Source: Diadema antillarum (taxonomy: Eukaryota). From it: a DNA stretch of 64,000 nucleotides. Below are positions 1-64,000 of the stretch, one piece after another; within the stretch, counting starts at the first letter, position 1; each line of letters begins with the position of its first letter. A program made the position numbers and the translations under genes. The DNA lies in contig NW_027270981.1 in the NCBI RefSeq assembly GCF_040938485.1, positions 1,054,001 through 1,118,000 on the forward strand, written 5' to 3'. The notes under the pieces were generated by a model. It worked only from the letters and a program-made list of their open reading frames with translations, was not told where the DNA came from and did no database searches.

Positions 1-131
1 GAAAATGCACATGAAAGTTCTTGTCTACACTTTACATATTGAATGTTAGAGGCAGCTCATGAATATTTAGTGCCGCGAAGAAGGCTTCAATTTGCGAAAA
101 TTTCGTGCCGTGAAAATATCATGCTTTACAG
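1..131. mobile_element. Right part of a Tc1/mariner (Tigger-like) MITE, TA-flanked
   Basis: Ends cgtgaaaatatcatgctttacag|TA, like the 35747 and 48125 elements; the paralogous site at ~8808 (tttagtgcatt) is empty. Confidence 0.6.
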
Positions 132-328
132 TAGTGCATTATCAAAAATGAAATAAACCTTTGCATACAGTGTGGTAGATGCTTCAGGAACAATAGGTTG
201 TTAGCCATGCAGCTATAGGAAGAGCAGAATACTTTTGCATAATTACTAATTTCATATGCACCTAAATTGCATAAATGACCCCGCGAAAAAACAAAACAAA
301 CAAAACAACAAAACAGCACGTCTTATAA

Positions 329-651
329 GTCCTGTTTACCTCTGGGAACAGTGATTTCAAAAATGTTCATGATTTCACATTTGATGCATATGTGCAGGTC
401 TGTTGTATCACATAACATTCTACCATATAAAATTTTTACAATAAGGCCTAAAATATGAGGAGATCTGGAAACATTTTTGTTAAATCTATTTTTCACATTT
501 TGTGTACTTAACAATACTTAACATCGATTATACGAATTCATTTTTTTTTTTTTTTTACAGTAGTTTCTGTTTCTAACTCACATTTTAGAACTATCTAAAG
601 CACTAATGCTGGATTTGTGTGTCATCTATGATACAAATGGTAAATTATGCC
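329..651. mobile_element. TTAA-target (Kolobok-like) MITE
   Basis: Absent from the paralog at ~9017 (gcacgtcttaagctt); ends gcc|TTAA; a second family member lies at 43975-44457. Confidence 0.7.
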
Positions 652-1431
652 TTAAAGCTTTTGATTTAAATCTAATTTCAGGGGTCATAAGCCATGCTTT
701 GCTGTAATCTTTAAAACGCATGAGCATTGCCAACCATGCACATGGTATTAAAAAAAATGACGTAATTCAAGAATGTCTTCAGCGGTCTCTTCAAAAAAGT
801 GGTCTTCTGTGGTCTTTCCACAGTCTTTCTGCAATCTCTCAATGAGCACTCAAGGGTTTTGCTAGTCGTATATTTATCTTCTGTTAGTCTTGCAAGAAGC
901 CACATTTTTGGAGGTCACTAAATATTATTGAGAGATCATTGAGGAACCATTGAAAGACTAATCTCTCAGAGATCTTGAATAAATCATAATCTCTAGAAGA
1001 TCTCAGGGAGTATGCCAGATGATCTTTCAGTGATCTCTCACAGTAGTCTTAGTGGTCTCTCAGTGAACTTTCAGCAATTTTCAAGGTCCCACGTAGATCT
1101 CTGAAAAATTTGCTAGCAAATTAATTTTTGATTCTTCAATAATCTTTTGAGGGTTCTTAGAACCATTCCACATAGACACTTTTTTTATCTGGTCTCGGAA
1201 ACAGGTTGAGGGATCTTGCCACTTTGGGTCTCTCACATCCCATTTATACAGGGCATCAAGAGCCCTCCAGGGGCACTCCTGATCCCCTCTGAGCTCTGTA
1301 CGAACTGTCAGTCACGACCTGGGGTGCTCTAAAATTATGACCCCCTCCCCTCTCCAGCCTTTAGGCTCAAGAGTGCTCCTGATGTGCCCTAACCTCTTGA
1401 TAAATGGTCACCAACATTTAGAGCACTTGAT

Positions 1432-1605
1432 CAGGGGGGGCATTTCATGAAGGAACATGTCAGATAAAATATCTGACAAGTCAATTATATCCGACAAGTT
1501 TTGAGAAATTCTTTAGTCAGATTGGCTGGTTTCTCTGAACTTGTCGGATATGACTGACTTGTCGGACATTTTATCCGACAAGTTCCTTCATGAAATGCCC
1601 CCCTG
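1432..1605. mobile_element. MITE with GGGGCATTTCATGAAG TIRs and CWG target (PIF/Harbinger-like)
   Basis: TIRs ggggcatttcatgaaggaac / gttccttcatgaaatgcccc; paralogous site at ~10228 (cactCTGgaagt) is empty; same family at 44061. Confidence 0.85.
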
Positions 1606-3313
1606 GAAGTGGTATTTGGTGCACCGGAAGTGTGCCCCTCTCAGCCGATTTGCATGTGGTCTGAGCAAGTGGTGATTCTCCGTCTATGAACAGATTTAGA
1701 GGGGCCTATTAAAGTCAAAGCGTTTCAGGAGCACTCCTCGGCCCAGCTTTGTGTATAAATGGGGTATAAGTGGCCTCTCAAGGGTTTGCTTTATGCAGAA
1801 TAGGGTCCCTCATTTATGTCACACAAGGGCTAAATAGAGGAAATACATAAAGTGACCATATTTTTGTCTTTCACGCTATTCCCAAAACTCAGCACATTGA
1901 TGCCAAAAAGAACATTTCTGGTAACAAGTAGGAACCAGTAAAATAAATTTATTCTTTAAACTGATATTGACACAGTTCAAGTTTAATGAACAAAACCAAT
2001 GATACATCTTACAGCTTCCATTCATATAATTTTAGATTTTTAAAAAGGATACATTCTACAATATGTACCCATGCAAATTTGATTCAAGCCTACATACAAT
2101 TATAGGCAGCAGGTATATATCATGGTGCACTCGTGTACTGCAGCTTTTGAAATATATTTGGCGACGTTTACCATTATTGTTTACATCAACATGCTCTTTG
2201 CTGACAAAATGCATAGTGAGTTGTGAAAGTGAAGATCTTGCATCGATTTTTGTGGGCATCAGGTAGTAGTTTATTAACTAATCCAGCATAGTAACTGATC
2301 CATCATAACCTCACATATACTAAAGTAGGTACTCAGACACATAATGCTCTATTACAATTCAGATAACGTTTAAGATGATGAATGTCATAATGATTTCAAG
2401 GTTTGCAGAGAAAAAAAAAATCGAGAAAAAAACAAACCCTCTCACATGTTGGTATTGTAGAGCTATTCCCATCAAGATCTATACATGTATTGTAACATGA
2501 GAATAGAGTACTAGTGCCCATTTCACATTACACCCTGTATTCAGGTCTCACAGATTAAAGTTGCACAATTAGCCCTGCTAATTTGGTCTGTGAGACTTGG
2601 CTGCAATGAAATTAGATATTTTGCAGGTATGATTGAACAGGTGAATGGCTTGCATGATAGTAGAAATAAGTATGACGAGGACGATTACTCGTCACCATTT
2701 ATCAAACATTATACATACAGAATGTTTCAAAGTACTTAACATTCCACAGCATGCAGTACATTGAACCACTTATTACCGTATGACATACATACATACTGAA
2801 TGTGGCATACTACGTCTTACAAATATACACATCTAATGTAATCAAGTAAGTTGTTCCAAATGTATGTATGCATAATCAACACCAATGTTTGTTGTTTTTT
2901 TTTTCAGTACAGATGACTGAAACTACTTGGATGAAAATATTTGTGAAGTAACTTTTTTTAAATGATTTTTTTTTTTTTTAATGATCCATCAGGCCACAGA
3001 GTATTCACATGCTGGTCTAGAAATATGCTGATATAAATATGTGTTCTATTTTTACCCTTTGAAATAATGTTGCTTAAAAGAAATAATTTTTCATATTTTG
3101 AATGATAGAAATCTGAAATTATTACTTTCAGTAGTACCAGCAAGCATTCAGAAATAAAATGAATTTGTATTTCTTGCTGATTGATGTCACTGAGGTCTCT
3201 ATGTCAAACTAAATCTCTAAAGTAGAAAGTGTGGACTTCCAGGGTGTTTTGACTTTGTTTGTCACTTCATTGAGTTTGTGCTTTCTCTAGATCTGTTCAT
3301 GTAATCTACTCAG

Positions 3314-3319
3314 TTTATT
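3314..3319 (-). promoter_or_regulatory. Candidate polyadenylation signal for TLR-A
   Basis: AATAAA on the minus strand ~205 nt after the stop; position only, no transcript evidence. Confidence 0.35.
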
Positions 3320-3524
3320 CAATGTAGCAAAAGACATGCTGTATTCATGCATGTGTAGTTTCCATTTTTTATTACATTAGTCAGAGTAAGTCAATGAAGT
3401 TGCTGTGTGGTGAAGATTCACCTTCAATTTGATAGGAATTTTCCAGGTTTTTCACCTATTGTACATAATCCTATTTGTCTATTACTAACACCAGAGATAC
3501 TGCAAATTAATTTAACTGTGTTCT

Positions 3525-6320
3525 CTATACAGGAATTGCATTGTTTATCACCTTGTTTGATCTGAAGTTCTTCTCGAGCTTGGCCCAAAACAAATCCTGT
3601 CTGTATTCATCTTCTTCCCATTCCAAGTACGGTCTGTTAGCGCTCAGGAAGAGCCGTACAAGATAGGGAAGTTGGTCGTCTTCAACATGCTCCTTGAAGA
3701 TCAGAATAACTTTGTCCAATTTGGTTTCATTGATATGTTCTAAGGCCAAGCGAATCTTGGTCATAAACCATTGCTCCTCCACCGACTCGTTGCTGATCAC
3801 AAGAGCAGTCTTGAAGCTGTTTTCCAGGGCATGATGGATAGCGTCTACTAAGTACATACCAATGTGAAGATAGTCGTCACCCCAGAGAATGCTTTCAAAC
3901 TGAGGAAATCTTTCTTCCACGGCTGGTCTCATGACATTGTTGACCCAGTCTTCATCCCCATCAGAGAACATGATGTTAAGCTGGTGCCTATAGTCCTCTG
4001 GTTGTTGATTGTCTTCCACTTCCTCATATCCCAAGATGGCTAGCTTCAGGAGATAGAGCCGGTAGCGAAACCACCAGCGCTTATAGTATACGACTATAGC
4101 CATATAACCCACAATGACAAGGACCAAGGAAACTGATACTATAAGAGTCACATTTACGCTGCAGAATTCTTCTGGATTAAAGAGTAGAAAAGGATGATTG
4201 ACTAAAGTTTCAAAGGATGATCTTGAGCAAATTGTGTTATTCTGTTGCATTAGGACAACATTGCTTAGCTCAACCCACTTTCTGAACCATGCTAAATCGC
4301 ATGTGCATGAGAGTGGGTTTTGTGATAAATCTAAGTGTATAGTGGTAGGAAATAATGTACCAGGAAATATGGTGCTGAGGTGATTGTCAGACAAAAATAG
4401 TTTAAAAAGATTAGGTGTGTCATTGAACAGTGTGAGTGGCAAAGACCGAACTGAACTCTTTTCAAAGAAAAGATTTCTGAGACTGTGGAGACCATACAGG
4501 GTATGTGCAGATGGCTCTTGAATTTGGTTTCCCCGGAGATACAATGTTGTAAGGGAAGTCAAATTTTGAAACAGTCCTGGTTTCAATATATTGATCTCAG
4601 AGTCAGAGAGATCCAGTGATGATAGGTTTCCCAGTGAACTGAAGGTGCCAGGTTCCAAGTTGTTCAGGGAATTTCCCCGCAGGTAAAGCCCCTGAAGCAC
4701 TGCTTGACCAGCAAACAAGGAATGGTTTGTTTTGTAATCAAACAAACTTTTGCTATCCAAATTGTTAAAACTTAAGCTTAGTTCTTGCAGTGATACAGCT
4801 CCAGTAAATTGATAAGTTGAATTCAGTGTAAGTTTTGTGTTTGACAGATCCAGTATTTTTAGATTTGTCATATCACGGAAAACTTCACTTAACAGAGAGG
4901 CGACTTCTGAGGTCAGATACAGCTCCTGCAGATGAGGTGTTCGTGCAAATGCAAATGGAGAATATCCTCCAATTTTGTTGTGAGACACATTTAGAACTTT
5001 GAGATTTTTTAGTCCCCATAACACACCATTAGGAAGTTTATCTAGACTGTTGAAAGAAATGTCTAGAGTGAGCAGAGTTTCCGTGGTCCAGGTTTTGTAT
5101 GTGAAGGAGAGAATCAGGTTATTGGAGAGATCAAGGTGTTGTATCTTAGGCAGCTGCATGAAGGAGCCAGGATCCAACATGATGATCTCATTGTGGGAAA
5201 TGTTCAAATTGAGGAGGTTTTCATTGCAGTGAAATGCACCCAGTGGGAGAGAAGAAATGTGATTTTCAGATATTTCCAGGCTCTGCAATGAATGGAGTCC
5301 ACAAAAAGATGTGTTTGCAATATTTGTGATCCTGTTCTTCTGTATGCTAAGACTTACTGTGTGATAGAAACCCCAAAATGCATAATGAGGGATATCAATG
5401 ATTCTATTGCCACTCAACTCAATTTTCAGTATGTGAGGAATGGCAACTTCATCACGTACAGACCTGTTAAGTGGAATTATTTCCTGCAGCAAAGTGCCAT
5501 ATAGTGACAGTTTCTTAATCTTTAAGTTACCCATAAATGCGAGCACCTCAAATTTGTTAATATGATTAACATCAAAGGAAACAAGATTAACAGTCGCAAG
5601 GTCTGAGAATACACCAGTTGTCACTGCAGTGATTTTGTTATAACTGAGGTCTAAAGCGTGCATGGAGTTGTTTTGTAGTGGAAAAAAAGCATGATGAGGA
5701 ATGGATTTGATATCATTCCTTGACAAGTTTATTTCAGATATTCTCTTCCACCCTGAGACTGACTGAAAGTCAAATGATTGTATTGAATTTTTCATTAAGA
5801 TTATAGCCTTTAGCTTTGATAAGTCTTTAATTGCAGTTAAAGGCACAGAAGTAAACAAATTACCGCCTAAATCTACACGATAGAGATTCTTATTAGAACG
5901 TAAAAGCCCAGGATGAACTTGTGCCAACTTATTTCCTGAAAGAGATAATATTTTGAGATGAATGAGAGGTGTGAAAGCAGCATTTTCAATATGAAAGATT
6001 GCATTCTTCCTCAAATTTAAGGTGATTAGATTCCAGAGGGATGCAAAGGAGTAATTTTGAAGTTGTGTTATAAGGTTGTATGATAAATCTAAAGTGATAG
6101 TCCTGTTCGGGAGGTCTTGGGGAACTGACTTCAGATGGCAATGATTGCAGTAGACCTTGATGCCTCGGCTGGTCTCATTATAGGAGCAGCAGTTGCGTTG
6201 TAGAGACATCGTCTGGTTTGGTGGGGAGGTAGCTGACATCGACAGTAGGAATACCACCCACAGCATCAGTAGAATGCAGCACAGAGCACACATTGAGGAG
6301 TGCATCCTTACGGCAGTCAT
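3525..6320 (-). CDS. Toll-like receptor TLR-A (single-exon; signal peptide, LRR-NT, ~20+ LRRs, LRR-CT, TM, TIR), divergent paralog
   Basis: 931-aa ORF with hydrophobic N-terminus, CC..C..C LRR-NT, many LxxLxLxxN repeats, NPLSCTC LRR-CT, TM VTLIVSVSLVLVIVGYMAIVVYY, and a sea-urchin-style TIR (QLNIMFSD..EDWV..SFKTALVISNES..LPYLVRLFL..QDLFW) ending NNAIPV. Family call from recognised motifs; no one-to-one vertebrate ortholog. Confidence 0.96.
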   Translation of the reverse strand: MTAVRMHSSMCALCCILLMLWVVFLLSMSATSPPNQTMSLQRNCCSYNETSRGIKVYCNHCHLKSVPQDLPNRTITLDLSYNLITQLQNYSFASLWNLITLNLRKNAIFHIENAAFTPLIHLKILSLSGNKLAQVHPGLLRSNKNLYRVDLGGNLFTSVPLTAIKDLSKLKAIILMKNSIQSFDFQSVSGWKRISEINLSRNDIKSIPHHAFFPLQNNSMHALDLSYNKITAVTTGVFSDLATVNLVSFDVNHINKFEVLAFMGNLKIKKLSLYGTLLQEIIPLNRSVRDEVAIPHILKIELSGNRIIDIPHYAFWGFYHTVSLSIQKNRITNIANTSFCGLHSLQSLEISENHISSLPLGAFHCNENLLNLNISHNEIIMLDPGSFMQLPKIQHLDLSNNLILSFTYKTWTTETLLTLDISFNSLDKLPNGVLWGLKNLKVLNVSHNKIGGYSPFAFARTPHLQELYLTSEVASLLSEVFRDMTNLKILDLSNTKLTLNSTYQFTGAVSLQELSLSFNNLDSKSLFDYKTNHSLFAGQAVLQGLYLRGNSLNNLEPGTFSSLGNLSSLDLSDSEINILKPGLFQNLTSLTTLYLRGNQIQEPSAHTLYGLHSLRNLFFEKSSVRSLPLTLFNDTPNLFKLFLSDNHLSTIFPGTLFPTTIHLDLSQNPLSCTCDLAWFRKWVELSNVVLMQQNNTICSRSSFETLVNHPFLLFNPEEFCSVNVTLIVSVSLVLVIVGYMAIVVYYKRWWFRYRLYLLKLAILGYEEVEDNQQPEDYRHQLNIMFSDGDEDWVNNVMRPAVEERFPQFESILWGDDYLHIGMYLVDAIHHALENSFKTALVISNESVEEQWFMTKIRLALEHINETKLDKVILIFKEHVEDDQLPYLVRLFLSANRPYLEWEEDEYRQDLFWAKLEKNFRSNKVINNAIPV

Positions 6321-8829
6321 GGTGCCCTCAAAATGGTATTACTTTAGCTTCCTGCAAAAATATGGCAGCACTATCAAACTCTGCAGGGTATTAAAGCAAG
6401 CTGTTGAATGTATGCAGTCTACAGGAATATCATCAGATTGCTGCTGCAGGAATTCACAGAACTGCAAATAGCACTATGTAGCTGCTTCCAGTTCTAGAGT
6501 GCATATATATTTCAAATGTCAATGAGTATATAGTCCCAGCAACATATTTTGCAATGACCTCTTGCAGTTATTAGCACATTTGCATATTCATTAGTGAGGA
6601 AAGATTGCTCCAGAAGACTGGAATATATTTGCAGATAGTATCTAGGCCTATGTAATATGCTCAGATTGCTGGTTGTGAGGTACAAAAGTGCCATCTAGTT
6701 CTTGAACAGTATCAAGTTGTGATATTCATATCTCAACTGTCAGTATCCCGTATTACCAAGCTAGTCCAACAATCACATGCTGTCCCAATGGTTGAAATGT
6801 CCTTATCTCAGTCTTGAAAGAATAAGTGTACAAGTGTTGTACTCACAGAAAGTTCACTTAAGTTGATCAGATGGCTCTCCTGTGACACCATGCATAAGGG
6901 CAATATGAGGTGGCTTTCTCGTTCACTGTATCCCAGTCTGTCTTGCACTAAAGATTGAAGCTTTAGGTTTTTGCGCTATGTGAGTCGAACTGGTATGAGC
7001 AGTTTTGTTTGCCATCATGCTGCTCCCTTCTGTCCAGCGAGAGGCAGAAACACTGTCCTTAAATTGGACCAGATGTGAAATGGAGGTCTAATTTCAGAGA
7101 AAGTAATGACTCATGCATGCAGATCGAAGATCCCACCACAGTTCTCTTCGCAAGGAGTAGGATGCACACTCCTCCTCACATACTGACGACTGATGTTCCA
7201 GACCCCTTGTAATTCATCACACCCGCAGGCGATCAGCAATGGCCAGCAAATGGTATAAATTCTTCACACAATGTGCCACAGGAATGAGTGCATAGGACCA
7301 TGTTTGTCTTTATGTCTTCAAGCTCGTTCCAGTTACCAGATGCAAAATGAAAAGCTCTAAGTAGCTGTGCATGCAGGAACAAATTGTAGGCCACGAGTTG
7401 CGATGATCTCGCACAGGAATTGACAGTGACAGTAATATTTTTGTAAGGTCCGTGATTGATGGTCCGTTGTCATGACTACAAGTTACACTGCATGTCTCAC
7501 TATTATGTCTCCTCTGGGGAGGTAGTCATTGTATGAAATAATTATAGGTGTAATTCTAGAATGTGTTCTCTAACACAGAAATGTAATTGGGCAGTCAGAG
7601 CAGATTCATAGCCATATAAATGATTTATGGGACTTTCAGTTTTTGGTAGAGGCAGGGCTGTAAACTGTTGCTTTGATATCTAATACCCGGTATGTATTCA
7701 ATGAAGATAACTTTGCGAATCCTGTGCTTTATTGATGGAGATGTATAATTTCATGAATACCATCAGGAGGAAAGTCTTGTAGTTCTACTGATTTAAAGAA
7801 GGGATGTGCAGATCACTTGACTCCACCAAGTGCATTTTCAGGCTCAAAATTCATATTTTAAACTTTGAATATGCTTGCAAAAATTTCTACCTAGTACCTA
7901 TACCAAGAAAGCTTTGATAGATTGCCAAGATAATCAATCATTTTGATTGTTTTGAAATCAAAAGTGTGGAATAATCTCAATCATAGCACACAACTTTATT
8001 ACTGAAGTGCCTTTCCAGTTCAATAGTGGCTAGGTATCAACTGTTACTAGTACATAATGAGTAAATCATGCCCTAGCAGTAGTACATCTACAATTTATTG
8101 CATTGCCTGCAGCAAACAGGCTGCATGCAATGCCCTCTCACATGATGGATAATGCTGTGGCCATTTATTAATCAATGCTAATGATTTTTATAAATCACAT
8201 AGCAACCATCATTGGGTATCATCCAAGATTGCAATACTTCAGACATACCTTTTATGGTAATATTTGCATTTTTGTCATTACCCAACTGAAATCCAGGGCG
8301 GTGAGTTGGCTCAGTTTATAGCATGTCTGCCACCACAGCCAAATGTTTGATTGCTTAGTCTTACTGAGCAGTGTTTTGTGTATTGAGAATAAGAGACAAA
8401 ACACTCTGTCCCTCGGATAAGACATACAATAAACTGGAGATCCCATGTGTAAGAGAGTCACTACTCATGCAGGTAAAAGATCTCACTTCATTCATCACAC
8501 AGAGCAGGGTGCATAGCCCAATATCAATTTCACTAATATGACATTGATATAATATGCAACCCAAGAAGGTACTTAACTTGAGACATTTTCAAGTGGAGCT
8601 GACACTTTGTACAGAGTGAAATTAATATTCTATTCAATTGATGTCAATAGCAAATGACTTGGAAACCAAATACAATCACAAGACTGAATCAAGCGTTGTT
8701 ATTTTTGCTATTGAACAATATGAAAATTATACCATCCGTATGTACAAGGTGTACATTTACATAGAATTAAACATGCATGTTTACTTACGTGTTGTTTATT
8801 TAAACCCAAATGTTTAGTGCATTTATGTT

Positions 8830-11800
8830 AAAAGTGAAATAAATCTTTATATACAGTGTGTAGATGCATCAGGAACAATAGATTGTTAGCCATGCAGCTA
8901 TGGGAGGAGCAGGATAATTATGCTTAATTACTTATTACATATATGCACCTAAATTGCATAAATGACCCCGCAAAAACAAACAAACCAACAACAAAGAAAC
9001 AAACAAAAAAGCACGTCTTAAGCTTTTGATTTAATATTTAATTTTGAGGAATCATAAGCCATGCTTTACTGTAATCTTTAAAATTCATGGGCATTGCCAA
9101 CCATGCACATGGTATAATGCAAACTATGGTAAAAAAAAAAAATGACATAATTCAAGAGAGTCATTAGCAGTCTCTTAAGAAAAGTGGTCTTGAGAGGTCT
9201 TTCCACAGATTTTCTGTGATCTGTCAATGAGCACTCAAGGGTTTAGCTAGTCTTATAATTATCTTCTGACAGTCTTACAAGAATAGCCACATTTTCGGAG
9301 GTCACTTAAGATTATTGAGAGATCATGGAGGTACCATTACTAATCTCTCAGAGATCTTGAATGATCTCTTGAAGATCTCAGGGAGTATGCCAGATAATCT
9401 TTCAACAATCTCTCATTAGTCTTATTGGTCTCTCAGTGAACTTTCAGCAATCTTTAAGGTCCTACATGGATCTCTTAGAAATTTGCTGGCAAATTTTTGG
9501 TCCTTCAATAGTCTTCTGAGGGTTTTTAGAACCATTCCAGTTGTAGTCTCGGAAACTGTTGAGGGATCTTGCCACTTTAGGTCTGTCACATCCCATTTAT
9601 TCAGGGCATCAAGAGCCCTCTAGGGGCACTCCTGATCCCCTCTGAGCTCTGTATGAACAGTAGGTGGGTCTTCATGAGCTCAAGCTTGAAGAATAGCGCA
9701 CTTATGGGGGATCAGAGAAATAAGCCTGAAGTCAGCTGAAATGTGCAATCGCGTCTTTACCAGCTTGAGCTTCAGGCATGGCACGGTCGGGTTTATAAGC
9801 TCAATGCTGGCGCGAACACACTCTGACCTGACTGCCTACATTCCAGCGTGGTGCGCAACGCATGCAGTGCCGATGTTTAAGCTCGAGCTGATGAAGACGC
9901 GTTAAGATTAGCATGCTATTTTGCAAATCAGCTGGCTGTTCTGCAATTAAATCCAAGATTGCTTTGGCTTATTTTCCGATCGGAATAGGTCACTATTTGG
10001 TGCAAAATTAGCGGGCTATTTTCTGATCAGGCTAATTCTTTGGATCAGAAATAGTGGGCTATTCTTCAAGCTCGAGCTGATGAAGACCCACCTAGTCAGT
10101 CATGACCGGGGGGTGCTCTAAAATTACGCCCCCTCCCCCCCCCCCCCCTCTCTAGCCTTTAGGCTCAGGAGCGCTCCTGATGTGCCCTGAGAACCTCTGG
10201 ATAAATGGTCACCAACATTCAGAACACTCTGGAAGTGGTATTTGGTGCACCTGAAGGTCACCATGCATGACATTTATGGTGTGCCCCTCTCAGCCGATTC
10301 GCATGTGGTCTGGGCAAGTGGTGATTCTCTGTCTATGAACAGATTAGGAGGGGCCTATTAAAGTCAAAGCGCTTCAGGAGCACTCCTCGGCCTAGCTTTG
10401 TGTATAAATGGGGTAGAAGTGGCCTCTCAAGGGTTTGCATTATGTGAAATGGGGTCCCTAATTTTTGTCATACATGCAAGGTCTAAATAGAGGAAATACA
10501 AGGAGTGACCATATTTTTGTAACGTTATTCGTTACTCCGAAATCTTAGCACATTGATGCCAAAAAGAACATTTCTGGTAACAAGTAGGAACCAGTAAAAT
10601 AAGTTTATTCTTTAAACCGATATTGAAGTTTATTCTTCAAACTGATATTGACACAGTTCTAGTTTAATCTAGAAAGCCAATGATACATCTTAGCAGCTTC
10701 CATTCGTATAATTTGAGATTTTTAAAAAGGGTACATTCTATAATATGTTCACATGCAAATTTGATTCAAGCCTACGTATACATACAATTATAGGCAGCAG
10801 GTATATATCATGGTGCACTCGTGTACTTTTGAAATATATTTGGTGACGTTTACCATTATTGTCTACATCAGCATGCTCTTTGCTGACAAAATGCGTAGTG
10901 GGATGTGAAAGTGAAGGTCTTGCGTAGATTTTTGTGGGCATCAGGTAAATTAGTAGTATTAACTTATCCAGCGTAACCTCGCATATATACTAGAGTAGGT
11001 ACTCACATAATGCTCTATTACAATTCAGATAACGTTTAAAATGATGAATGTCATAATGACTTCAAGGTTTGCAGAGAAAAAAAAATTGAGAAAAAAACCC
11101 TCTCACATGTTGGTATTATAGAGTTATTTTCATCAAGATCTATAATGTATCATGAGAATAGAGTACTAGTGCCCATTTCACATTACACCATGTATTCAGG
11201 TCTCACAGATTAAAGTTGCATAATCATCCCTGCTAATTTGGTCTATGAGACTTGGCTGCCATGAAATTAGAAATGTTGCAGGTATGATTGAACAGGTGAA
11301 CGTCTTGCATGATAGTAGAAATAATTATGACAATGACGATTCCTCATTACTATTTATCAAACATTATATATACAGAATGTTTCAAAGTACTTAACATTCA
11401 AACATGCAGTACATTGAACCAATTATTACCGTATGACATATGCATACTATATGTGGCATACTACATCTTACATACATATATACATCTAATGTGATCAAGT
11501 AAGTTGTTTCAAATGTATGTATGCATAATTGATACCAATGTTTTTTTTCTAGTACAGATGACTGAAACTACTTGGATGAAAAAATTTATGAAGTAATCTT
11601 TTTTTAATGTTTTTTTTTTTTGATGATCCATCGGCCACAGAGTATTTACATGCTGCTCTAGAAATATGCTCATATAAATATGTGTTCTATTTTTACCCTT
11701 TGAAATAATATTGCTAAAGAAAAAATTTTGAATGATAGAAATCTGAAATTATTACTTCGTAGTACCAGCAAGCATTCAAAAATAAAATTAATCTGTATTT

Positions 11801-11856
11801 CTTACTGACTGATATCACTGATATCACTATGTCAAACTAAATCTCTCAAGTAGAAA
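8830..11856. repeat. Segmental direct repeat copy 2 (modules A+B)
   Basis: Matches 145-3228; its module B (from ~10490) also matches ~18240-20940 and ~27640-30030. Confidence 0.9.
9661..10094. mobile_element. Non-autonomous TIR element, 434 bp
   Basis: 37-bp near-perfect TIRs taggtgggtcttcatgagctcaagcttgaagaatagc / gctattcttcaagctcgagctgatgaagacccaccta; absent from the paralog at ~1305; superfamily unresolved. Confidence 0.85.
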
Positions 11857-12576
11857 CTGTCAAATCTTCTGTATTGGCAGTTTCTTTGATACATCCTTCG
11901 TCATGCAGTTACAAATTTTGACACAATCACAAAGTAGCTAGACATAGCATGCAGTCTACAAGATCAAAATATATACTTAACTGAGCAAGAAAGAAAGATA
12001 AAACACAACAAAACGTATTGACTGCAGTGTCAGGAATGTTGGTCAAGCACATGATTGTTTACCTGACTTGCACAGTATGCGTTGATGAAATGATCTTGTT
12101 GATTAGATTTCATTGTACCCTTACCTGTTCCATTTGATCTTGATAATTAGATTTCATTGGAGCCTTACCTGTTCTGTTTATTCACTATACAATCTTCCTC
12201 ACAAATTTTCTTAAAAGCACATGGTGGACAAGTACTATCCATGCTCAATAGCTGATGGTCAAGACAGAAAAAAAAAATATGGTGATGGTACAAACAATTA
12301 TTTAAGACTGAACCTTTGCAATGATATATATTTCACACAATCAGAATTCAGCTTTCAAGACTTATACATAAGTGTTTTCCCCTTAATTTCAAAATAAGAC
12401 ACTTCATACAACAGAGTTTTGGCTTGATTGAACAGTTCTAAAGAAAGATATCTTCTTAATTGTGCATTTGCATCAGAATTATCTTGGTGTTACATACTGC
12501 AGAATTTGTTTGCACTTTTGTTGTTGGTAGAGAACCATGGTAAATGATACTGCAGTTAATTCACTTGGTAGAGTGA

Positions 12577-12881
12577 GGTACCCGCACCTCGTCAGGGTTC
12601 CAAATATCGTCACCCTGCATAAAATTGCTACAATTAGTGCACTGAACAAAAATTTACACCTGGGACTGTGTTCAGTAGGCTTAAAACTTTGCAGGGTTAC
12701 CACAGCCAAGCAAACTGAGGTGGAAACCAAACAGTTTTTCTTGAAAATCTTACATTTACATAAGGAATGTGTGTGATCAGTATCATCACACACACCCATA
12801 TATCTTTTACGTGCTTGACTATGGGAGAGCTGGGTTGAAACATGCATCACAAATATTAACTGTGACGAGGTGCGGGTCACC
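12577..12881. mobile_element. MITE, ~300 bp, in the TLR-B 3' flank
   Basis: TIR core cccgcacctcgtca (12581) / tgacgaggtgcggg (12863); not present in the TLR-C/D paralogous flanks (~21900, ~30990). Confidence 0.75.
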
Positions 12882-13271
12882 CAAACAGAAACACCTTGGT
12901 ATTCCTGATAAACATTGCGCATGACCGTTTCTACCATGGGAAAAGAAACAAAAAGTCTAATTCACATGAGAGCTGTACATTGGTGATAATACATCACATA
13001 ATTCACATTCACATCTCAAATTATGTGCATTTTGTGCAATGTTTGAAATATCACCTTAAGTACCACATTATGATGTATTTCACTGTGTATCTGCATTCAC
13101 ATAATGAAATACCACTGTATTTCTTTATCAGTGTGAAAGCACATACCTGTTGCTTGAGGTCTATGCATGAAAATCAGGCAATCTTATCTTAATGTCATCA
13201 ACCCTGCCATACATCAATCTGTGTCTTTTAGCCTTCCCTTGTAAAGACATTTCCTTTTCAGCTCACAGAAT

Positions 13272-16049
13272 TCAGCATGATTCAATTGGTATGTAATTGA
13301 ATTCCTCTCGTATGAGCTTGTGTCGAAATTGCTCCCAGAACAAATCTTGCCTGTCTGTATTCTTAGCCCACATCAAGGTAGCTCTGTTGGCATTCAGGAG
13401 AAGTCGTACCAGATAGGGGAGTTGATCGTCGGAGATTTCCTCAAGGAAAATCAGTGTGACTCTGTCCAATCTGGTCTCATTAAGGTGTTCCAGAGCCATC
13501 CGCACCTTGGACATGAACCATGTGTCTGCCACTGACTCGTTGCTTAGTACGAGAAGGGTCTTGTAGCTGATTTCCATGGCATTGTATAGGGCGTCCACGT
13601 AGTGCATACCAGCATTCAGGTAGTTGTCAGCCCACAGAATGTTTGTGAAGTATGGAAACCTCTCTTCCATAGCAGGCTTCATGGTGCCATCGATCCATTC
13701 CGCATCAGCATCGTTGAACATGACATTGAGCTGGTATTGGTAGTTGTCGGCATTGTGCTCCTCAAGGTCCTCATATCCACGAATGGCCATTTTCATGAGG
13801 CAGACCTTGTTCCTCAGCCACCATCGCTTGCGATAAGCAAGCACACAGAGGAGTGATAGTACTATGAGTACCAGAAATGTTGTCACAATAGGCATGGCCA
13901 GACTCACAGCGCAAAGCTCCTCAGGATGAAACTGCAGGAGGGGTTTGTTGGCAGTACCCATCGTGGATGTCCTTTCACAGACAGTCTTGTTAGCATGCAT
14001 AAGTGCAATGTTATCGGTGTCCAGCAGAGTTCTGAACCATGCCAACTCACAGGAGCAGAGAATTGGATTTTTGGACAAATCAATTTCCACATTTTTTGGG
14101 AATACTGTGCCTGGAAGCACAGTACTCACATGATTCTGTGACATAAATATTTTTGAAAGATTAGGTGTGCTGTTGAACAGTGTGACTGGAATAGACTGTA
14201 TCAAATTGTCTTGAACAAAAACAGAATTAAGTTCTTGCAAGCCACAGAGTGTTTGTGTGTGCAATTTTATGAGTTGGTTGCCATGCAAACGCAAACTTGT
14301 GAGATGAGTAAGGCTATCAAACAGTTTTGCTTTGACAGCTGTAATTTTAGAATTGGAAATATCCAATACCTTGAGTTTAGTCAGTGGATCAAATGTACCA
14401 GGCTCCAATTTGTCTAATGTGTTGCCTCGCAAGAAGAGTTGTTCCAAAGATTTCAGGCCCAAGAACAAGGATGACTTATTGGAACTGTTGAACAGCTGCT
14501 CACTGGTTAATTTGGTGAAACTCATGTCAAGCATTACGAGGGATGCAGTACCACTAAATTGATCTGTTGAATTCATCTTCAGAGGAGACTTGGATAGGTC
14601 CAGTTTTTGCAGTTCATTCATGATACAGAAATCCCCTCGTAGATAGAGGTATTTCTCATTTACAAGCACCAGTTCTTTCATCGTCTTTGTGTGAGCAAAT
14701 GCTGAATTAAGGTCAGACCCAATATCATTGTGAGACATGTTCAGATACTGCAAATGAGAAAGTCCCCCAAATGAATACTTTGTTAAATGTGTTATTTTGT
14801 TGAAGGAGATGTCAAGATTTTCAAGTTTTGTTATAGAGGGAAATTTCTCCTGACTAAGCCCAATTACATTGTGAGACAAGTTTAGAAGGAGTATTGAATA
14901 CAACCCCTTAAAGGAGGCAGGATTTAGTGTCCTTATCCTGTTGTAAGATATCAGTAGTTTAAGGAGATTTGCATTGCAATGAAAGATACCATTTGGCAGG
15001 GACACAATCTCATTATGTGATAGGTCAAGAACCTGCAAGGATTGTAGTCCACAGAAAGATGTGTATAGGATGCTCCTAACCTTATTGCTCTGTATAATTA
15101 GAGTATGTGTATTATTCAGTCCCCAAAATGCAAACTCAGGAATTCTCTGAATGGCATTGTGTGTCAAATCTATGATCTTGATGTTTGGAAAACTGAAGTT
15201 GTATGATGATGAATTAACAGGGATTATTTCCTCAATGGATGAGCTATGTAGGGATAACTCAATGATATATGCTTCGCCCATGAATGCCAGGACCTCAAGC
15301 GCTTTAATGTTCATCCCATGGAGCAAAATGCTGCTGACGAAAGGAAGTTCAGAGAATAGCATTGGTCCTAGCTTATGAAGCCGCTTGTTTCTACTCAGAC
15401 CTAAAGATGACAATAAACAATTCTTCAGAGGTAGAAAGTCATGCTGTTGGATAGATGACAGGTTGTTTTGCGACAAATCGATGGATATATTGTCCCATCT
15501 AGATAAAGGATCAAAATGGAGGGACTGTATCCTGTTCGCTGAAAGAGAAAGTTGTGTCAGCTTTGGTGACCCTGCAAAGGCTGCACTGGGCATTGAAGTC
15601 AAATTTGTCTTTATGAGAGGCAGAGTTTCAAGGTTGATGTTTGCATGAAACCATCCATTTTGAATTTCGGTTAACTTGTTGTTTGATAAAATCAGTATTT
15701 GAAGTTGTTCAAGAGAGGAGAAGGTGCCATTTTCAATGTGAATGAGCCGGTTATATGCCACAATTAGCTTGAGGAGATTTCCAAGGCTTTGAAAGGAATT
15801 TTGCAGAAGTTCTGACATCCAGTTATTAGACAGATTCAAAATGACAGTATCATTTGGAAGGTCTCCAGGAACTGCCGTCAAGTTTAGTTTTCTACAGTCA
15901 ACATTAGTACCTTCTTTACTGCAATTGAGACAACAGTGATCTTTGCGGAACACCGTTCCTTTTCTTGTTCCGATCAGTTCTGATGAAAACAGGCCTCCTA
16001 TCCATAGAAACGTGAAGAGGTAGAATGCAGTGCAAATGTGAGTATGCAT
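13272..16049 (-). CDS. Toll-like receptor TLR-B (single-exon LRR-TM-TIR)
   Basis: 925-aa ORF: signal peptide, LRR-NT (HCC..C..DC), LRR array, NPILCSC LRR-CT, TM, TIR ending EEFNYIPIESC. Confidence 0.96.
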   Translation of the reverse strand: MHTHICTAFYLFTFLWIGGLFSSELIGTRKGTVFRKDHCCLNCSKEGTNVDCRKLNLTAVPGDLPNDTVILNLSNNWMSELLQNSFQSLGNLLKLIVAYNRLIHIENGTFSSLEQLQILILSNNKLTEIQNGWFHANINLETLPLIKTNLTSMPSAAFAGSPKLTQLSLSANRIQSLHFDPLSRWDNISIDLSQNNLSSIQQHDFLPLKNCLLSSLGLSRNKRLHKLGPMLFSELPFVSSILLHGMNIKALEVLAFMGEAYIIELSLHSSSIEEIIPVNSSSYNFSFPNIKIIDLTHNAIQRIPEFAFWGLNNTHTLIIQSNKVRSILYTSFCGLQSLQVLDLSHNEIVSLPNGIFHCNANLLKLLISYNRIRTLNPASFKGLYSILLLNLSHNVIGLSQEKFPSITKLENLDISFNKITHLTKYSFGGLSHLQYLNMSHNDIGSDLNSAFAHTKTMKELVLVNEKYLYLRGDFCIMNELQKLDLSKSPLKMNSTDQFSGTASLVMLDMSFTKLTSEQLFNSSNKSSLFLGLKSLEQLFLRGNTLDKLEPGTFDPLTKLKVLDISNSKITAVKAKLFDSLTHLTSLRLHGNQLIKLHTQTLCGLQELNSVFVQDNLIQSIPVTLFNSTPNLSKIFMSQNHVSTVLPGTVFPKNVEIDLSKNPILCSCELAWFRTLLDTDNIALMHANKTVCERTSTMGTANKPLLQFHPEELCAVSLAMPIVTTFLVLIVLSLLCVLAYRKRWWLRNKVCLMKMAIRGYEDLEEHNADNYQYQLNVMFNDADAEWIDGTMKPAMEERFPYFTNILWADNYLNAGMHYVDALYNAMEISYKTLLVLSNESVADTWFMSKVRMALEHLNETRLDRVTLIFLEEISDDQLPYLVRLLLNANRATLMWAKNTDRQDLFWEQFRHKLIREEFNYIPIESC

Positions 16050-17238
16050 TGTGGGCTCCCTCAGTCATCAATGCCTGAAGAATTGCTTGAAAACTCATTG
16101 AATGTCATTACTCCTTGAATAAGCAGTGAGACAATTTATCATTACAGAGATGGAACTCGTCGTCAATGGAAGTTATACCGCCCAAAGTGGTGACAGACAC
16201 CAAGAAGATGCACTGTGAAGAATATGTGAGAAAGTAAATTGCCTTCCTCTTCTATAATTACCAGGATAGTTGATGCACCAATTTCTTGTGATCTCGGCAA
16301 GCAAAATTTTGAACCAACATCAGTGCATCACGATCGTATAACAAAAAGTCCTTTGTCGAAAGAGCTCTAGCAAGTAGAGAATATCCTGTGCATGTGGTAT
16401 ATGAAAAGAGTCTAACAAATTCTCTCACTGGTGGCAGTAGTGACTGTAATGACTTGTGACATGCTCTTTGTATGCCTGTCAGCTTTGAAAACAGAAACAT
16501 CATTAATAAGTGCAAAAGTAGGGACAGGCTAGCTGCTTCCTGCATGTTTTATAACTTGCATGTGATTGGACTGTTTTATGAGAACTTGTGTGTGCGCGTG
16601 CACTTTAGCTTCACTGGTGGTTTTGTTTATAGTGTGTCGTCAGTGTAGGCTTCCTTTCCGCAGTTTAGGCCTATATTGTGATCATATTACTAACAATAGC
16701 AATGATTATTTCTGAGTGTATGAAATGTGATGAGTGCAGAGACACCATCCAATACAATTCTGTGGTATTAGTACAATAAAGAGAGTGAAATATGATAACA
16801 CGATATTGCCTCTTGAAAGTACAACTTTTCATCTTTTGAATGCAAAAAAAAAAAAAATGAAGCCAATATTAACCACGGAAAACTGCGGAAAACTGCTCAT
16901 CACGTAGAAATATGTACTACTTACTTCCTGTAACCTCTACAAAAATATTGAACGATGAGCCTAAATGGGCGGGAAATATGTGGATGCTTTAAAATTTTCT
17001 CATCTAATGATAAAGTAGCAACAATTTACTCGCCTGTTTGTACCAGGGAATTTTTTTTTCTGACATTTTACTGGTCCAGAGCCAATGGGCTAGTGGTGGT
17101 ATTAAGGTTTCATGAAAATCTGATTTCCTCTCAAAAATCTGATTTTGTTTTTAAGGATGTCCCATCTGTTTTGTTTTTTGTTTGTTTTGTTTTGTTTTGT
17201 TTTAATAATGTCAAGAAGCTGGTATCTCTGTGAGTGGT

Positions 17239-17242
<4 letters not shown>

Positions 17243-17293
<51 letters not shown>

Positions 17294-17301
17294 AAGAGAG
17301 A
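17243..17301. repeat. (GA)n microsatellite ~1.2 kb upstream of TLR-B
   Basis: (AG)21 followed by a degenerate purine tail. Confidence 0.95.
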
Positions 17302-18072
17302 TGTGCACCTGAGACATTGGTTGACACATTTTAATTGCAAGGTTAATCAATTCTGTAGAAAGATATTAAAAAGATATATTATGCCCTCTCATGTAGTTCC
17401 ATCTGTACAGATCAGCAACAATGTTGTGCCGTTTGAGATTGGTTTCACTTCAATAAGTGTATGGTTGCACCACAATCACCGTATGTAAGAAGACTACGCA
17501 ACAGCTCTCATGTAGCGATATTGCTGTGTTCAATACTCTGTTTCTTCTCAGTGAGGGCTAGAAATTATCATGAATTTTGTGTGCTCACAGGTGATAAAAT
17601 GATCTGATATATATTGGGATATGTTTGTTTTTTATTTCCTCTTCAAAATCACTGCATTCCTTGTTGTTTTTTAATAAGAGCTGTGATACAAAATGATGGT
17701 GTAGTGCTTTTTTTTTGGGGGGGGGGGAATATCTTGCATATTGTTGACTGAATTCCCATAATGAATAGAAAATAAAGTTTTCTCCAAGATACCTATATCA
17801 GGGCTTGACAATAACTTTTTCTTTTAGTGGCCTGACAATGAAATTTAATCCCTGAGGGCTACAGCTAATGTTCAGCCTTGCATACATGATGTTGTATAAT
17901 ATGTTTATTAGAATACAGATAAAACTAGAGAGATATTGAAACAATGTAAATGATATTTCCTAGCTTATGTTGAGTCATAGTAAGTGCTCATGGAGAACTT
18001 TGCTGTCTCAACCACCTGATGTATATTTTTAGACAAGTGATGGAGATGTCTGCCTAGATGTAAGACACTTAA

Positions 18073-18157
18073 CCCGTTGAGGACGAGTCCCGAGTATACT
18101 CGGGCAGGGGTCTATGGGAAATGGGTGTTGTAGCAAAATCAGTCCGTCCTCAACGGG
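18073..18157. mobile_element. 85-bp piggyBac-type MITE
   Basis: TTAA|CCCGTTGAGGACG ... CGTCCTCAACGGG|TTAA; the paralog at ~27562 has a single TTAA (gacacTTAAtggct); internal 16-bp palindrome cccgagtatactcggg. Confidence 0.92.
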
Positions 18158-19448
18158 TTAATGGCTGCAGTCTCCATGCTGATGTATTTCAATTGTATCT
18201 CTTCCTTTATAGTGCCTGGAATCAATAGCAGTAAAATCAGAAGAAATACACAGAGTGACCATATTTTGTCTTTTATGCTGTTCCCAAAACTTAGCACATT
18301 GATGCCAAAAAGAACATTTCTGGTAATAAAAAGGACCCAGTAAAATAAGTTTATTCTTTAAACTGATATTGAAGTTTATTCTGCAAACTGATATTGACAC
18401 AGCTCAAGTGTAATGTACAAAAAAAAATCAAACCAATTATACATCTTTGCAGCTTCCATTCATATAATTTTGCATTTTAAAAAGTGTACTTATTCTACAA
18501 TATGTACCCATGTAAATTGGATTCAAGCCTACATACAATTGTAGGCAGCAGATATGTATCATGGTGCACTTGTGTACCATGATATATATTATTTAAATAA
18601 ATATATTTGGTGACGTTTATCATTATTGTCTGTGCCAACATGCTCTTTGTTGACAATAAGTAGAGAGTCTTGAAAGTGAAGGTCTTGCATAAATTTTTGT
18701 GGGCATCAGGTAAAGTAGTATTTTTATCTAATCTAGCATAACCTCTATACTAGAGAAGGTACTCACATAATGCTATATTACAATTCAGATAGTGTTTAAG
18801 ATCGACGAATGTCATAATGAGTTTAAGGTTTGCAGAAAAAAATTGAGAAAAAACACTCTCACACGTTGATTTTATAGAGCTATTTCCATCAAGATCTATA
18901 TTGTATCATGAGAATAGAGAACTAGTGCCCCATTTACATTACACTCTGTATTCAGGTCTCAAAGTTTCAAGTTGCATAATTATCCTTGCTAATTTGGTCT
19001 GTGAGACTTGGCTGAAATGAAGTCAGACGTTGCAGGTATGAGTGAACAGGTGAATATCTTGCATGATAGTAGAAATAATTATGACAATGGTGATTCCTCA
19101 TCACCATAGTTCTCGAAAATTACACATCTTGGTATACAGAATGTTTCAAAGTGCTTAACATTCGGACATGCAGTACATTTAACCAGTTATGACCGTATGA
19201 CATACATACTATATGTGACGTACTACATTTGAACACACAATTTGATAAAGCATAAGTTGTTCCAAATGTATGCACGCATAATTGACAGCAATGTTTTTTC
19301 TATTACGGATGACTGAAACTACTTGGTTCAAAATATTCATGAAGTAACTTTTTTTAAATTATTATTATTTTTTTTTTAATGATCCATCAGGCCACAAGTA
19401 CTTACATGCTGGTCTAGAAATATGCTAATATAAATGTGTTCTATTTTT

Positions 19449-20759
19449 ATGCCTCCGCCACAAAGTGGTGCCGAAGGCATTATGTTTTCAGGTTGTCCGT
19501 CCGTCCGTCCGTCCGTCCGCTTTCGTTTACGTGATAACTTGAGTAATATTCACTGGAATTTTACCAAATTTGGTCCAAGTATGAAGTATGATGGGGCAAT
19601 TATTTGATTAGATTTTGGGTGAAATCAGCTAAAAGTCAAAGGTCAAAGGTGAAGGTCAAATCATGAAATTGTATCCGTTTACGTGATAACTCAAGACTGG
19701 ATAGAGCAAATTTCACGAAACTTTGTTGGAGGATGATGTATGATTGGACAATTACTTGATTAGTTTTTCAGTGCAATCGGACAGAGGTCAAAGGTCAAAG
19801 ATCAAGGTAAAATCCTAAAATTGATCTGTTTACGTGATAACTCAACACTGGATGAAGCAGCTTTCACCAAACTTGGTCCAAGAATGATGTATGATGGGAC
19901 AATTAGTTGAGTAGATTTTAGTGACATTGGCAAGAGGTCAAAGGTCAAAAGGTCAAGGTCAAATGCTACAAATGTTGCAATTTCCCCCATATCTATGCAA
20001 TGCCCAAAGGTATTTTCTTGAAACTTGGTGTGGACATGTACTACTGTGTAAAGATTCTCCAGAGAGAGTTTCATGTCATAAAGTCAAAGGTCAAAAGGTC
20101 AAAGGTTAGGTAAAAATGTTGCAATATCACTTTTCTCGCAAATGGTTCAATGTATCTTCGTGGAACTTGGTACATATACGCATGTACTGACTGGCAGGGA
20201 TTATCTAGGGAATTTAGGGGTCATGGGTCAATAGTCAGGGGGTCAAAGGTCAAGGTCAACTCCTCAAAATTTTACTATTTCCCTCGTATACTAGTGTATG
20301 CAATGCTTGCATTATTAGTATCAAAACTATATGCATTACCTAATGGAGATTTTCTGGGAAATTTCCAGCCAGAAGGTCAAAGATCAAAGGTTAAGGGTCA
20401 AAGGCCAGACAGGTTTCAATGCCCCCCCCCCAAAAAAAAAAAAAACACAAAACAAAACAAAAAACAAAAACAAAAACAAACAAAACAAACAAAACATTTT
20501 GTACCATTATTACACTCTTTTTTCATACCGTGGAAATTACTCAATGCATAAACTTCAATTCCCCAAATATGTACTGCACTCTTAGAAAATTAAAGCAAAC
20601 CCAGTTCAAGACATTTCTGACAAACCTGTCATTTCAATACTTTGCCACTTATGTGAAACTGTCATGGATCACACGTTGTGAAGACATTGTAGTATACGCC
20701 TATTGGGAGACTCATGCATTATGGCGGAGGCATCAGTCGCCATAGCGACATTTCTAGTT
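19449..20759 (+). mobile_element. Helentron-associated non-autonomous element (HINE/DINE-1-like), ~1.3 kb
   Basis: 5' subTIR gcctccgcca, (GTCC)n microsatellite, 3' inverted tggcggaggc, hairpin gtcgc-cata-gcgac, end ctagtt; inserted in a T run without a TSD; paralogs at ~11690 and ~29850 are empty. Confidence 0.85.
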
Positions 20760-21240
20760 ACCCTGTGAAATAATGGTGCTTGAAAAAAAAAATTATTCAT
20801 ATTCTAAATGATAGAAATCTTAAATTATTACTTTCAGTATTACCAGCAAGCATTCACAAATAGAATAAATCTGTATTTCATGTTGATTGATTTCACTTAG
20901 GTCTCTATGTCAAACTAAATCTCTCAAGTAGAAACTATCAAATCTTCTATATTAGCAGTTCCTTTGATACAACTTTTTCCTTGGCCATCCTTTGTCATGC
21001 AGTTACAATTTTGATACAATCACAAAGTAGCCAGACACAGCATGCATTCTGTTTAACAAGTTTGTTGCAGTATACAGCATCAAAACGTAATGCTTCACTG
21101 AGCAAAGTAGTTTCACTATTCTATGGAAATTAAAGAATATGAAGAAAGATTTTTAAAAAGAACAACAAAATTTATTGACAGCATGCAGTGTCAGGAATGT
21201 TGGTCAAGCAAATGATTGATTACCTGACTGGCACAGTACA

Positions 21241-21426
21241 CAGTGGACTCCCATTATAACAAAGTCCTTGGTACCAGCAGTTTTCTTTTGTTATATCGAA
21301 ACTTTGTTATAACCGAACAATTAAACAATAGAAATACATGGAGCGGATAATGTTGCGGCCTGAATTTTTACTTTGTTGTAACCAGAATTTCGTTATAACC
21401 GTGTTCGTCATAATGGGAGTGCACTG
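21241..21426. mobile_element. Tc1/mariner (Tigger-like) MITE
   Basis: TIRs cagtggactcccattat / ataatgggagtgcactg|TA; also present at 30337, absent from the TLR-B unit (~12075). Confidence 0.8.
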
Positions 21427-22209
21427 TACATGCTCTCATACAGAGTGATGTGTAGATGATATGCTCTTGTTAATTACATATTATCCACACCTGTTCCATT
21501 TCCTTGCTATACACTCTTCCTCATGAATTTTCTTGTAAGTACATGTTGGACAAGTACAAATATACATGCTCAATAGCTGATGGTCATAACAGAAAAAAGA
21601 AAATGGTTATGGTGAAATCAATTATTTAAGATTGAACCTTTGCAATGATATACATTTCAGACAATCAGAATTCAGCGTTCAAGACCAGTTATACATTAGT
21701 GTTTTCCCCCGTAATTTCAAAACAAGACACTTCATACAACAGAGTTCAGGCTTGGTTTACCAATTCTAAAGAAGGTCCCTTCTTAATTGCGCATTTGCAG
21801 CAGAATTATCTTGGTGTTACATACCGCAGTAATTTGTTGGCACTCATCTTGTTGGCAAAAAAAAAAAGAAAATGGTAAAAAATACTGCAGTAATTCATTT
21901 GGTACTCCTATCATTCAAGAAATATGTTTCTATTCCTGATAAACATTGCGCATGCCTGTTTCTACTGTGGGAAAAGACACAAATGAATATGTCACATGAG
22001 AGCTGCACAATTGGTGCTATTACATTACATAATTCACACTCACATGTATCTCAAATTATGTGCATTTTATACAAAGTTTGAAATATCACTGCATGTAAGT
22101 GCAGTGTACCTCATTATCTCATGATGTATTTCGCATTGTATCTGCCATACATCAATCTGTGTCTTTTAGCCTTCCCTTGTAAAGACATTTCCTTTTCAGC
22201 TCACAAAAT

Positions 22210-24984
22210 TCAGCATGATTCAATTGGTATGTAATTGAATTCCTCTCGTATGAGCTTGTGTCGAAATTGCTCCCAGAACAAATCTTGCCTGTCTGTATTC
22301 TTAGCCCACATCAAGGTAGCTCTGTTGGCATTCAGGAGAAGTCGTACCAGATAGGGGAGTTGATCGTCGGAGATTTCCTCAAGGAAAATCAGTGTGACTC
22401 TGTCCAATCTGGTCTCATTAAGGTGTTCCAGAGCCATCCGCACCTTGGACATGAACCATGTGTCTGCCACTGACTCGTTGCTTAGTACGAGAAGGGTCTT
22501 GTAGCTGATTTCCATGGCATTGTATAGGGCGTCCACGTAGTGCATACCAGCATTTAGATAGTTGTCAGCCCACAGAATGTTTGTGAAGTATGGAAACCTC
22601 TCTTCCATAGCAGGCTTCATGGTGCCATTGATCCATTCTGCATCAGCATCGTTGAACATGACATTGAGCTGGTATTGGTAGTTGTCGGCATTGTACTCCT
22701 CAAGGTCGTCATATCCGCGAATGGCCATTTTCATGAGGCAGACCTTGTTCCTCAGCCACCATCGCTTGCGATAAGCAAGCACACAAAGGAGTGATAGTAC
22801 TATGAGTACCAGAAATGTTGTCACAATAGGCATGGCCAGACTCACAGCGCAAAGCTCCTTAGGATGAAACTGCAGGAGGGGTTTGTTGGCAGTACCCATC
22901 GTGGATGTCCTTTCACAAACAGTCTTGTTAGCATGCATAAGTGCAATGTTATCGGTGTCCAGCAGAGTTCTGAACCATGCCAACTCACAGGAGCAGATAA
23001 TTGGATTTTTGGACAAATCAATTTCCACATTTCTGGGGAATACTGTGCCTGGAAGCACAGTACTCACATGATTCTGTGACATAAATATTTTTGAAAGATT
23101 AGGTGTGCTATTGAACAGTGTGACTGGAATAGACTGTATGAAATTGCCTTGAACAAAAACAGAATTAAGTCGTTGCAAACCACTGAGTGTTTGTGTGTGC
23201 AATTTTATGAGTTGGTTGCCATGCAAACGCAAACTTGATAGAAGAGTCAGACTCTCAAACAGTTTTGCTTCAACAGCTGTAATTCTAGAATTGGAAATAT
23301 CTAATATCTTGAGTTTAGTTAGTGGATCAAATGTACCAGGCTCTATTTTGTTTCGAAAATAGTTTCCTTGCAAGAAGAGTTGCTCCAAAGATTTTAGGCC
23401 CAAGAACAGGGAAGATCGTTTGGAACTATTGAACAGATGCGTACTTTGCAGGTTGGTGAAGCTCATGTCAAGCATTGTGAGGGATGCAGTACCACTAAAT
23501 TGATCTGTTGAATTCATTTGCAAAGGTGAATGGGATAGATCCAGTTTTTGCAGTTTGTCCAAGGTACGAAAATCTTCATGTATTTGTAGATTTTTCTCAT
23601 ATGTAAGAATCAGTTCTTTCATCTGCCGTGTGCTGGCAAATGCTGAAGTAAATTCAGAGTTAATATCATTGTAAGACATATTAAGGTATTGCAAATGGGA
23701 CAATCCCCCCAATAGACTTTTTGTTATTTGTGTCATTTTGTTGGAGCAGAGGTCAAGATTGACAAGTGATGTCATAGAAGTGAACTTGTCTCGACTGTTT
23801 TCTAATGAGTTGTAAGACAGGTTGAGATGGAGTAATGAACTCAACCCCTCAAAAGAAGCAGAATGTAGTCTCATTATCTTGTTGTAAGATAGCAGCAGTC
23901 GAAGGAGATGTTCATTGCAGTGAAAGGCACCATCTGGCAGAAATATGATTTGATTGTGTGATAGGTCAAGAACCTGCAAATCATCTAGTGAACAGAAAGA
24001 TGTATTTTGGATACTGAAAACTTTATTTTCCCTTATAATGAGAGTTTGCGTCCAATTCAGTCCCAAAAATGCAAACTCAGGAATTTTCTGAATAAGATTG
24101 GATGCCAAATCTACAATCTTGATGTTGGGAAAGTTGAAGTCATGTGCTGACACATTCACAGGAATTATTTCCTTGATGGAAGAGCCATACAAGGATAACA
24201 CTGTGATATTTGCTGTGCCCATGAATGCCAATACCTCAAGACTTTTAATGCTGTTTCCTCGGAGCAAAATGCTTCTGACAAAAGGAAGTTCAGAGAATAC
24301 CATTGGCTCTAGGTGAAGCCACTTGTTCCCACTCAAAACTAAATGTGACAATGAACATTTCTTGAGAGGTAAGAAGTCTTCCTTGTGGATAGATGATAGG
24401 TTGTTTGCTGACAAATCAATAGATATATCATCCCATCTAGACAATGGATCGAAGTGGAGAGACTGTATCCAGTTTGCTGAGATTGTAAATGTTGTCAGCT
24501 TTGGTAACTCTGCAATGGCTGCACTTGGCATTGAAGTAAAATTGTTCTTTATAAGAATCAGAGTTTTAAGGTTGATATTAGCATGAAACAGTCCATTTTG
24601 AAATCCAGTTAACTTGTTGCGCGATAAGATCAGTACTTGAAGATGTTCAAGCCAGGTGAAGGTGCCATTTTCAATGCGGATGAGCCGGTTATATGCCACA
24701 TTTAGCTTGAGAAGATTTCCATGGCCATGAAAGGAATTGTGGAGAAGTTCTGATATCCAGTTATGTGATAGATTCAAAATGAAAGTATCGTTTGGAAGGT
24801 CCCCAGGAACTTCTGTCAAGTTTTGTTTTGTGCAGTCAGCACGAGTACCTTCACTACTGTCACTGAAACAACAATGATCTTCGCTGAGCACCAGTTTTCT
24901 TGTTCTGATCAGTTCTGATGAAAATATGCCTCGTATCCATAGAAACGTGAAGAGGTAGAGGGCAGCGCAAGCCTGGGTATGCAT
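22210..24984 (-). CDS. Toll-like receptor TLR-C (single-exon LRR-TM-TIR)
   Basis: 924-aa ORF with the same architecture as TLR-B; the C-terminal ~309 aa differ from TLR-B at 6 positions. Confidence 0.96.
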   Translation of the reverse strand: MHTQACAALYLFTFLWIRGIFSSELIRTRKLVLSEDHCCFSDSSEGTRADCTKQNLTEVPGDLPNDTFILNLSHNWISELLHNSFHGHGNLLKLNVAYNRLIRIENGTFTWLEHLQVLILSRNKLTGFQNGLFHANINLKTLILIKNNFTSMPSAAIAELPKLTTFTISANWIQSLHFDPLSRWDDISIDLSANNLSSIHKEDFLPLKKCSLSHLVLSGNKWLHLEPMVFSELPFVRSILLRGNSIKSLEVLAFMGTANITVLSLYGSSIKEIIPVNVSAHDFNFPNIKIVDLASNLIQKIPEFAFLGLNWTQTLIIRENKVFSIQNTSFCSLDDLQVLDLSHNQIIFLPDGAFHCNEHLLRLLLSYNKIMRLHSASFEGLSSLLHLNLSYNSLENSRDKFTSMTSLVNLDLCSNKMTQITKSLLGGLSHLQYLNMSYNDINSEFTSAFASTRQMKELILTYEKNLQIHEDFRTLDKLQKLDLSHSPLQMNSTDQFSGTASLTMLDMSFTNLQSTHLFNSSKRSSLFLGLKSLEQLFLQGNYFRNKIEPGTFDPLTKLKILDISNSRITAVEAKLFESLTLLSSLRLHGNQLIKLHTQTLSGLQRLNSVFVQGNFIQSIPVTLFNSTPNLSKIFMSQNHVSTVLPGTVFPRNVEIDLSKNPIICSCELAWFRTLLDTDNIALMHANKTVCERTSTMGTANKPLLQFHPKELCAVSLAMPIVTTFLVLIVLSLLCVLAYRKRWWLRNKVCLMKMAIRGYDDLEEYNADNYQYQLNVMFNDADAEWINGTMKPAMEERFPYFTNILWADNYLNAGMHYVDALYNAMEISYKTLLVLSNESVADTWFMSKVRMALEHLNETRLDRVTLIFLEEISDDQLPYLVRLLLNANRATLMWAKNTDRQDLFWEQFRHKLIREEFNYIPIESC

Positions 24985-26191
24985 TGTGGGCTCCTATATG
25001 TAGTCATCAGCGTGTTAAGAATCACCTCAGAGCTTGGCGAGTGTCATTATACTCCCAGAATGAGTGGTGAGACACTTAATCTTTACAAAGATAGAACTGG
25101 TCATCAAAGGTAGTTACTGCCCAAAGTGTTGACAGACACTATGCACTGAGAAGAATAAGTGAGAGATTTAAGTGTCTTCCTCTTCTATAATTGACCAGGA
25201 TAGTTGATGCACCAATTTCTTCTGATCTCGGCAAGCAAAATTTTGAACCAACATCAGTGCATGTCAATCGAGATAACGAAAAGTCCTTTGTCGAAAGAGC
25301 CGTAGCAAGTAGAGAATATCCTGTGTGTGTGGTATGTGAAAAGAGTCTAACAAATTCTCTTCCTGGTGACTGTAGTGACTGCAGTGACTTGTGATATGCT
25401 CTGCATATATGCCTGTCAGCTTTGAAAACAGAAACATCATATAAAAAGTGGGGACGGGCTGCTTCCTGTGTTTTATATCTTGCATGTGATTGGACTGTTA
25501 TATGAGAATTGTGTGTGGTTATGCGTGCACTTTTACTTTACTAGTAGTTTTGTTCATTTGTGATCAATGTAGGCTTCCTTTCCACAGTTTAGGCCTATAT
25601 TGTGATCATGTTACTAACAATAGCAATGATTATTTCTGAGTATATGAAATGTGATGAGTGCAGAGACACCATCCAATACAATTCTGTGGTATAAGTACGA
25701 TAAAGAGAGTGAAATATGATAACACGATATTCTTGAAAGTACAACTTTTCATCTTTTGAATGCAAAAAAAGAGAAGAAAATGAAGCCAATATAAACCACG
25801 GAAAACTGCTTATCACATAGAAATATGTACTACTAACTTCCTGCAACCTCTACAAAAATGTTGAACGATGAGCCTAGATGGGCGGGAGGTATGTGGATGC
25901 TTTAAAATTTTCTCATCTAATGATAAAGTAGTACAATTTACTTGCCTGTTTGTACCAGGGATTTTTTTTTTCTGACATTTTACTGGTCCAGAGCCAATGG
26001 GCTAGTGGTGGTATCAAGATTTCATGAAAATCTGATTTCCTCTCAAAAATCTGATTTTTTTTTTAAGGATGTCCCATCTGTTTTGTTTTGTTTCTTTGTT
26101 TTGTTTTGTTTTAATGTCAAGAAGCTGGCATCTCTGTGAGTGGTTTAAAAACATACATTTTGTAGGCTCGAAACCATCCATCACTTTTTTT

Positions 26192-26223
26192 GAGAGAGAG
26201 AGAGAGAGAGGGAGAGGGAAAGA
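26192..26223. repeat. (GA)n microsatellite ~1.2 kb upstream of TLR-C
   Basis: Paralogous position to 17243. Confidence 0.9.
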
Positions 26224-26771
26224 CATTGGTTGACACATTTTAATTGTAAGATTAATCAATTCTGTGGAAAGATATTAAAAAGATATATTATGCCCTCTCA
26301 TCTAGTTCCATCTGTACAGATCAGCAACAATAATGTTGTGCCGTTTGAGATTGGTTTCACTTTAATAAGTGCATGGTTGCACCACAATCACCATATGAAA
26401 GAAGGCTATGCAACAGCTCTCGTATAGTGATATTGCTGTGTTCAATACTCTGTTTCCTCTCAGTGAGGGCTAGAAATTATCATGAATTTTTTTTTTTGTG
26501 CTCACAGGTAATAAAATGATCTGATATATATTGGGATATGCTTGTTTTTTATTTCCCCTTCAAAATCACTGCATTCCTTGTTGTTGTTTTTTAATAAGAG
26601 CTGTGATGCAAAATGATGGTGTAGTGCTTTTTGCATCCTTTATTTATTTTATTTTTTTTTTTGGGGGGGGGCATATCTTGCATATTGTTGACTGAATTCC
26701 CATAATGAATAGAAAATAAAGTTTTCTGCAAGATACCTATATCAAGGCTTTGACATTAACTTTTTCTTTTA

Positions 26772-27316
26772 AGCCCTTTTTACACTTGTGTTTCTTAACC
26801 CCGGACTTTCTCTGACCCAGGACTATCGTTAGTCCCGTACCAATTTTTTCAGCTTTTTACACTGGCCAATTAGTCCCGTACTATCTCTTGTCCGGGGCTA
26901 AGGAGAAAACTGACCTTTTTACACTTGTATTTCTTAGCCCCGGACTTTCCAAACCACATGAATATTCATGATTACGCTGTGTACTGTACATGTACATGCA
27001 CGCACCGGCAGCACTTGATTACCTCGTTTCTGATTGGTCAGTGAGGGTCGGACTTCGTCTCCGTCGCTTAGCCCAGGATTATTTTTTCATTCTATTTACA
27101 CTCACTTGCTTGGCACCGCAATTGCGGTGCTAACCCTGCTATTTTGCAGGGCCAGATAGTACCGGACTATCGGTGGGGCTAGCCCACTTTGGCAAAAACG
27201 AGTGTAAACAGAAAGTGGGCTAAGGATAGTCCCGTACCAACGGTGGGGCTAAGGCCCCCCCTTAGCCCCACCGTTGGTACGGGACTATGCAAAAATTTAC
27301 AAGTGTAAAAAGCCCT
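26772..27316. mobile_element. PIF/Harbinger-type MITE, TTA TSD, 545 bp
   Basis: TTA|agccctttttacacttgt ... acaagtgtaaaaagccct|TTA; the paralog at ~17821 is empty (cttTTAgtggcc). Confidence 0.88.
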
Positions 27317-27723
27317 TTAGTGGCCTGACAATGAAATTTAATCCCTGAGGGCTATAGCTAGCGTTCAGCATTGCGTACATGATGTTGTATAATATGTTTA
27401 TTAGAATACAGATAAAACTAGAGAGATATTAAAACAATATAGATAATATTTCCTAGTTTATGATGAGTCATAGTAAGTGCTCATGGAGAACTTTGCTGTC
27501 TCAACCACCTGATGTATATTTTTAGACAAGTGATGGAGATGTCTGCCTAGATGTAAGACACTTAATGGCTGCAGTCTCCATGCTGCTGTATTACAATTGT
27601 ATCTCTTCCTTTATAGTACCTGGGATCAATAGAAATAAAATCAGAAGAAATACACTGAGTGACCATGTTTTTGTCTTTTATGCTGTTCCCAAAACTCAGC
27701 ACATTGATGCCAAAAAGAACATT

Positions 27724-28352
27724 CATGAGACAAATCTCTCGTTTGAAGAAGCTACACCCATGTAGACAATGCCAGTGTATATCTTGGCAATCAAGGACTT
27801 AAAAACCAAAGATATAAAACACCAGTTTCTTGACCCTGGCCTAATCTAAACATCAGTCACCGCCACAGGGGGGGGGGGGGGGGGGGGGGGCACCCGCGAG
27901 AGGAGGAGATTGTTTTGGTTTTAGCATGGGCTATGTAGCTCCATGGTGCGTGTGTGTGTCGGCAAACTCCTATAATGCTCTCCTTCTTATTCCTGTATTT
28001 TCATTATTTATGGGTCAAATTTTTCGTTCGAAATTTAAAACGTATGACCATAGAATTTCTCAGTAGAATATAAAATTTAAAACTTTAGAAAGAATAGAGA
28101 AAATTGAGTTCACTTTGAATGGTCTGCCACAGGCAGATATCCTTATCATGTTCTTACGTAATATGACAGCTGTTGCAGTCATTAAACCCTGGCTTGGCCT
28201 CCAGGTTTGCTACGCCTGAGTAGAAAGTTATTTTGCAATGGGCAAATACATATCCTCCCACTTCTCAAATGAGGACTCGTTAGGGGGGTATAGCACCCCA
28301 TCAGCTTCGTTTGCCAATGGGGTCTCGTCTCAAACGGGGGTTTGACGGCATG
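27724..28352. mobile_element. Degenerate TIR insertion, ~630 bp, with a G23 run at 27868-27890
   Basis: Interrupts aagaacatt|tctggtaa, which is contiguous in three paralogs; imperfect TIRs around caaa..cgtttga..cccat. Confidence 0.65.
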
Positions 28353-29021
28353 TCTGGTAATAAGTAGGACCCAGTAAAATAAGTTTATTCTTTAAACTGA
28401 TATTGAAGTTTATTCTTAAAACTGATATTGACACAGCTCAAGTGTAATGAACAAAAAAAAAAAAAAAAAAACCAATGATACATCTTTGCAGCTTCCATTC
28501 ATATAATTTTAGATTTTAAAAAGTATAGTATTCTACAATATGTACCCATGTAAATTGGATTCAAGCCTACATAGTATACAATTGTAGGCAGCAGATATGT
28601 ATCAGGGTGCACTTGTGTACCATGATATACAATGTATATTATTTGAATAAATATATTTGGTGACGTTTATCATTATTGTCTATGTCAACATGCTCTTTGT
28701 TGACAATATGTTGAGAGTCTTGAAAGTGAAGGTCTTGCATAAATTTTTGTGGGCATCAGGTGAATTAGTAGTTTTATCTAATCTAGCATAACCTCTATAC
28801 TAGAGAAGGTACTCACATAATGCTATATTACAATTCAGATAGTGTTTAAGATCGACGAATGTCATAATGAGTCCAAGGTTTGCAGAGAAAAAAATTGAGA
28901 AAAAATACTCTCACACGTTGATTTTATACAGCTATTTCCATCAAGATCTATATTGTTTCATGAGAATAGAAAACTAGTGCCCCATTTACATTACACTGTG
29001 TATTGAGGCCTCACAGATTAA

Positions 29022-29401
29022 AGGGGCTGTACAGTACTGGTTGAGGTGGGGATTCATGTTTTTTACATTCCTCAGTGAGATAATGAATAACCTCTTATGA
29101 AAATTGAAAGAGCATGTAATTTTAAGGATTCAACATTCATTTGATGAAAATTGATTTTCAAATGGCTGAGATATCCAAAAAAGTAATAATGATAAAAGAC
29201 TACAGGCCACAACTTTATTAGGATCTCTTTGTTTCACCTTGTTTTTGGATATCCCGGCCACTTCAAAACCGATTTTCATCAAATAAACTTTTGATACCCC
29301 TTAGAATTGCGCGCTCTTTGACATCTCACATAGTGGTTTCTGAATATCTCACAAAATGTTAAAAGCTAAATCCTCACCTCAACCAGAACTCTACACACCT
29401 C
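29022..29401. mobile_element. TTAA-target (Kolobok-like) MITE, 380 bp
   Basis: TTAA|aggggctgtacagtactggttgaggtggggatt ... aatcctcacctcaaccagaactctacacacctc|TTAA; single TTAA at paralogs ~2555 and ~11210. Confidence 0.88.
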
Positions 29402-30336
29402 TTAAAGTTTCAAAATTATCCTTGCTAATTTGGTCTGTGAGACTTGGCTGAAATGAAATCAGATGTTGCAGGTATGATTTAACAGGTGAATATCTTGCAT
29501 GATAATTATGACAATGGTGATTCCTCGTTACCATAGTTATCAAACATTATAGTATACATACAGAATGTTTCAAAGTGCTTAACATTCGGACATGCAGTAC
29601 ATTGAACCAATTATGACCGTATGACATATATATATGTGACATACTACATCTGAACACACAATGTGATAAAGCATAAGTTGTTCCAAATGTATGCGTGCAT
29701 AATTGACAGCAATGTTTTTTCTATCATGGATGACTGAAACTACTTGGTTCAAAATATTCATGGAGTAGCTTTTTTTTAATTATTTTCTTTTTGATGATTC
29801 ATCAGGCCACAAGTATTTACATGCTGATCATATAGAAATGTGTTCTATTTTTGCCCTTTGAAATAATGGTGCTTGAAAAAAATAATTTTTCGTATTTTGA
29901 ATGATAGAAATCTTAAATTATTACTTTCAGTATTACCAGCAAGCATTCACAAATAAAATAAATCTGTATTTCATGTTGGTTGATATCACTTTAATAGGTC
30001 TCTATGTCAAACTAAATCTCTCAAATAGAAACTGTCAAATCTTCTGTATTAGCAGTTCCTTTGATACAACTTTTTCCTTGGCCATCCTTTGTCATGCAGT
30101 CACAATTTTGATACAATTTCAAAGTAGCCAGACACAGCATGCATTCTGTTTAACAAGTTTGTTGCAGTATACAGCATCAAAACATAATACTTCACTGAGC
30201 AAAGTAGTTTCACTATTCTATGGAAATTAAAGAATATGAAGAAAGATTTAAAAAAGAACAACAAAATTTATTGACAGCATGCAGTGTCAGGAATGTTGGT
30301 CAAGCAAATGATTGATTGCCTGACTGGCACAGTAAA

Positions 30337-30523
30337 CAGTGGACTCCCATTCCAACAAAGTCCTTGGTACCAGCATTTTTCTTTTGTTATATCGAAACTT
30401 CGTTATAACCGAACAATTAAACAATAGAAATACATGGAGCGGATAATGTTGCGGCCTGAATTTTTACTTTGTTGTAACCAGAATTTCGTTATAACCGTGT
30501 TCGTCATAATGGGGAGTGCACTG
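30337..30523. mobile_element. Tc1/mariner (Tigger-like) MITE, duplicated along with its unit
   Basis: Near-identical to 21241-21426 at the same position in the unit. Confidence 0.8.
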
Positions 30524-31293
30524 TACATGCTCTCATACAGAGTGATGTGTAGATGATATGCTCTTGTTAATTACATATTATCCACACCTGTTCCATTTCC
30601 TTGCTATACACTCTTCCTCATGAATTTTCTTGTAAGTACATGTTGGACAAGTACAAATATACATGCTCAATAGCTGATGGTCATAACAGAAAAAAGAAAA
30701 TGGTTATGGTGAAATCAATTATTTAAGATTGAACCTTTGCAATGATATAAATTTCAGACAATCAGAATTCAGCGTTCAAGACCAGTTATACATTAGTGTT
30801 TTCCCCCGTAATTTCAAAACAAGACACTTCATACAACAGAGTTCAGGCTTGGTTTACTGATTCTAAAGAAGATCCCTTCTTAATTGCGCATTTGCAGCAG
30901 AATTATCTTGGTGTTACATACCGCAGTAATTTGTTGGCACTCATCTTGTTGGCAAAAAAAAGAAAATGGTAAAAAATACTGCAGTAATTCATTTGGTACT
31001 CCTATCATTCAAGAAATATGTTTCTCTTCCTGATAAACATTGCGCATGCCTGTTTCTACTGTGGGAAAAGACACAAATGAATATGTCACATGAGAGCTGT
31101 ACAATTGGTGCTATTACATTACATAATTCACACTCACATGTATCTCAAATTATGTGCATTTTGTACAAAGTTTGAAATATCACAGCATGTAAGTACCTCA
31201 TTATCTCATGATGTATTTCGCATTGTATCTGCCATACATCAGTGTGTGTCCTTTGCTTTCCCTTGCAAAGACATTTCCTTTCCAGCTCAGAAA

Positions 31294-34071
31294 TTAGCAT
31301 GATTCAATTGGTATGTAATTGAATTCCTCTCGTACAAGCCTGTGCCGAAATTGCTCCCAGAACAAATCTTGCCTGTCTGTATTCTTAGCCCACATCAGGG
31401 TAGCTCTGTTGGCATTCAGGAGAAGTCGTACCAGATAGGGGAGTTGATCGTCGGAGATTTCCTCAAGGAAAATCAGTGTGACTCTATCCAATCTGGTCTC
31501 GTTAAGGTGTTCCAGAGCCATACGCACCTTGGACATGAACCATGTGTCTGCCACCGATTGGTTACTTAGCACGAGAAGGGTCTTGTAGCTGATTTCCATG
31601 GCATTGTATAGGGCGTCCACGTAGTGCATGCCAGCATTCAGATAGTTGTCAGCCCACAGAATGTTTGTGAAGTATGGAAACCTCTCTTCCATAGCAGGCT
31701 TCATGGTGCCATTGATCCATTCCGCATCAGCATCGTTGAACATGACATTGAGCTGGTATTGGTAGTTGTCGGCATTGTGCTCCTCAAGGTCCTCATATCC
31801 GCGAATGGCCATTTTCATGAGGCAGACCTTGTTCCTCAGCCACCATCGCTTGCGATAAACAAGCACACAGAGGAGTGACAGTGCTATGAGTACCAGAGAT
31901 GTCACAATTGTCACGACAGGACTCACAATGCAAAGCTCCTCAGGATGAAACTGCAGAAGGGGTTTGTTGGCAGTACCCATCGTGGATGTCCTTTCACAAA
32001 CAGTCTTGTTAGCATGTATAAGTGCAATGTTATTTGTGTCCAGCAGAGTTCTGAACCATGTCAACTCACAGGAGCAGATAATTGGATTTTTGGACAAATC
32101 AATTTCCACATTTCTGGGGAATACTGTGCCTGGAAGCACAGTACTCACATGATTCTGTGACATAAATATTTTTGAAAGATTAGGTGTGCTGTTGAACAGT
32201 GTGACTGGAATAGACTGTATGAAATTGCTTTGAACAAAAAGAGAATGAAGTTGTTGCAGGCCACAAAGTGTTTGTGTGTTCAATTCTATGAGTTGGTTGC
32301 CATGCAGACGTAAACTTGATAGAAGAGTCAGGCTGTTGAACAGTTTTGCTCTGACAACTGTAATTTTAGAATTAGAAATATCCAATACCTTGAGTTTAGT
32401 CAGTGGATCAAATGTACCAGGTTTCAATTTGTTTAAGAAGTTGTTGCCTTGCAAGAAGAGTCGTTCCAAAGATTTCAGGCCCAAGAACAAGGAAGATCGT
32501 TTGGAAATGTCAAACAGATGCATACTTTGCAGGTTGGTGAAGCTCATGTCAAGCATTATGAGGGATGCAGTACCACGAAATTGATCTGTTGAATTCATAG
32601 TCAGAGGTGAATGGGATAGATTCAGTTTTTGCAGTTTGTCCAAGGTGCAAAAGTCTTCATGTAGATGCAGATTTTTCTCATATGAAAGAATCAGTTCTTT
32701 CATCTTCCGTGTGCTGGCAAAAGCTGAATTAATGTCAGATTCAATATCATTGTTAGACATGTTAAGATACTGCAAATGAGAAAGTTTCCTGAATAGATTT
32801 TTTGTTAGTCTTGTCATTTTGTTGCAGCAAAGGTCAAGATTGACAAGGGATGGCATAAAAGTGAACTTGTCTAGACTGTTTTCTAATGAGTTGTAAGACA
32901 GGTTCAGATGGAGTAATGAACTCAATCCCTTAAAAGAAGTAGAATGTAGTCTCATTATCTTGTTGTAAGATAGCAGCAGTTCAAGGAGATGTTTATTGCA
33001 GTGAAAGGCAAAATCTGGCAGAAATATGATTTGATTATGTGATAGGTCAAGAACCTGCAAATCATCTAGTGAACAGAAAGATGTATTTTGGATACTGAAA
33101 ACTTTATTTTCCCTTATAATGAGAGTTTGCGTCCAATTCAGTCCCAAAAATGCAAACTCAGGAATTTTCTGAATAAAATTGTCTGTCAAATCTATGATCT
33201 CGATGTTTGGAAAACTGAAATTGTATGCTGATGAATTAACAGGGATTATTTCCTTAATTGAAGAGTTTTGTAGAGATAACTCAGTGATATATGCTTTGCC
33301 CATGAATGCCAGGACCTCAAGCTTTGTAATGTTAATCCCATGGAGCAAAATGCTGCTGACAAAAGGAAGTCCAGAGAATACCATAGGTCCTAGAAGGTGA
33401 AGCCGCTTGTTTCTGCTCAGGACTAAAGATGACAATAAACAATTCTTCAGAGGTAGAAAGTCATGCTGTTGGATAGATGACAGATTGTTTTGCGACAAAT
33501 CGATGGATATATTGTCCCATCTAGATAAAGGATCAAAATGGAGAGACTGTATCCTGTTCGCTGAAAGAGTAAGTTGTGTCAGCTTTGGTGACCCTGCAAA
33601 GGCTGCACTGGGCGTTGAAGTCAAATTCGTCTTTGTGAGAGGAAGAGTTTCAAGATTGATTTTTGCATGAAACCATCCACCTTGAAATTCAGTTAACCTG
33701 TTGTATGATAAATTCAGTACTTGAAGATGTTCAAGAGAGGAGAATGTGCCATTTTCAATTTGGATGAGCCGGTTATATGCCACATTTAGCCTTAGAAGAT
33801 TTCCATGACCATGAAAGGAATTATGGAAAAGTTCTGATATCCAGTTGTGTGATAGATTCAAAATGACAGTGTCATTTGGAAGGTCCCCAGGAACTGTTGT
33901 CAAGTTTCGTCTTGTGCAATCAGCACAAATACCTTCTCCACTGTTACTGAGACAACAGTGATCTTCGCTGAGCACATGTTGCTTTCTTGTTCCGATCAGT
34001 TCTGATGAAAATATGCCTCCTATCCATAGAAATGTGAAGAGGTAGAGTGCAGCGCAAACTAGGGTATGCAT
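31294..34071 (-). CDS. Toll-like receptor TLR-D (single-exon LRR-TM-TIR), B/C mosaic ectodomain
   Basis: 925-aa ORF with the same architecture; alternating tracts are near-identical to TLR-B or TLR-C. Confidence 0.96.
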   Translation of the reverse strand: MHTLVCAALYLFTFLWIGGIFSSELIGTRKQHVLSEDHCCLSNSGEGICADCTRRNLTTVPGDLPNDTVILNLSHNWISELFHNSFHGHGNLLRLNVAYNRLIQIENGTFSSLEHLQVLNLSYNRLTEFQGGWFHAKINLETLPLTKTNLTSTPSAAFAGSPKLTQLTLSANRIQSLHFDPLSRWDNISIDLSQNNLSSIQQHDFLPLKNCLLSSLVLSRNKRLHLLGPMVFSGLPFVSSILLHGINITKLEVLAFMGKAYITELSLQNSSIKEIIPVNSSAYNFSFPNIEIIDLTDNFIQKIPEFAFLGLNWTQTLIIRENKVFSIQNTSFCSLDDLQVLDLSHNQIIFLPDFAFHCNKHLLELLLSYNKIMRLHSTSFKGLSSLLHLNLSYNSLENSLDKFTFMPSLVNLDLCCNKMTRLTKNLFRKLSHLQYLNMSNNDIESDINSAFASTRKMKELILSYEKNLHLHEDFCTLDKLQKLNLSHSPLTMNSTDQFRGTASLIMLDMSFTNLQSMHLFDISKRSSLFLGLKSLERLFLQGNNFLNKLKPGTFDPLTKLKVLDISNSKITVVRAKLFNSLTLLSSLRLHGNQLIELNTQTLCGLQQLHSLFVQSNFIQSIPVTLFNSTPNLSKIFMSQNHVSTVLPGTVFPRNVEIDLSKNPIICSCELTWFRTLLDTNNIALIHANKTVCERTSTMGTANKPLLQFHPEELCIVSPVVTIVTSLVLIALSLLCVLVYRKRWWLRNKVCLMKMAIRGYEDLEEHNADNYQYQLNVMFNDADAEWINGTMKPAMEERFPYFTNILWADNYLNAGMHYVDALYNAMEISYKTLLVLSNQSVADTWFMSKVRMALEHLNETRLDRVTLIFLEEISDDQLPYLVRLLLNANRATLMWAKNTDRQDLFWEQFRHRLVREEFNYIPIESC

Positions 34072-35236
34072 TGTGGGCTCCTATTCAGTCATCAACGCAT
34101 AAAGGATCACTTCAAAGCTTGGCAAGTGTCAGTACTCCCGGAATGAACGGTGAAACACTTTATCTTTACAAAGATGGAACTGGTCATTGAAGGGAGTTAC
34201 TACCCAAAGTGGTGACAAACACTAAAAAGATGCACTTGGAAGAATATATGTGAGAAAGTAAATTGTCTTCCTCTTCTGTGATTTACCAGGATAGTTGGTG
34301 CACCAATTTTGCTGATCTCGGCAAGCATGATTTTGATCTTGAATTAGTGCATCTCAGGGTAACCGATGAGTCCTTCTTTATCTAAAGAGTTGATGTAGCA
34401 AGTAGAGAAATCCTTTGCACACAGTATGTGAAAAGAGTCAAACAACTTCTCTCTTGTGGTGGCTGTAGCGACTGCAATGACTTGCTGTGGCATGCTCCCC
34501 GTGTGCCTGTCTGCTTTTAAAACAGAAACATCATTGAGTGGAGAAATAGGGGCAGACTGTTTCCTTTGTTTAATAACTTGCATGTGATCTGATCACTTTA
34601 TGAGAACTTGTGTACGTGTGTACGTGCACTTTAATTGCTTCACTGGTAGTTTTGTTACAGTGTGATCATTATAGGCTTCCTCTCCACAGTATAGGCATAC
34701 ATTGTGAACATGTTACTGACAATAGGAATGATTGTTTCTGAGATGTAATGAGTGCAGAGTTGCCAAACAATACGATTTCGTAGTATTTAGTATGATAAAC
34801 AGAGTGAAATTTGATAGTACAATAATTGCCTCTTGAAAGTAGGACTTTTCATCATTAAAAAAAAAAAATGAAGCCAATATAAACTGCATAAAATTGCAGA
34901 AAACCGTTTCTTCACATAGAAAGATGAACTACTGAATTCCTGCAACCCCTACAAAAATGTTAAATGACGAACGTAAATGGGCAGGAAATATGCAGATGCT
35001 TTACAATTTGCTCATCAAGTGATGGGCTAGTGGTAGTGTCAAGATTTCATGAAAATCTGATTTTCGTATCAAAAATTTGATTATTTTTTAGGATATCCCA
35101 TCTGTTTTTGTTTTTGTTTTAATGGCAAGAAGTTAGCATATCTGTGAGTGGTATACATGCCTTTTGTAGGCTCGATACCATCCATCAATGTGTCCATCAA
35201 TCCATCATGTGTGTGTCTTGTTGTTGTTGTTTTTTT

Positions 35237-35262
35237 GAGAGAGAGAGAGAAAGAAAGAGAGA
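35237..35262. repeat. (GA)n microsatellite ~1.2 kb upstream of TLR-D
   Basis: Paralogous position to 17243. Confidence 0.9.
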
Positions 35263-35746
35263 TCTGAACATTGGTTGATGCATTTTAATTGTAAGATTTA
35301 TTGGTTCTGTAGGAGGATGTTTTAAAAGATATATTATGCCCGCATATCTTGTTTCATCAGTACAGAGCAATAATGTTGTGCCATCTTCTGATTGGTTTCA
35401 CTTTTGTAAGTGTATGATTGCAACACAATTACCACGTGAAAGAAGGCTATGCCACCGCTGTTGTCTAGTGGTATTGCTTGTTCCACACTCTTTGATGACT
35501 AAGAAACTGTTTCCTCTCAGTGAGAGCTAGAAATAATCAGGAACTTTGTGTGCTCACAGGTAATAGAATAATGTGATATATGAGGATATGTTAGTTTTTT
35601 ATTTCCTCTTCAAAATGACTGTATTCCTTTATTCATTAATTTTTAAATAATAACAGCAATGATATGAAACGATTGTGTAGTGCTTTTTGTATACATTTGT
35701 TTGTCTGTTTGTTTGTTTTTTTGGGGGGGAGGGGGTATTTTGCATA

Positions 35747-35946
35747 CTGTACAAGTGGATATTTTCGCGCGACTAATTTTTCACGATCGGTGGGGTAAGA
35801 AGAGTTTCGCGTGTTTTTAATTCCGCGGAATCAAGACATCAACTACTGGAACATATGGCGAGCAAAAATATTCGCGTGTTTTTATTTTTGTGCTAGTTTC
35901 GGGTTGCGCGAAAATTTCAACACCGCGAAAATTTCCACTTTTACAG
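35747..35946. mobile_element. Tc1/mariner (Tigger-like) MITE, TA TSD
   Basis: TA|ctgtacaagtggatattttcgcg ... cgcgaaaatttccacttttacag|TA; paralogs at ~17738 and ~26681 are empty (gcaTAttgtt). Confidence 0.88.
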
Positions 35947-36111
35947 TATTGTTAACTGAATCCCTATAGGAAACAGAAAATAAAGTTTTTTCAATATACC
36001 CATATCAAGGATCTACACAAACTTTTTCTTTTGGTAGCCGACAATGAATTTAATGGCTGAGGCCACAGCTAATGTTCAGCCTTGCCTATATACAATGTAC
36101 GTATGTGTGTA

Positions 36112-36557
36112 CAGTATGTCCAAAAAAAAATTACAATCAGATTTTCGAATTGATAACACCCAATGTGATTGACCTGTCTAAATGCTACTTCAGGGTCATA
36201 AAATATAACATCTTAGCTCTATTTTGCAGAAAACCCCATTCAATTTGGTTAAGCGGTCACAGAGAGATGTAGTTACTTGTAAAGCATGTCATGAGTCTGA
36301 TTCTTCCAATTTTAGCACTTAGATGCTCGTGTGTGTGAATACAATAGACAGAACTTGGAAGGAAGAGATTCCTGACATCCTCTACAAAATTCCTCATTTC
36401 TCTTTGACCACTGAAGCAAATCGAATGGGGTTTTCTGTAAGATGTGGGCAATAAGTTGTAGTTTTATATCCTGAAATTATATTTAGATTGATTCACTATT
36501 TTTAAAGATATCATTGCGGAGGGTCCCGTTGTAATTTTTTTTTGGGGGGACATACTG
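36112..36557. mobile_element. Tc1/mariner-like MITE, TA TSD, 446 bp
   Basis: TA|cagtatgtccaaaaaaaaattacaa ... ttgtaatttttttttgggggacatactg|TA, plus internal inverted repeats; absent from the other units. Confidence 0.82.
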
Positions 36558-37877
36558 TATTAAAATACAGATACAACCAGAGAGATAGTATGAGTATCAT
36601 ATAGTTTATTGTGAGTCATAGTAAGTGATCGTTGAGAACTTTGCTGTCTCAAGCACCTGTCATATTTTTAGACCAGTGATGGGATATGTCTGCCTAGATG
36701 TAAGTCATCTGATGGCTATAGTCTTCATGCTGCTATATGACAATTGTATCTCTTCCTTAGTGCCTGAAATTTGAGCACAACTGTCATATAAAGGCAAACA
36801 ATATAAGTTAGGAGTAGAGGTATCAGTAATCAGTTTAATCTACAAAAGGCCCTTGAGACTTCGTAATCTGTGTGGCGACAATAAAATGCCTCCTCAAAAG
36901 GGCAGACCCACATGGAATTACACCGCTGATAATCCTGAAAGGCTTTCATTAGACAGAGAACCTATCCCCTACCGTTATTAAAGGATTGTGCATTTTAATC
37001 TACTCGAGCGCACCTGATATTTGCCTCACAGTGAGTTGTACTGAAGTGTCACTTTTGCAAAATACCCTTGCGAAGTCAGTGACAGAGTAGGCACATGTAC
37101 AGTTGTACTTCTGAGTTTTGTGCCACACACTTTGCTTTATGTAACATCTTGGAAGAGTGCTAGGGCAAGCACCAATTTGTGTGTAGTGAGAAGGGGAAGA
37201 TTCTTCGTTAGTAAGGTAAGAATGCTCCATAGGTATTGACATTCCATCCACACAGAATGTCCTAAACTGTAGCATCCGAGTGTGTTGTTTGAAGTCAGCC
37301 GTTATTACCAGGGTTTGTAATATGGCTTAGCCAAGATACAAAGAAGGGTCATGTAAACTAAAGACATGTAACTTGCCATCTATAATTCATATGTGTGTGT
37401 ATAATGTGTTTGTGTATATGTGTGTACAAATGTGTTTTTCTTTCTATTATCACACAATAAACCATTCTTCATCACTTGATCCAAAAAAGAGAAACTACCT
37501 AAATGTAACTCCCAATTATAAAGGTTGTAGACTTTCTCTATGATAAAGTCTTAGCTTTAGTTCCTTGTACATTGTACTTAGATGCAGTATTACAAACTTG
37601 TATTGAAACTAAGAAATATTCTTAATTAATTTCAAAAATATTCCTCTTCTTCATATGAATTCAAGCAAGCAAAAAACTCTTGTACTTTTTAAAACATGTA
37701 CAACCCTTTTGCTCCTATATTCCTTAAGATTGTTTTTGTTTTTTACTGATTTCAATTGTATATTTCCCTTGTTTTCTGAAATGAAATGCGTCAACAATTT
37801 CTTATTTCTCATCATTAGAGACAGTATGGGGATTAAAAGTGTTTTCTTTTTTGTTGTTGTTGAATTGCTCTCGACAG

Positions 37878-37983
37878 CAAGCCGACTGGTATGCTGAGAG
37901 GACACAACGCTCCAATCTTCTCCCTCTTCATAGCACCAAACGAGAACAGGATCTACAGTATCTCACAGGACAAAACTGTCAAG
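37878..37983 (+). CDS. WD40 gene exon a (xKPTGMLRGHNAPIFSLFIAPNENRIYSISQDKTVK)
   Basis: acag acceptor, AAG/gtaaag donor; starts in phase 2 and has no start codon. Confidence 0.9.
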
Positions 37984-40900
37984 GTAAAGCTTCGCATTTC
38001 ATTATAACACTTTTATTGCTCAATATCAAAGTCATTGTTCTCACATCAATTTCATTGTCTACATTAAGACTATACTGTATAACATTGTTTCAGAATTGAT
38101 ATTGCTGTAAACCCTGAAAGCTTTGTCAGGCAGCAGGTGAGTACAGTGAGGTCAACCAAAAAGTGAAAACTATGAAGGCACTACACTTTATAGTCGGAAC
38201 TGTTGCTGTGATGTTAAAGGAAGAAAAAAAAAATGTCTGTGTTCTGTATGAAAGATATTGGTCAAAATTGATTGCTATGCTTGTCGAGGCCACTCACAGA
38301 CAAAGAACTGTCCATTGAAGATTCTTTCATAGTGAGGATACCACAAAACTCAGTAAGATTTTCCACATATGAAAAGTTCAAAACTAATCAAGGAAAGGAC
38401 CATAGAATAAATGTTCTCTTTATGAGTTACTTGCATAGTTTTGTTGTGGATTATTTACTGAAAAGACACTGTGTTTTAACCCATTTATTCCAGGCTGTAC
38501 AATGAGTTCATTAAAACATGTTTTGAACACAAATGCAGGAACATATCTATTTTTCTTGCTGACAGTGCAGCATAGTTTAGAGGCCAAACTTGTATTGATC
38601 CAGTTATATTTGTAACTCATTTTATGATTTGTCTGCTGTGGCCCGAGGCGTGAAAACGTGATCAATAGTCGTGAAAGGGGAGCGAAGGAAGGAAAGAAAG
38701 AAAGAGCTTTGGCCTGACAAAGGCATGTCAATAGGCTCATTGTACCCGTATAGGCAATGTTCATCCCATGTTATCCACCATGCATTAAGAACTTGGTAAC
38801 GCTATTTTGAGCAGTGTTCAAGACAAGATAGTATGGCAAAAGCTCAAGCACAGATGTAGCAGGTACATTGTAGATTTACTGCGCTCTCTCTTTATGGTCT
38901 CTGCAAAAAAACTCTGTAGCTTCCTTCAAACCAACCAGTCCCATAACATCGATGTTCAGGAATGATGACAATACCATGAATTCTGCTACTCTGAAGCTGA
39001 AGAAAGATTTTTAAGCTGGCCCATAGCCAGAATATTTTGATGACAAAGCAACTTTTGGTTTATGTTGTAAAGTTTGTGTGTTCCATCAAAAGGTGTGATA
39101 GTACTACAACTTACCATTAGTCCAAAGCTCTCACCATCTTGTCTAGTTACTTATGTTGTGAATAGTCTCCTAGTGTATGAATTTCCCAGTTGTGTATGAC
39201 TTTATATTTTGCAGTATTTTTGTATTTCCTTTAATACTTCTTGTAAATTTGTTTAAACATATCTGACCAAGAGCATGGTGAAGAGCTCTCCTAATCTGCT
39301 TTGCAGATATCCCTTGTTGCCTTTTCTCTCTTTCTTTCTTTTATCCTTTGTTGCCTCATTCAATGACTTTCTTCCACGTGACAGTATACATGATACAAGA
39401 ACTGTTGTATCATCATTCCAGTTTGAGTCAAACCTTGATATCCTTCTTGTTTCCTGCTCATCTAGGGACGACCCCGTGCTATACCTCTTTACCTCTCTGT
39501 ATCCAACATGCCCTTTCAGATGAAAATGATCTTTTATTCGACATAATGGATCAGCATCTAAATCCGAAAATTGCTCTCTGGAAGTCAATTCATGGATGGG
39601 ACTCCTCCTCTCCGTCATTGTTCCTGGTGCTGATACGTCCTTCTGCATTGGATATATATTAAGTTGTGACCTCTGGAGGCTCTTTTATCATGTCGGTCAC
39701 AATTATCTTTTAAGAGTTCGATTCTCTTCTCCCTGCCTCTGATAACAATCGATGTTGTGCTCGCAAAATAGTAGGTCATCATTAGCTAAATGATGGCTTG
39801 CATGTTTAATGCATTAGCATTGTTCCTCTTGTTGTCAGAATAACATTCTCCCAGTGAAGACTTTGATGTAAAAGTTCTTTGGATCGTTTATTTCAAAGCT
39901 TTGATCACCCGCCACAAGAAATTGCATCGTAGACACTATGACTGCAGATTTTTTTTTCTGCGATGGTGTAAAACAATGATGCCGGACAGTTTGAGGCAAA
40001 ATGCATTCAAATTTCTGGAGGCAAGCGACACTAATTGTTAGAACTCACCGCATGACTGTCTCCTTATGAACAGCAGCACGGTGTGTGATAACTGAGGGGT
40101 AGAAAACGATTCTGCCCCCTTCAGCTGAATTTTCATGAATACACGATTCATTGTCATGCATGTGTCGCCCTCTGCGTTGAACACTTGTCATTACGGTGCC
40201 GTATTCAAGAGGACTCATGGGCAGTGTCACTTTGGATTGGGATTACTATACATCTTGTTATATTACCAGCAGACAAGTTTGTCAGTGTGTGCTTGTTACG
40301 TACATGACAAAATTGTTTTTGCGAGTCAGTTGAGAAAGAAGTTTACCATTTACTGTTTGAATTTAGGGAGGACTAGTCTTGACTGCATTGCTCCAAGTTA
40401 TGAAAAAGATGCAGTGGATTTTAAAACAAAGTGTCAATATACAGAAGCATTCTTTAACGTACACTTGTGTAATATTCACTAACAGAGACCTCTGACTTTA
40501 AGTGAGACTAGATCCCCACACTTTATGAATTGGATGGACTCTTGTTCCTAGCCACAAAGTAGCTGTCACAAACTCAGATCTCATAAACATGTATTCAGAC
40601 ATCCTTATTTAGTGATTTGAAAGAGACTTAGGGGTAAATGCAACAAAACAAGAAGGACTCAAGAAGAAGTATTGATTGATTCAACCAAAATTGGCTCATC
40701 ACCTACCCAGACATATATTTTCGGTACAAAAGGGCTCCAGAAGTGACAACAGGCAATGGGGTAACTCCCTGATTGAACAAGAAGGGAGAAAATTGGCTGC
40801 AATATATTTCTTTTTGTCCTTTCCTGCATTGATCAGGTCACTTCACATTGTGATGTGCTGCTTTGTCTGCTGGAAGATGTGACGTCAATTCTCAAGTGTC

Positions 40901-41988
40901 ACCTTATATCTCCTTGTGGTTGGGATGGAAGGCTTTCAGCTCCTTGGCTAGGTGTCACTTTATAACTTTCCAGGTGTTTGCTCCTCAAGGAATGTGATTG
41001 TGTAACGTATGTATGCACTTCCCCCTAGGGAATAGGGTATCGATTGTGAATCTACTTCCACATTTGGGGAGCAGGCGGGGACAACGGAGCCCTAGTGACT
41101 CCTGGGCCAAACATTTGAGTGCACCGGTATATAATTTTGCAGTTACCTGTGTGTAGCCGCAGGAGGCAGATGGTGTTATCTGTAAGTTTTGAGGACAATT
41201 TCATCATCCTTTGATTTTGTACTGGATATCCCAGTTGTGATCTCTCTCTCTCTCTCTCTTTCTGTTTTCTTTTTCTTCTGAAACACTTTTTTTTTGGTAT
41301 GTGTTTATTTTGAGTATTACACTAAAAAGTGTCACTTGATATGATTTGACGTGTGAATAGCAGCTTTAGGTAGGGGTGCATTGTATAAAAACTTCACACT
41401 GATTACACATTTTCAAGCCATTTTTTTTTTTTTTTGTATTTAACCATTGGTATCACACATGCTTTCTGATTTGCAGGCATTGTTTTATATTTGTATGTTT
41501 GTGTATTATGCATTCAGATATTGTCAAGGCTGTGTTACCATATGTCTCAACTTCAGGGCATTTTCAGTTATAAGTCATTTTTTCTCTTTCTTTATCACTA
41601 GCTGCCTGTTCTGATACTTACTAGTACGTGGTATTGATGCATTCCAGATGAATGATTTTGACCAGATATTTTAACACTGATTGTAACCTTTGCCGTACTA
41701 TTAATTGTTCTTAAATTATCCCAAAATGCAGTAAGTATCTACATTACACATACAAAAAAATCCATGTATTCATAGTGTGCCATAATCTGTCTGTATCCTA
41801 TTTACCTGTTATCTGTCTTTCCACCTCTCTCTTCTTTGTCTGTCCAGCCATATATCTATTTATCTTTTTATCTACATCTGCAAGTATCTATATATATCTA
41901 TGTATCTATGTATCTATCTGTCTATCTATCCTTCCTTCCATCCATCCATCTGTACATTCACCTATCTATCTATATGTTTCTATCTATC

Positions 41989-42021
<33 letters not shown>

Positions 42022-45000
42022 TTTTTATCTCTTCATCCATCTATCAATCCATCCATCCATCTATCTCTCCGTTTATCCATCCATATATCTATCTTTCTAT
42101 CTATTTATTTATTTATCTATCTATCTATTGTCTCCCTCCAGGTGTGGGACACCAAGGACCAGGTGTGCATGCTAACCATTCGACCCAAGACCCACAAGAT
42201 CCGTGGAGACTTGCAGGCAGCCCACTATAACACCCACTCTCGGGTGGTCGTCGTGGCAACTGACCAGATGGCCGTCCTGACGCACAGGGTCAAGTGAGCT
42301 CAAGTCACAGATCATTTCTTACCTGCACGCTCTCATTGCTACTGATTCATTTGTGTGACATGGACAATTTCAGTCAGCCTAGCTTTTATTCATTGTCGCA
42401 GCCTCTTATGTGAAAAACATTGTACATACTTTACTTACACACTCTAAAAGTACTGTATTAGATTGGTATTTTATTAAATACTATTGACCATTCATAGTGG
42501 GGTGGCTTAGTGACAAATATACTGATAATCGTGACACGCCGGACAAAAGTGTCATTTTTTCCTCAGACATTTGTATATATATGAGGATCAAAATTAGGGG
42601 GTGCTCCAAGAAATCCGCTAACAGAAAAAATGAGAAAATGCCCTTAATTTGTACATAACAATAATGTCTGAATTCAAAGACTACACACAGGGCATTCGCC
42701 AGGTTTCTGTACAATGCAATGCAATGTACATGGTTGCTAGTCTTAAAATTCAGATCCATAATACGACATATTATGTGCATGTTTACAGTAATACACCATT
42801 TTTACTGGTTTTCCTATGGTAACAGGTGGTTAATCTGTGCTGCGGACCTGAGGGAGGTGTGTTGGAATAGTCCAGTTTTCTTAAGCACCTTTTCATTAAA
42901 TAATTTCATATAATTTCTGGTAAAGGATTTTTTTAGTACTGTCTACCTCCTGTAGAGAAATGGCAAAGAGTGACATGTGACTCTGGCTCAGATACTTTAA
43001 ATCTTGGGCAATGACTGAGCCAGGTGTAGGACTATGTCACAGTTCATTTTTTCTCCCAGAACTACTAGTTTACCAGTAGAAGAGCTGCATATTCCATTGA
43101 GAACTTAAGGTTTTGGGTATTGCCTTACATATTTCCTAACAAATTTAACCCGTTTCCTCCAAAATTGTGTGAATTCCATAGGTTTAGCGCAGGGATTGCC
43201 TGGTTCCCGGAAGCAATTTTTATAGTCGGCACCTCCCCTCTTTATATGTTTCTTATTTCTTATGGGGGTATTCAAATGTTTAAAAAGGTTAAAAGTCTGT
43301 TTTCATAGATGAAGTTGAATTTAGACAATTTGAATATTTTTAAAGATATATTGATATTTGTAATTTCACTCATAAAGACTTAAAGCGGTTTGAATATTTT
43401 TGGTCTGATAGCTATGTATAGACATGTTATTAAAAAGTAAAAGCAATGTTTGATTGGTTCACATTATCCAAAGAGGGTGGGATGTAGTTGGCTGGTGAAC
43501 AAAGTCTATGGGGAAGTTTAAAAAGTTGATAGAAATGAAACAAAATCGGCATAGAGCAGAATCTAAATCACAATATAATATGACAAAATTCCCGACCCAA
43601 AGGCGGTTGATTCTATGATGCTTTATGTCAAAATACATTCCACCCAAAATACATGTGATTGATAGGAGGAAAAAGTATAGTACATTAAAAACAATATAGT
43701 TCAACTAACCCCATTAGTCCAGCAGCATAATGAAATGATTGTTAAGTTTTATCGCCTTGTCAATTGAAGATGATGTTACATAATTACAATTATCAAAGTC
43801 AGCTAGATCTACTAGTATATCAAGAAACCAAAAAGAAGGGGTGGGGTGGGGAGAGAAGAATGAAGTAAGTTATTAGTATCTGTAGTTTTGGTTTTCAGTA
43901 TATTCATTTTAATTTCCTTAATTTCTGTTTTGTGTACTAGTAATCTGCCAGGAACAAACACAAGAAAAACTTAAAGGTCCTATATATATACACTTTTGGG
44001 AGAGTGACTTGAAAAAAATGTTCAGGATATTACATTTTATGCATAATATGTGTAGGTCTGGGGGCATTTCATGAAGCATTTTGTCCGACAAGTTGTCGGA
44101 CAAATTTGCTCTCTGCCAATCAGATGCAAGGATTTCTGTAGTTTGAAACAGTTTGTCAGAAAAATATCTGACCAAACTGCTTCATGAAATGCCCCCCTGT
44201 TGCATCACAAGACATCCTACCATATACAGTTTTTACAATCAAAGCAAACATATAAAGAGATATCAGTATTTTTCTCATTAAAGCATAAATGCGGACGGTT
44301 TAGTCTGGAAACATGTTATCATAGAAATATTGTTCACATTTTGTGTTATTAACAATACTTAACATTGATTATACAGATTCATTTTTTACAGAGGTTCTTT
44401 CTATCCGTAACTCACACTTAAGAATAATTTTCAAGCACTAATTTTGGGTTTTTGCCTTTAATTATCCACAAAAAGGAGGACTCAATGCATAAAAGGTGTA
44501 TGCTTTATTTTTGGAAAATGTTGAGGAGATCAGGAAAATAATATATATAAATGTAGATTTTGGACCTGAAGGAGCAGTTGAAGCATTTTTAAGAAACAAT
44601 GCCTTGTGGCATCGTTCTTATCATCAAAAATTAATAATGACAAACTCAAATGAAAATTGGAGGGGGGAAGAAAAGATGAACATAATGACATGAGACAGCT
44701 TGGTAAAGATTGAACGCTAAAATAGACAATGCAGCCTCTTTTCTCAGTTCATACTTATCCAGAGTGTGTGCTTTCTTTCCAGTACCGGTATTATTATTTA
44801 GATAGGTTAGGGGAATCCCTTTGGATTGTGTGATACATCATTTTAAAGCTTACAGTCTGCTCTTTCAGAATCTGTCCTTAAAGGACAAGTCCACCTTCAT
44901 GCGCACGTGGATTCAGTGAATACAACAATATTAGTAGGACACATCACAGAAAGCTTGGAAAAAATCGTACAATCCGTTCAAAAGTTATGATCTTTTAAGG

Positions 45001-48000
45001 TATCTGCACAGTCGCGGCTGGATGAAAAGACTACCACAGTGTATGATGTCACATGTGCACATTCTAAGGAAAATGAAATGAGAATTTCACAAAACCATAC
45101 TTTTTGAATAAAGTTCACATAGTTTCTTTGACTTGCTACTGACGTATGTCAAGGGTAATATTATTCCCCCTGCCTTCTGAAAGAGAAGTCGAGTATCCTT
45201 TTGTAAGCGAAAATAATTTATGTTGAATTTTCTTTATTCATTCTTTATATCGTTGTACACATGTGACATTACAAGGTATAGTAGTCTTCTCATCCAGCCT
45301 CGACTGCATGAGCAGAAACTTCAAAAATTCATAACTTTAGAACAGATTGTCCAATTTTCCTCAAACTCTCACTGATGTGTTCTACTATTGTTGCTGCATT
45401 CACTCAACCCACATGCTATATAGGTGACAAATCTTTGTCTGGCTACTTTTTTGTTGATCAATTATACCAACCCTGATGGAAATCTCTTCAAATTCATAAG
45501 TTCTGAAGTCTCCTTTAAGTTTAACCAAAATCTATATATGTAGTTGCCATGGCAACATACCACTTAACACTAATGAAAAGTATTTCAAACCTCTATACAT
45601 CCCGTTGATCAGTTGCACCTATTCAAATGGAATCTCTTCCAAACTGGAAAATAGCCTCCTGTAACTAACTTCAATTAAAAACCCTAGTTTTGGGTTGCCA
45701 TGGCAACGCACAAATCAACAATTATATTTGACCCCTGGTTTATACTCTTGGTACCTTCTATACAACGTTCATATCAAATTTTGTGAAAATTGAATCTTCC
45801 TACCTGGAGAAATAAACAAAAACATGATTTTTAGAAAAAGTTCATTGACCTTTGACCTTTGACCTTTGGAAAATTCACCCCAAATTCAATCAAAATATTT
45901 TACTTGTTCTCAATATTCTTCCTGCCAAGTTTTATCCAGATTGGATATTCCTGACCTCAGAAATAGCCAACAAACCTATTTCACAAATAAAGGTCATTGA
46001 CCTTTGACCTCTGACCTCCTTCCCAGCATCAATTTTCTTGGAGCACCCTATTTTTTGAGAAGGTACATCATGAAGTACCTTTGGTGAAAAAATCATGCTT
46101 TTGTCCGCCGTGTCACGATAATTTCACTAAGCCACCCCACTATCATGGTTAGATGAAAGGATCGTGTGATACTTTTAATAGGTGTGCAACATATGGCAGT
46201 CTGTACATTGATCAGTACACACACTACTGGCCTTCTCATAAGAAGGCATTGCTGTGCCAAATACATGTACAAACAAATTCAGTTAAACAACAAATGTACA
46301 TTTTGCTTAACATTGCTAACACTAATGATATGGATATCTATCAGTAAAAAGTAATATCTTAACTTCTTTTCTTAGATCTCATGAACTACGAGAAATCCCC
46401 ATCACCCACCGGACACCCATTCTATGTGCAAAGTACAACAGCGAGTTCAAGAATGTAGTCACAACCTCTGATGCTTCGGTAAGTGAATACATGATATTGC
46501 TCCTCCAGCCGTTTTTGACGTAGACACTTTGACTTACATTGGTTTACTCTTATGCACAGCTTCTAGGACTCTTCTTGTAGTCTGTTGATCACACATTTTG
46601 AAACTCTGCCTGCAAATTAAGTTCTGATTATAGAATTTCATTCATAGGGAGAGAAAGAGATCTCCTGAATTCTGTCCTATTAGCAAATCCCTTTATATCC
46701 TGGGATGTGTTGAATATAAAAGTTATAAATAGTTGCAAAAGACCACAATCTAGATCCTAGCAGTGATACAGCTGTGTAGGATATTAATGTTTTTGTAGCT
46801 ATGTGAACAAATAAACATGTGTTGGTCATTTGACACTATCATTCTTTTTGGTCAATAGGCATTCATGATATCGGAACACGAACTTGCAAACAAGACTGTT
46901 GTTTAGCTCGGCCTTTCTTTCGTGATCACATGACAAACGATATCATGTGACTCGTTGATAAGTAGCACTCTACTCTTGCCAGTTTTATATCATTTCATTC
47001 ATTCATTTTTATAAATGCAAGTTACCCACCAAGGAAAACTAGTCAGTTACACTGTCTTGATGAGCAAGATCCACTTTTTTTTTTACCCCATGCCAGGTCG
47101 TTAAACTCTGGGACTTTGAGACTGGTCACCTGGTCTTTGAGTTTTCCCAGGCACACAACAACAATGCCATCACCACCCTGACCTTTGACAACACTGGTCG
47201 GAGGTTAATCACAGGGTCAAGGGACGGCAAGCTGAAGATATGGAACTACAACAATGGCCACTGTCTGAAAAAATTAGAAAAAGGTACAGGAATTCTTCTT
47301 GATGTTCATATATTTGAATAGAGTGTGACTTCAAAAAGTTTTGTGTTCAGTATGCACAAAACAGATTAGTCTGGGCAAAATCATTAACATCTTAAATCTG
47401 TGTGGATTGCATGGGGATGCATTATAGACATATGTCTTGATTTCTGTGGGTGTTGGTATGTAGAGCTTCTTTAACTTTGCTCACATATTCACTTGCATTG
47501 CTCATATGAAACCGTGGCTGTGAATAATCTTAATTTGTATATCAGCCAAAGAGTTCTGTTGGGTGGTTAAGAAGATGCTTAAGATGCAATATGTAGTCAC
47601 TCGCCATGCAATATATAAATAGGTAAGACTTGTGGGGTATTTACATTCATGCATCATTGTTGATATTATGGATAAGGGAAACAAAAACAATTTATTTTTC
47701 CTCAAAATACAACAAGATTGGACAATGTCATGGGTTCTTTTGCCAATTCTTTTTTTATTTAGTGTGGATATCTGACATGTATCACGTTCGGCAAATTTTA
47801 CGGGACTCGCACCAAACAAAAAAGGAAGAAAGCAAAGAAATGATAAAGTATCTAAGAGGAACAAATTTATCAAGGAGACAGCTGTATTGACATGACTCGA
47901 TCATGTGTCCGTTATTTAATATTCCCACATGAAGCTGAAGGCAGTGACGAAGTGACAGATGTGGTGTACATTGAGATGAACAAGAACCGCTACGTGATCT

Positions 48001-51000
48001 CGGTTGGCTGGGACCGATGCATCAATGTGTACACAGACTCCAGTGAGGACTTCAGACACATACAGCGACCCATGCCCAGATGGCCTGATGATGAGGTAAG
48101 AACCGATTACACAATGTGCAACCACTGAATACGTCATATATTTAGCGTGTCTAAATTTTCGCGAATTGGGACTTCCCAATGATTTCCCAAGTACTGAACG
48201 AAGAAATTAGTGTGTTTTCGTGTGTCTTTAAATTCACGAATAGCAATTGACTCGTGAAATTCGCGAAAGTAAAAACCTCGCCAAATATTCGGCGTATACA
48301 GTACTCTAGAAATGTTATGTTTGTTTTTTGTGTGGCAACATGGTACCAGGTTGTAAATTCATCTCCCTGTTTGTTATTTTCTGATTACATAGCCACATCT
48401 GCATCATGCAGTCAGGGTGGGGGGGGGGGGGGATGGGGAGGACAGAATATAGTAGCGCTATTGATTGAAATGTTTCTGTATGTTAGCAACTCAGACTGAT
48501 ACGAATGAAAATGCACAAACATGCCATTTATGTGTGCCATGATTACATGGCAACTTGCAGTGTCACAATAAAGTGCCAAGTAAAATAATGTTAATGATGT
48601 AATATTCATGATTATGCTGTTGGTGATAAATGATAATGATGATGAGGATGACAATGATGAAATTTTGATCGATAGAAAGCCAACAGACTACAGTTATCTG
48701 ATTACTACAATCTTATTTCACTCTATTACATTCAAACTATTCACAACCATTTAACCCAGAATGAAGGAATAGTAATTTGGTTTCTTCAGAAAAAAGCAAA
48801 CCACAGCCAAAATACATGTATGTCTTTTGTGGAAGAGAGTTTGAGGAAATATGAATTGTGGATGCATGTCTTGCAGCAAATTATTATGGTTGAAACTGAA
48901 AGCTGTAGGAATCATGTGAGCATATGATGTCAAGTTGGCACCATGCCCTCTCAATCTCTCCCCCATACCTTTCCCCTGGAGTCCTCCCACTTAAATTGCC
49001 ATTAGCATCTACTTGATATATTTTAAAGTCCTGTCTATTTGTTTGCCGCTTGCTCTTTCCTTCCTCATCATTCTGTGCCATGTTTAGTTTCACACTCTGT
49101 GTTCATATTTGCACACTTCTCCCATGCCCTCATTCACTTTCATATCTCTCTCTCTGTATGTACATCTGTCTGTGTGTCTGTCTATCTGTTTGTTTTCACA
49201 ACCTTTCTTGCTCTCTCTATATCTTTCTTGCTGAGATGTATGATGCATTATAAGTTGATATTGCCTTTGATATACAGTTAGGTGAAGTTTGCTATACCAT
49301 TAAAGGCTTGATCCAAACTGTAATTTCAGATGAGTCCTGATATACATTGTTGTTTGTTTTTCTAATAGCCTCAGTACTTATCAATTGGATTAAAAGTAAA
49401 TTTATGTCTGCCATTTGATTCATAATTGGCAAACCTTTCCAGAAACTCTTGTGTTAAAAACAGGTGTTTCAAATTGAAATCTCATGATATTTTGTCCAAT
49501 TTTCGTTGTGAATGAGCAGAAAAATGGTCACAAAGAGGACATCCTGTCTGTGGCAGCCTGCCCACCATCACTCCTGGCAACATCCAGTTATGACGGAGAG
49601 ATCATCGTGTGGAACCTGGTGTCTGGCTACGCCTACTCACACATCCAGAGCACCAAGTTCTATGAGGAAGAAAAAGGTGCAGGTAAGTCGAGACAGAGTA
49701 GTGAAACAGAACTATTTTTGATATCTGCATATCTTTGCTATTTATGTTTTAATTTTTACTGTTAACTTAATAGTAAATGTTGCACAAAAAATAACTTTTT
49801 TTTTCATGCTGAGCTAATATTAAGGAACTTGTCTTGTGCTGTGGATGAGAGCAGTTTTTGTACATGGATATAGACATACCTGCATTTATATGCTGTTATA
49901 TTTGCAAAGTTCTGAGTGAACAGAAATGCTCAAAAATTTCCTCACAGCAAAACATTTCACGTTTACAATATTTTTTTTTTTTCAACTGATAGACCACTAC
50001 ATCAAAATATTCATTACACTGTATTATGTCTGTATATGGTGGTTGTGTCATTAGTTACAAAATCAAAATGATTCTCCATTACATTTTGACCTTAGTGTGC
50101 ACACATCCTGCTTCAAACGACAGTGAATTGAAATACGTAAAAAAGAAAGAACAGCAACACATACACACACAAGAATGAAGGATTATCACAACATATGAAA
50201 GAAGAACCAACTTTATAATTTTGTCTCATCATTTGAATTGATATTATTGATTTGTCAGTCGATGGCGACAACAGTATCTCCAGAGTTATCTTCATTCCTT
50301 CGAGGCGAACCAACAAGGAGGCAGCACAACTCATTGCCAGTGGGCCAAGAGGTCAGTACCAGGATTTTTATTCCTACCTAGATTGTGCATGCTCAAAGAC
50401 ACTTTTTAGCAATATTTCCAGTCATAAGTATCTGAGCTAAATGATCCTACATGCTACCAGAGTCTCTGATATTGTATAGATATGAAGCTGTGATTTAATT
50501 AGGGTTTTAAAAAAAAAATGCTAAAGGTTTCGAAAGTGTGAAAATCTGTGACTAACCAGACTTACCATACTCAATATTTTCATTACACTTCCATCTCTCG
50601 TCTATTCCAGGTTGCGTTCACTTCTGGAATGTATACAACAATGGCCAGCTGTATGGAAAATTCACCTGCGTAAGTAACAAAGATTCCATTCGCAGCCTTT
50701 GTCATTTTGAAGTGTCCATATCTCATAATACAATGGTAGTAGTAGTGAATATGCTGCAGTAATTTAGAAAGACACACACACACACACAGAAAGACACGCA
50801 GACACACCCACATAATAAGCCAGTTCGTAAGGTTCCACTTTGCGCATGAGCAGAAAAAGGTCATTTGTACCAAGAGGCACGTTGGTTTTTAAATTCACTG
50901 AGATGAGCATCTCTCATATAATGATTATTCATGCAATCATTGTAAATGTTGCTTGCCAGTACATCCACCTGACAGCAAGCCTGGTATTTGGCAATATGAA

Positions 51001-54000
51001 TTTAAAACAGTTTTTGTGAATGCATTCATCGCAAAACAATGAAATGGATGCTTCCCCGACGGATGATTGACGAACCATTCTGGTCACTGCAGGTCTATGC
51101 AAGTTCCTGCATTGTTTGAACACGAATTCCATGAATTGTTAGGTTGGGCAAGCTTACCGGTACGCATAATGTCTCTTTGAAAACGATTAAAGTGCCTAAC
51201 CAACTGAGAAAAAAGAAAGGTCATTTGTACCAACGTGTCCATGAGCTAAGTACGAACTGGCTTATTAATTCAGATATTTGGAGCACTGGTCAACCTACTT
51301 TGCATATTGATACCTTAGTGGCCTCTAATCATCACACAAGGTCACTGAACTGTATCAAGCCAAAAATTTGATGAATATGGCTGTGGCTTCCTGACCTTGT
51401 CAACCTATGTGCTCTCTAGGTGGAAAAAGACATTACTATGAAGTGCAACATGATTACTTACAAGAAATTTCTATCAGAATCCATGAGGCTTTGCTTTTGA
51501 AAAGGTAATTTGACATTTCACACATGTAAGACATTTTGGTAAATTTTTGGGTGGTTACATTCTTGATCAAGAACCACAGTAGAACCACTGTAGAAGTAAG
51601 TCTTATCTCTTTTTAGGAAGCAGAGTTAGAGATTATTCATGAAATAATAAGTGCATTGCATTTGTGTTACAGGAGGAATTATTTCTGCATGTTGTGTTAG
51701 GATGAGTAGACTTGAGGAAAATAAAGCCACTTTGAAAGATATTGCATGTACATATGTCCACTCTCCATTTTCAAATCACACTCTTTTTGCAACATTACAA
51801 TTGTCTTTTGTAGATGGTGCAAGTGTTTCATTTTTCTTTTCAATTTTTTTTTTTGGCATTTGGATTCAAGGTTTCATTTTACTCATTCTCGTATTCAGGT
51901 GAAGAAGCCAGGCACATCCATCAACTGCCTTCAGCTTTCCACCGATGATCTAACTCTCTTTGTTGGAGACTCCATGGGTAAGAGTTACTTGACACTCACA
52001 GAATGAGACAACACACATTGTCTGATGAAAAAAAAGATGAGACAGGCTCACATCTGATAGAAATTGAAATGTTTCGGCATGGATAGCACTTCTGTTTCGG
52101 TATAGCTTAGTATCCCCCATCCCTCCCCATGGCTGAAATCTTAAAAAAAAACAAAAAAAGGAAGGAGAAGAAGAAGAAAAAAGTGCTGACACAATTACCT
52201 CACATACACAATTAGTAGCATCAGCGAATAAAAGGGCTTTGATAGTTGCATTAGAGGGAAAATGTGTATAACACACTGTGATGGGAGGTGCAAGTCAAGG
52301 AAATGCATGCATATTTGTTTTTGTTATGTTAATGGTAAAGGTTTATTTTATTGTGCAATAGCTAATATTTTTTAATGTATGTTTGTATATATTTGGATGT
52401 ATTCATGTTAATTCATGTAAAATATCTGCAATTCAGCCTGCGAGCTGCAATGGATGTTATCCAATAAATATCTTTCAATAATTCCATGGGGAGGTTTTCA
52501 AATTGTAAATTGTCCTATAAACAAAATATGGATATTTAGAATGGAGCTTATTTATCTGCACATGTATTTTAAATGCCAGAATGCCAGATTGAAAAAGAAT
52601 GTGATGTAAGACCTTGAGAGTCACTTGGTTTTCACATTGTTGTACACTTTTTCTTCAGATTATTATTACCTCCGCCAAGGGAGGAGGTTATGTTTTCGTT
52701 ACGGTTGGTTAGTTAGTTAGTTAGTTTGTCCGTGTGCAAAATAACTCAAAAAGCGGTTAACGGATTGGGATGAAACTTGCAGGAAAGGTTGAGAATGACA
52801 CAAGTAACAAACGATTAACTTTTGGTAGTGATCCGAAAATTTTGGGGGAATTTATGAAGAATTTTTGTTATTTTTGCAGGTAGGGTCAATGAACTTGGGA
52901 GTTCAGGCTGCGCGTATTTGAGGTTTGCATGCGCGCACTAAAGTGCGTGCTCTAGTTTCTGCTAGGGCGAGGCGCGCCATGCAGCTGAGGGTTTATGACG
53001 TAACAAAGGCTTCTATATTGGGAAATTGGGCGACTTTCAGCACACAATGCTATATAAGTACGTATGGGGGAAATCACTGATATCTCTATGGAAGAACAAG
53101 ATCAGTGGTGGAGATGAGCTGCATGCTTGGCGGAGGTCTACGCTCTCAGAGTGCTTTTCTAGTTATTATTTTCTCTCTTTTTTGTAATTGCAGGTTTCAT
53201 TTCTGTGTGGGACATTGATCACTACTGCCTTCAGAGACCTGACAACATTGAGGAACCTCCTGAGAGTGAGCTACGCCCTTTTCGCTCCAGAATTAGAAAC
53301 TTCAATAAAAATGAGTTGGGGCATGTGACATCTCTCAGACCACACTCTCTCTTCCTATGTGAAAGCAAACTCTCACAGCTATATTCAGCCAGTTTTGCTT
53401 CCTGGTCTATATTGAAGTTTGTGATTGTTTTTTTTTTCTTTCCATCCATCTACCATATTATGTAGGTTAAAGAGGTAGGGACATACATCAGCTATTCCAT
53501 TTTTTTTTAAGCATGTATTGATCTATCCTTTTATGATGATGTATCTCACAGATATGGACTTGTCTCACATGTTTTGGACTTTGCATGATGAAGAATATTC
53601 ATAATTATTAATCATTACTTAATAAGTTTCTCTCTGTGTGACTCTGTAGGAAAAAATGTAATGACAAAGATAATCCTAGCTTCCTTTCTGCTTGCTATAT
53701 ATTGAGTAATTACACGATGTAGGTGATATACACATTGTAGCTAATGTATGTAATGTACTTTGATAAAGGCATCATGTGGCTTGTATGTCAGTGAAGCATA
53801 TGAATACACAGTTGGGCCCTTTTTGCTTTTGGCATATTTTTGTTACTTATACAGACAAATGGGGAGAATATGAATCCTAGAAGCACTTTGATGTTATATT
53901 CTTTAACTTTGTGTTATTCTTTCTTGTTTGTTTGCAGTGATGGGATCATGGAGAGGCCATATTCAAAGCATCACAAGGTTTGATTTCATCTATACTTCTT

Positions 54001-57000
54001 ATTCCCATCATGTGTGTAGTAGATGGTGCCTATAAGTACAAAATGCTACTTGCAGTTAGTCAAACTCTCTAAGAAATCAATGTTATGTGCGCTCGAATTA
54101 TATACTAGGGTCTGCCATGAAACTTATCTGGCTGATGGGATTGCCAGGGTATAATGAGCTGTTTTGGAGAAGTTTAGATCAAAAATGTAAAATAATTGCG
54201 ATCATGTGCACACAACTTTTATTCCTGAAGAGCCCTCCCCATTCAGTAATGGGTAGGTAGAACATTACATGGTGATTGATCGTGCCCTAGCAATCATTTC
54301 TCAACATGCTGCGTGGGACTGACTCTCATGCGAAAAATTGATGGATATAGCTATGGCCTAATTTGTCAAGTTTCGACAATTGATTATGAAACATTACACA
54401 GCAATAATGAGCAGATATATTCCCTGATTGCAATACTGTCGGCATACCCTTTTGGTAATACTTGGCATTTTCGTCATTACCAAACTGATATTTTGTAATC
54501 GCCACATTTTTCCACACATTTCTACTACATATGCGTCCATTTTAGAGCTAAAATTGGCAGTTTTTGCAGGTGTATGGAAACTATGGATTACTGTTTATGG
54601 ATGACATTTCCTACCATTTTCCCTCTTGACTTTGTAGCATGAGCCTTGTGGAAGAGCACAGCATCCTCATCACCTCATCCCTGGATTGCACCGTCCGGGT
54701 CTGGACCACCGAGGGACACTACGTTGGTAAGAGGAACCCTCCTCTAGAGTGACTATGAGCAATCCATCGTGCCTGTTGCACCATAGCATGTGCAAGCCTC
54801 ATACCAGAGTTATGGGATGTGTTGACTTTTAGTTTATGTTGGAGCAATCACTACTTTTTGCTAAGAAGCAACTGTTCATTTGGAATGAAATATGCTTTTG
54901 TTCATTGTAGTTATGTCATATCTAGTCTGATTAATATATTTGGAAAAACTTTTCTGGATTGGATTGGAAAGGATCTGATTTGTAATCTATTTAATTATTA
55001 TTATTATCATTTTTTATTTATTTATGTATTTTTTTTGGGGGGGAGGGGATATTGTTAGAACATCACAAAGTCTGTGTTACAAATCATCAGGTCTACAAAT
55101 ACTGTCTTCTGCATCTACACTGTACTATGACAAGACATGAGATATGTAAGTCATTGCTCAATTACATATTTTACACTGGAGATATTAAAGGAGTTAAATT
55201 CCTAGTCATTGCACTGATACTAGTAATCAACCCATACAAAAATCTGACAATGACGCAATGGTGACCTCGATTCCAGGAACATTTGGTCAGGACGATCCAT
55301 GGGACGTCTTCAACCCAGCCACCTTCAAGCACCCCATGGTGCCCTACGATGTCCTCGTCGACCCCCAGAGCATGCCCAACCACCCAATCTTTGACGACAA
55401 GTCCCCCTCGGTGTCAGACTACATCTGCGACTCGCTGGACGGCAACCAGGCGGGCGGGGATGCGGAGACGGGGGATGGGGAGAGCAGCAGCCAGGGGGAG
55501 GAGGTGGAGGAGAAGGAAGAGGAGAAGAAGGTAAGAGTTAAGCTCGATGCCATTCAAGCTGAGTTGTGTGAGTTTGAAAGAAAGAAAGATGCCCTGGTAT
55601 TTGCAGAGAGATTGTGAGGTCAAAGAGAAGAGAAGGAAAGGAGGTACAATTTGAAATTAGTATCATGCAGTTTTATATTCATGTGAAAAGACTATTATGC
55701 CACATGCATGGAGAAAGAGTAGAAATTGAAAGTAAAACGACGTGCAATGCATTTTACTCTGACAAAGGTTGACAACAGTGTGGAAGATAGGAGAGAAAGT
55801 AAGTTCTGATTTTGATTTGTTACCCAACATACCACAAGTTGTGAAAGATTTTTTATTTTTTGTCTCCCTCTGTACAAATGAATTTGTAAGATATTTTCAC
55901 CCCTCTGCTTTAATAATCTCTCGCTATAATGCCAAAAGTTCACAATCACATCACAATCAATAGTCAAACGTCTTGCCGGACAGTGAAGATGAAATGCAGT
56001 AACAACATAGTTGCACAAATTCAGCACTTATGAGATAACTGAATGGTCGGTGGTGAAGACAGGTCTTAGAAAAAAAATGGAAATGAAGGTAGGATTTTGT
56101 ATGCTTGTAATCCCAAATTCATTACGAGTACAAGTAGCCTTCAGAGAGAAATCGAGGTTGAAATGTGGGAGTGAGAGGGGAGCATGATGGTAAGATGTAA
56201 GAAAGTCTGTCAAGAATGGTCAAACCAGGTCTTGCTTCTGTCACACATGAGTTTACATTTCTTCTGTAATCTGTATTAGTGAAACTTGATTGCATGCTGG
56301 AGCATTACTTAAAGCCATCTCTCTTCTCTCCCCAGATGAGTCTAGAGGAGTTTTGAGTTCACACATAGTTTGCTCTCTATCTCTCTCCCCCTCTCCAGAG
56401 TGACTCTATGACGTACGTCAGCAGTCAGGAGAAGTTTGTGTACAACGACGACATGATTGCGGCCGAACTCAGAGAGAAGCCTTTCAACAGGGGCACGGGC
56501 AAGAGGTAAGATTTCCTTGGAGAGTGGCACTCTTTATTACTGGCAGGATGACATCAGAGTCACTCCAGCTGCTGAGTAATAAGCTGAAATTTAATGTTTT
56601 GTTTGGTAGGTAGAGGGGAATTTAACCCAAATATATATGTGGATTGGGTGAATGCAGCAATTTTAGTAGAACACATCAGTGAAGTTTGAGGAAAATCAGA
56701 CAATTCCTTCAAAAGTTATGAATTTTTAAAGTATCTGTGCAGTCACTGCTGGATGAAAAGACTACTCCAGATCTTGATGGCAGATATGTAAAATGATCTG
56801 TAGAAAAAAATGCAAAGCGAATCCCTCAAAATTTCATTCTTTATGAAAAATACAAATTCCCTTGACTTGTTACTGGTATATGTTCAAACTGTGCTGAGGT
56901 ACCTGTTCCAATTGGCATCACATACCTTTCAAACTTTTCCATGCCTAATATGCTTCTGCTCATGAAAACCCTCCAAGTCTCATGATTCTTGCAAATGTTA

Positions 57001-57431
57001 CGCAAGTTTGCAACCCAACAAATATGGTGATAGAAAGGAACAAAGCAGGATGAAATTCAAAGAGGAAATATCAGGTGCTGTATCATGTGATGGTCACTCT
57101 GTATAAACCAAGGCAACATTCTTTGTATTTTCTAATAACTTGTAGCAACAACAGTGATATTGCACGTTTAGTACAGCTGTTCTTGCACATACAAGTCTAT
57201 TCCCCGCATCCTCTTGTTCTTAGTATAACAAGAAGGTGGACATAAGGCTTACGTCTAGTTACTCTTGTCCTTTCAAGGTTGCGCCATGAGAAGTTAAAGG
57301 CAATGCCCAAGGAAAGAGCTGTCACCAGTGCCTACCAGACGCTGAAGTGCTTCGAACTGGAGGACACGCCCCCTCCGCAGCCCCCATCCAGAAACAAGGA
57401 CAAGGTCTCGGACCCATTTGCACTTTCCTAG
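37878..57431 (+). CDS. WD40-repeat protein of the WDR95/WDR49(CFAP337)/WDY-like family, 3' part (15 exons, ~606 aa; 5' exons not in window)
   Basis: 15 GT-AG exons with compatible phases; summed length 1822 nt = 1 nt + 607 codons ending TAG. WD motifs include GHNAPIF..ISQDKTVKVWD, LITGSRDGKLKIWNYNNGHCL, GHKEDILSV..SSYDGEIIVWN and GHIQSITSM..SSLDCTVRVW. Family recognised from memory; closest recalled match is WDR95, but the symbol is not certain. Confidence 0.9.
41850..42130. repeat. Compound (TCTA)n/(TCCA)n microsatellite abutting the exon b acceptor
   Basis: Directly visible; explains three overlapping low-complexity ORFs at 41775-42297. Confidence 0.95.
42142..42293 (+). CDS. WD40 gene exon b (VWDTKDQVCMLTIRPK...VLTHRVK)
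   Basis: ctccag acceptor, AA/gtgagc donor; completes the WD repeat begun in exon a. Confidence 0.9.
43975..44457. mobile_element. TTAA-target (Kolobok-like) MITE, same family as 329-651, nested
   Basis: TTAA|aggtcct ... gcct|TTAA; internal sequence alignable with 329-651. Confidence 0.75.
44061..44196. mobile_element. CTG-TSD MITE (same family as 1432-1605), nested
   Basis: CTG|ggggcatttcatgaagc ... gcttcatgaaatgccccc|CTG; empty host site gcaggtCTGttgtatc at ~400. Confidence 0.9.
44878..45430. mobile_element. Foldback MITE with long imperfect terminal inverted repeats (TTAAAGG start)
   Basis: ~44905-45035 is inverted-repeated at ~45281-45415; right boundary uncertain; a partial copy lies at ~56590-56880. 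Confidence 0.65.
46376..46478 (+). CDS. WD40 gene exon c (SHELREIPITHRTPILCAKYNSEFKNVVTTSDAS)
   Basis: ttttcttag acceptor, TCG/gtaagt donor; phase matches. Confidence 0.88.
47097..47283 (+). CDS. WD40 gene exon d (VVKLWDFETGHLV...GSRDGKLKIWNYNNGHCLKKLEK)
   Basis: gccag acceptor, G/gtacag donor; textbook WD repeat. Confidence 0.93.
47935..48095 (+). CDS. WD40 gene exon e (AEGSDEVTDVVYIEMNKNRYVISVGWDRCINVY...WPDDE)
   Basis: GAG/gtaag donor is clear; acceptor is ambiguous between 47935 and 47941 (both in frame). Confidence 0.85.
48125..48301. mobile_element. Tc1/mariner (Tigger-like) MITE
   Basis: ctgaatacgtcatatatttagcg ... cgccaaatattcggcgtatacag|TA. Confidence 0.7.
49517..49682 (+). CDS. 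WD40 gene exon f (QKNGHKEDILSVAACPPSLLATSSYDGEIIVWNLVSG...EEKGA)
   Basis: GAGCAG tandem acceptor (49517 or 49520), G/gtaagt donor. Confidence 0.9.
50259..50351 (+). CDS. WD40 gene exon g (VDGDNSISRVIFIPSRRTNKEAAQLIASGPR)
   Basis: tttgtcag acceptor, G/gtcagt donor; phase 1-1. Confidence 0.87.
50611..50669 (+). CDS. WD40 gene exon h (GCVHFWNVYNNGQLYGKFTC)
   Basis: ttccag acceptor, TGC/gtaagt donor. Confidence 0.87.
51899..51977 (+). CDS. WD40 gene exon i (VKKPGTSINCLQLSTDDLTLFVGDSM)
   Basis: attcag acceptor, G/gtaaga donor. Confidence 0.87.
52666..53164 (+). mobile_element. Helentron-associated HINE-like element, ~500 bp
   Basis: 5' acctccgccaa, (GTTA)n, 3' ttggcggaggt plus a short hairpin and ttttctagtt; same architecture as 19449-20759. 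Confidence 0.8.
53194..53265 (+). CDS. WD40 gene exon j (GFISVWDIDHYCLQRPDNIEEPPE)
   Basis: ttgcag acceptor, A/gtgagc donor. Confidence 0.87.
53938..53977 (+). CDS. WD40 gene exon k (MMGSWRGHIQSITS)
   Basis: tttgcag acceptor, AG/gtttga donor; 40 nt, supplies the WD GH dipeptide. Confidence 0.83.
54638..54726 (+). CDS. WD40 gene exon l (MSLVEEHSILITSSLDCTVRVWTTEGHYV)
   Basis: tttgtag acceptor, G/gtaaga donor. Confidence 0.9.
55277..55530 (+). CDS. WD40 gene exon m (GTFGQDDPWDVFNP...EEKEEEKK)
   Basis: ttccag acceptor, AAG/gtaaga donor; GC-rich coding-like composition, acidic linker. Confidence 0.9.
56399..56505 (+). CDS. WD40 gene exon n (SDSMTYVSSQEKFVYNDDMIAAELREKPFNRGTGKR)
   Basis: ctctccag acceptor, AG/gtaaga donor; phase 0-2. 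Confidence 0.85.
56590..56880. mobile_element. Partial copy of the 44878 foldback MITE family
   Basis: Shares ttcaaaagttatga..gtatctg..cagtc..gctggatgaaaagactac. Confidence 0.6.
57278..57431 (+). CDS. WD40 gene last coding exon (RLRHEKLKAMPK...DPFALS*)
   Basis: ctttcaag acceptor, in-frame TAG at 57429-57431. Confidence 0.87.
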
Positions 57432-58291
57432 TGTGTGTGCATATGTGCGTGTCAGTGCCCTGCCCTAAGAGTAGGGAGTCGGACTTGGCCGCGATGCCGG
57501 AATTTTGCAGAAACAGGGTGAATGTTCAGACAGGGATACCTCTATGTTGCTTGAACTCATGACATATTGAAGTGGCGGTTAAGAAGTTGTAAAGTAGTAA
57601 TCATGCTGCTATCAAAGGCAAGAGACATTATGCCAGCTGGAAAGAGTTGTGATGAGTTAGAAAGAGATGAACTCTGTCAAGTTGATGATCAATCTGTAGT
57701 GATATCTTGGCTGTGTGTGAAAGCGGTAGCCTTGGTTGCATGGTCAAACATTACTTGTTTGTTGCACTTGTGCACCAAGACCCCAACGTGTGTCCTTACT
57801 ATAGGGATATTTAGATATGTGCTGTTATTACCTGGGCTAGAAATAATGACCTATGAACTTTCCTTTCACTATAAATCAAATGCACCTCCTTGACATATTG
57901 TTTTAGTGACAAAAAAAAAAAGCTGTTGATGCAGTACAGACTGCAAAGTGTCATAAGCCTGTTAACAGGATGGTGTGTTTTAAGCAAAATTGTATTCAGT
58001 GACTTAATCTTGCAGAGAATCAATTCAGAGCAATTCCAGACTGATGCTCTAATATGATCGTTCTCATGACGATGACGTGCATAATCTAGCCCAGTAAGTA
58101 AGGTTTACAATCCGAGCCATGTGTTCTGTACCGTCCATTTATTATTTATGACCTTCACGATTTCTGTGGCCTCTGACAAAAGTATATTGTTTTAGGAATT
58201 CATATGCTGAAGTACTAGAAATCTAGTTGTTTGTTGTGATGAGGCTTTCTGGTCAGTAGCCGATGTATTCATTAATATGCAGACAAAACTA

Positions 58292-59011
58292 AATTGTGAC
58301 CCTGCACCACAAAACAAACAAAAAGTCGCCAGACATGGATTTTTAGTTAAGAGCATATTGTGAAAGAGCAGACTTCAAGCTTTAAAATGATGTATAACTC
58401 AAATCAAATGGACTCTCCTAACCTATCTAAACATTGGAAAGAAAGCACACACTCCAGAAAAGTGTGAACTGAGAAAAGAAGCTCTGAAGCACAGGGTCTA
58501 TTCAAGCGTTTAATCTTCACCAAGCTTTGCTACCTGTGCAGTGAATGAGACCAAAAAAAACCCCCCAAAACAACAGACAGGTTTGAAACCACCGGTTTAA
58601 CCACAATGAAGGGATTATCAGATTAAGCTGAAATTGGGCATGTTCTATTAGCACATTCTGTACATAACAAATGCCAACTTTCAAAGCAGTAGTATCATCC
58701 TTCCTAAAGTTATTAGAGTTGAAAGTGAAGAGTATGTACAGGGGTTTTTAAAGAAATTAAAGGGGGACTCTAAAGACACACCTAATCACACTATTCTAAA
58801 AAAAGTGTTCAAGATTAACTGCTAAAAAAAAAACACTTTCCTGGTCATCTTATGATCCCAAAATTTAGCATAATGTAGAAGAAGACTTGCTCTTTCAGAA
58901 AATATATCAAAGTCAAGATTGACCAAATTGACCCTTTTCACCTATTTTTAGTCCTCGCACAAATTCAGTGCGTGCGACTTTTTGTTCGTTTTGTGGTGCA
59001 CGGTCACAATT
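58292..59011. mobile_element. Non-autonomous TIR element, ~720 bp, downstream of the WD40 stop
   Basis: ~40-bp TIRs aattgtgaccctgcaccacaaaacaaacaaaaagtcgc / gcgactttttgttcgttttgtggtgcacggtcacaatt. Confidence 0.85.
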
Positions 59012-59187
59012 GAAGAGGCCCACTGATAAATGTGCACAAACCAACCATGATGTGCAGACTGAAAATGAAGCCCTATAAGAGAGATAAATTTCTCATGTTC
59101 TTGAAAGCAGTAGCTCATATATCTTCTGTTTATTGTTTTAAAGGATGAAAAATGCTTTAAGTACATTCCTTCCTGTAAACTTGATAT

Positions 59188-59197
59188 AATAAATAAA
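59188..59197 (+). promoter_or_regulatory. Candidate polyadenylation signals for the WD40 gene
   Basis: Overlapping AATAAA pair ~1.76 kb after the stop; AT-rich context makes chance occurrence plausible. Confidence 0.3.
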
Positions 59198-62100
59198 GAG
59201 AGTTGCCTTTGGGCCAGATTGTAAGGTATTTAAACATATATATATTCAGCAAATATGTAGACAAAGTTGATTTTTTTGTTTTGTTGCAAATACATATGCC
59301 AATGGGCATTAAAACTATAGTTCTGTATTAGATAAACATGTTTTATAACAAGTTCCAGTGATAGATGTTTGAATGCAAGCACAACATAGAAATACTTGTA
59401 TTCAAAATTGTTTCTCATGAGATGTAAATTTATACATTTACCTGGAGATTCAAATGCTTTTTGTAATTTTCATTTTTGTCTACGCTTTGTTCTTTAGCAC
59501 AAATATGTCCTATAGAAAATTACCTTGTACTTTAAACTGGGCAGTACTTAATAATTGCACCATCTTGTGTGTGTAAAAATCTACATCTTGACAATCATCT
59601 GTTCCGAGTCATAAATAATTAGATGTGCATTACAAATGAAACAAATACAAGTTTTCAAAATAAGGTCATCAGAAATGTAGCTGACTGTTTGTGCACATAG
59701 ATTAGAAACCATGAAAACAGCATTGAGTAGATATTCATTCTAGTGATGGGCAGTCTTGTGTGGACTTCCCCAGCTTGCTTGTCACATGATGTTCTTTACA
59801 TAATGTATCTGACGGAACTGGTATCACCTGAGCATCATATCATCTTCCACATTTCTTGCAGTCAGATGTATGCGTGTCTTTCAATCCTTTATTTGGAATC
59901 ATCACAAGCATCCACAAGTGCCATCCATTTTCTGGAATATTTTGATTGAGAAGAATAACTACCTTTTCAAAGCTTTGTGACTTGAAATTAAATTGGTTTT
60001 GTCTTAAATGGAAGAATTAACTGATAATCCATGCTTCCAGTAAATATGCATATGATATACATGTATGTGTGTATATTTCTTCTTTGTGTTTTTCCAAACA
60101 GCCTTTCATGGTACTGATTTGTCTTGTATTGATAATATTCAATATCAGTGACCTATGCATTTAGCATCAGAACCTTGTGCAGCGTAAATTGACTGCTTTA
60201 GTGAAGTATTTCTTTTATATATAATCTATTTTGTGCTCTTGATTAATGAAATAGAAAAGAAAAAAAAAATGTTTTTTTTTTCCCCTATACATTTGTGTTT
60301 CCCCTTGTATATGCTGTCATTCATTTCAGACTGATTTTCAGTAATCAACCAAATTTAGAAAACAATTGGAGGTTGATCCCTATCTCTTCATTCCTAAAGT
60401 AGAGTGTTAGAAAAGAGAAGCAAAATTCTTTAATTCTTTAAATACATTGATGTTTGAAAATATGTCATATTCACCTTCATCCTCTGTGTGATATTTATAG
60501 AGCATATCAGTTTTCTGGTTTTTCCAAATCTTGAATGAATGACTTTTAAAAGAATTGAAATTTTGATGTGATGTTAAAGGGAGAGTATTTCTGGAGACTG
60601 AGGTTTACCTGTTTCCATTTGGCTACTCAATGCTGTAAAAATAAAAGAGAGAAGACTCTAGGAATATGCAGGAGTTTTAATCCCTCCCCCCCCCCCCCCC
60701 TCCCCCCTTGGACTGGCTGAAAAGATATAAGTTAGAATTTACCAGCAAAATAGATTTTTTTTAAAAGTTTTCACAAATTGCTTTCATTTTGTATTCCAGT
60801 GTGATTGTGATCTCCATTAGCCAGTATTCAATGTTGGCCTTGATTTAGTAACAATGGAATTCAATCACTATATGTTTGATAGCAGTGTTTGAGCTGATTA
60901 GGAAATTTTGTGTATTCCATATTTCTGATATGAATGTAGAACGTAGTAGAAGTGGGTTTTTTTTCTTTTCCATTTGTTTATTTCAGACATATGGGTGGAA
61001 TTATTGCTGAGCTCGTCTTGTTTGATTTTTTCCCCTTATACATGGTTAATTCTTCTTTAAAGTAAGCATTTTAAAAAAAAATACTAAGTAGACCTTTATG
61101 CTGTCTTTTTTTGGCAAAGAAGAGAACAGCTGATTAGAGGCTCAAATTCACGCATGTAGTTTGAATCTGGTCCATAGATTAGGTACAGTATGCAAATTGT
61201 GACTGCATACATGCACATGACAGGTATGGCATATGCCCCCAAAAATCCAACAATGAAGGCGCACTGACACGCACATGTATGGGGTATGGCTATTTTGTGT
61301 CTGTTTTAGTCCATGGACTAAAAATCAACCATGGATTTGATTGAAATGACCTGCGTAATTTCAGGTCATATTGTTACTATTTAGATATCTATTGAAGTCT
61401 CTTCATGTGTGTAGTGAAATGATTTACGAGAATTGATTTACGATGGTATCATTGTTTCCAACGTCTAGGCAGTTGGTAGGAACACCATTCCATGTTTTAT
61501 TGAAATACACTTTTCAGGCTGTGTATGAGCATGTAGTTACGGAGTTGGCTGTAAATCATGGTGTGTAGGCTATCAAGCTTTAATTTTGTATCACTGTGCT
61601 CTGATTATGACAAGTTCTATGCATAAGATATTTGATCGGGACTGTGTAATACTTGATTGACTATGTGAAGTGCTTTTAAAGGGTGGCGTTTGTATCAGCG
61701 ATGCAAAAAAATCTTGAATATGCACAATACTCTGTCAATGATGATGAGTTGTATATATTTGTACGGTGTTTGTAAATGTTTCTTCCTTTGGGATACACGA
61801 GCTGTTTTGTCTCTGGCAGTCCCGTTTCCCTTCAAACGGTAGTTTCAAGTGCCTTTGCTGGAAATAAAATCTTCTATTTCAAAAACATGACAGTGTTTTT
61901 AAATTGGTTTGTTGAATGTGTGCTCTTAGTTCAGTGAAAGTGCAATTCCATGTGATAATGAAAGTAACTGACTTCAATAAGTGTAGAGTAGAACCAGATG
62001 AACAGAATGTACAAGTATCATTATAATCACATGTAATACAGAAAGTTATGAATTTTGAAGTTTCAAAAGCCTTCTGTGGAACAATGATTTTGGTGCTGTA

Positions 62101-64000
62101 TACTGCAAAAGCAGAATTCAGTTGTTTGTGTAAATTTTTATTTTTTTGAATTTCGCAGGAGCCAAGTTTTGTGAAATTAAAATGCACATTAAAGATTTTG
62201 TCTACACTATATGCATAGAATGCTACTGGCAATTTGAGAAAATTTGATGCGGTGAACATATATTGCTTCATAGTAGATAGAAAGAAAATAGATAGGTAGA
62301 TAGAAGATAGATAGATAAAGAGAGATATAGGGTTTTGAATAGAGTGTACACAATATGTGATTGTTATCCCCAGCTCGATAACTGGAGAGAGCCTTTGATT
62401 GTGAAAAATTAGTGGGAATTCCACTCAAAGTTAAGTTGACTTTGATGAGAAGAAAACTGTCAAACAGATAGTTTTCACCTGTTTCAAGGAAACACAAAAT
62501 CAATCATGATCACAAATGCAAAGAAATGGGGTAATGATGTCACCACCTCAACCATCTTAAATTATTTGTTCATAAAATGATGTAATTAGATAGTGACAGG
62601 TTTAACAGCAACTAAATCGCTCCCTTAAAAATCACTATCTGAAAAAAACAAAGACAACAGTTGAAATACACACTTGTAGCGCTTCTGAGATTCTGAAAGA
62701 ATGACATTAGTGTTGCAAACAAACTTTTTTTTGACATGCTTAATTTCACTGCTGAGATTAAAAAAGTGGCAAAATGGAAGAAACAAATATGGAAGCCAAT
62801 CTAAACAGCTGTATATAAAGGTCTATAAGAAACTTTATTCTCTGCAGAATACCATGTGTAATTGAAAAATTGTTGGAAACAACAGTCTGTAAGTAAATCT
62901 TGTATGTTTTCTGTCAGCTCATGAAAAGCTTCCAGGGAATATGATTTCTTATCTTCAAATGAAAATTCCCAGAGAAGATTAACAGCTAGTGTAAATTTCT
63001 TTCTAATCAAGAGCATAATTAGGCCTACCAATCAAAAAAGTACAAATACTGTATGTTAGTGTAGTGTAGCTATCCATTTGATATATTTTTTCATTACTCT
63101 TCCATGACCAAACAAGTAGGCCTAGGCCTACACTTATGGATTTCAAGTACAAGTTGATTCATCTGTCTTCAAATTTACTATCTTGCTAGAAAACTGTGTA
63201 AAACAAAGGACTGATACTGTGAAGGAAGATATTTTTGTGAATTGGAGCTGGCAGCGTTTTTCACAACATGATTTTTTTTTTTTTGCGAATTGCCACTGGC
63301 ATTCAACGCATTTAGTGTAGACAATAACTTTTGTGTAGGCCCCTACATCTTAATTTTGGGAATCCTGGCTCCAGCAAAATATCCAAAATTAATGCAAGCG
63401 AACATTTCTGGTTTTGCAGTATTAAAGTTCCTTGATCGAAGTCATGAACCACATCAATATATAACTCCATATTATCACTCCCCAGAAAAATCATAAAACA
63501 TTGAGCAAGAAGAACTGCCACATATGGTATCCATAACAATGGGTAGCAGATCCAGACGTATTGCGGGGTCGGTACCTTGTACATGTACCTGGTACTTCTT
63601 TTTTCTTTTTTGGTTTATCTATCTAGATGCTTTAGGAAATTTGTTACTATGGCTCCTGCAACAATTGCTCCTTTCTTATTTTCTCCAAGGATCATTAGGG
63701 TCAGGGTTACAGGGTTGTGATAAGGCTTGAGGTTTAGTTTGATGCAAGGATTAGGATTAGGGTTAGGGTTAGGGTTGTGAGTGTGGATATGTATACCTGC
63801 TCGAAAAAAAAATCACAAAAATATTATGAAGATATTTAAAAAATCACCCAAAAATATATTTTTAAGATATTTTTGTATTTAAGAATATACTGAAAATATA
63901 AGAAAAATACCTTAAAAATATATTTTTGAAAATATGTTTTTTCATACATTTTTGGAACACCGAATACTGTATGTTAAAAATATATTTTTTGAATTTTTTT

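Follow-up and report, generated by a model that had tools for sequence, protein, structure and literature searches.

An antisense array of ten TLR genes in one giant intron of the CFAP337 gene of Diadema antillarum

The window analysed here was a 64,000-nucleotide stretch of the D. antillarum genome (C93:1054001-1118000), and the exon coordinates of the host gene within it were numbered from the window start. The left part was assigned to one CFAP337 intron carrying TLR genes on the opposite strand, and the right part carried CFAP337 exons. The features are listed below.

1..37877, plus strand: 3' 37.9 kb of CFAP337 intron 11, with its start 52,845 bases before the window
3525..6320, minus strand: TLR-A (T7), type I, 931 aa, intact single coding exon, LRR_8 and TIR
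13272..16049, minus strand: TLR-B (T8), type II, 925 aa, intact, LRR_8 and TIR
22210..24984, minus strand: TLR-C (T9), type II, 924 aa, intact, LRR_8 and TIR
31294..34071, minus strand: TLR-D (T10), type II, 925 aa, intact, the TLR closest to exon 12
37878..37983, plus strand: CFAP337 exon 12, 106 nt, WD40 repeat, directly after the giant phase-2 intron
42142..42293, plus strand: CFAP337 exon 13, by orthologue mapping
46376..46478, plus strand: CFAP337 exon 14, by orthologue mapping
47097..47283, plus strand: CFAP337 exon 15, WD40
47935..48095, plus strand: CFAP337 exon 16, by orthologue mapping
49520..49682, plus strand: CFAP337 exon 17, WD40
50259..50351, plus strand: CFAP337 exon 18, by orthologue mapping
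50611..50669, plus strand: CFAP337 exon 19, by orthologue mapping
51899..51977, plus strand: CFAP337 exon 20, by orthologue mapping
53194..53265, plus strand: CFAP337 exon 21, by orthologue mapping
53938..53977, plus strand: CFAP337 exon 22, 40-nt micro-exon encoding GSWRGHIQSIT
54638..54726, plus strand: CFAP337 exon 23, WD40
55277..55530, plus strand: CFAP337 exon 24, by orthologue mapping
56399..56505, plus strand: CFAP337 exon 25, by orthologue mapping
57278..57431, plus strand: CFAP337 exon 26, last coding exon, TAG stop at 57429-57431

The 15 exons in the window were stop-free in frame, and the 14 introns between them were all GT-AG and measured 259-4,158 bp, which agreed with the range of about 0.26-4.2 kb given by an earlier sequence-only reading of this DNA. 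When one WD40 exon was searched against a representative library, multi-repeat WD40 proteins dominated the matches, and the sole true relative, P0006, led to full-length orthologues. The orthologues of L. variegatus, S. purpuratus, A. japonicus, P. flava and A. mediterranea were colinear on the plus strand, with the residues that precede the KPTGMLRGH exon mapping to C93:980837-1001152 and the remainder to window positions 37876-57428. Residues 2-1130 of the S. purpuratus protein XP_030836544.1 were recovered in order, with 47-97% identity per exon (most above 70%). Exons 1-11 were located where the 5' part of the gene had been expected: on this contig and strand at C93:980861-1001154, 52.8-73.1 kb beyond the left edge of the window. 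The exons were treated singly, and their lengths, phases and junction codons were computed. The resulting model was an intact plus-strand gene of about 130.6 kb (C93:980861-1111431), in which all 26 exons were GT-AG and stop-free in frame and summed to 3,354 nt, corresponding to 1,117 aa and a stop. The orthologues ranged from 1,015 to 1,130 aa, and exon 12 corresponded to residue 401 of 1,015 in L. variegatus or 514 of 1,130 in S. purpuratus. This agrees with the several hundred further N-terminal residues that the earlier reading gave for the family.

In Pfam, exon 3 matched EF-hand_1 (26.0 bits; cut-off 25.4), exon 4 was a weak EF-hand_7 continuation, and WD40 matches were found in exons 11, 12, 15, 17 and 23. 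Judged by its sequence, the host is the predicted D. antillarum orthologue of CFAP337, a member of the WDY/WDR49/WDR95 family with an EF-hand and WD40 repeats. The earlier naming as WDR95/WDR49 pointed to the same group, but CFAP337 is the better name. A comparison of flanking genes with S. purpuratus (RING gene, GEMIN8) recovered no synteny, so the orthology rests on sequence identity and on the uniqueness of the locus. A genome-wide search returned one CFAP337 locus per haplotype, on C93 and on its haplotype partner C1322, and all other matches were paralogues of 35-47% identity. This result also bears on the idea that the window holds a 5'-truncated duplicate, or pseudogene, of a functional copy elsewhere, an idea invited by the window alone having neither the start codon nor the N-terminal 40% of the gene. 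With every window exon intact and the 5' exons upstream in order, we regard the chance of such a duplicate as negligible. The predicted Diadema protein did not differ from the CFAP337/WDY/WDR49/WDR95/WDR64 family, sharing its length class, N-terminal EF-hand and WD40 repeats, and in this comparison its exons were 58-97% identical to the S. purpuratus family member. Members of the family, whose WD40 repeats are expected to form two beta-propellers, occur in solved axoneme structures (WDR64 in 9fqr and an 'EF hand protein' in 8tid). In the Tetrahymena axoneme, CFAP337 has been placed beside CCDC96/113 and dynein d, an inner dynein arm (bioRxiv 10.1101/2023.05.31.543107).

Intron 11 extended over C93:1001155-1091877 (90,723 bp), while the other 24 introns of the gene measured 259-5,547 bp. 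Exon 12, which reads KPTGMLRGHNAPIF... and matched Pfam WD40 with an E value of 6.8e-5, had a pyrimidine-rich tract and an AG acceptor (37876-37877) before it and a GT donor (37984) after it. Its first base finishes a codon begun upstream, so intron 11 is in phase 2, and the orthologues extend upstream of an in-frame Met within the exon. The description of the 37878 exon as internal and phase 2 was thus borne out. Joining exon 11 (AG|gtatag) to exon 12 (cag|C) gave the codon AGC, the Ser of NPYVPSKPTGMLRGH, and restored the conserved NPYVPSKPTG. The exon 11 donor, AG|GTATAG, was only moderately near consensus. Using tblastn with four full-length orthologues, we found no CFAP337-like exon in window positions 1-37875, in line with the earlier finding of no WD-like exon in 1-37877; nor was any upstream exon detected at 34-37.9 kb. 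An extra match after exon 11 that resembled a pseudo-exon was rejected as ungapped extension noise with stops. The only ORFs of at least 300 aa in intron 11 were ten minus-strand TLR ORFs (C93:1003442-1088080), which lay wholly inside the intron between the consecutive exons 11 and 12. The sequence-only reading, which had placed the array within one giant intron, was right in this, but it understated the size: it gave more than 37.8 kb and four TLRs, and the measured values were 90.7 kb and ten. A search for Diadema transcript-derived fragments across the exon 11/12 junction returned none, the best match being genomic and 83% identical. We infer the exon 11-exon 12 join indirectly, from the matching phase, the intact splice sites and the D. 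setosum model.

These data were also considered in terms of gene fission, in which the array would have divided CFAP337 between two transcription units: an EF-hand/first-propeller gene made up of exons 1-11, and a C-terminal gene made up of exons 12-26. The latter would have its own promoter within 2.1 kb of unique sequence (35.75-37.88 kb) and might start at the exon 12 Met. The in-frame ATG inside exon 12 and the length of the intron, about 16 times that of the next largest in the gene, would suit such a split, and older L. pictus models divide the gene at exactly this intron, into a 401-aa N-terminal and a 968-aa low-quality C-terminal protein that starts MAPPC-KPTGM. However, the more recent models of L. 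pictus and L. variegatus each give one undivided protein of 1,015 aa, and the annotated D. setosum gene spanning the TLR loci also encodes a single protein, again of 1,117 aa, although this model may be partly homology-driven. The D. antillarum splice sites at both ends of the intron are intact, as is the phase, and all three fit one another. A short MAPPC first exon near exon 12 was suggested by P0006, in which MAPPC precedes KPTGM, but a pattern search of the window for it was negative, and P0006 was discarded as a guide to the first exon as a low-quality model with an internal duplication. An internal promoter by exon 12 was likewise rejected, since the sequence near this exon was about 94-98% identical between D. 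antillarum and D. setosum, no higher than other unique intron DNA. Fission is therefore very unlikely in our assessment, and a single gene that spans the array remains the preferred reading.

The array comprised seven type I and three type II TLRs, all intact and all antisense to CFAP337. Each was one uninterrupted open frame of 919-945 aa with no introns in the coding sequence, and the seven type I copies were mutually 72-91% identical. The four TLRs of the window, which had been described as intact minus-strand genes and proved to be so, each contained 9-10 LRR_8 stretches and a C-terminal TIR region; their TIR_2 and TIR matches were slightly below the Pfam cut-offs. The C-terminal 200 aa of TLR-D matched the solved TIR domains of TLR6, TLR10, TLR1 and TLR2 (E values of 1e-8 to 1e-9). 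A single hydrophobic stretch of 19-23 aa, a putative transmembrane segment, was present near residues 712-738 in all ten proteins (around residue 720 in the four of the window), and a crude scan detected an N-terminal hydrophobic leader in seven of them (three of the four in the window). Echinoid TLRs combine about 21-25 LRRs with a transmembrane segment and a TIR domain (Buckley & Rast 2012, PMC3367398). On these predicted features, the nested genes correspond to TLRs of the echinoid single-cysteine-cluster type. The duplicated flanks noticed earlier were recovered as direct repeats of 3.8-5.2 kb with 85-89% identity, which reached well past the TLR ORFs; of the bases in 1-37877 outside ORFs, 68% were repeated elsewhere within the window.

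Such repetitiveness raises the question of whether the array was wrongly placed between the two gene halves, as could happen in a draft, unpurged assembly that retains haplotypes, contains many repeats and totals 1.73 Gb against a genome size of about 0.7 Gb. The second haplotype (C1322) was assembled on a separate contig and agreed with C93 in order and orientation. Its exon 11 lay at about 423.0 kb and its exon 12 at 335.7 kb. The roughly 87.3 kb of intron between them contained nine TLR loci, every one antisense to CFAP337 and two apparently broken, as judged from search coordinates. The two haplotypes of one animal therefore differed in TLR loci (ten and nine) and in intron length (90.7 and about 87.3 kb). 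In the independent chromosome-level assembly of D. setosum, exon 13 and exon 12 were followed by at least four antisense TLRs on the exon 12 side of the intron, within the gene span. The window and the 200 kb upstream contained no undetermined bases (N). In view of these results, misplacement of the array by the assembler is extremely improbable.

In S. purpuratus the homologous intron had a length of 5,385 bp and in the sea cucumber A. japonicus one of 2,433 bp; in an echinoid contig from ENA it was about 5.0 kb long. No TLR similarity was detected in any of these three. Intron 11 of D. antillarum was 17-37 times longer, and compared with the CFAP337 family the host was unusual in this gene structure only. 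These TLR-free introns of 2.4-5.4 kb support the proposed expansion of the array in situ, and the nesting has so far been seen in one genus only. Given the gene structure observed, a splice phase that fits, intact genes throughout, the occurrence in two haplotypes and the sister species, and the absence from three echinoderm sequences, it is highly probable that the WD40 exons of the window are exons 12-26 of one intact CFAP337 gene whose intron 11 holds a ten-TLR antisense array. In the simplest history, a TLR would have entered an intron that was ancestrally small (about 2-5 kb), at some point on the lineage to Diadema, and would then have multiplied there by unequal crossing-over, with a copy number that still varies between haplotypes. 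Production of CFAP337 mRNA would require transcription through the entire array and splicing of exon 11 to exon 12. The TLRs presumably have promoters of their own and would be transcribed independently of the host, from the opposite strand, so that their polyadenylation and splice signals would be absent from the host pre-mRNA strand.

The nesting of TLRs in CFAP337 is a real and large case of a known gene-within-a-gene arrangement, the intron-nested gene cluster. In known clusters of intron-nested paralogues, too, several genes of one family share one intron of a host gene that is unrelated to them and widely conserved; these clusters likewise show a lineage-specific origin, persistence across species and a host span that varies greatly with content. 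The Diadema cluster, which is known from sequence, differs in that its guests are fast-evolving immune receptors, ten genes of near-equal length that are polymorphic between haplotypes. Vertebrate LRRTM genes are nested in alpha-catenin introns (PMC3933685), and there too leucine-rich-repeat transmembrane genes lie antisense in an intron of a conserved host. However, each host intron holds one LRRTM in an ancient, stable pairing across paralogous hosts, whereas the Diadema guests form a tandem array expanded in place. The TLR families of echinoids (Buckley & Rast 2012, PMC3367398) resemble the Diadema genes in their single coding exons, tandem arrays and lineage-specific expansion. The text of that study does not contain the word 'nested' and uses 'intron' for introns within TLR genes; unlike the arrays as described there, the entire Diadema array is inside one CFAP337 intron.

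These results show that an intron, entered on the opposite strand, offers a place in which an array of fast-turnover immune receptors can expand with no damage to a conserved gene. They provide a dated natural example, a 17-37-fold intron expansion present in two Diadema species and absent from three other echinoderm sequences, in which change is ongoing, as TLR number and intron length differ between the haplotypes of one animal. For annotation, the older L. pictus models illustrate that gene predictors can break such hosts at the giant intron. As the earlier reading proposed, transcription from opposite strands may couple host and guests or set them in conflict, and the need for an intact host gene may restrict recombination in the array. 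It is unlikely that the nesting is not neutral and that CFAP337 read-through in testis and ciliated cells, where strong transcription of the gene is expected, might silence the TLRs outside immune cells, or speed their turnover via germline transcription-associated recombination. The arrangement would amount to a new kind of biology only if host and guest expression were coupled. D. antillarum has suffered repeated mass die-offs, and for Diadema immunogenetics the locus provides a well-defined, polymorphic TLR array for genotyping.

CFAP337, an EF-hand and WD40 gene of the WDY/WDR49/WDR95 group, and four Toll-like receptor (TLR) genes lay on opposite strands of the window.

Features of the window
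3525-6320, minus strand: TLR-A, type I, ORF of 931 aa
13272-16049, minus strand: TLR-B, type II, ORF of 925 aa
22210-24984, minus strand: TLR-C, type II, ORF of 924 aa
31294-34071, minus strand: TLR-D, type II, ORF of 925 aa
37878-37983, plus strand: CFAP337 exon 12
57429-57431, plus strand: TAG stop codon of CFAP337

Exon 12 was preceded by a pyrimidine-rich tract and AG and followed by GT, and it encoded KPTGMLRGHNAPIF..., a WD40 repeat. It was the first of 15 plus-strand exons in the window, which carried no in-frame stops; the 14 introns between them were all GT-AG and spanned 259-4,158 bp, in agreement with the range of about 0.26-4.2 kb given by the sequence-only reading. To find relatives, a representative library was searched with one exon, which yielded a Lytechinus pictus model as the one true relative, and a word search was then performed with that model. 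The full-length relatives obtained were 1,015-1,130 aa long, and all of them shared EF-hand and WD40 Pfam families.

Names of the relatives
L. variegatus (1,015 aa) and S. purpuratus (1,130 aa): WD repeat-containing protein on Y chromosome-like
Ptychodera, Antedon and Apostichopus: cilia- and flagella-associated protein 337-like
Vertebrates: WDR49, WDR64 and WDR95

Relatives of CFAP337 are chains of the solved axoneme entries 8tid and 9fqr. A previous study reported that Tetrahymena CFAP337 adjoins CCDC96/113 and touches inner dynein d (bioRxiv 10.1101/2023.05.31.543107).

To locate the 5' part of the gene, the 200 kb to the left of the window was searched by tblastn with orthologues, as the sequence-only reading had proposed. 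Residues 2-513 of the S. purpuratus protein matched C93:980837-1001152 (C93 is the contig of the window) on the plus strand and in order, and residues 514-1130 matched window positions 37876-57428; no orthologue match was detected between C93:1001152 and window position 37876. The 5' exons were thus present upstream on the same contig and strand. Exon 3 matched EF-hand_1 over its Pfam cut-off, and exon 11 matched WD40. The gene structure was built from exons taken singly, with lengths, phases and junction codons computed. Exon 11 ended in ...GTT CCG AG before gtatag, and exon 12 began with C AAG CCG after cag, giving a split AGC codon (Ser). The first base of exon 12 therefore completed a codon begun in exon 11, as expected of the internal phase-2 exon without its own start that had been proposed. 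The joined exons read NPYVPSKPTGMLRGH, the same as in S. purpuratus, L. variegatus, A. japonicus and P. flava, while A. mediterranea carried Val where the other orthologues had the junction Ser. All 26 exons were stop-free with GT-AG borders and totaled 3,354 nt, corresponding to 1,117 aa plus a stop. Intron 11 extended over C93:1001155-1091877 (90,723 bp), and the other 24 introns measured 259-5,547 bp. The giant intron proposed was therefore larger than first described, with phase-compatible exons 11 and 12 on its two sides, and we consider it very probable that CFAP337 is an intact gene carrying a TLR array in intron 11.

The only ORFs of at least 300 aa in intron 11 were ten minus-strand TLRs (C93:1003442-1088080). 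Seven of them, including TLR-A, were of type I, with 72-91% identity among themselves, and three (TLR-B, TLR-C and TLR-D) were of a second type, with 80-85%; identity between the two types was 43-46%. Genome-wide searches revealed that the nearest relatives of the second type were the first type, and that arrays on C32, C711 and C28 were about as close to the first type as the second type was; either one founder or two may therefore have entered intron 11. Each of the four TLRs in the window contained 9-10 LRR_8 stretches, a single transmembrane segment around residue 720 and a C-terminal TIR match slightly below the Pfam cut-off, and a crude scan indicated a hydrophobic leader in three of them. 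The last 200 residues of TLR-D matched the solved TIR domains of TLR6, TLR10, TLR1 and TLR2 (E 1e-8 to 1e-9), and a RefSeq D. antillarum protein was identical to part of TLR-D at 552 of 553 residues. Each ORF lay with its flanks within direct repeats of 3.8-5.2 kb (85-89% identity) that reached past the ORF, and 68% of the non-ORF bases of positions 1-37877 were repeated elsewhere in the window, which contained no N. When ORFs, repeats, exons and introns were re-measured, every point of the original observation stood, including the four intact genes and their duplicated flanks. At 41700-42140, adjoining exon 13 upstream, a low-complexity repeat (IYLSIYLS-like) was open in all three plus-strand frames; its ORFs of 151-153 aa were rejected as genes. 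On the same contig, C93:887434-892773 (minus strand, 166 kb left of the window) contained one uninterrupted frame of 1,780 aa, and a pair of neighbouring minus-strand frames (379 and 313 aa) lay at C93:969867-971905.

A whole-genome search of the assembly (1.75 Gb, 2,963 contigs) found the CFAP337 locus on C93 and on a second contig, C1322, only; the other matches were paralogues with 35-47% identity. C1322 is the second haplotype of the locus. There, CFAP337 ran on the minus strand; with exon 11 placed close to 423.0 kb and exon 12 at 335.6-335.7 kb, the intron between them came to about 87.3 kb. The search coordinates put nine TLR loci within this intron, each on the plus strand and hence, as on C93, antisense to CFAP337. 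Two of these loci appear to be broken. The TLR-D allele (C1322:339513-342288) matched residues 1-326 in one frame and residues 317-925 in another, and contained a TAA. The RefSeq D. antillarum 'toll-like receptor 4' model (553 aa) begins at Met373 of TLR-D, as expected for a broken allele, which fits the break on C1322. The other, a truncated type I TLR (C1322:410736-412904), matched residues 211-931 only and contained two stops. The haplotypes thus differed in TLR number and intactness within the intron.

In Diadema setosum (OZ188196.1), at two loci around TLR-D-like and TLR-C-like proteins, CFAP337 exon 13 was followed by exon 12 and then by four or more antisense TLRs. In the public annotation, both loci fall inside an opposite-strand gene whose product has EF-hand and WD40 families and, at 1,117 aa, equals the D. 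antillarum derived CFAP337 in length; the arrangement is already implicit in that annotation. At OZ188196.1:22455328-22504376, the TLRs outward from exon 12 best matched TLR-D (88%), TLR-B (93%), TLR-C (97%) and TLR-A (94%), compared with the order D, C, B, A in D. antillarum. Unique intron DNA was about 94-98% identical between the species. The TLR unit adjoining exon 12, at 88%, was more diverged than the neighbouring unique DNA (94-98%), suggesting that it has undergone turnover or gene conversion since the two species split.

The intron size and content were compared in three other echinoderm sequences.

Intron preceding KPTGMLRGH in other echinoderms
S. purpuratus: 5,385 bp (the gene spans 37.9 kb and has no nested gene annotated)
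Unidentified echinoid, 10.9-kb ENA contig: about 5.0 kb
Apostichopus japonicus (sea cucumber): 2,433 bp

No TLR similarity was detected in the homologous intron of any of the three, at 2.4-5.4 kb. The simplest reading is that TLRs inserted and expanded on the branch to Diadema; loss of an ancient array in the other echinoderms is less parsimonious. Older L. pictus models (P0276, 401 aa; P0277, 391 aa; P0006, 968 aa) split CFAP337 exactly at the homologous intron, and the C-terminal model contained residues 1-343 twice, a hint that in L. pictus, too, this intron is large, duplicated or poorly assembled. Past the CFAP337 stop codon, window positions 57432-64000 showed no similarity to GEMIN8, the gene following CFAP337 in S. 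purpuratus.

Tandem arrays of echinoid TLRs have been reported (PMC3367398); when that paper was searched for terms, 'nested' was absent and 'intron' referred to introns inside TLR genes only. Both Diadema genome papers lack the words 'nested' and 'intron' and treat Toll-like receptors in general terms only. Previous studies have reported paralogue clusters inside a single intron of a conserved host gene, namely the insect TipE/Teh genes in CG18675 and GMC oxidoreductases in flotillin-2 (PMC3240667), which resemble the Diadema array in placing several paralogues in one intron. In addition, LRR genes lie antisense within alpha-catenin introns (PMC3933685), resembling the Diadema TLRs in leucine-rich repeats, orientation and nesting. 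Since both situations are documented, intron-nested gene clusters are a known kind, and the TLR array in the CFAP337 intron is an added example.

To produce CFAP337 mRNA, transcription would have to cover about 130.6 kb and pass through the entire array before exon 11 is spliced to exon 12. TLR processing signals would be absent from this transcript because the TLRs lie on the opposite strand, and their uniform orientation needs no selection because tandem duplication copies orientation. Unequal exchange inside the array would change intron length alone, and the difference between C93 and C1322 suggests that such exchange is happening. Exchange extending beyond the array would delete host exons.

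What the first reader, a model, noticed from the sequence alone, without database searches (positions are those of the whole stretch)
32420..34071. TLR-D ectodomain is a block mosaic of TLR-B and TLR-C
Seen: 33443-33613 matches TLR-B 15421-15591 with 3 mismatches in 171 nt (AFAGSPKLTQL.LSANRIQSLHFDPLSRWDNISIDLSQNNLSSIQQHDFLPLK), where TLR-C is clearly different. Then 33022-33176 matches TLR-C 23941-24095 with 1 mismatch in 155 nt (IQKIPEFAFLGLNWTQTLIIRENKVFSIQNTSFCSLDDLQVLDLSHNQII), where TLR-B is clearly different. The switch lies at ~33175-33185. The N-terminal ~125 aa again resemble TLR-C (SEDHCC, NSFHGHGNLL, LEHLQVL). Inference: in-frame LRR-block shuffling by gene conversion or unequal crossover generates new germline ligand-binding surfaces, a combinatorial diversification route for an invertebrate innate receptor family.
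Basis: partly seen in the sequence, partly recalled or inferred. Interest (0 to 1): 0.8.

Follow-up and report, generated by a model that had tools for sequence, protein, structure and literature searches.

The report
Gene-conversion mosaic in urchin TLR gene
One of four tandem Toll-like receptor genes of the sea urchin Diadema antillarum carries short stretches copied from its two neighbours, a real but ordinary product of gene conversion and unequal crossing-over in a tandem gene array.

Summary
D 33443-33613 differs from TLR-B at 3 of 171 positions, D 33022-33176 differs from TLR-C at 1 of 155, and the switch lies between 33176 and 33182. Permutation tests, incongruent segment trees and AU tests show recombination.

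The window is Diadema antillarum (GCA_040938485.1, contig JBFRCO010000093.1). The D. setosum array supplies orthologues: D~S1, B~S2/S3, C~S4. Against these, TLR-D is not simply B plus C:
- About 800 nt of its ectodomain (33641-34071 and 32480-32849) is D's own lineage.
- A B-derived block (about 33182-33634) is roughly as old as the species split.
- A C-derived tract (33038-33181, no synonymous differences from C) is very recent.

The mosaic is identical across both junctions on the second haplotig of the same animal. Its junction 31-mers occur in contigs from an independent sample, so it is not an assembly chimera.

The second haplotig lacks one whole repeat unit (D-C-A instead of D-C-B-A), which shows unequal crossing-over in this array. 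Its D allele is frameshifted.

The claimed role in generating new ligand-binding surfaces is untested. Verdict: germline interlocus gene conversion, a new example of a known process. This scan had not found it before on other DNA.

The parts
31294..34071 (-). TLR-D, intact 925-aa intronless ORF (signal peptide, LRR ectodomain, TM at aa 719-739, TIR)
   Evidence: ORF. LRR_8 E 2.5e-68. The C-terminal 185 aa match TLR6/10/1/2 TIR structures at E 1e-9. Annotated as a 925-aa gene on JBFRCO010000093.1.
33641..34071 (-). 5' block of D's own lineage (orthologous to D. setosum S1), not derived from C
   Evidence: Divergence D-S1 3.5%, D-B 15.5%, D-C 12.6%. The (D,S1) clade has 99/99 support.
33182..33640 (-). 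B-derived block. Its upstream junction lies at 33633-33635.
   Evidence: D is nested in the B clade as (D,(B,S2)) at 97/94, and AU rejects (D,S1) at p=0.0026. pS for D-B is 0.087-0.152 against 0.209-0.331 for D-S1.
33176..33182 (-). Switch from B-like to C-like sequence. It falls in codons 297-299, inside the LxxLxLxxNxL core of an LRR.
   Evidence: Difference lists, maximum chi-square break at 33176, LRR register.
33038..33181 (-). Recent C-to-D conversion tract (two LRR units, aa about 298-345)
   Evidence: D-C has 1 difference in 144 nt and pS of 0/30. D-S1 is 10.4% and D-B 21.5%. C and D share derived states at 33127 and 33146 that S4, S1 and the B-types lack.
32850..33037 (-). Continuation that is C-like but older or ambiguous
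   Evidence: D-C 6.9%, D-S1 10.6%, D-B 29.8%. The 33181-32850 tree places D with (C,S4) at 97/95, and AU gives p=0.022.
32480..32849 (-). Second block of D's own lineage
   Evidence: D-S1 6.5%, D-C 12.2%, D-B 21.9%. The (D,S1) clade has 83/84 support.
32272..32479 (-). Weakly B-like patch, unresolved
   Evidence: pS for D-B is 0.17, against 0.29 for D-S1 and 0.31 for D-C. The tree is unresolved and AU gives p=0.32.
31294..32271 (-). LRRCT/TM/TIR half, homogenised among B, C and D within the species
   Evidence: Pairwise identity is 94-100%, and B=C is 100% over the last ~500 nt. The segment tree groups by species rather than by gene type.
23957..24100 (-). Donor stretch in TLR-C for the recent tract
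   Evidence: Offset 9081. The tract sequence is C-type, because it matches the C orthologue S4 at 96.5%.
15160..15618 (-). Homologous stretch in TLR-B (present-day representative of the donor type)
   Evidence: Offset 18022.
13272..22209 (-). One repeat unit (TLR-B plus the C-B spacer, or an equivalent register) that is absent from the other haplotig of the same animal
   Evidence: In JBFRCO010001322.1, C2 is followed directly by sequence 98.8% identical to window 13271-3280.

Best explanation
TLR-D is the first gene of a tandem array of Toll-like receptor genes (D-C-B-A) in Diadema antillarum. The array lies in an intron of a large gene on the other strand.

Its ectodomain is D's own lineage, overwritten in register by at least two germline interlocus gene-conversion events:
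- An older one copied about 450 nt from a B-type gene (about 33182-33634).
- A very recent one copied at least 139-144 nt, two LRR units, from TLR-C (33038-33181).

The same array also undergoes unequal crossing-over in the near-identical TM/TIR-coding 3' halves. This changes copy number and re-orders units. The two haplotypes of the sequenced animal carry 4 and 3 genes, and D. setosum carries 5 in a different order.

Shown: the mosaic, its statistical support, the donor types, the relative ages, its presence in two haplotypes and an independent sample, and the copy-number difference.

Inferred: the molecular route (mispaired homologous repair or recombination between tandem copies), and that the exchange alters ligand binding. 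It replaces about 11 residues in two LRRs relative to the orthologue S1.
For: - Exact identities. Clustering of site patterns, maximum chi-square break and run-length permutations.
- Orthology from D. setosum loci L001 and L002: C-S4 97.9%, B-S2 96.1%, D-S1 92.0%.
- Incongruent segment trees, with AU rejecting (D,S1) in the B block (p=0.0026) and the C block (p=0.022). The flanking blocks give (D,S1) at 99/99 and 83/84.
- Synonymous divergence: D-C 0/30 in the recent tract, D-B 0.09-0.15 in the B block, against an orthologue level of about 0.10-0.13.
- The D allele on haplotig JBFRCO010001322.1 is identical from 34071 to 33147, across both junctions.
- Contigs of run X3 (a different study and sample) cover 32874-33181 with 0 differences and 33152-33452 with 1 difference. 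They therefore contain 31-mers that carry the C-type sites 33167/33175/33176 together with the B-type sites 33182/33186/33195/33196. An X2 contig covers 33362-33921, across the upstream junction.
- Copy-number difference and spacer orthology that point to unequal crossing-over.
Against: - The B block is not uniformly close to the present TLR-B. 33399-33182 is 11% diverged, so the donor may have been an earlier or lost B-type copy, or the block may be several events.
- For 33580-33640 the polarity rests on one outgroup species. S1 there is about 20% from everything and may itself be the altered copy.
- The segment boundaries used for the trees and AU tests were chosen after seeing the data.
- Read evidence is Logan contigs only. 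The X3 contig has 25 letters, not 31, on the C side of the junction, and no raw long read was inspected.
- The assembly was polished with short reads, which can transfer paralogous sequence (PMC13511894).
- There is no evidence that the exchange is adaptive. One allele is frameshifted.
Confidence: 0.8

Rival explanations
1. Assembly or polishing artefact: hifiasm, RagTag or Racon merged reads of the paralogues or haplotypes, creating a chimeric TLR-D.
For: The assembly was patched with ONT reads of other animals and polished with Illumina reads by Racon, and it keeps both haplotypes (PMC13511894). Tandem paralogues with 85-100% identity are error-prone.
Against: The same junctions are on two separately assembled haplotigs. 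Contigs from an independent study and sample (X3, X2) reproduce the D-specific sequence across both junctions with 0-3 differences. The junctions are about 450 nt apart, far less than the 6.8 kb mean HiFi read.
Confidence: 0.04
2. There was no exchange. Local similarity reflects purifying or convergent selection on particular LRRs.
For: LRR framework residues are conserved, and both well-defined junctions lie in conserved LxxLxLxxNxL cores.
Against: Identity extends to synonymous sites: pS for D-C is 0/30 in the tract, against 0.20-0.42 in neighbouring blocks. The topology changes with strong support. C and D share derived substitutions that are absent from both orthologues.
Confidence: 0.02
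3. TLR-D is a hybrid gene made by simple unequal crossovers (fusions), not by non-reciprocal conversion tracts.
For: Unequal crossing-over is demonstrably active in the array. The haplotigs differ by one unit. D's upstream flank is orthologous to that of S1, but its downstream spacer is orthologous to the one that follows the B-type gene S3 in D. setosum. The 3' part of D from about 32479 on may therefore come from a B-type gene.
Against: The B and C blocks are internal, flanked on both sides by D-lineage sequence (33641-34071 and 32480-32849). A single crossover cannot produce that. The two blocks also differ greatly in age.
Confidence: 0.1
4. Somatic, VLR-like or otherwise programmed LRR cassette exchange in immune cells.
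For: None beyond the analogy. LRR cassettes are exchanged in register.
Against: The reference DNA is sperm. The same mosaic is found in two haplotypes and in other individuals, and the B block is about as old as the species split. All of this points to inherited germline sequence.
Confidence: 0.01

Closest known systems
Gene conversion between tandem mammalian TLR1 and TLR6 (Kruithof et al. 2007, BMC Evol Biol 7:148, PMC2077338, as cited in PMC3078537)
   Same: These are also tandem TLR paralogues exchanging sequence by interlocus conversion, with the TIR-coding half homogenised within a species.
   Different: As summarised in PMC3078537, conversion there limits the divergence of the pair. Here the short tracts lie in the LRR ectodomain and make one copy a patchwork of three lineages. 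The array also shows copy-number polymorphism.
Sequence exchange in plant LRR resistance-gene clusters (recombination, mispairing, duplication and gene conversion, as summarised in PMC1988830; Cf-4/9 and similar cases from my own knowledge)
   Same: These are tandem LRR receptor genes in which unequal crossing-over and conversion reshuffle LRR segments and change copy number between haplotypes.
   Different: They belong to a different kingdom and receptor architecture. In plants new specificities were shown experimentally. Here no ligand or phenotype is known.
Expanded sea urchin TLR families (Buckley and Rast 2012, PMC3367398)
   Same: They share the intronless single-exon sccTLR type, tandem arrays, a diverse ectodomain with a conserved TIR, pseudogenes and rapid turnover.
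   Different: That paper attributes the diversity to duplication, turnover and positive selection, and does not mention gene conversion or recombination. This locus gives a concrete, polarised case in a diadematoid urchin.
Lamprey VLR assembly (from my own knowledge)
   Same: LRR cassettes are copied in register into a receptor gene by a mechanism resembling gene conversion.
   Different: VLR assembly is somatic, programmed and uses dedicated incomplete cassettes. Here the exchange is germline, sporadic and between complete genes.

Membership tests
Toll-like receptor (single cysteine-cluster, vertebrate-like type) | Extracellular LRR solenoid | tested here: met
   PF13855 LRR_8 at E 2.5e-68 with 10 stretches. 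About 20 LxxLxLxxNxL cores were read in the protein.
Toll-like receptor (single cysteine-cluster, vertebrate-like type) | Single transmembrane segment followed by a cytoplasmic TIR domain | tested here: met
   A hydrophobic stretch lies at aa 719-739. Pfam TIR_2 scores only 23.2 bits, below the 28-bit cut-off. However, the last 185 aa match the TIR domains of TLR6, TLR10, TLR1 and TLR2 in the PDB at E 1e-9 to 1e-8.
Toll-like receptor (single cysteine-cluster, vertebrate-like type) | Function in immune recognition or signalling | not testable with these tools
   No RNA run holds the stretch, and no ligand data exist.
Interlocus (ectopic) gene conversion | Tract of sharply raised identity between paralogues, flanked by diverged sequence, beyond chance | tested here: met
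   There are 30 consecutive matching polymorphic sites against a maximum of 18 in 10000 permutations. Maximum chi-square was reached by 0 of 1000 permutations.
Interlocus (ectopic) gene conversion | Phylogenetic incongruence between the tract and its flanks | tested here: met
   Segment trees and AU tests. The caveat is that the segments were defined after inspecting the data.
Interlocus (ectopic) gene conversion | Identity includes synonymous sites (exchange rather than selection) | tested here: met
   pS for D-C is 0/30 in 33181-33038.
Interlocus (ectopic) gene conversion | Non-reciprocal: the donor keeps its own type and the recipient changes | tested here: inconclusive
   The tract sequences match the donor-type orthologues (S4 for C; S2 and S3 for B), not the D orthologue S1. 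That fits C-to-D and B-to-D transfer. Only one outgroup species is available, and reciprocity cannot be seen in extant sequence.
Interlocus (ectopic) gene conversion | Present in real DNA molecules, not only in the assembly | tested here: met
   A second haplotig and contigs of independent runs X3 and X2 carry it. Raw long reads were not inspected.
Unequal crossing-over (NAHR) in a tandem array | Haplotypes that differ by whole repeat units, with breakpoints in homologous sequence | tested here: met
   The window has D-C-B-A and the other haplotig has D-C-A. The flanks are 98.5-98.8% identical on both sides. The breakpoint cannot be placed within the homogenised 3' gene half.

The most novel reading that the evidence does not exclude
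This array may be a segregating, plant-R-gene-like recombination system. Under this reading, frequent in-register LRR tract exchange plus unit gain, loss and re-ordering continually produce new receptor alleles, and selection sorts them in Diadema populations. D. antillarum has suffered mass die-offs. The D1 and D2 alleles differ only inside the C tract across the ectodomain 5' half, and the haplotypes differ in gene number. Both are compatible with very recent, ongoing events.
Probability: 0.2. Interest if true: 0.6.

Novelty: new member of a known kind. Interest (0 to 1): 0.4.

Why it matters
Echinoderm TLR families are the largest known, and their diversity has been described mainly in terms of duplication, turnover and positive selection (PMC3367398).

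This locus gives a clean, polarised example showing that interlocus gene conversion and unequal crossing-over also shape the LRR ectodomain. The evidence includes two haplotypes of one animal and a sister-species outgroup.

There is a practical consequence. Gene trees, orthology calls and PAML-type selection scans on such families will be misled unless recombination is modelled. The result does not reveal a new mechanism.

Tried and rejected
- **TLR-A as outgroup.** At 56% nucleotide identity it is too distant to polarise anything. D. setosum orthologues were used instead.
- **Loose end at 33093 in runs X1 and X4.** It looked like a second recombinant with another breakpoint. It is a B-type contig (exact in B and S2, one mismatch in S3) that shares only about 21 nt of local similarity with D, so it was dismissed.
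- **Doubled contig depth over the C=D tract as evidence for two real copies.** Depths are summed over contigs and most contigs are not listed, so this was not used.
- **Placing the crossover that removed one unit in the other haplotig.** C2 carries an interleaved mix of B1 and C1 states at the 20 informative 3' sites, so no single breakpoint can be called.
- **Junctions coinciding with LRR cores.** Two well-defined junctions fall in LxxLxLxxNxL cores. These cores make up almost half of each repeat and have few informative sites, so there is no significance.
- **Literature.** No paper in the held library reports gene conversion in echinoderm TLRs. Rast et al. 2006 and Hibino et al. 2006 could not be read, so prior mention there cannot be excluded.
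- **TLR-B protein look-up.** The exact TLR-B protein is not on record in the contig index.

Full report
**What is there.** The window carries four intronless ORFs of 924-931 codons on the minus strand: A 3525-6320, B 13272-16049, C 22210-24984, D 31294-34071. All have many LRR_8 repeats (E 1e-67 to 1e-82). Each has a hydrophobic segment near residue 720 and a C-terminal TIR domain. The TIR domain is sub-threshold in Pfam, but it matches the TIR structures of TLR6, TLR10, TLR1 and TLR2 at E 1e-9. B, C and D are 87-90% identical to one another in DNA, and A is 56% identical to them.

**Source.** The window is Diadema antillarum, assembly GCA_040938485.1, contig JBFRCO010000093.1, where D is annotated as a 925-aa gene. 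The array lies inside a 1117-residue EF-hand/WD40 gene on the other strand.

**The observation.**
- D against B has 3 mismatches in 171 nt, where C has 32.
- D against C has 1 mismatch in 155 nt, where B has 37.

Sliding-window identity and the string of informative sites show D matching B from about 33640 to 33182 and matching C from 33181 downstream. The maximum chi-square breakpoint is at 33176 (0 of 1000 permutations reach it). The C=D run of 30 polymorphic sites exceeds every one of 10000 permutations. The switch is bounded by 33176 and 33182.

**Outgroup.** D. setosum (OZ188196.1; loci L001 and L002) has the same array with five genes:
- S1
- S2, with a stop at codon 121
- S3
- S4
- an A-like gene

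S2 and S3 are only partly covered by the fetched loci. Orthology by identity is C-S4 97.9%, B-S2 96.1% (S3 94.1%) and D-S1 92.0%. Upstream flanks confirm that D and S1 are positional orthologues.

**Anatomy of D against these references.**

| D block | D-S1 | D-B | D-C | Reading |
|---|---|---|---|---|
| 34071-33641 | 3.5% | 15.5% | 12.6% | D's own lineage; (D,S1) at 99/99 |
| 33640-33182 | pS 0.21-0.33 | pS 0.09-0.15 | - | B-derived |
| 33181-33038 | 10.4% | - | 1 difference, pS 0/30 | recent copy from C |
| 33037-32850 | 10.6% | - | 6.9% | C-like, ambiguous |
| 32849-32480 | 6.5% | - | - | D's own lineage; (D,S1) at 83/84 |
| 32479-32272 | - | - | - | weakly B-like, unresolved |

- **34071-33641.** The N-terminus is D's own lineage. 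It resembles C only because the D-type and C-type lineages are sisters.
- **33640-33182.** D is nested in the B clade as (D,(B,S2)) at 97/94, and AU rejects (D,S1) at p=0.0026. The block is B-derived and about as old as the species split, since orthologue pS is about 0.10-0.13. It is heterogeneous: the core 33400-33640 is 3-5% from B, and 33182-33399 is 11% from B.
- **33181-33038.** This is a very recent copy from C. C and D share derived states at 33127 and 33146 that S4, S1 and all B-types lack.
- **Remainder (LRRCT, TM, TIR).** It is homogenised within the species, and B=C is 100% over the last ~500 nt.
- **An older layer.** In the B block, S1 itself groups with the B clade rather than with C (100/100). 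An older exchange therefore predates the species split.

**Is it real DNA?** The published assembly keeps both haplotypes of one sperm donor (PMC13511894). Contig JBFRCO010001322.1 (L003 and L004) is the second haplotig, 98.5-98.8% identical in the flanks.

Its D allele is identical to the window from 34071 to 33147, across both junctions. Overall it differs by 13 substitutions and a 1-bp insertion near 33115 that shifts the frame. That explains the truncated 553-aa NCBI model P0003.

Only Logan contigs were available for reads. Run X3, from a different study and sample, has contigs at 32874-33181 (0 differences) and 33152-33452 (1 difference). These contain 31-mers that join C-type and B-type diagnostic sites. 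Run X2 has a contig at 33362-33921 across the upstream junction. The tool's 31-letters-each-side rule is missed by 6 letters on one side, so this is good support, not proof. HiFi reads averaging 6.8 kb span the whole gene.

**Unequal crossing-over.** The second haplotig has D-C-A. After C2 it continues directly with sequence 98.8% identical to window 13271-3280, so one unit of about 9 kb is missing.

The units D+spacer and C+spacer are tandem duplicates. The D-C spacer is orthologous to the S3-S4 spacer of D. setosum (92-97%), and the B-A spacer is orthologous to the S4-SA spacer.

I infer that crossovers in the homogenised 3' gene halves have deleted, duplicated and re-ordered units. In terms of gene types the orders are:
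- D. setosum: D, B, B', C, A
- D. antillarum: D, C, B, A or D, C, A

**Mechanism and function.** The route is homologous mispairing between tandem copies, resolved either as conversion tracts or as crossovers. The recent tract replaces two LRRs (aa about 298-345) and about 11 residues relative to S1. Whether this changes binding, or is favoured by selection, is untested. One allele appears broken.

**Comparison with what is known.** Conversion between tandem TLRs is known for TLR1 and TLR6 (cited in PMC3078537). LRR exchange in plant R-gene clusters is classical (PMC1988830). The main echinoderm TLR analysis does not mention recombination (PMC3367398). This is therefore a new, well-documented example of a known process.

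Noticed in passing
window 13272-22209, against L003/L004 (JBFRCO010001322.1:330630-361390): The two haplotigs of the sequenced animal differ in TLR gene number. The window has D-C-B-A and the other haplotig has D-C-A. One unit of about 9 kb is missing, with flanks 98.5-98.8% identical.
   Followed up: yes
window about 33112-33116; L003:9841: The D allele on the other haplotig has a 1-bp insertion plus a neighbouring substitution that shifts the frame at about codon 319. NCBI models that allele only as a 553-aa C-terminal fragment (P0003). Whether it is real or a consensus error was not checked.
   Followed up: partly
window 33147-34071, against L003: There are no differences between the two D alleles over 925 nt of the 5' ectodomain. 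The flanks differ by 1.2-1.5% and genome heterozygosity is 2.5%. The few ectodomain differences cluster inside the C-derived tract.
   Followed up: no
window 31294-32271, 22210-23190 and 13272-14250: The TM/TIR-coding halves of B, C and D are homogenised within the species. C2 on the other haplotig shows an interleaved mix of B1 and C1 states at the 20 sites that distinguish them.
   Followed up: partly
whole window, + strand: The entire TLR array sits inside a 1117-residue gene with EF-hand and WD40 domains on the opposite strand, in both Diadema species. The GC-skew shift at about 52000-58000 was not examined.
   Followed up: no
L001:20532-22781 and L002:1-2346 (D. setosum): There are two further B-type TLR copies that the annotation does not call. 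S2 has an in-frame stop at codon 121. Gene order by type in D. setosum is D, B, B', C, A, against D, C, B, A in the window.
   Followed up: partly
window 651-3232, 9017-11860, 18234-19449 and 28349-29826: A repeated element, 80-92% identical between copies, recurs in the spacers and brackets TLR-A. At 82-87% identity the copies around A are not young.
   Followed up: no
L002:20084-22775 (D. setosum A-like gene): The A-like gene matches in two different reading frames in my tblastn, although a 931-aa product is annotated. This could be an intron, a frameshift or a modelling choice.
   Followed up: no
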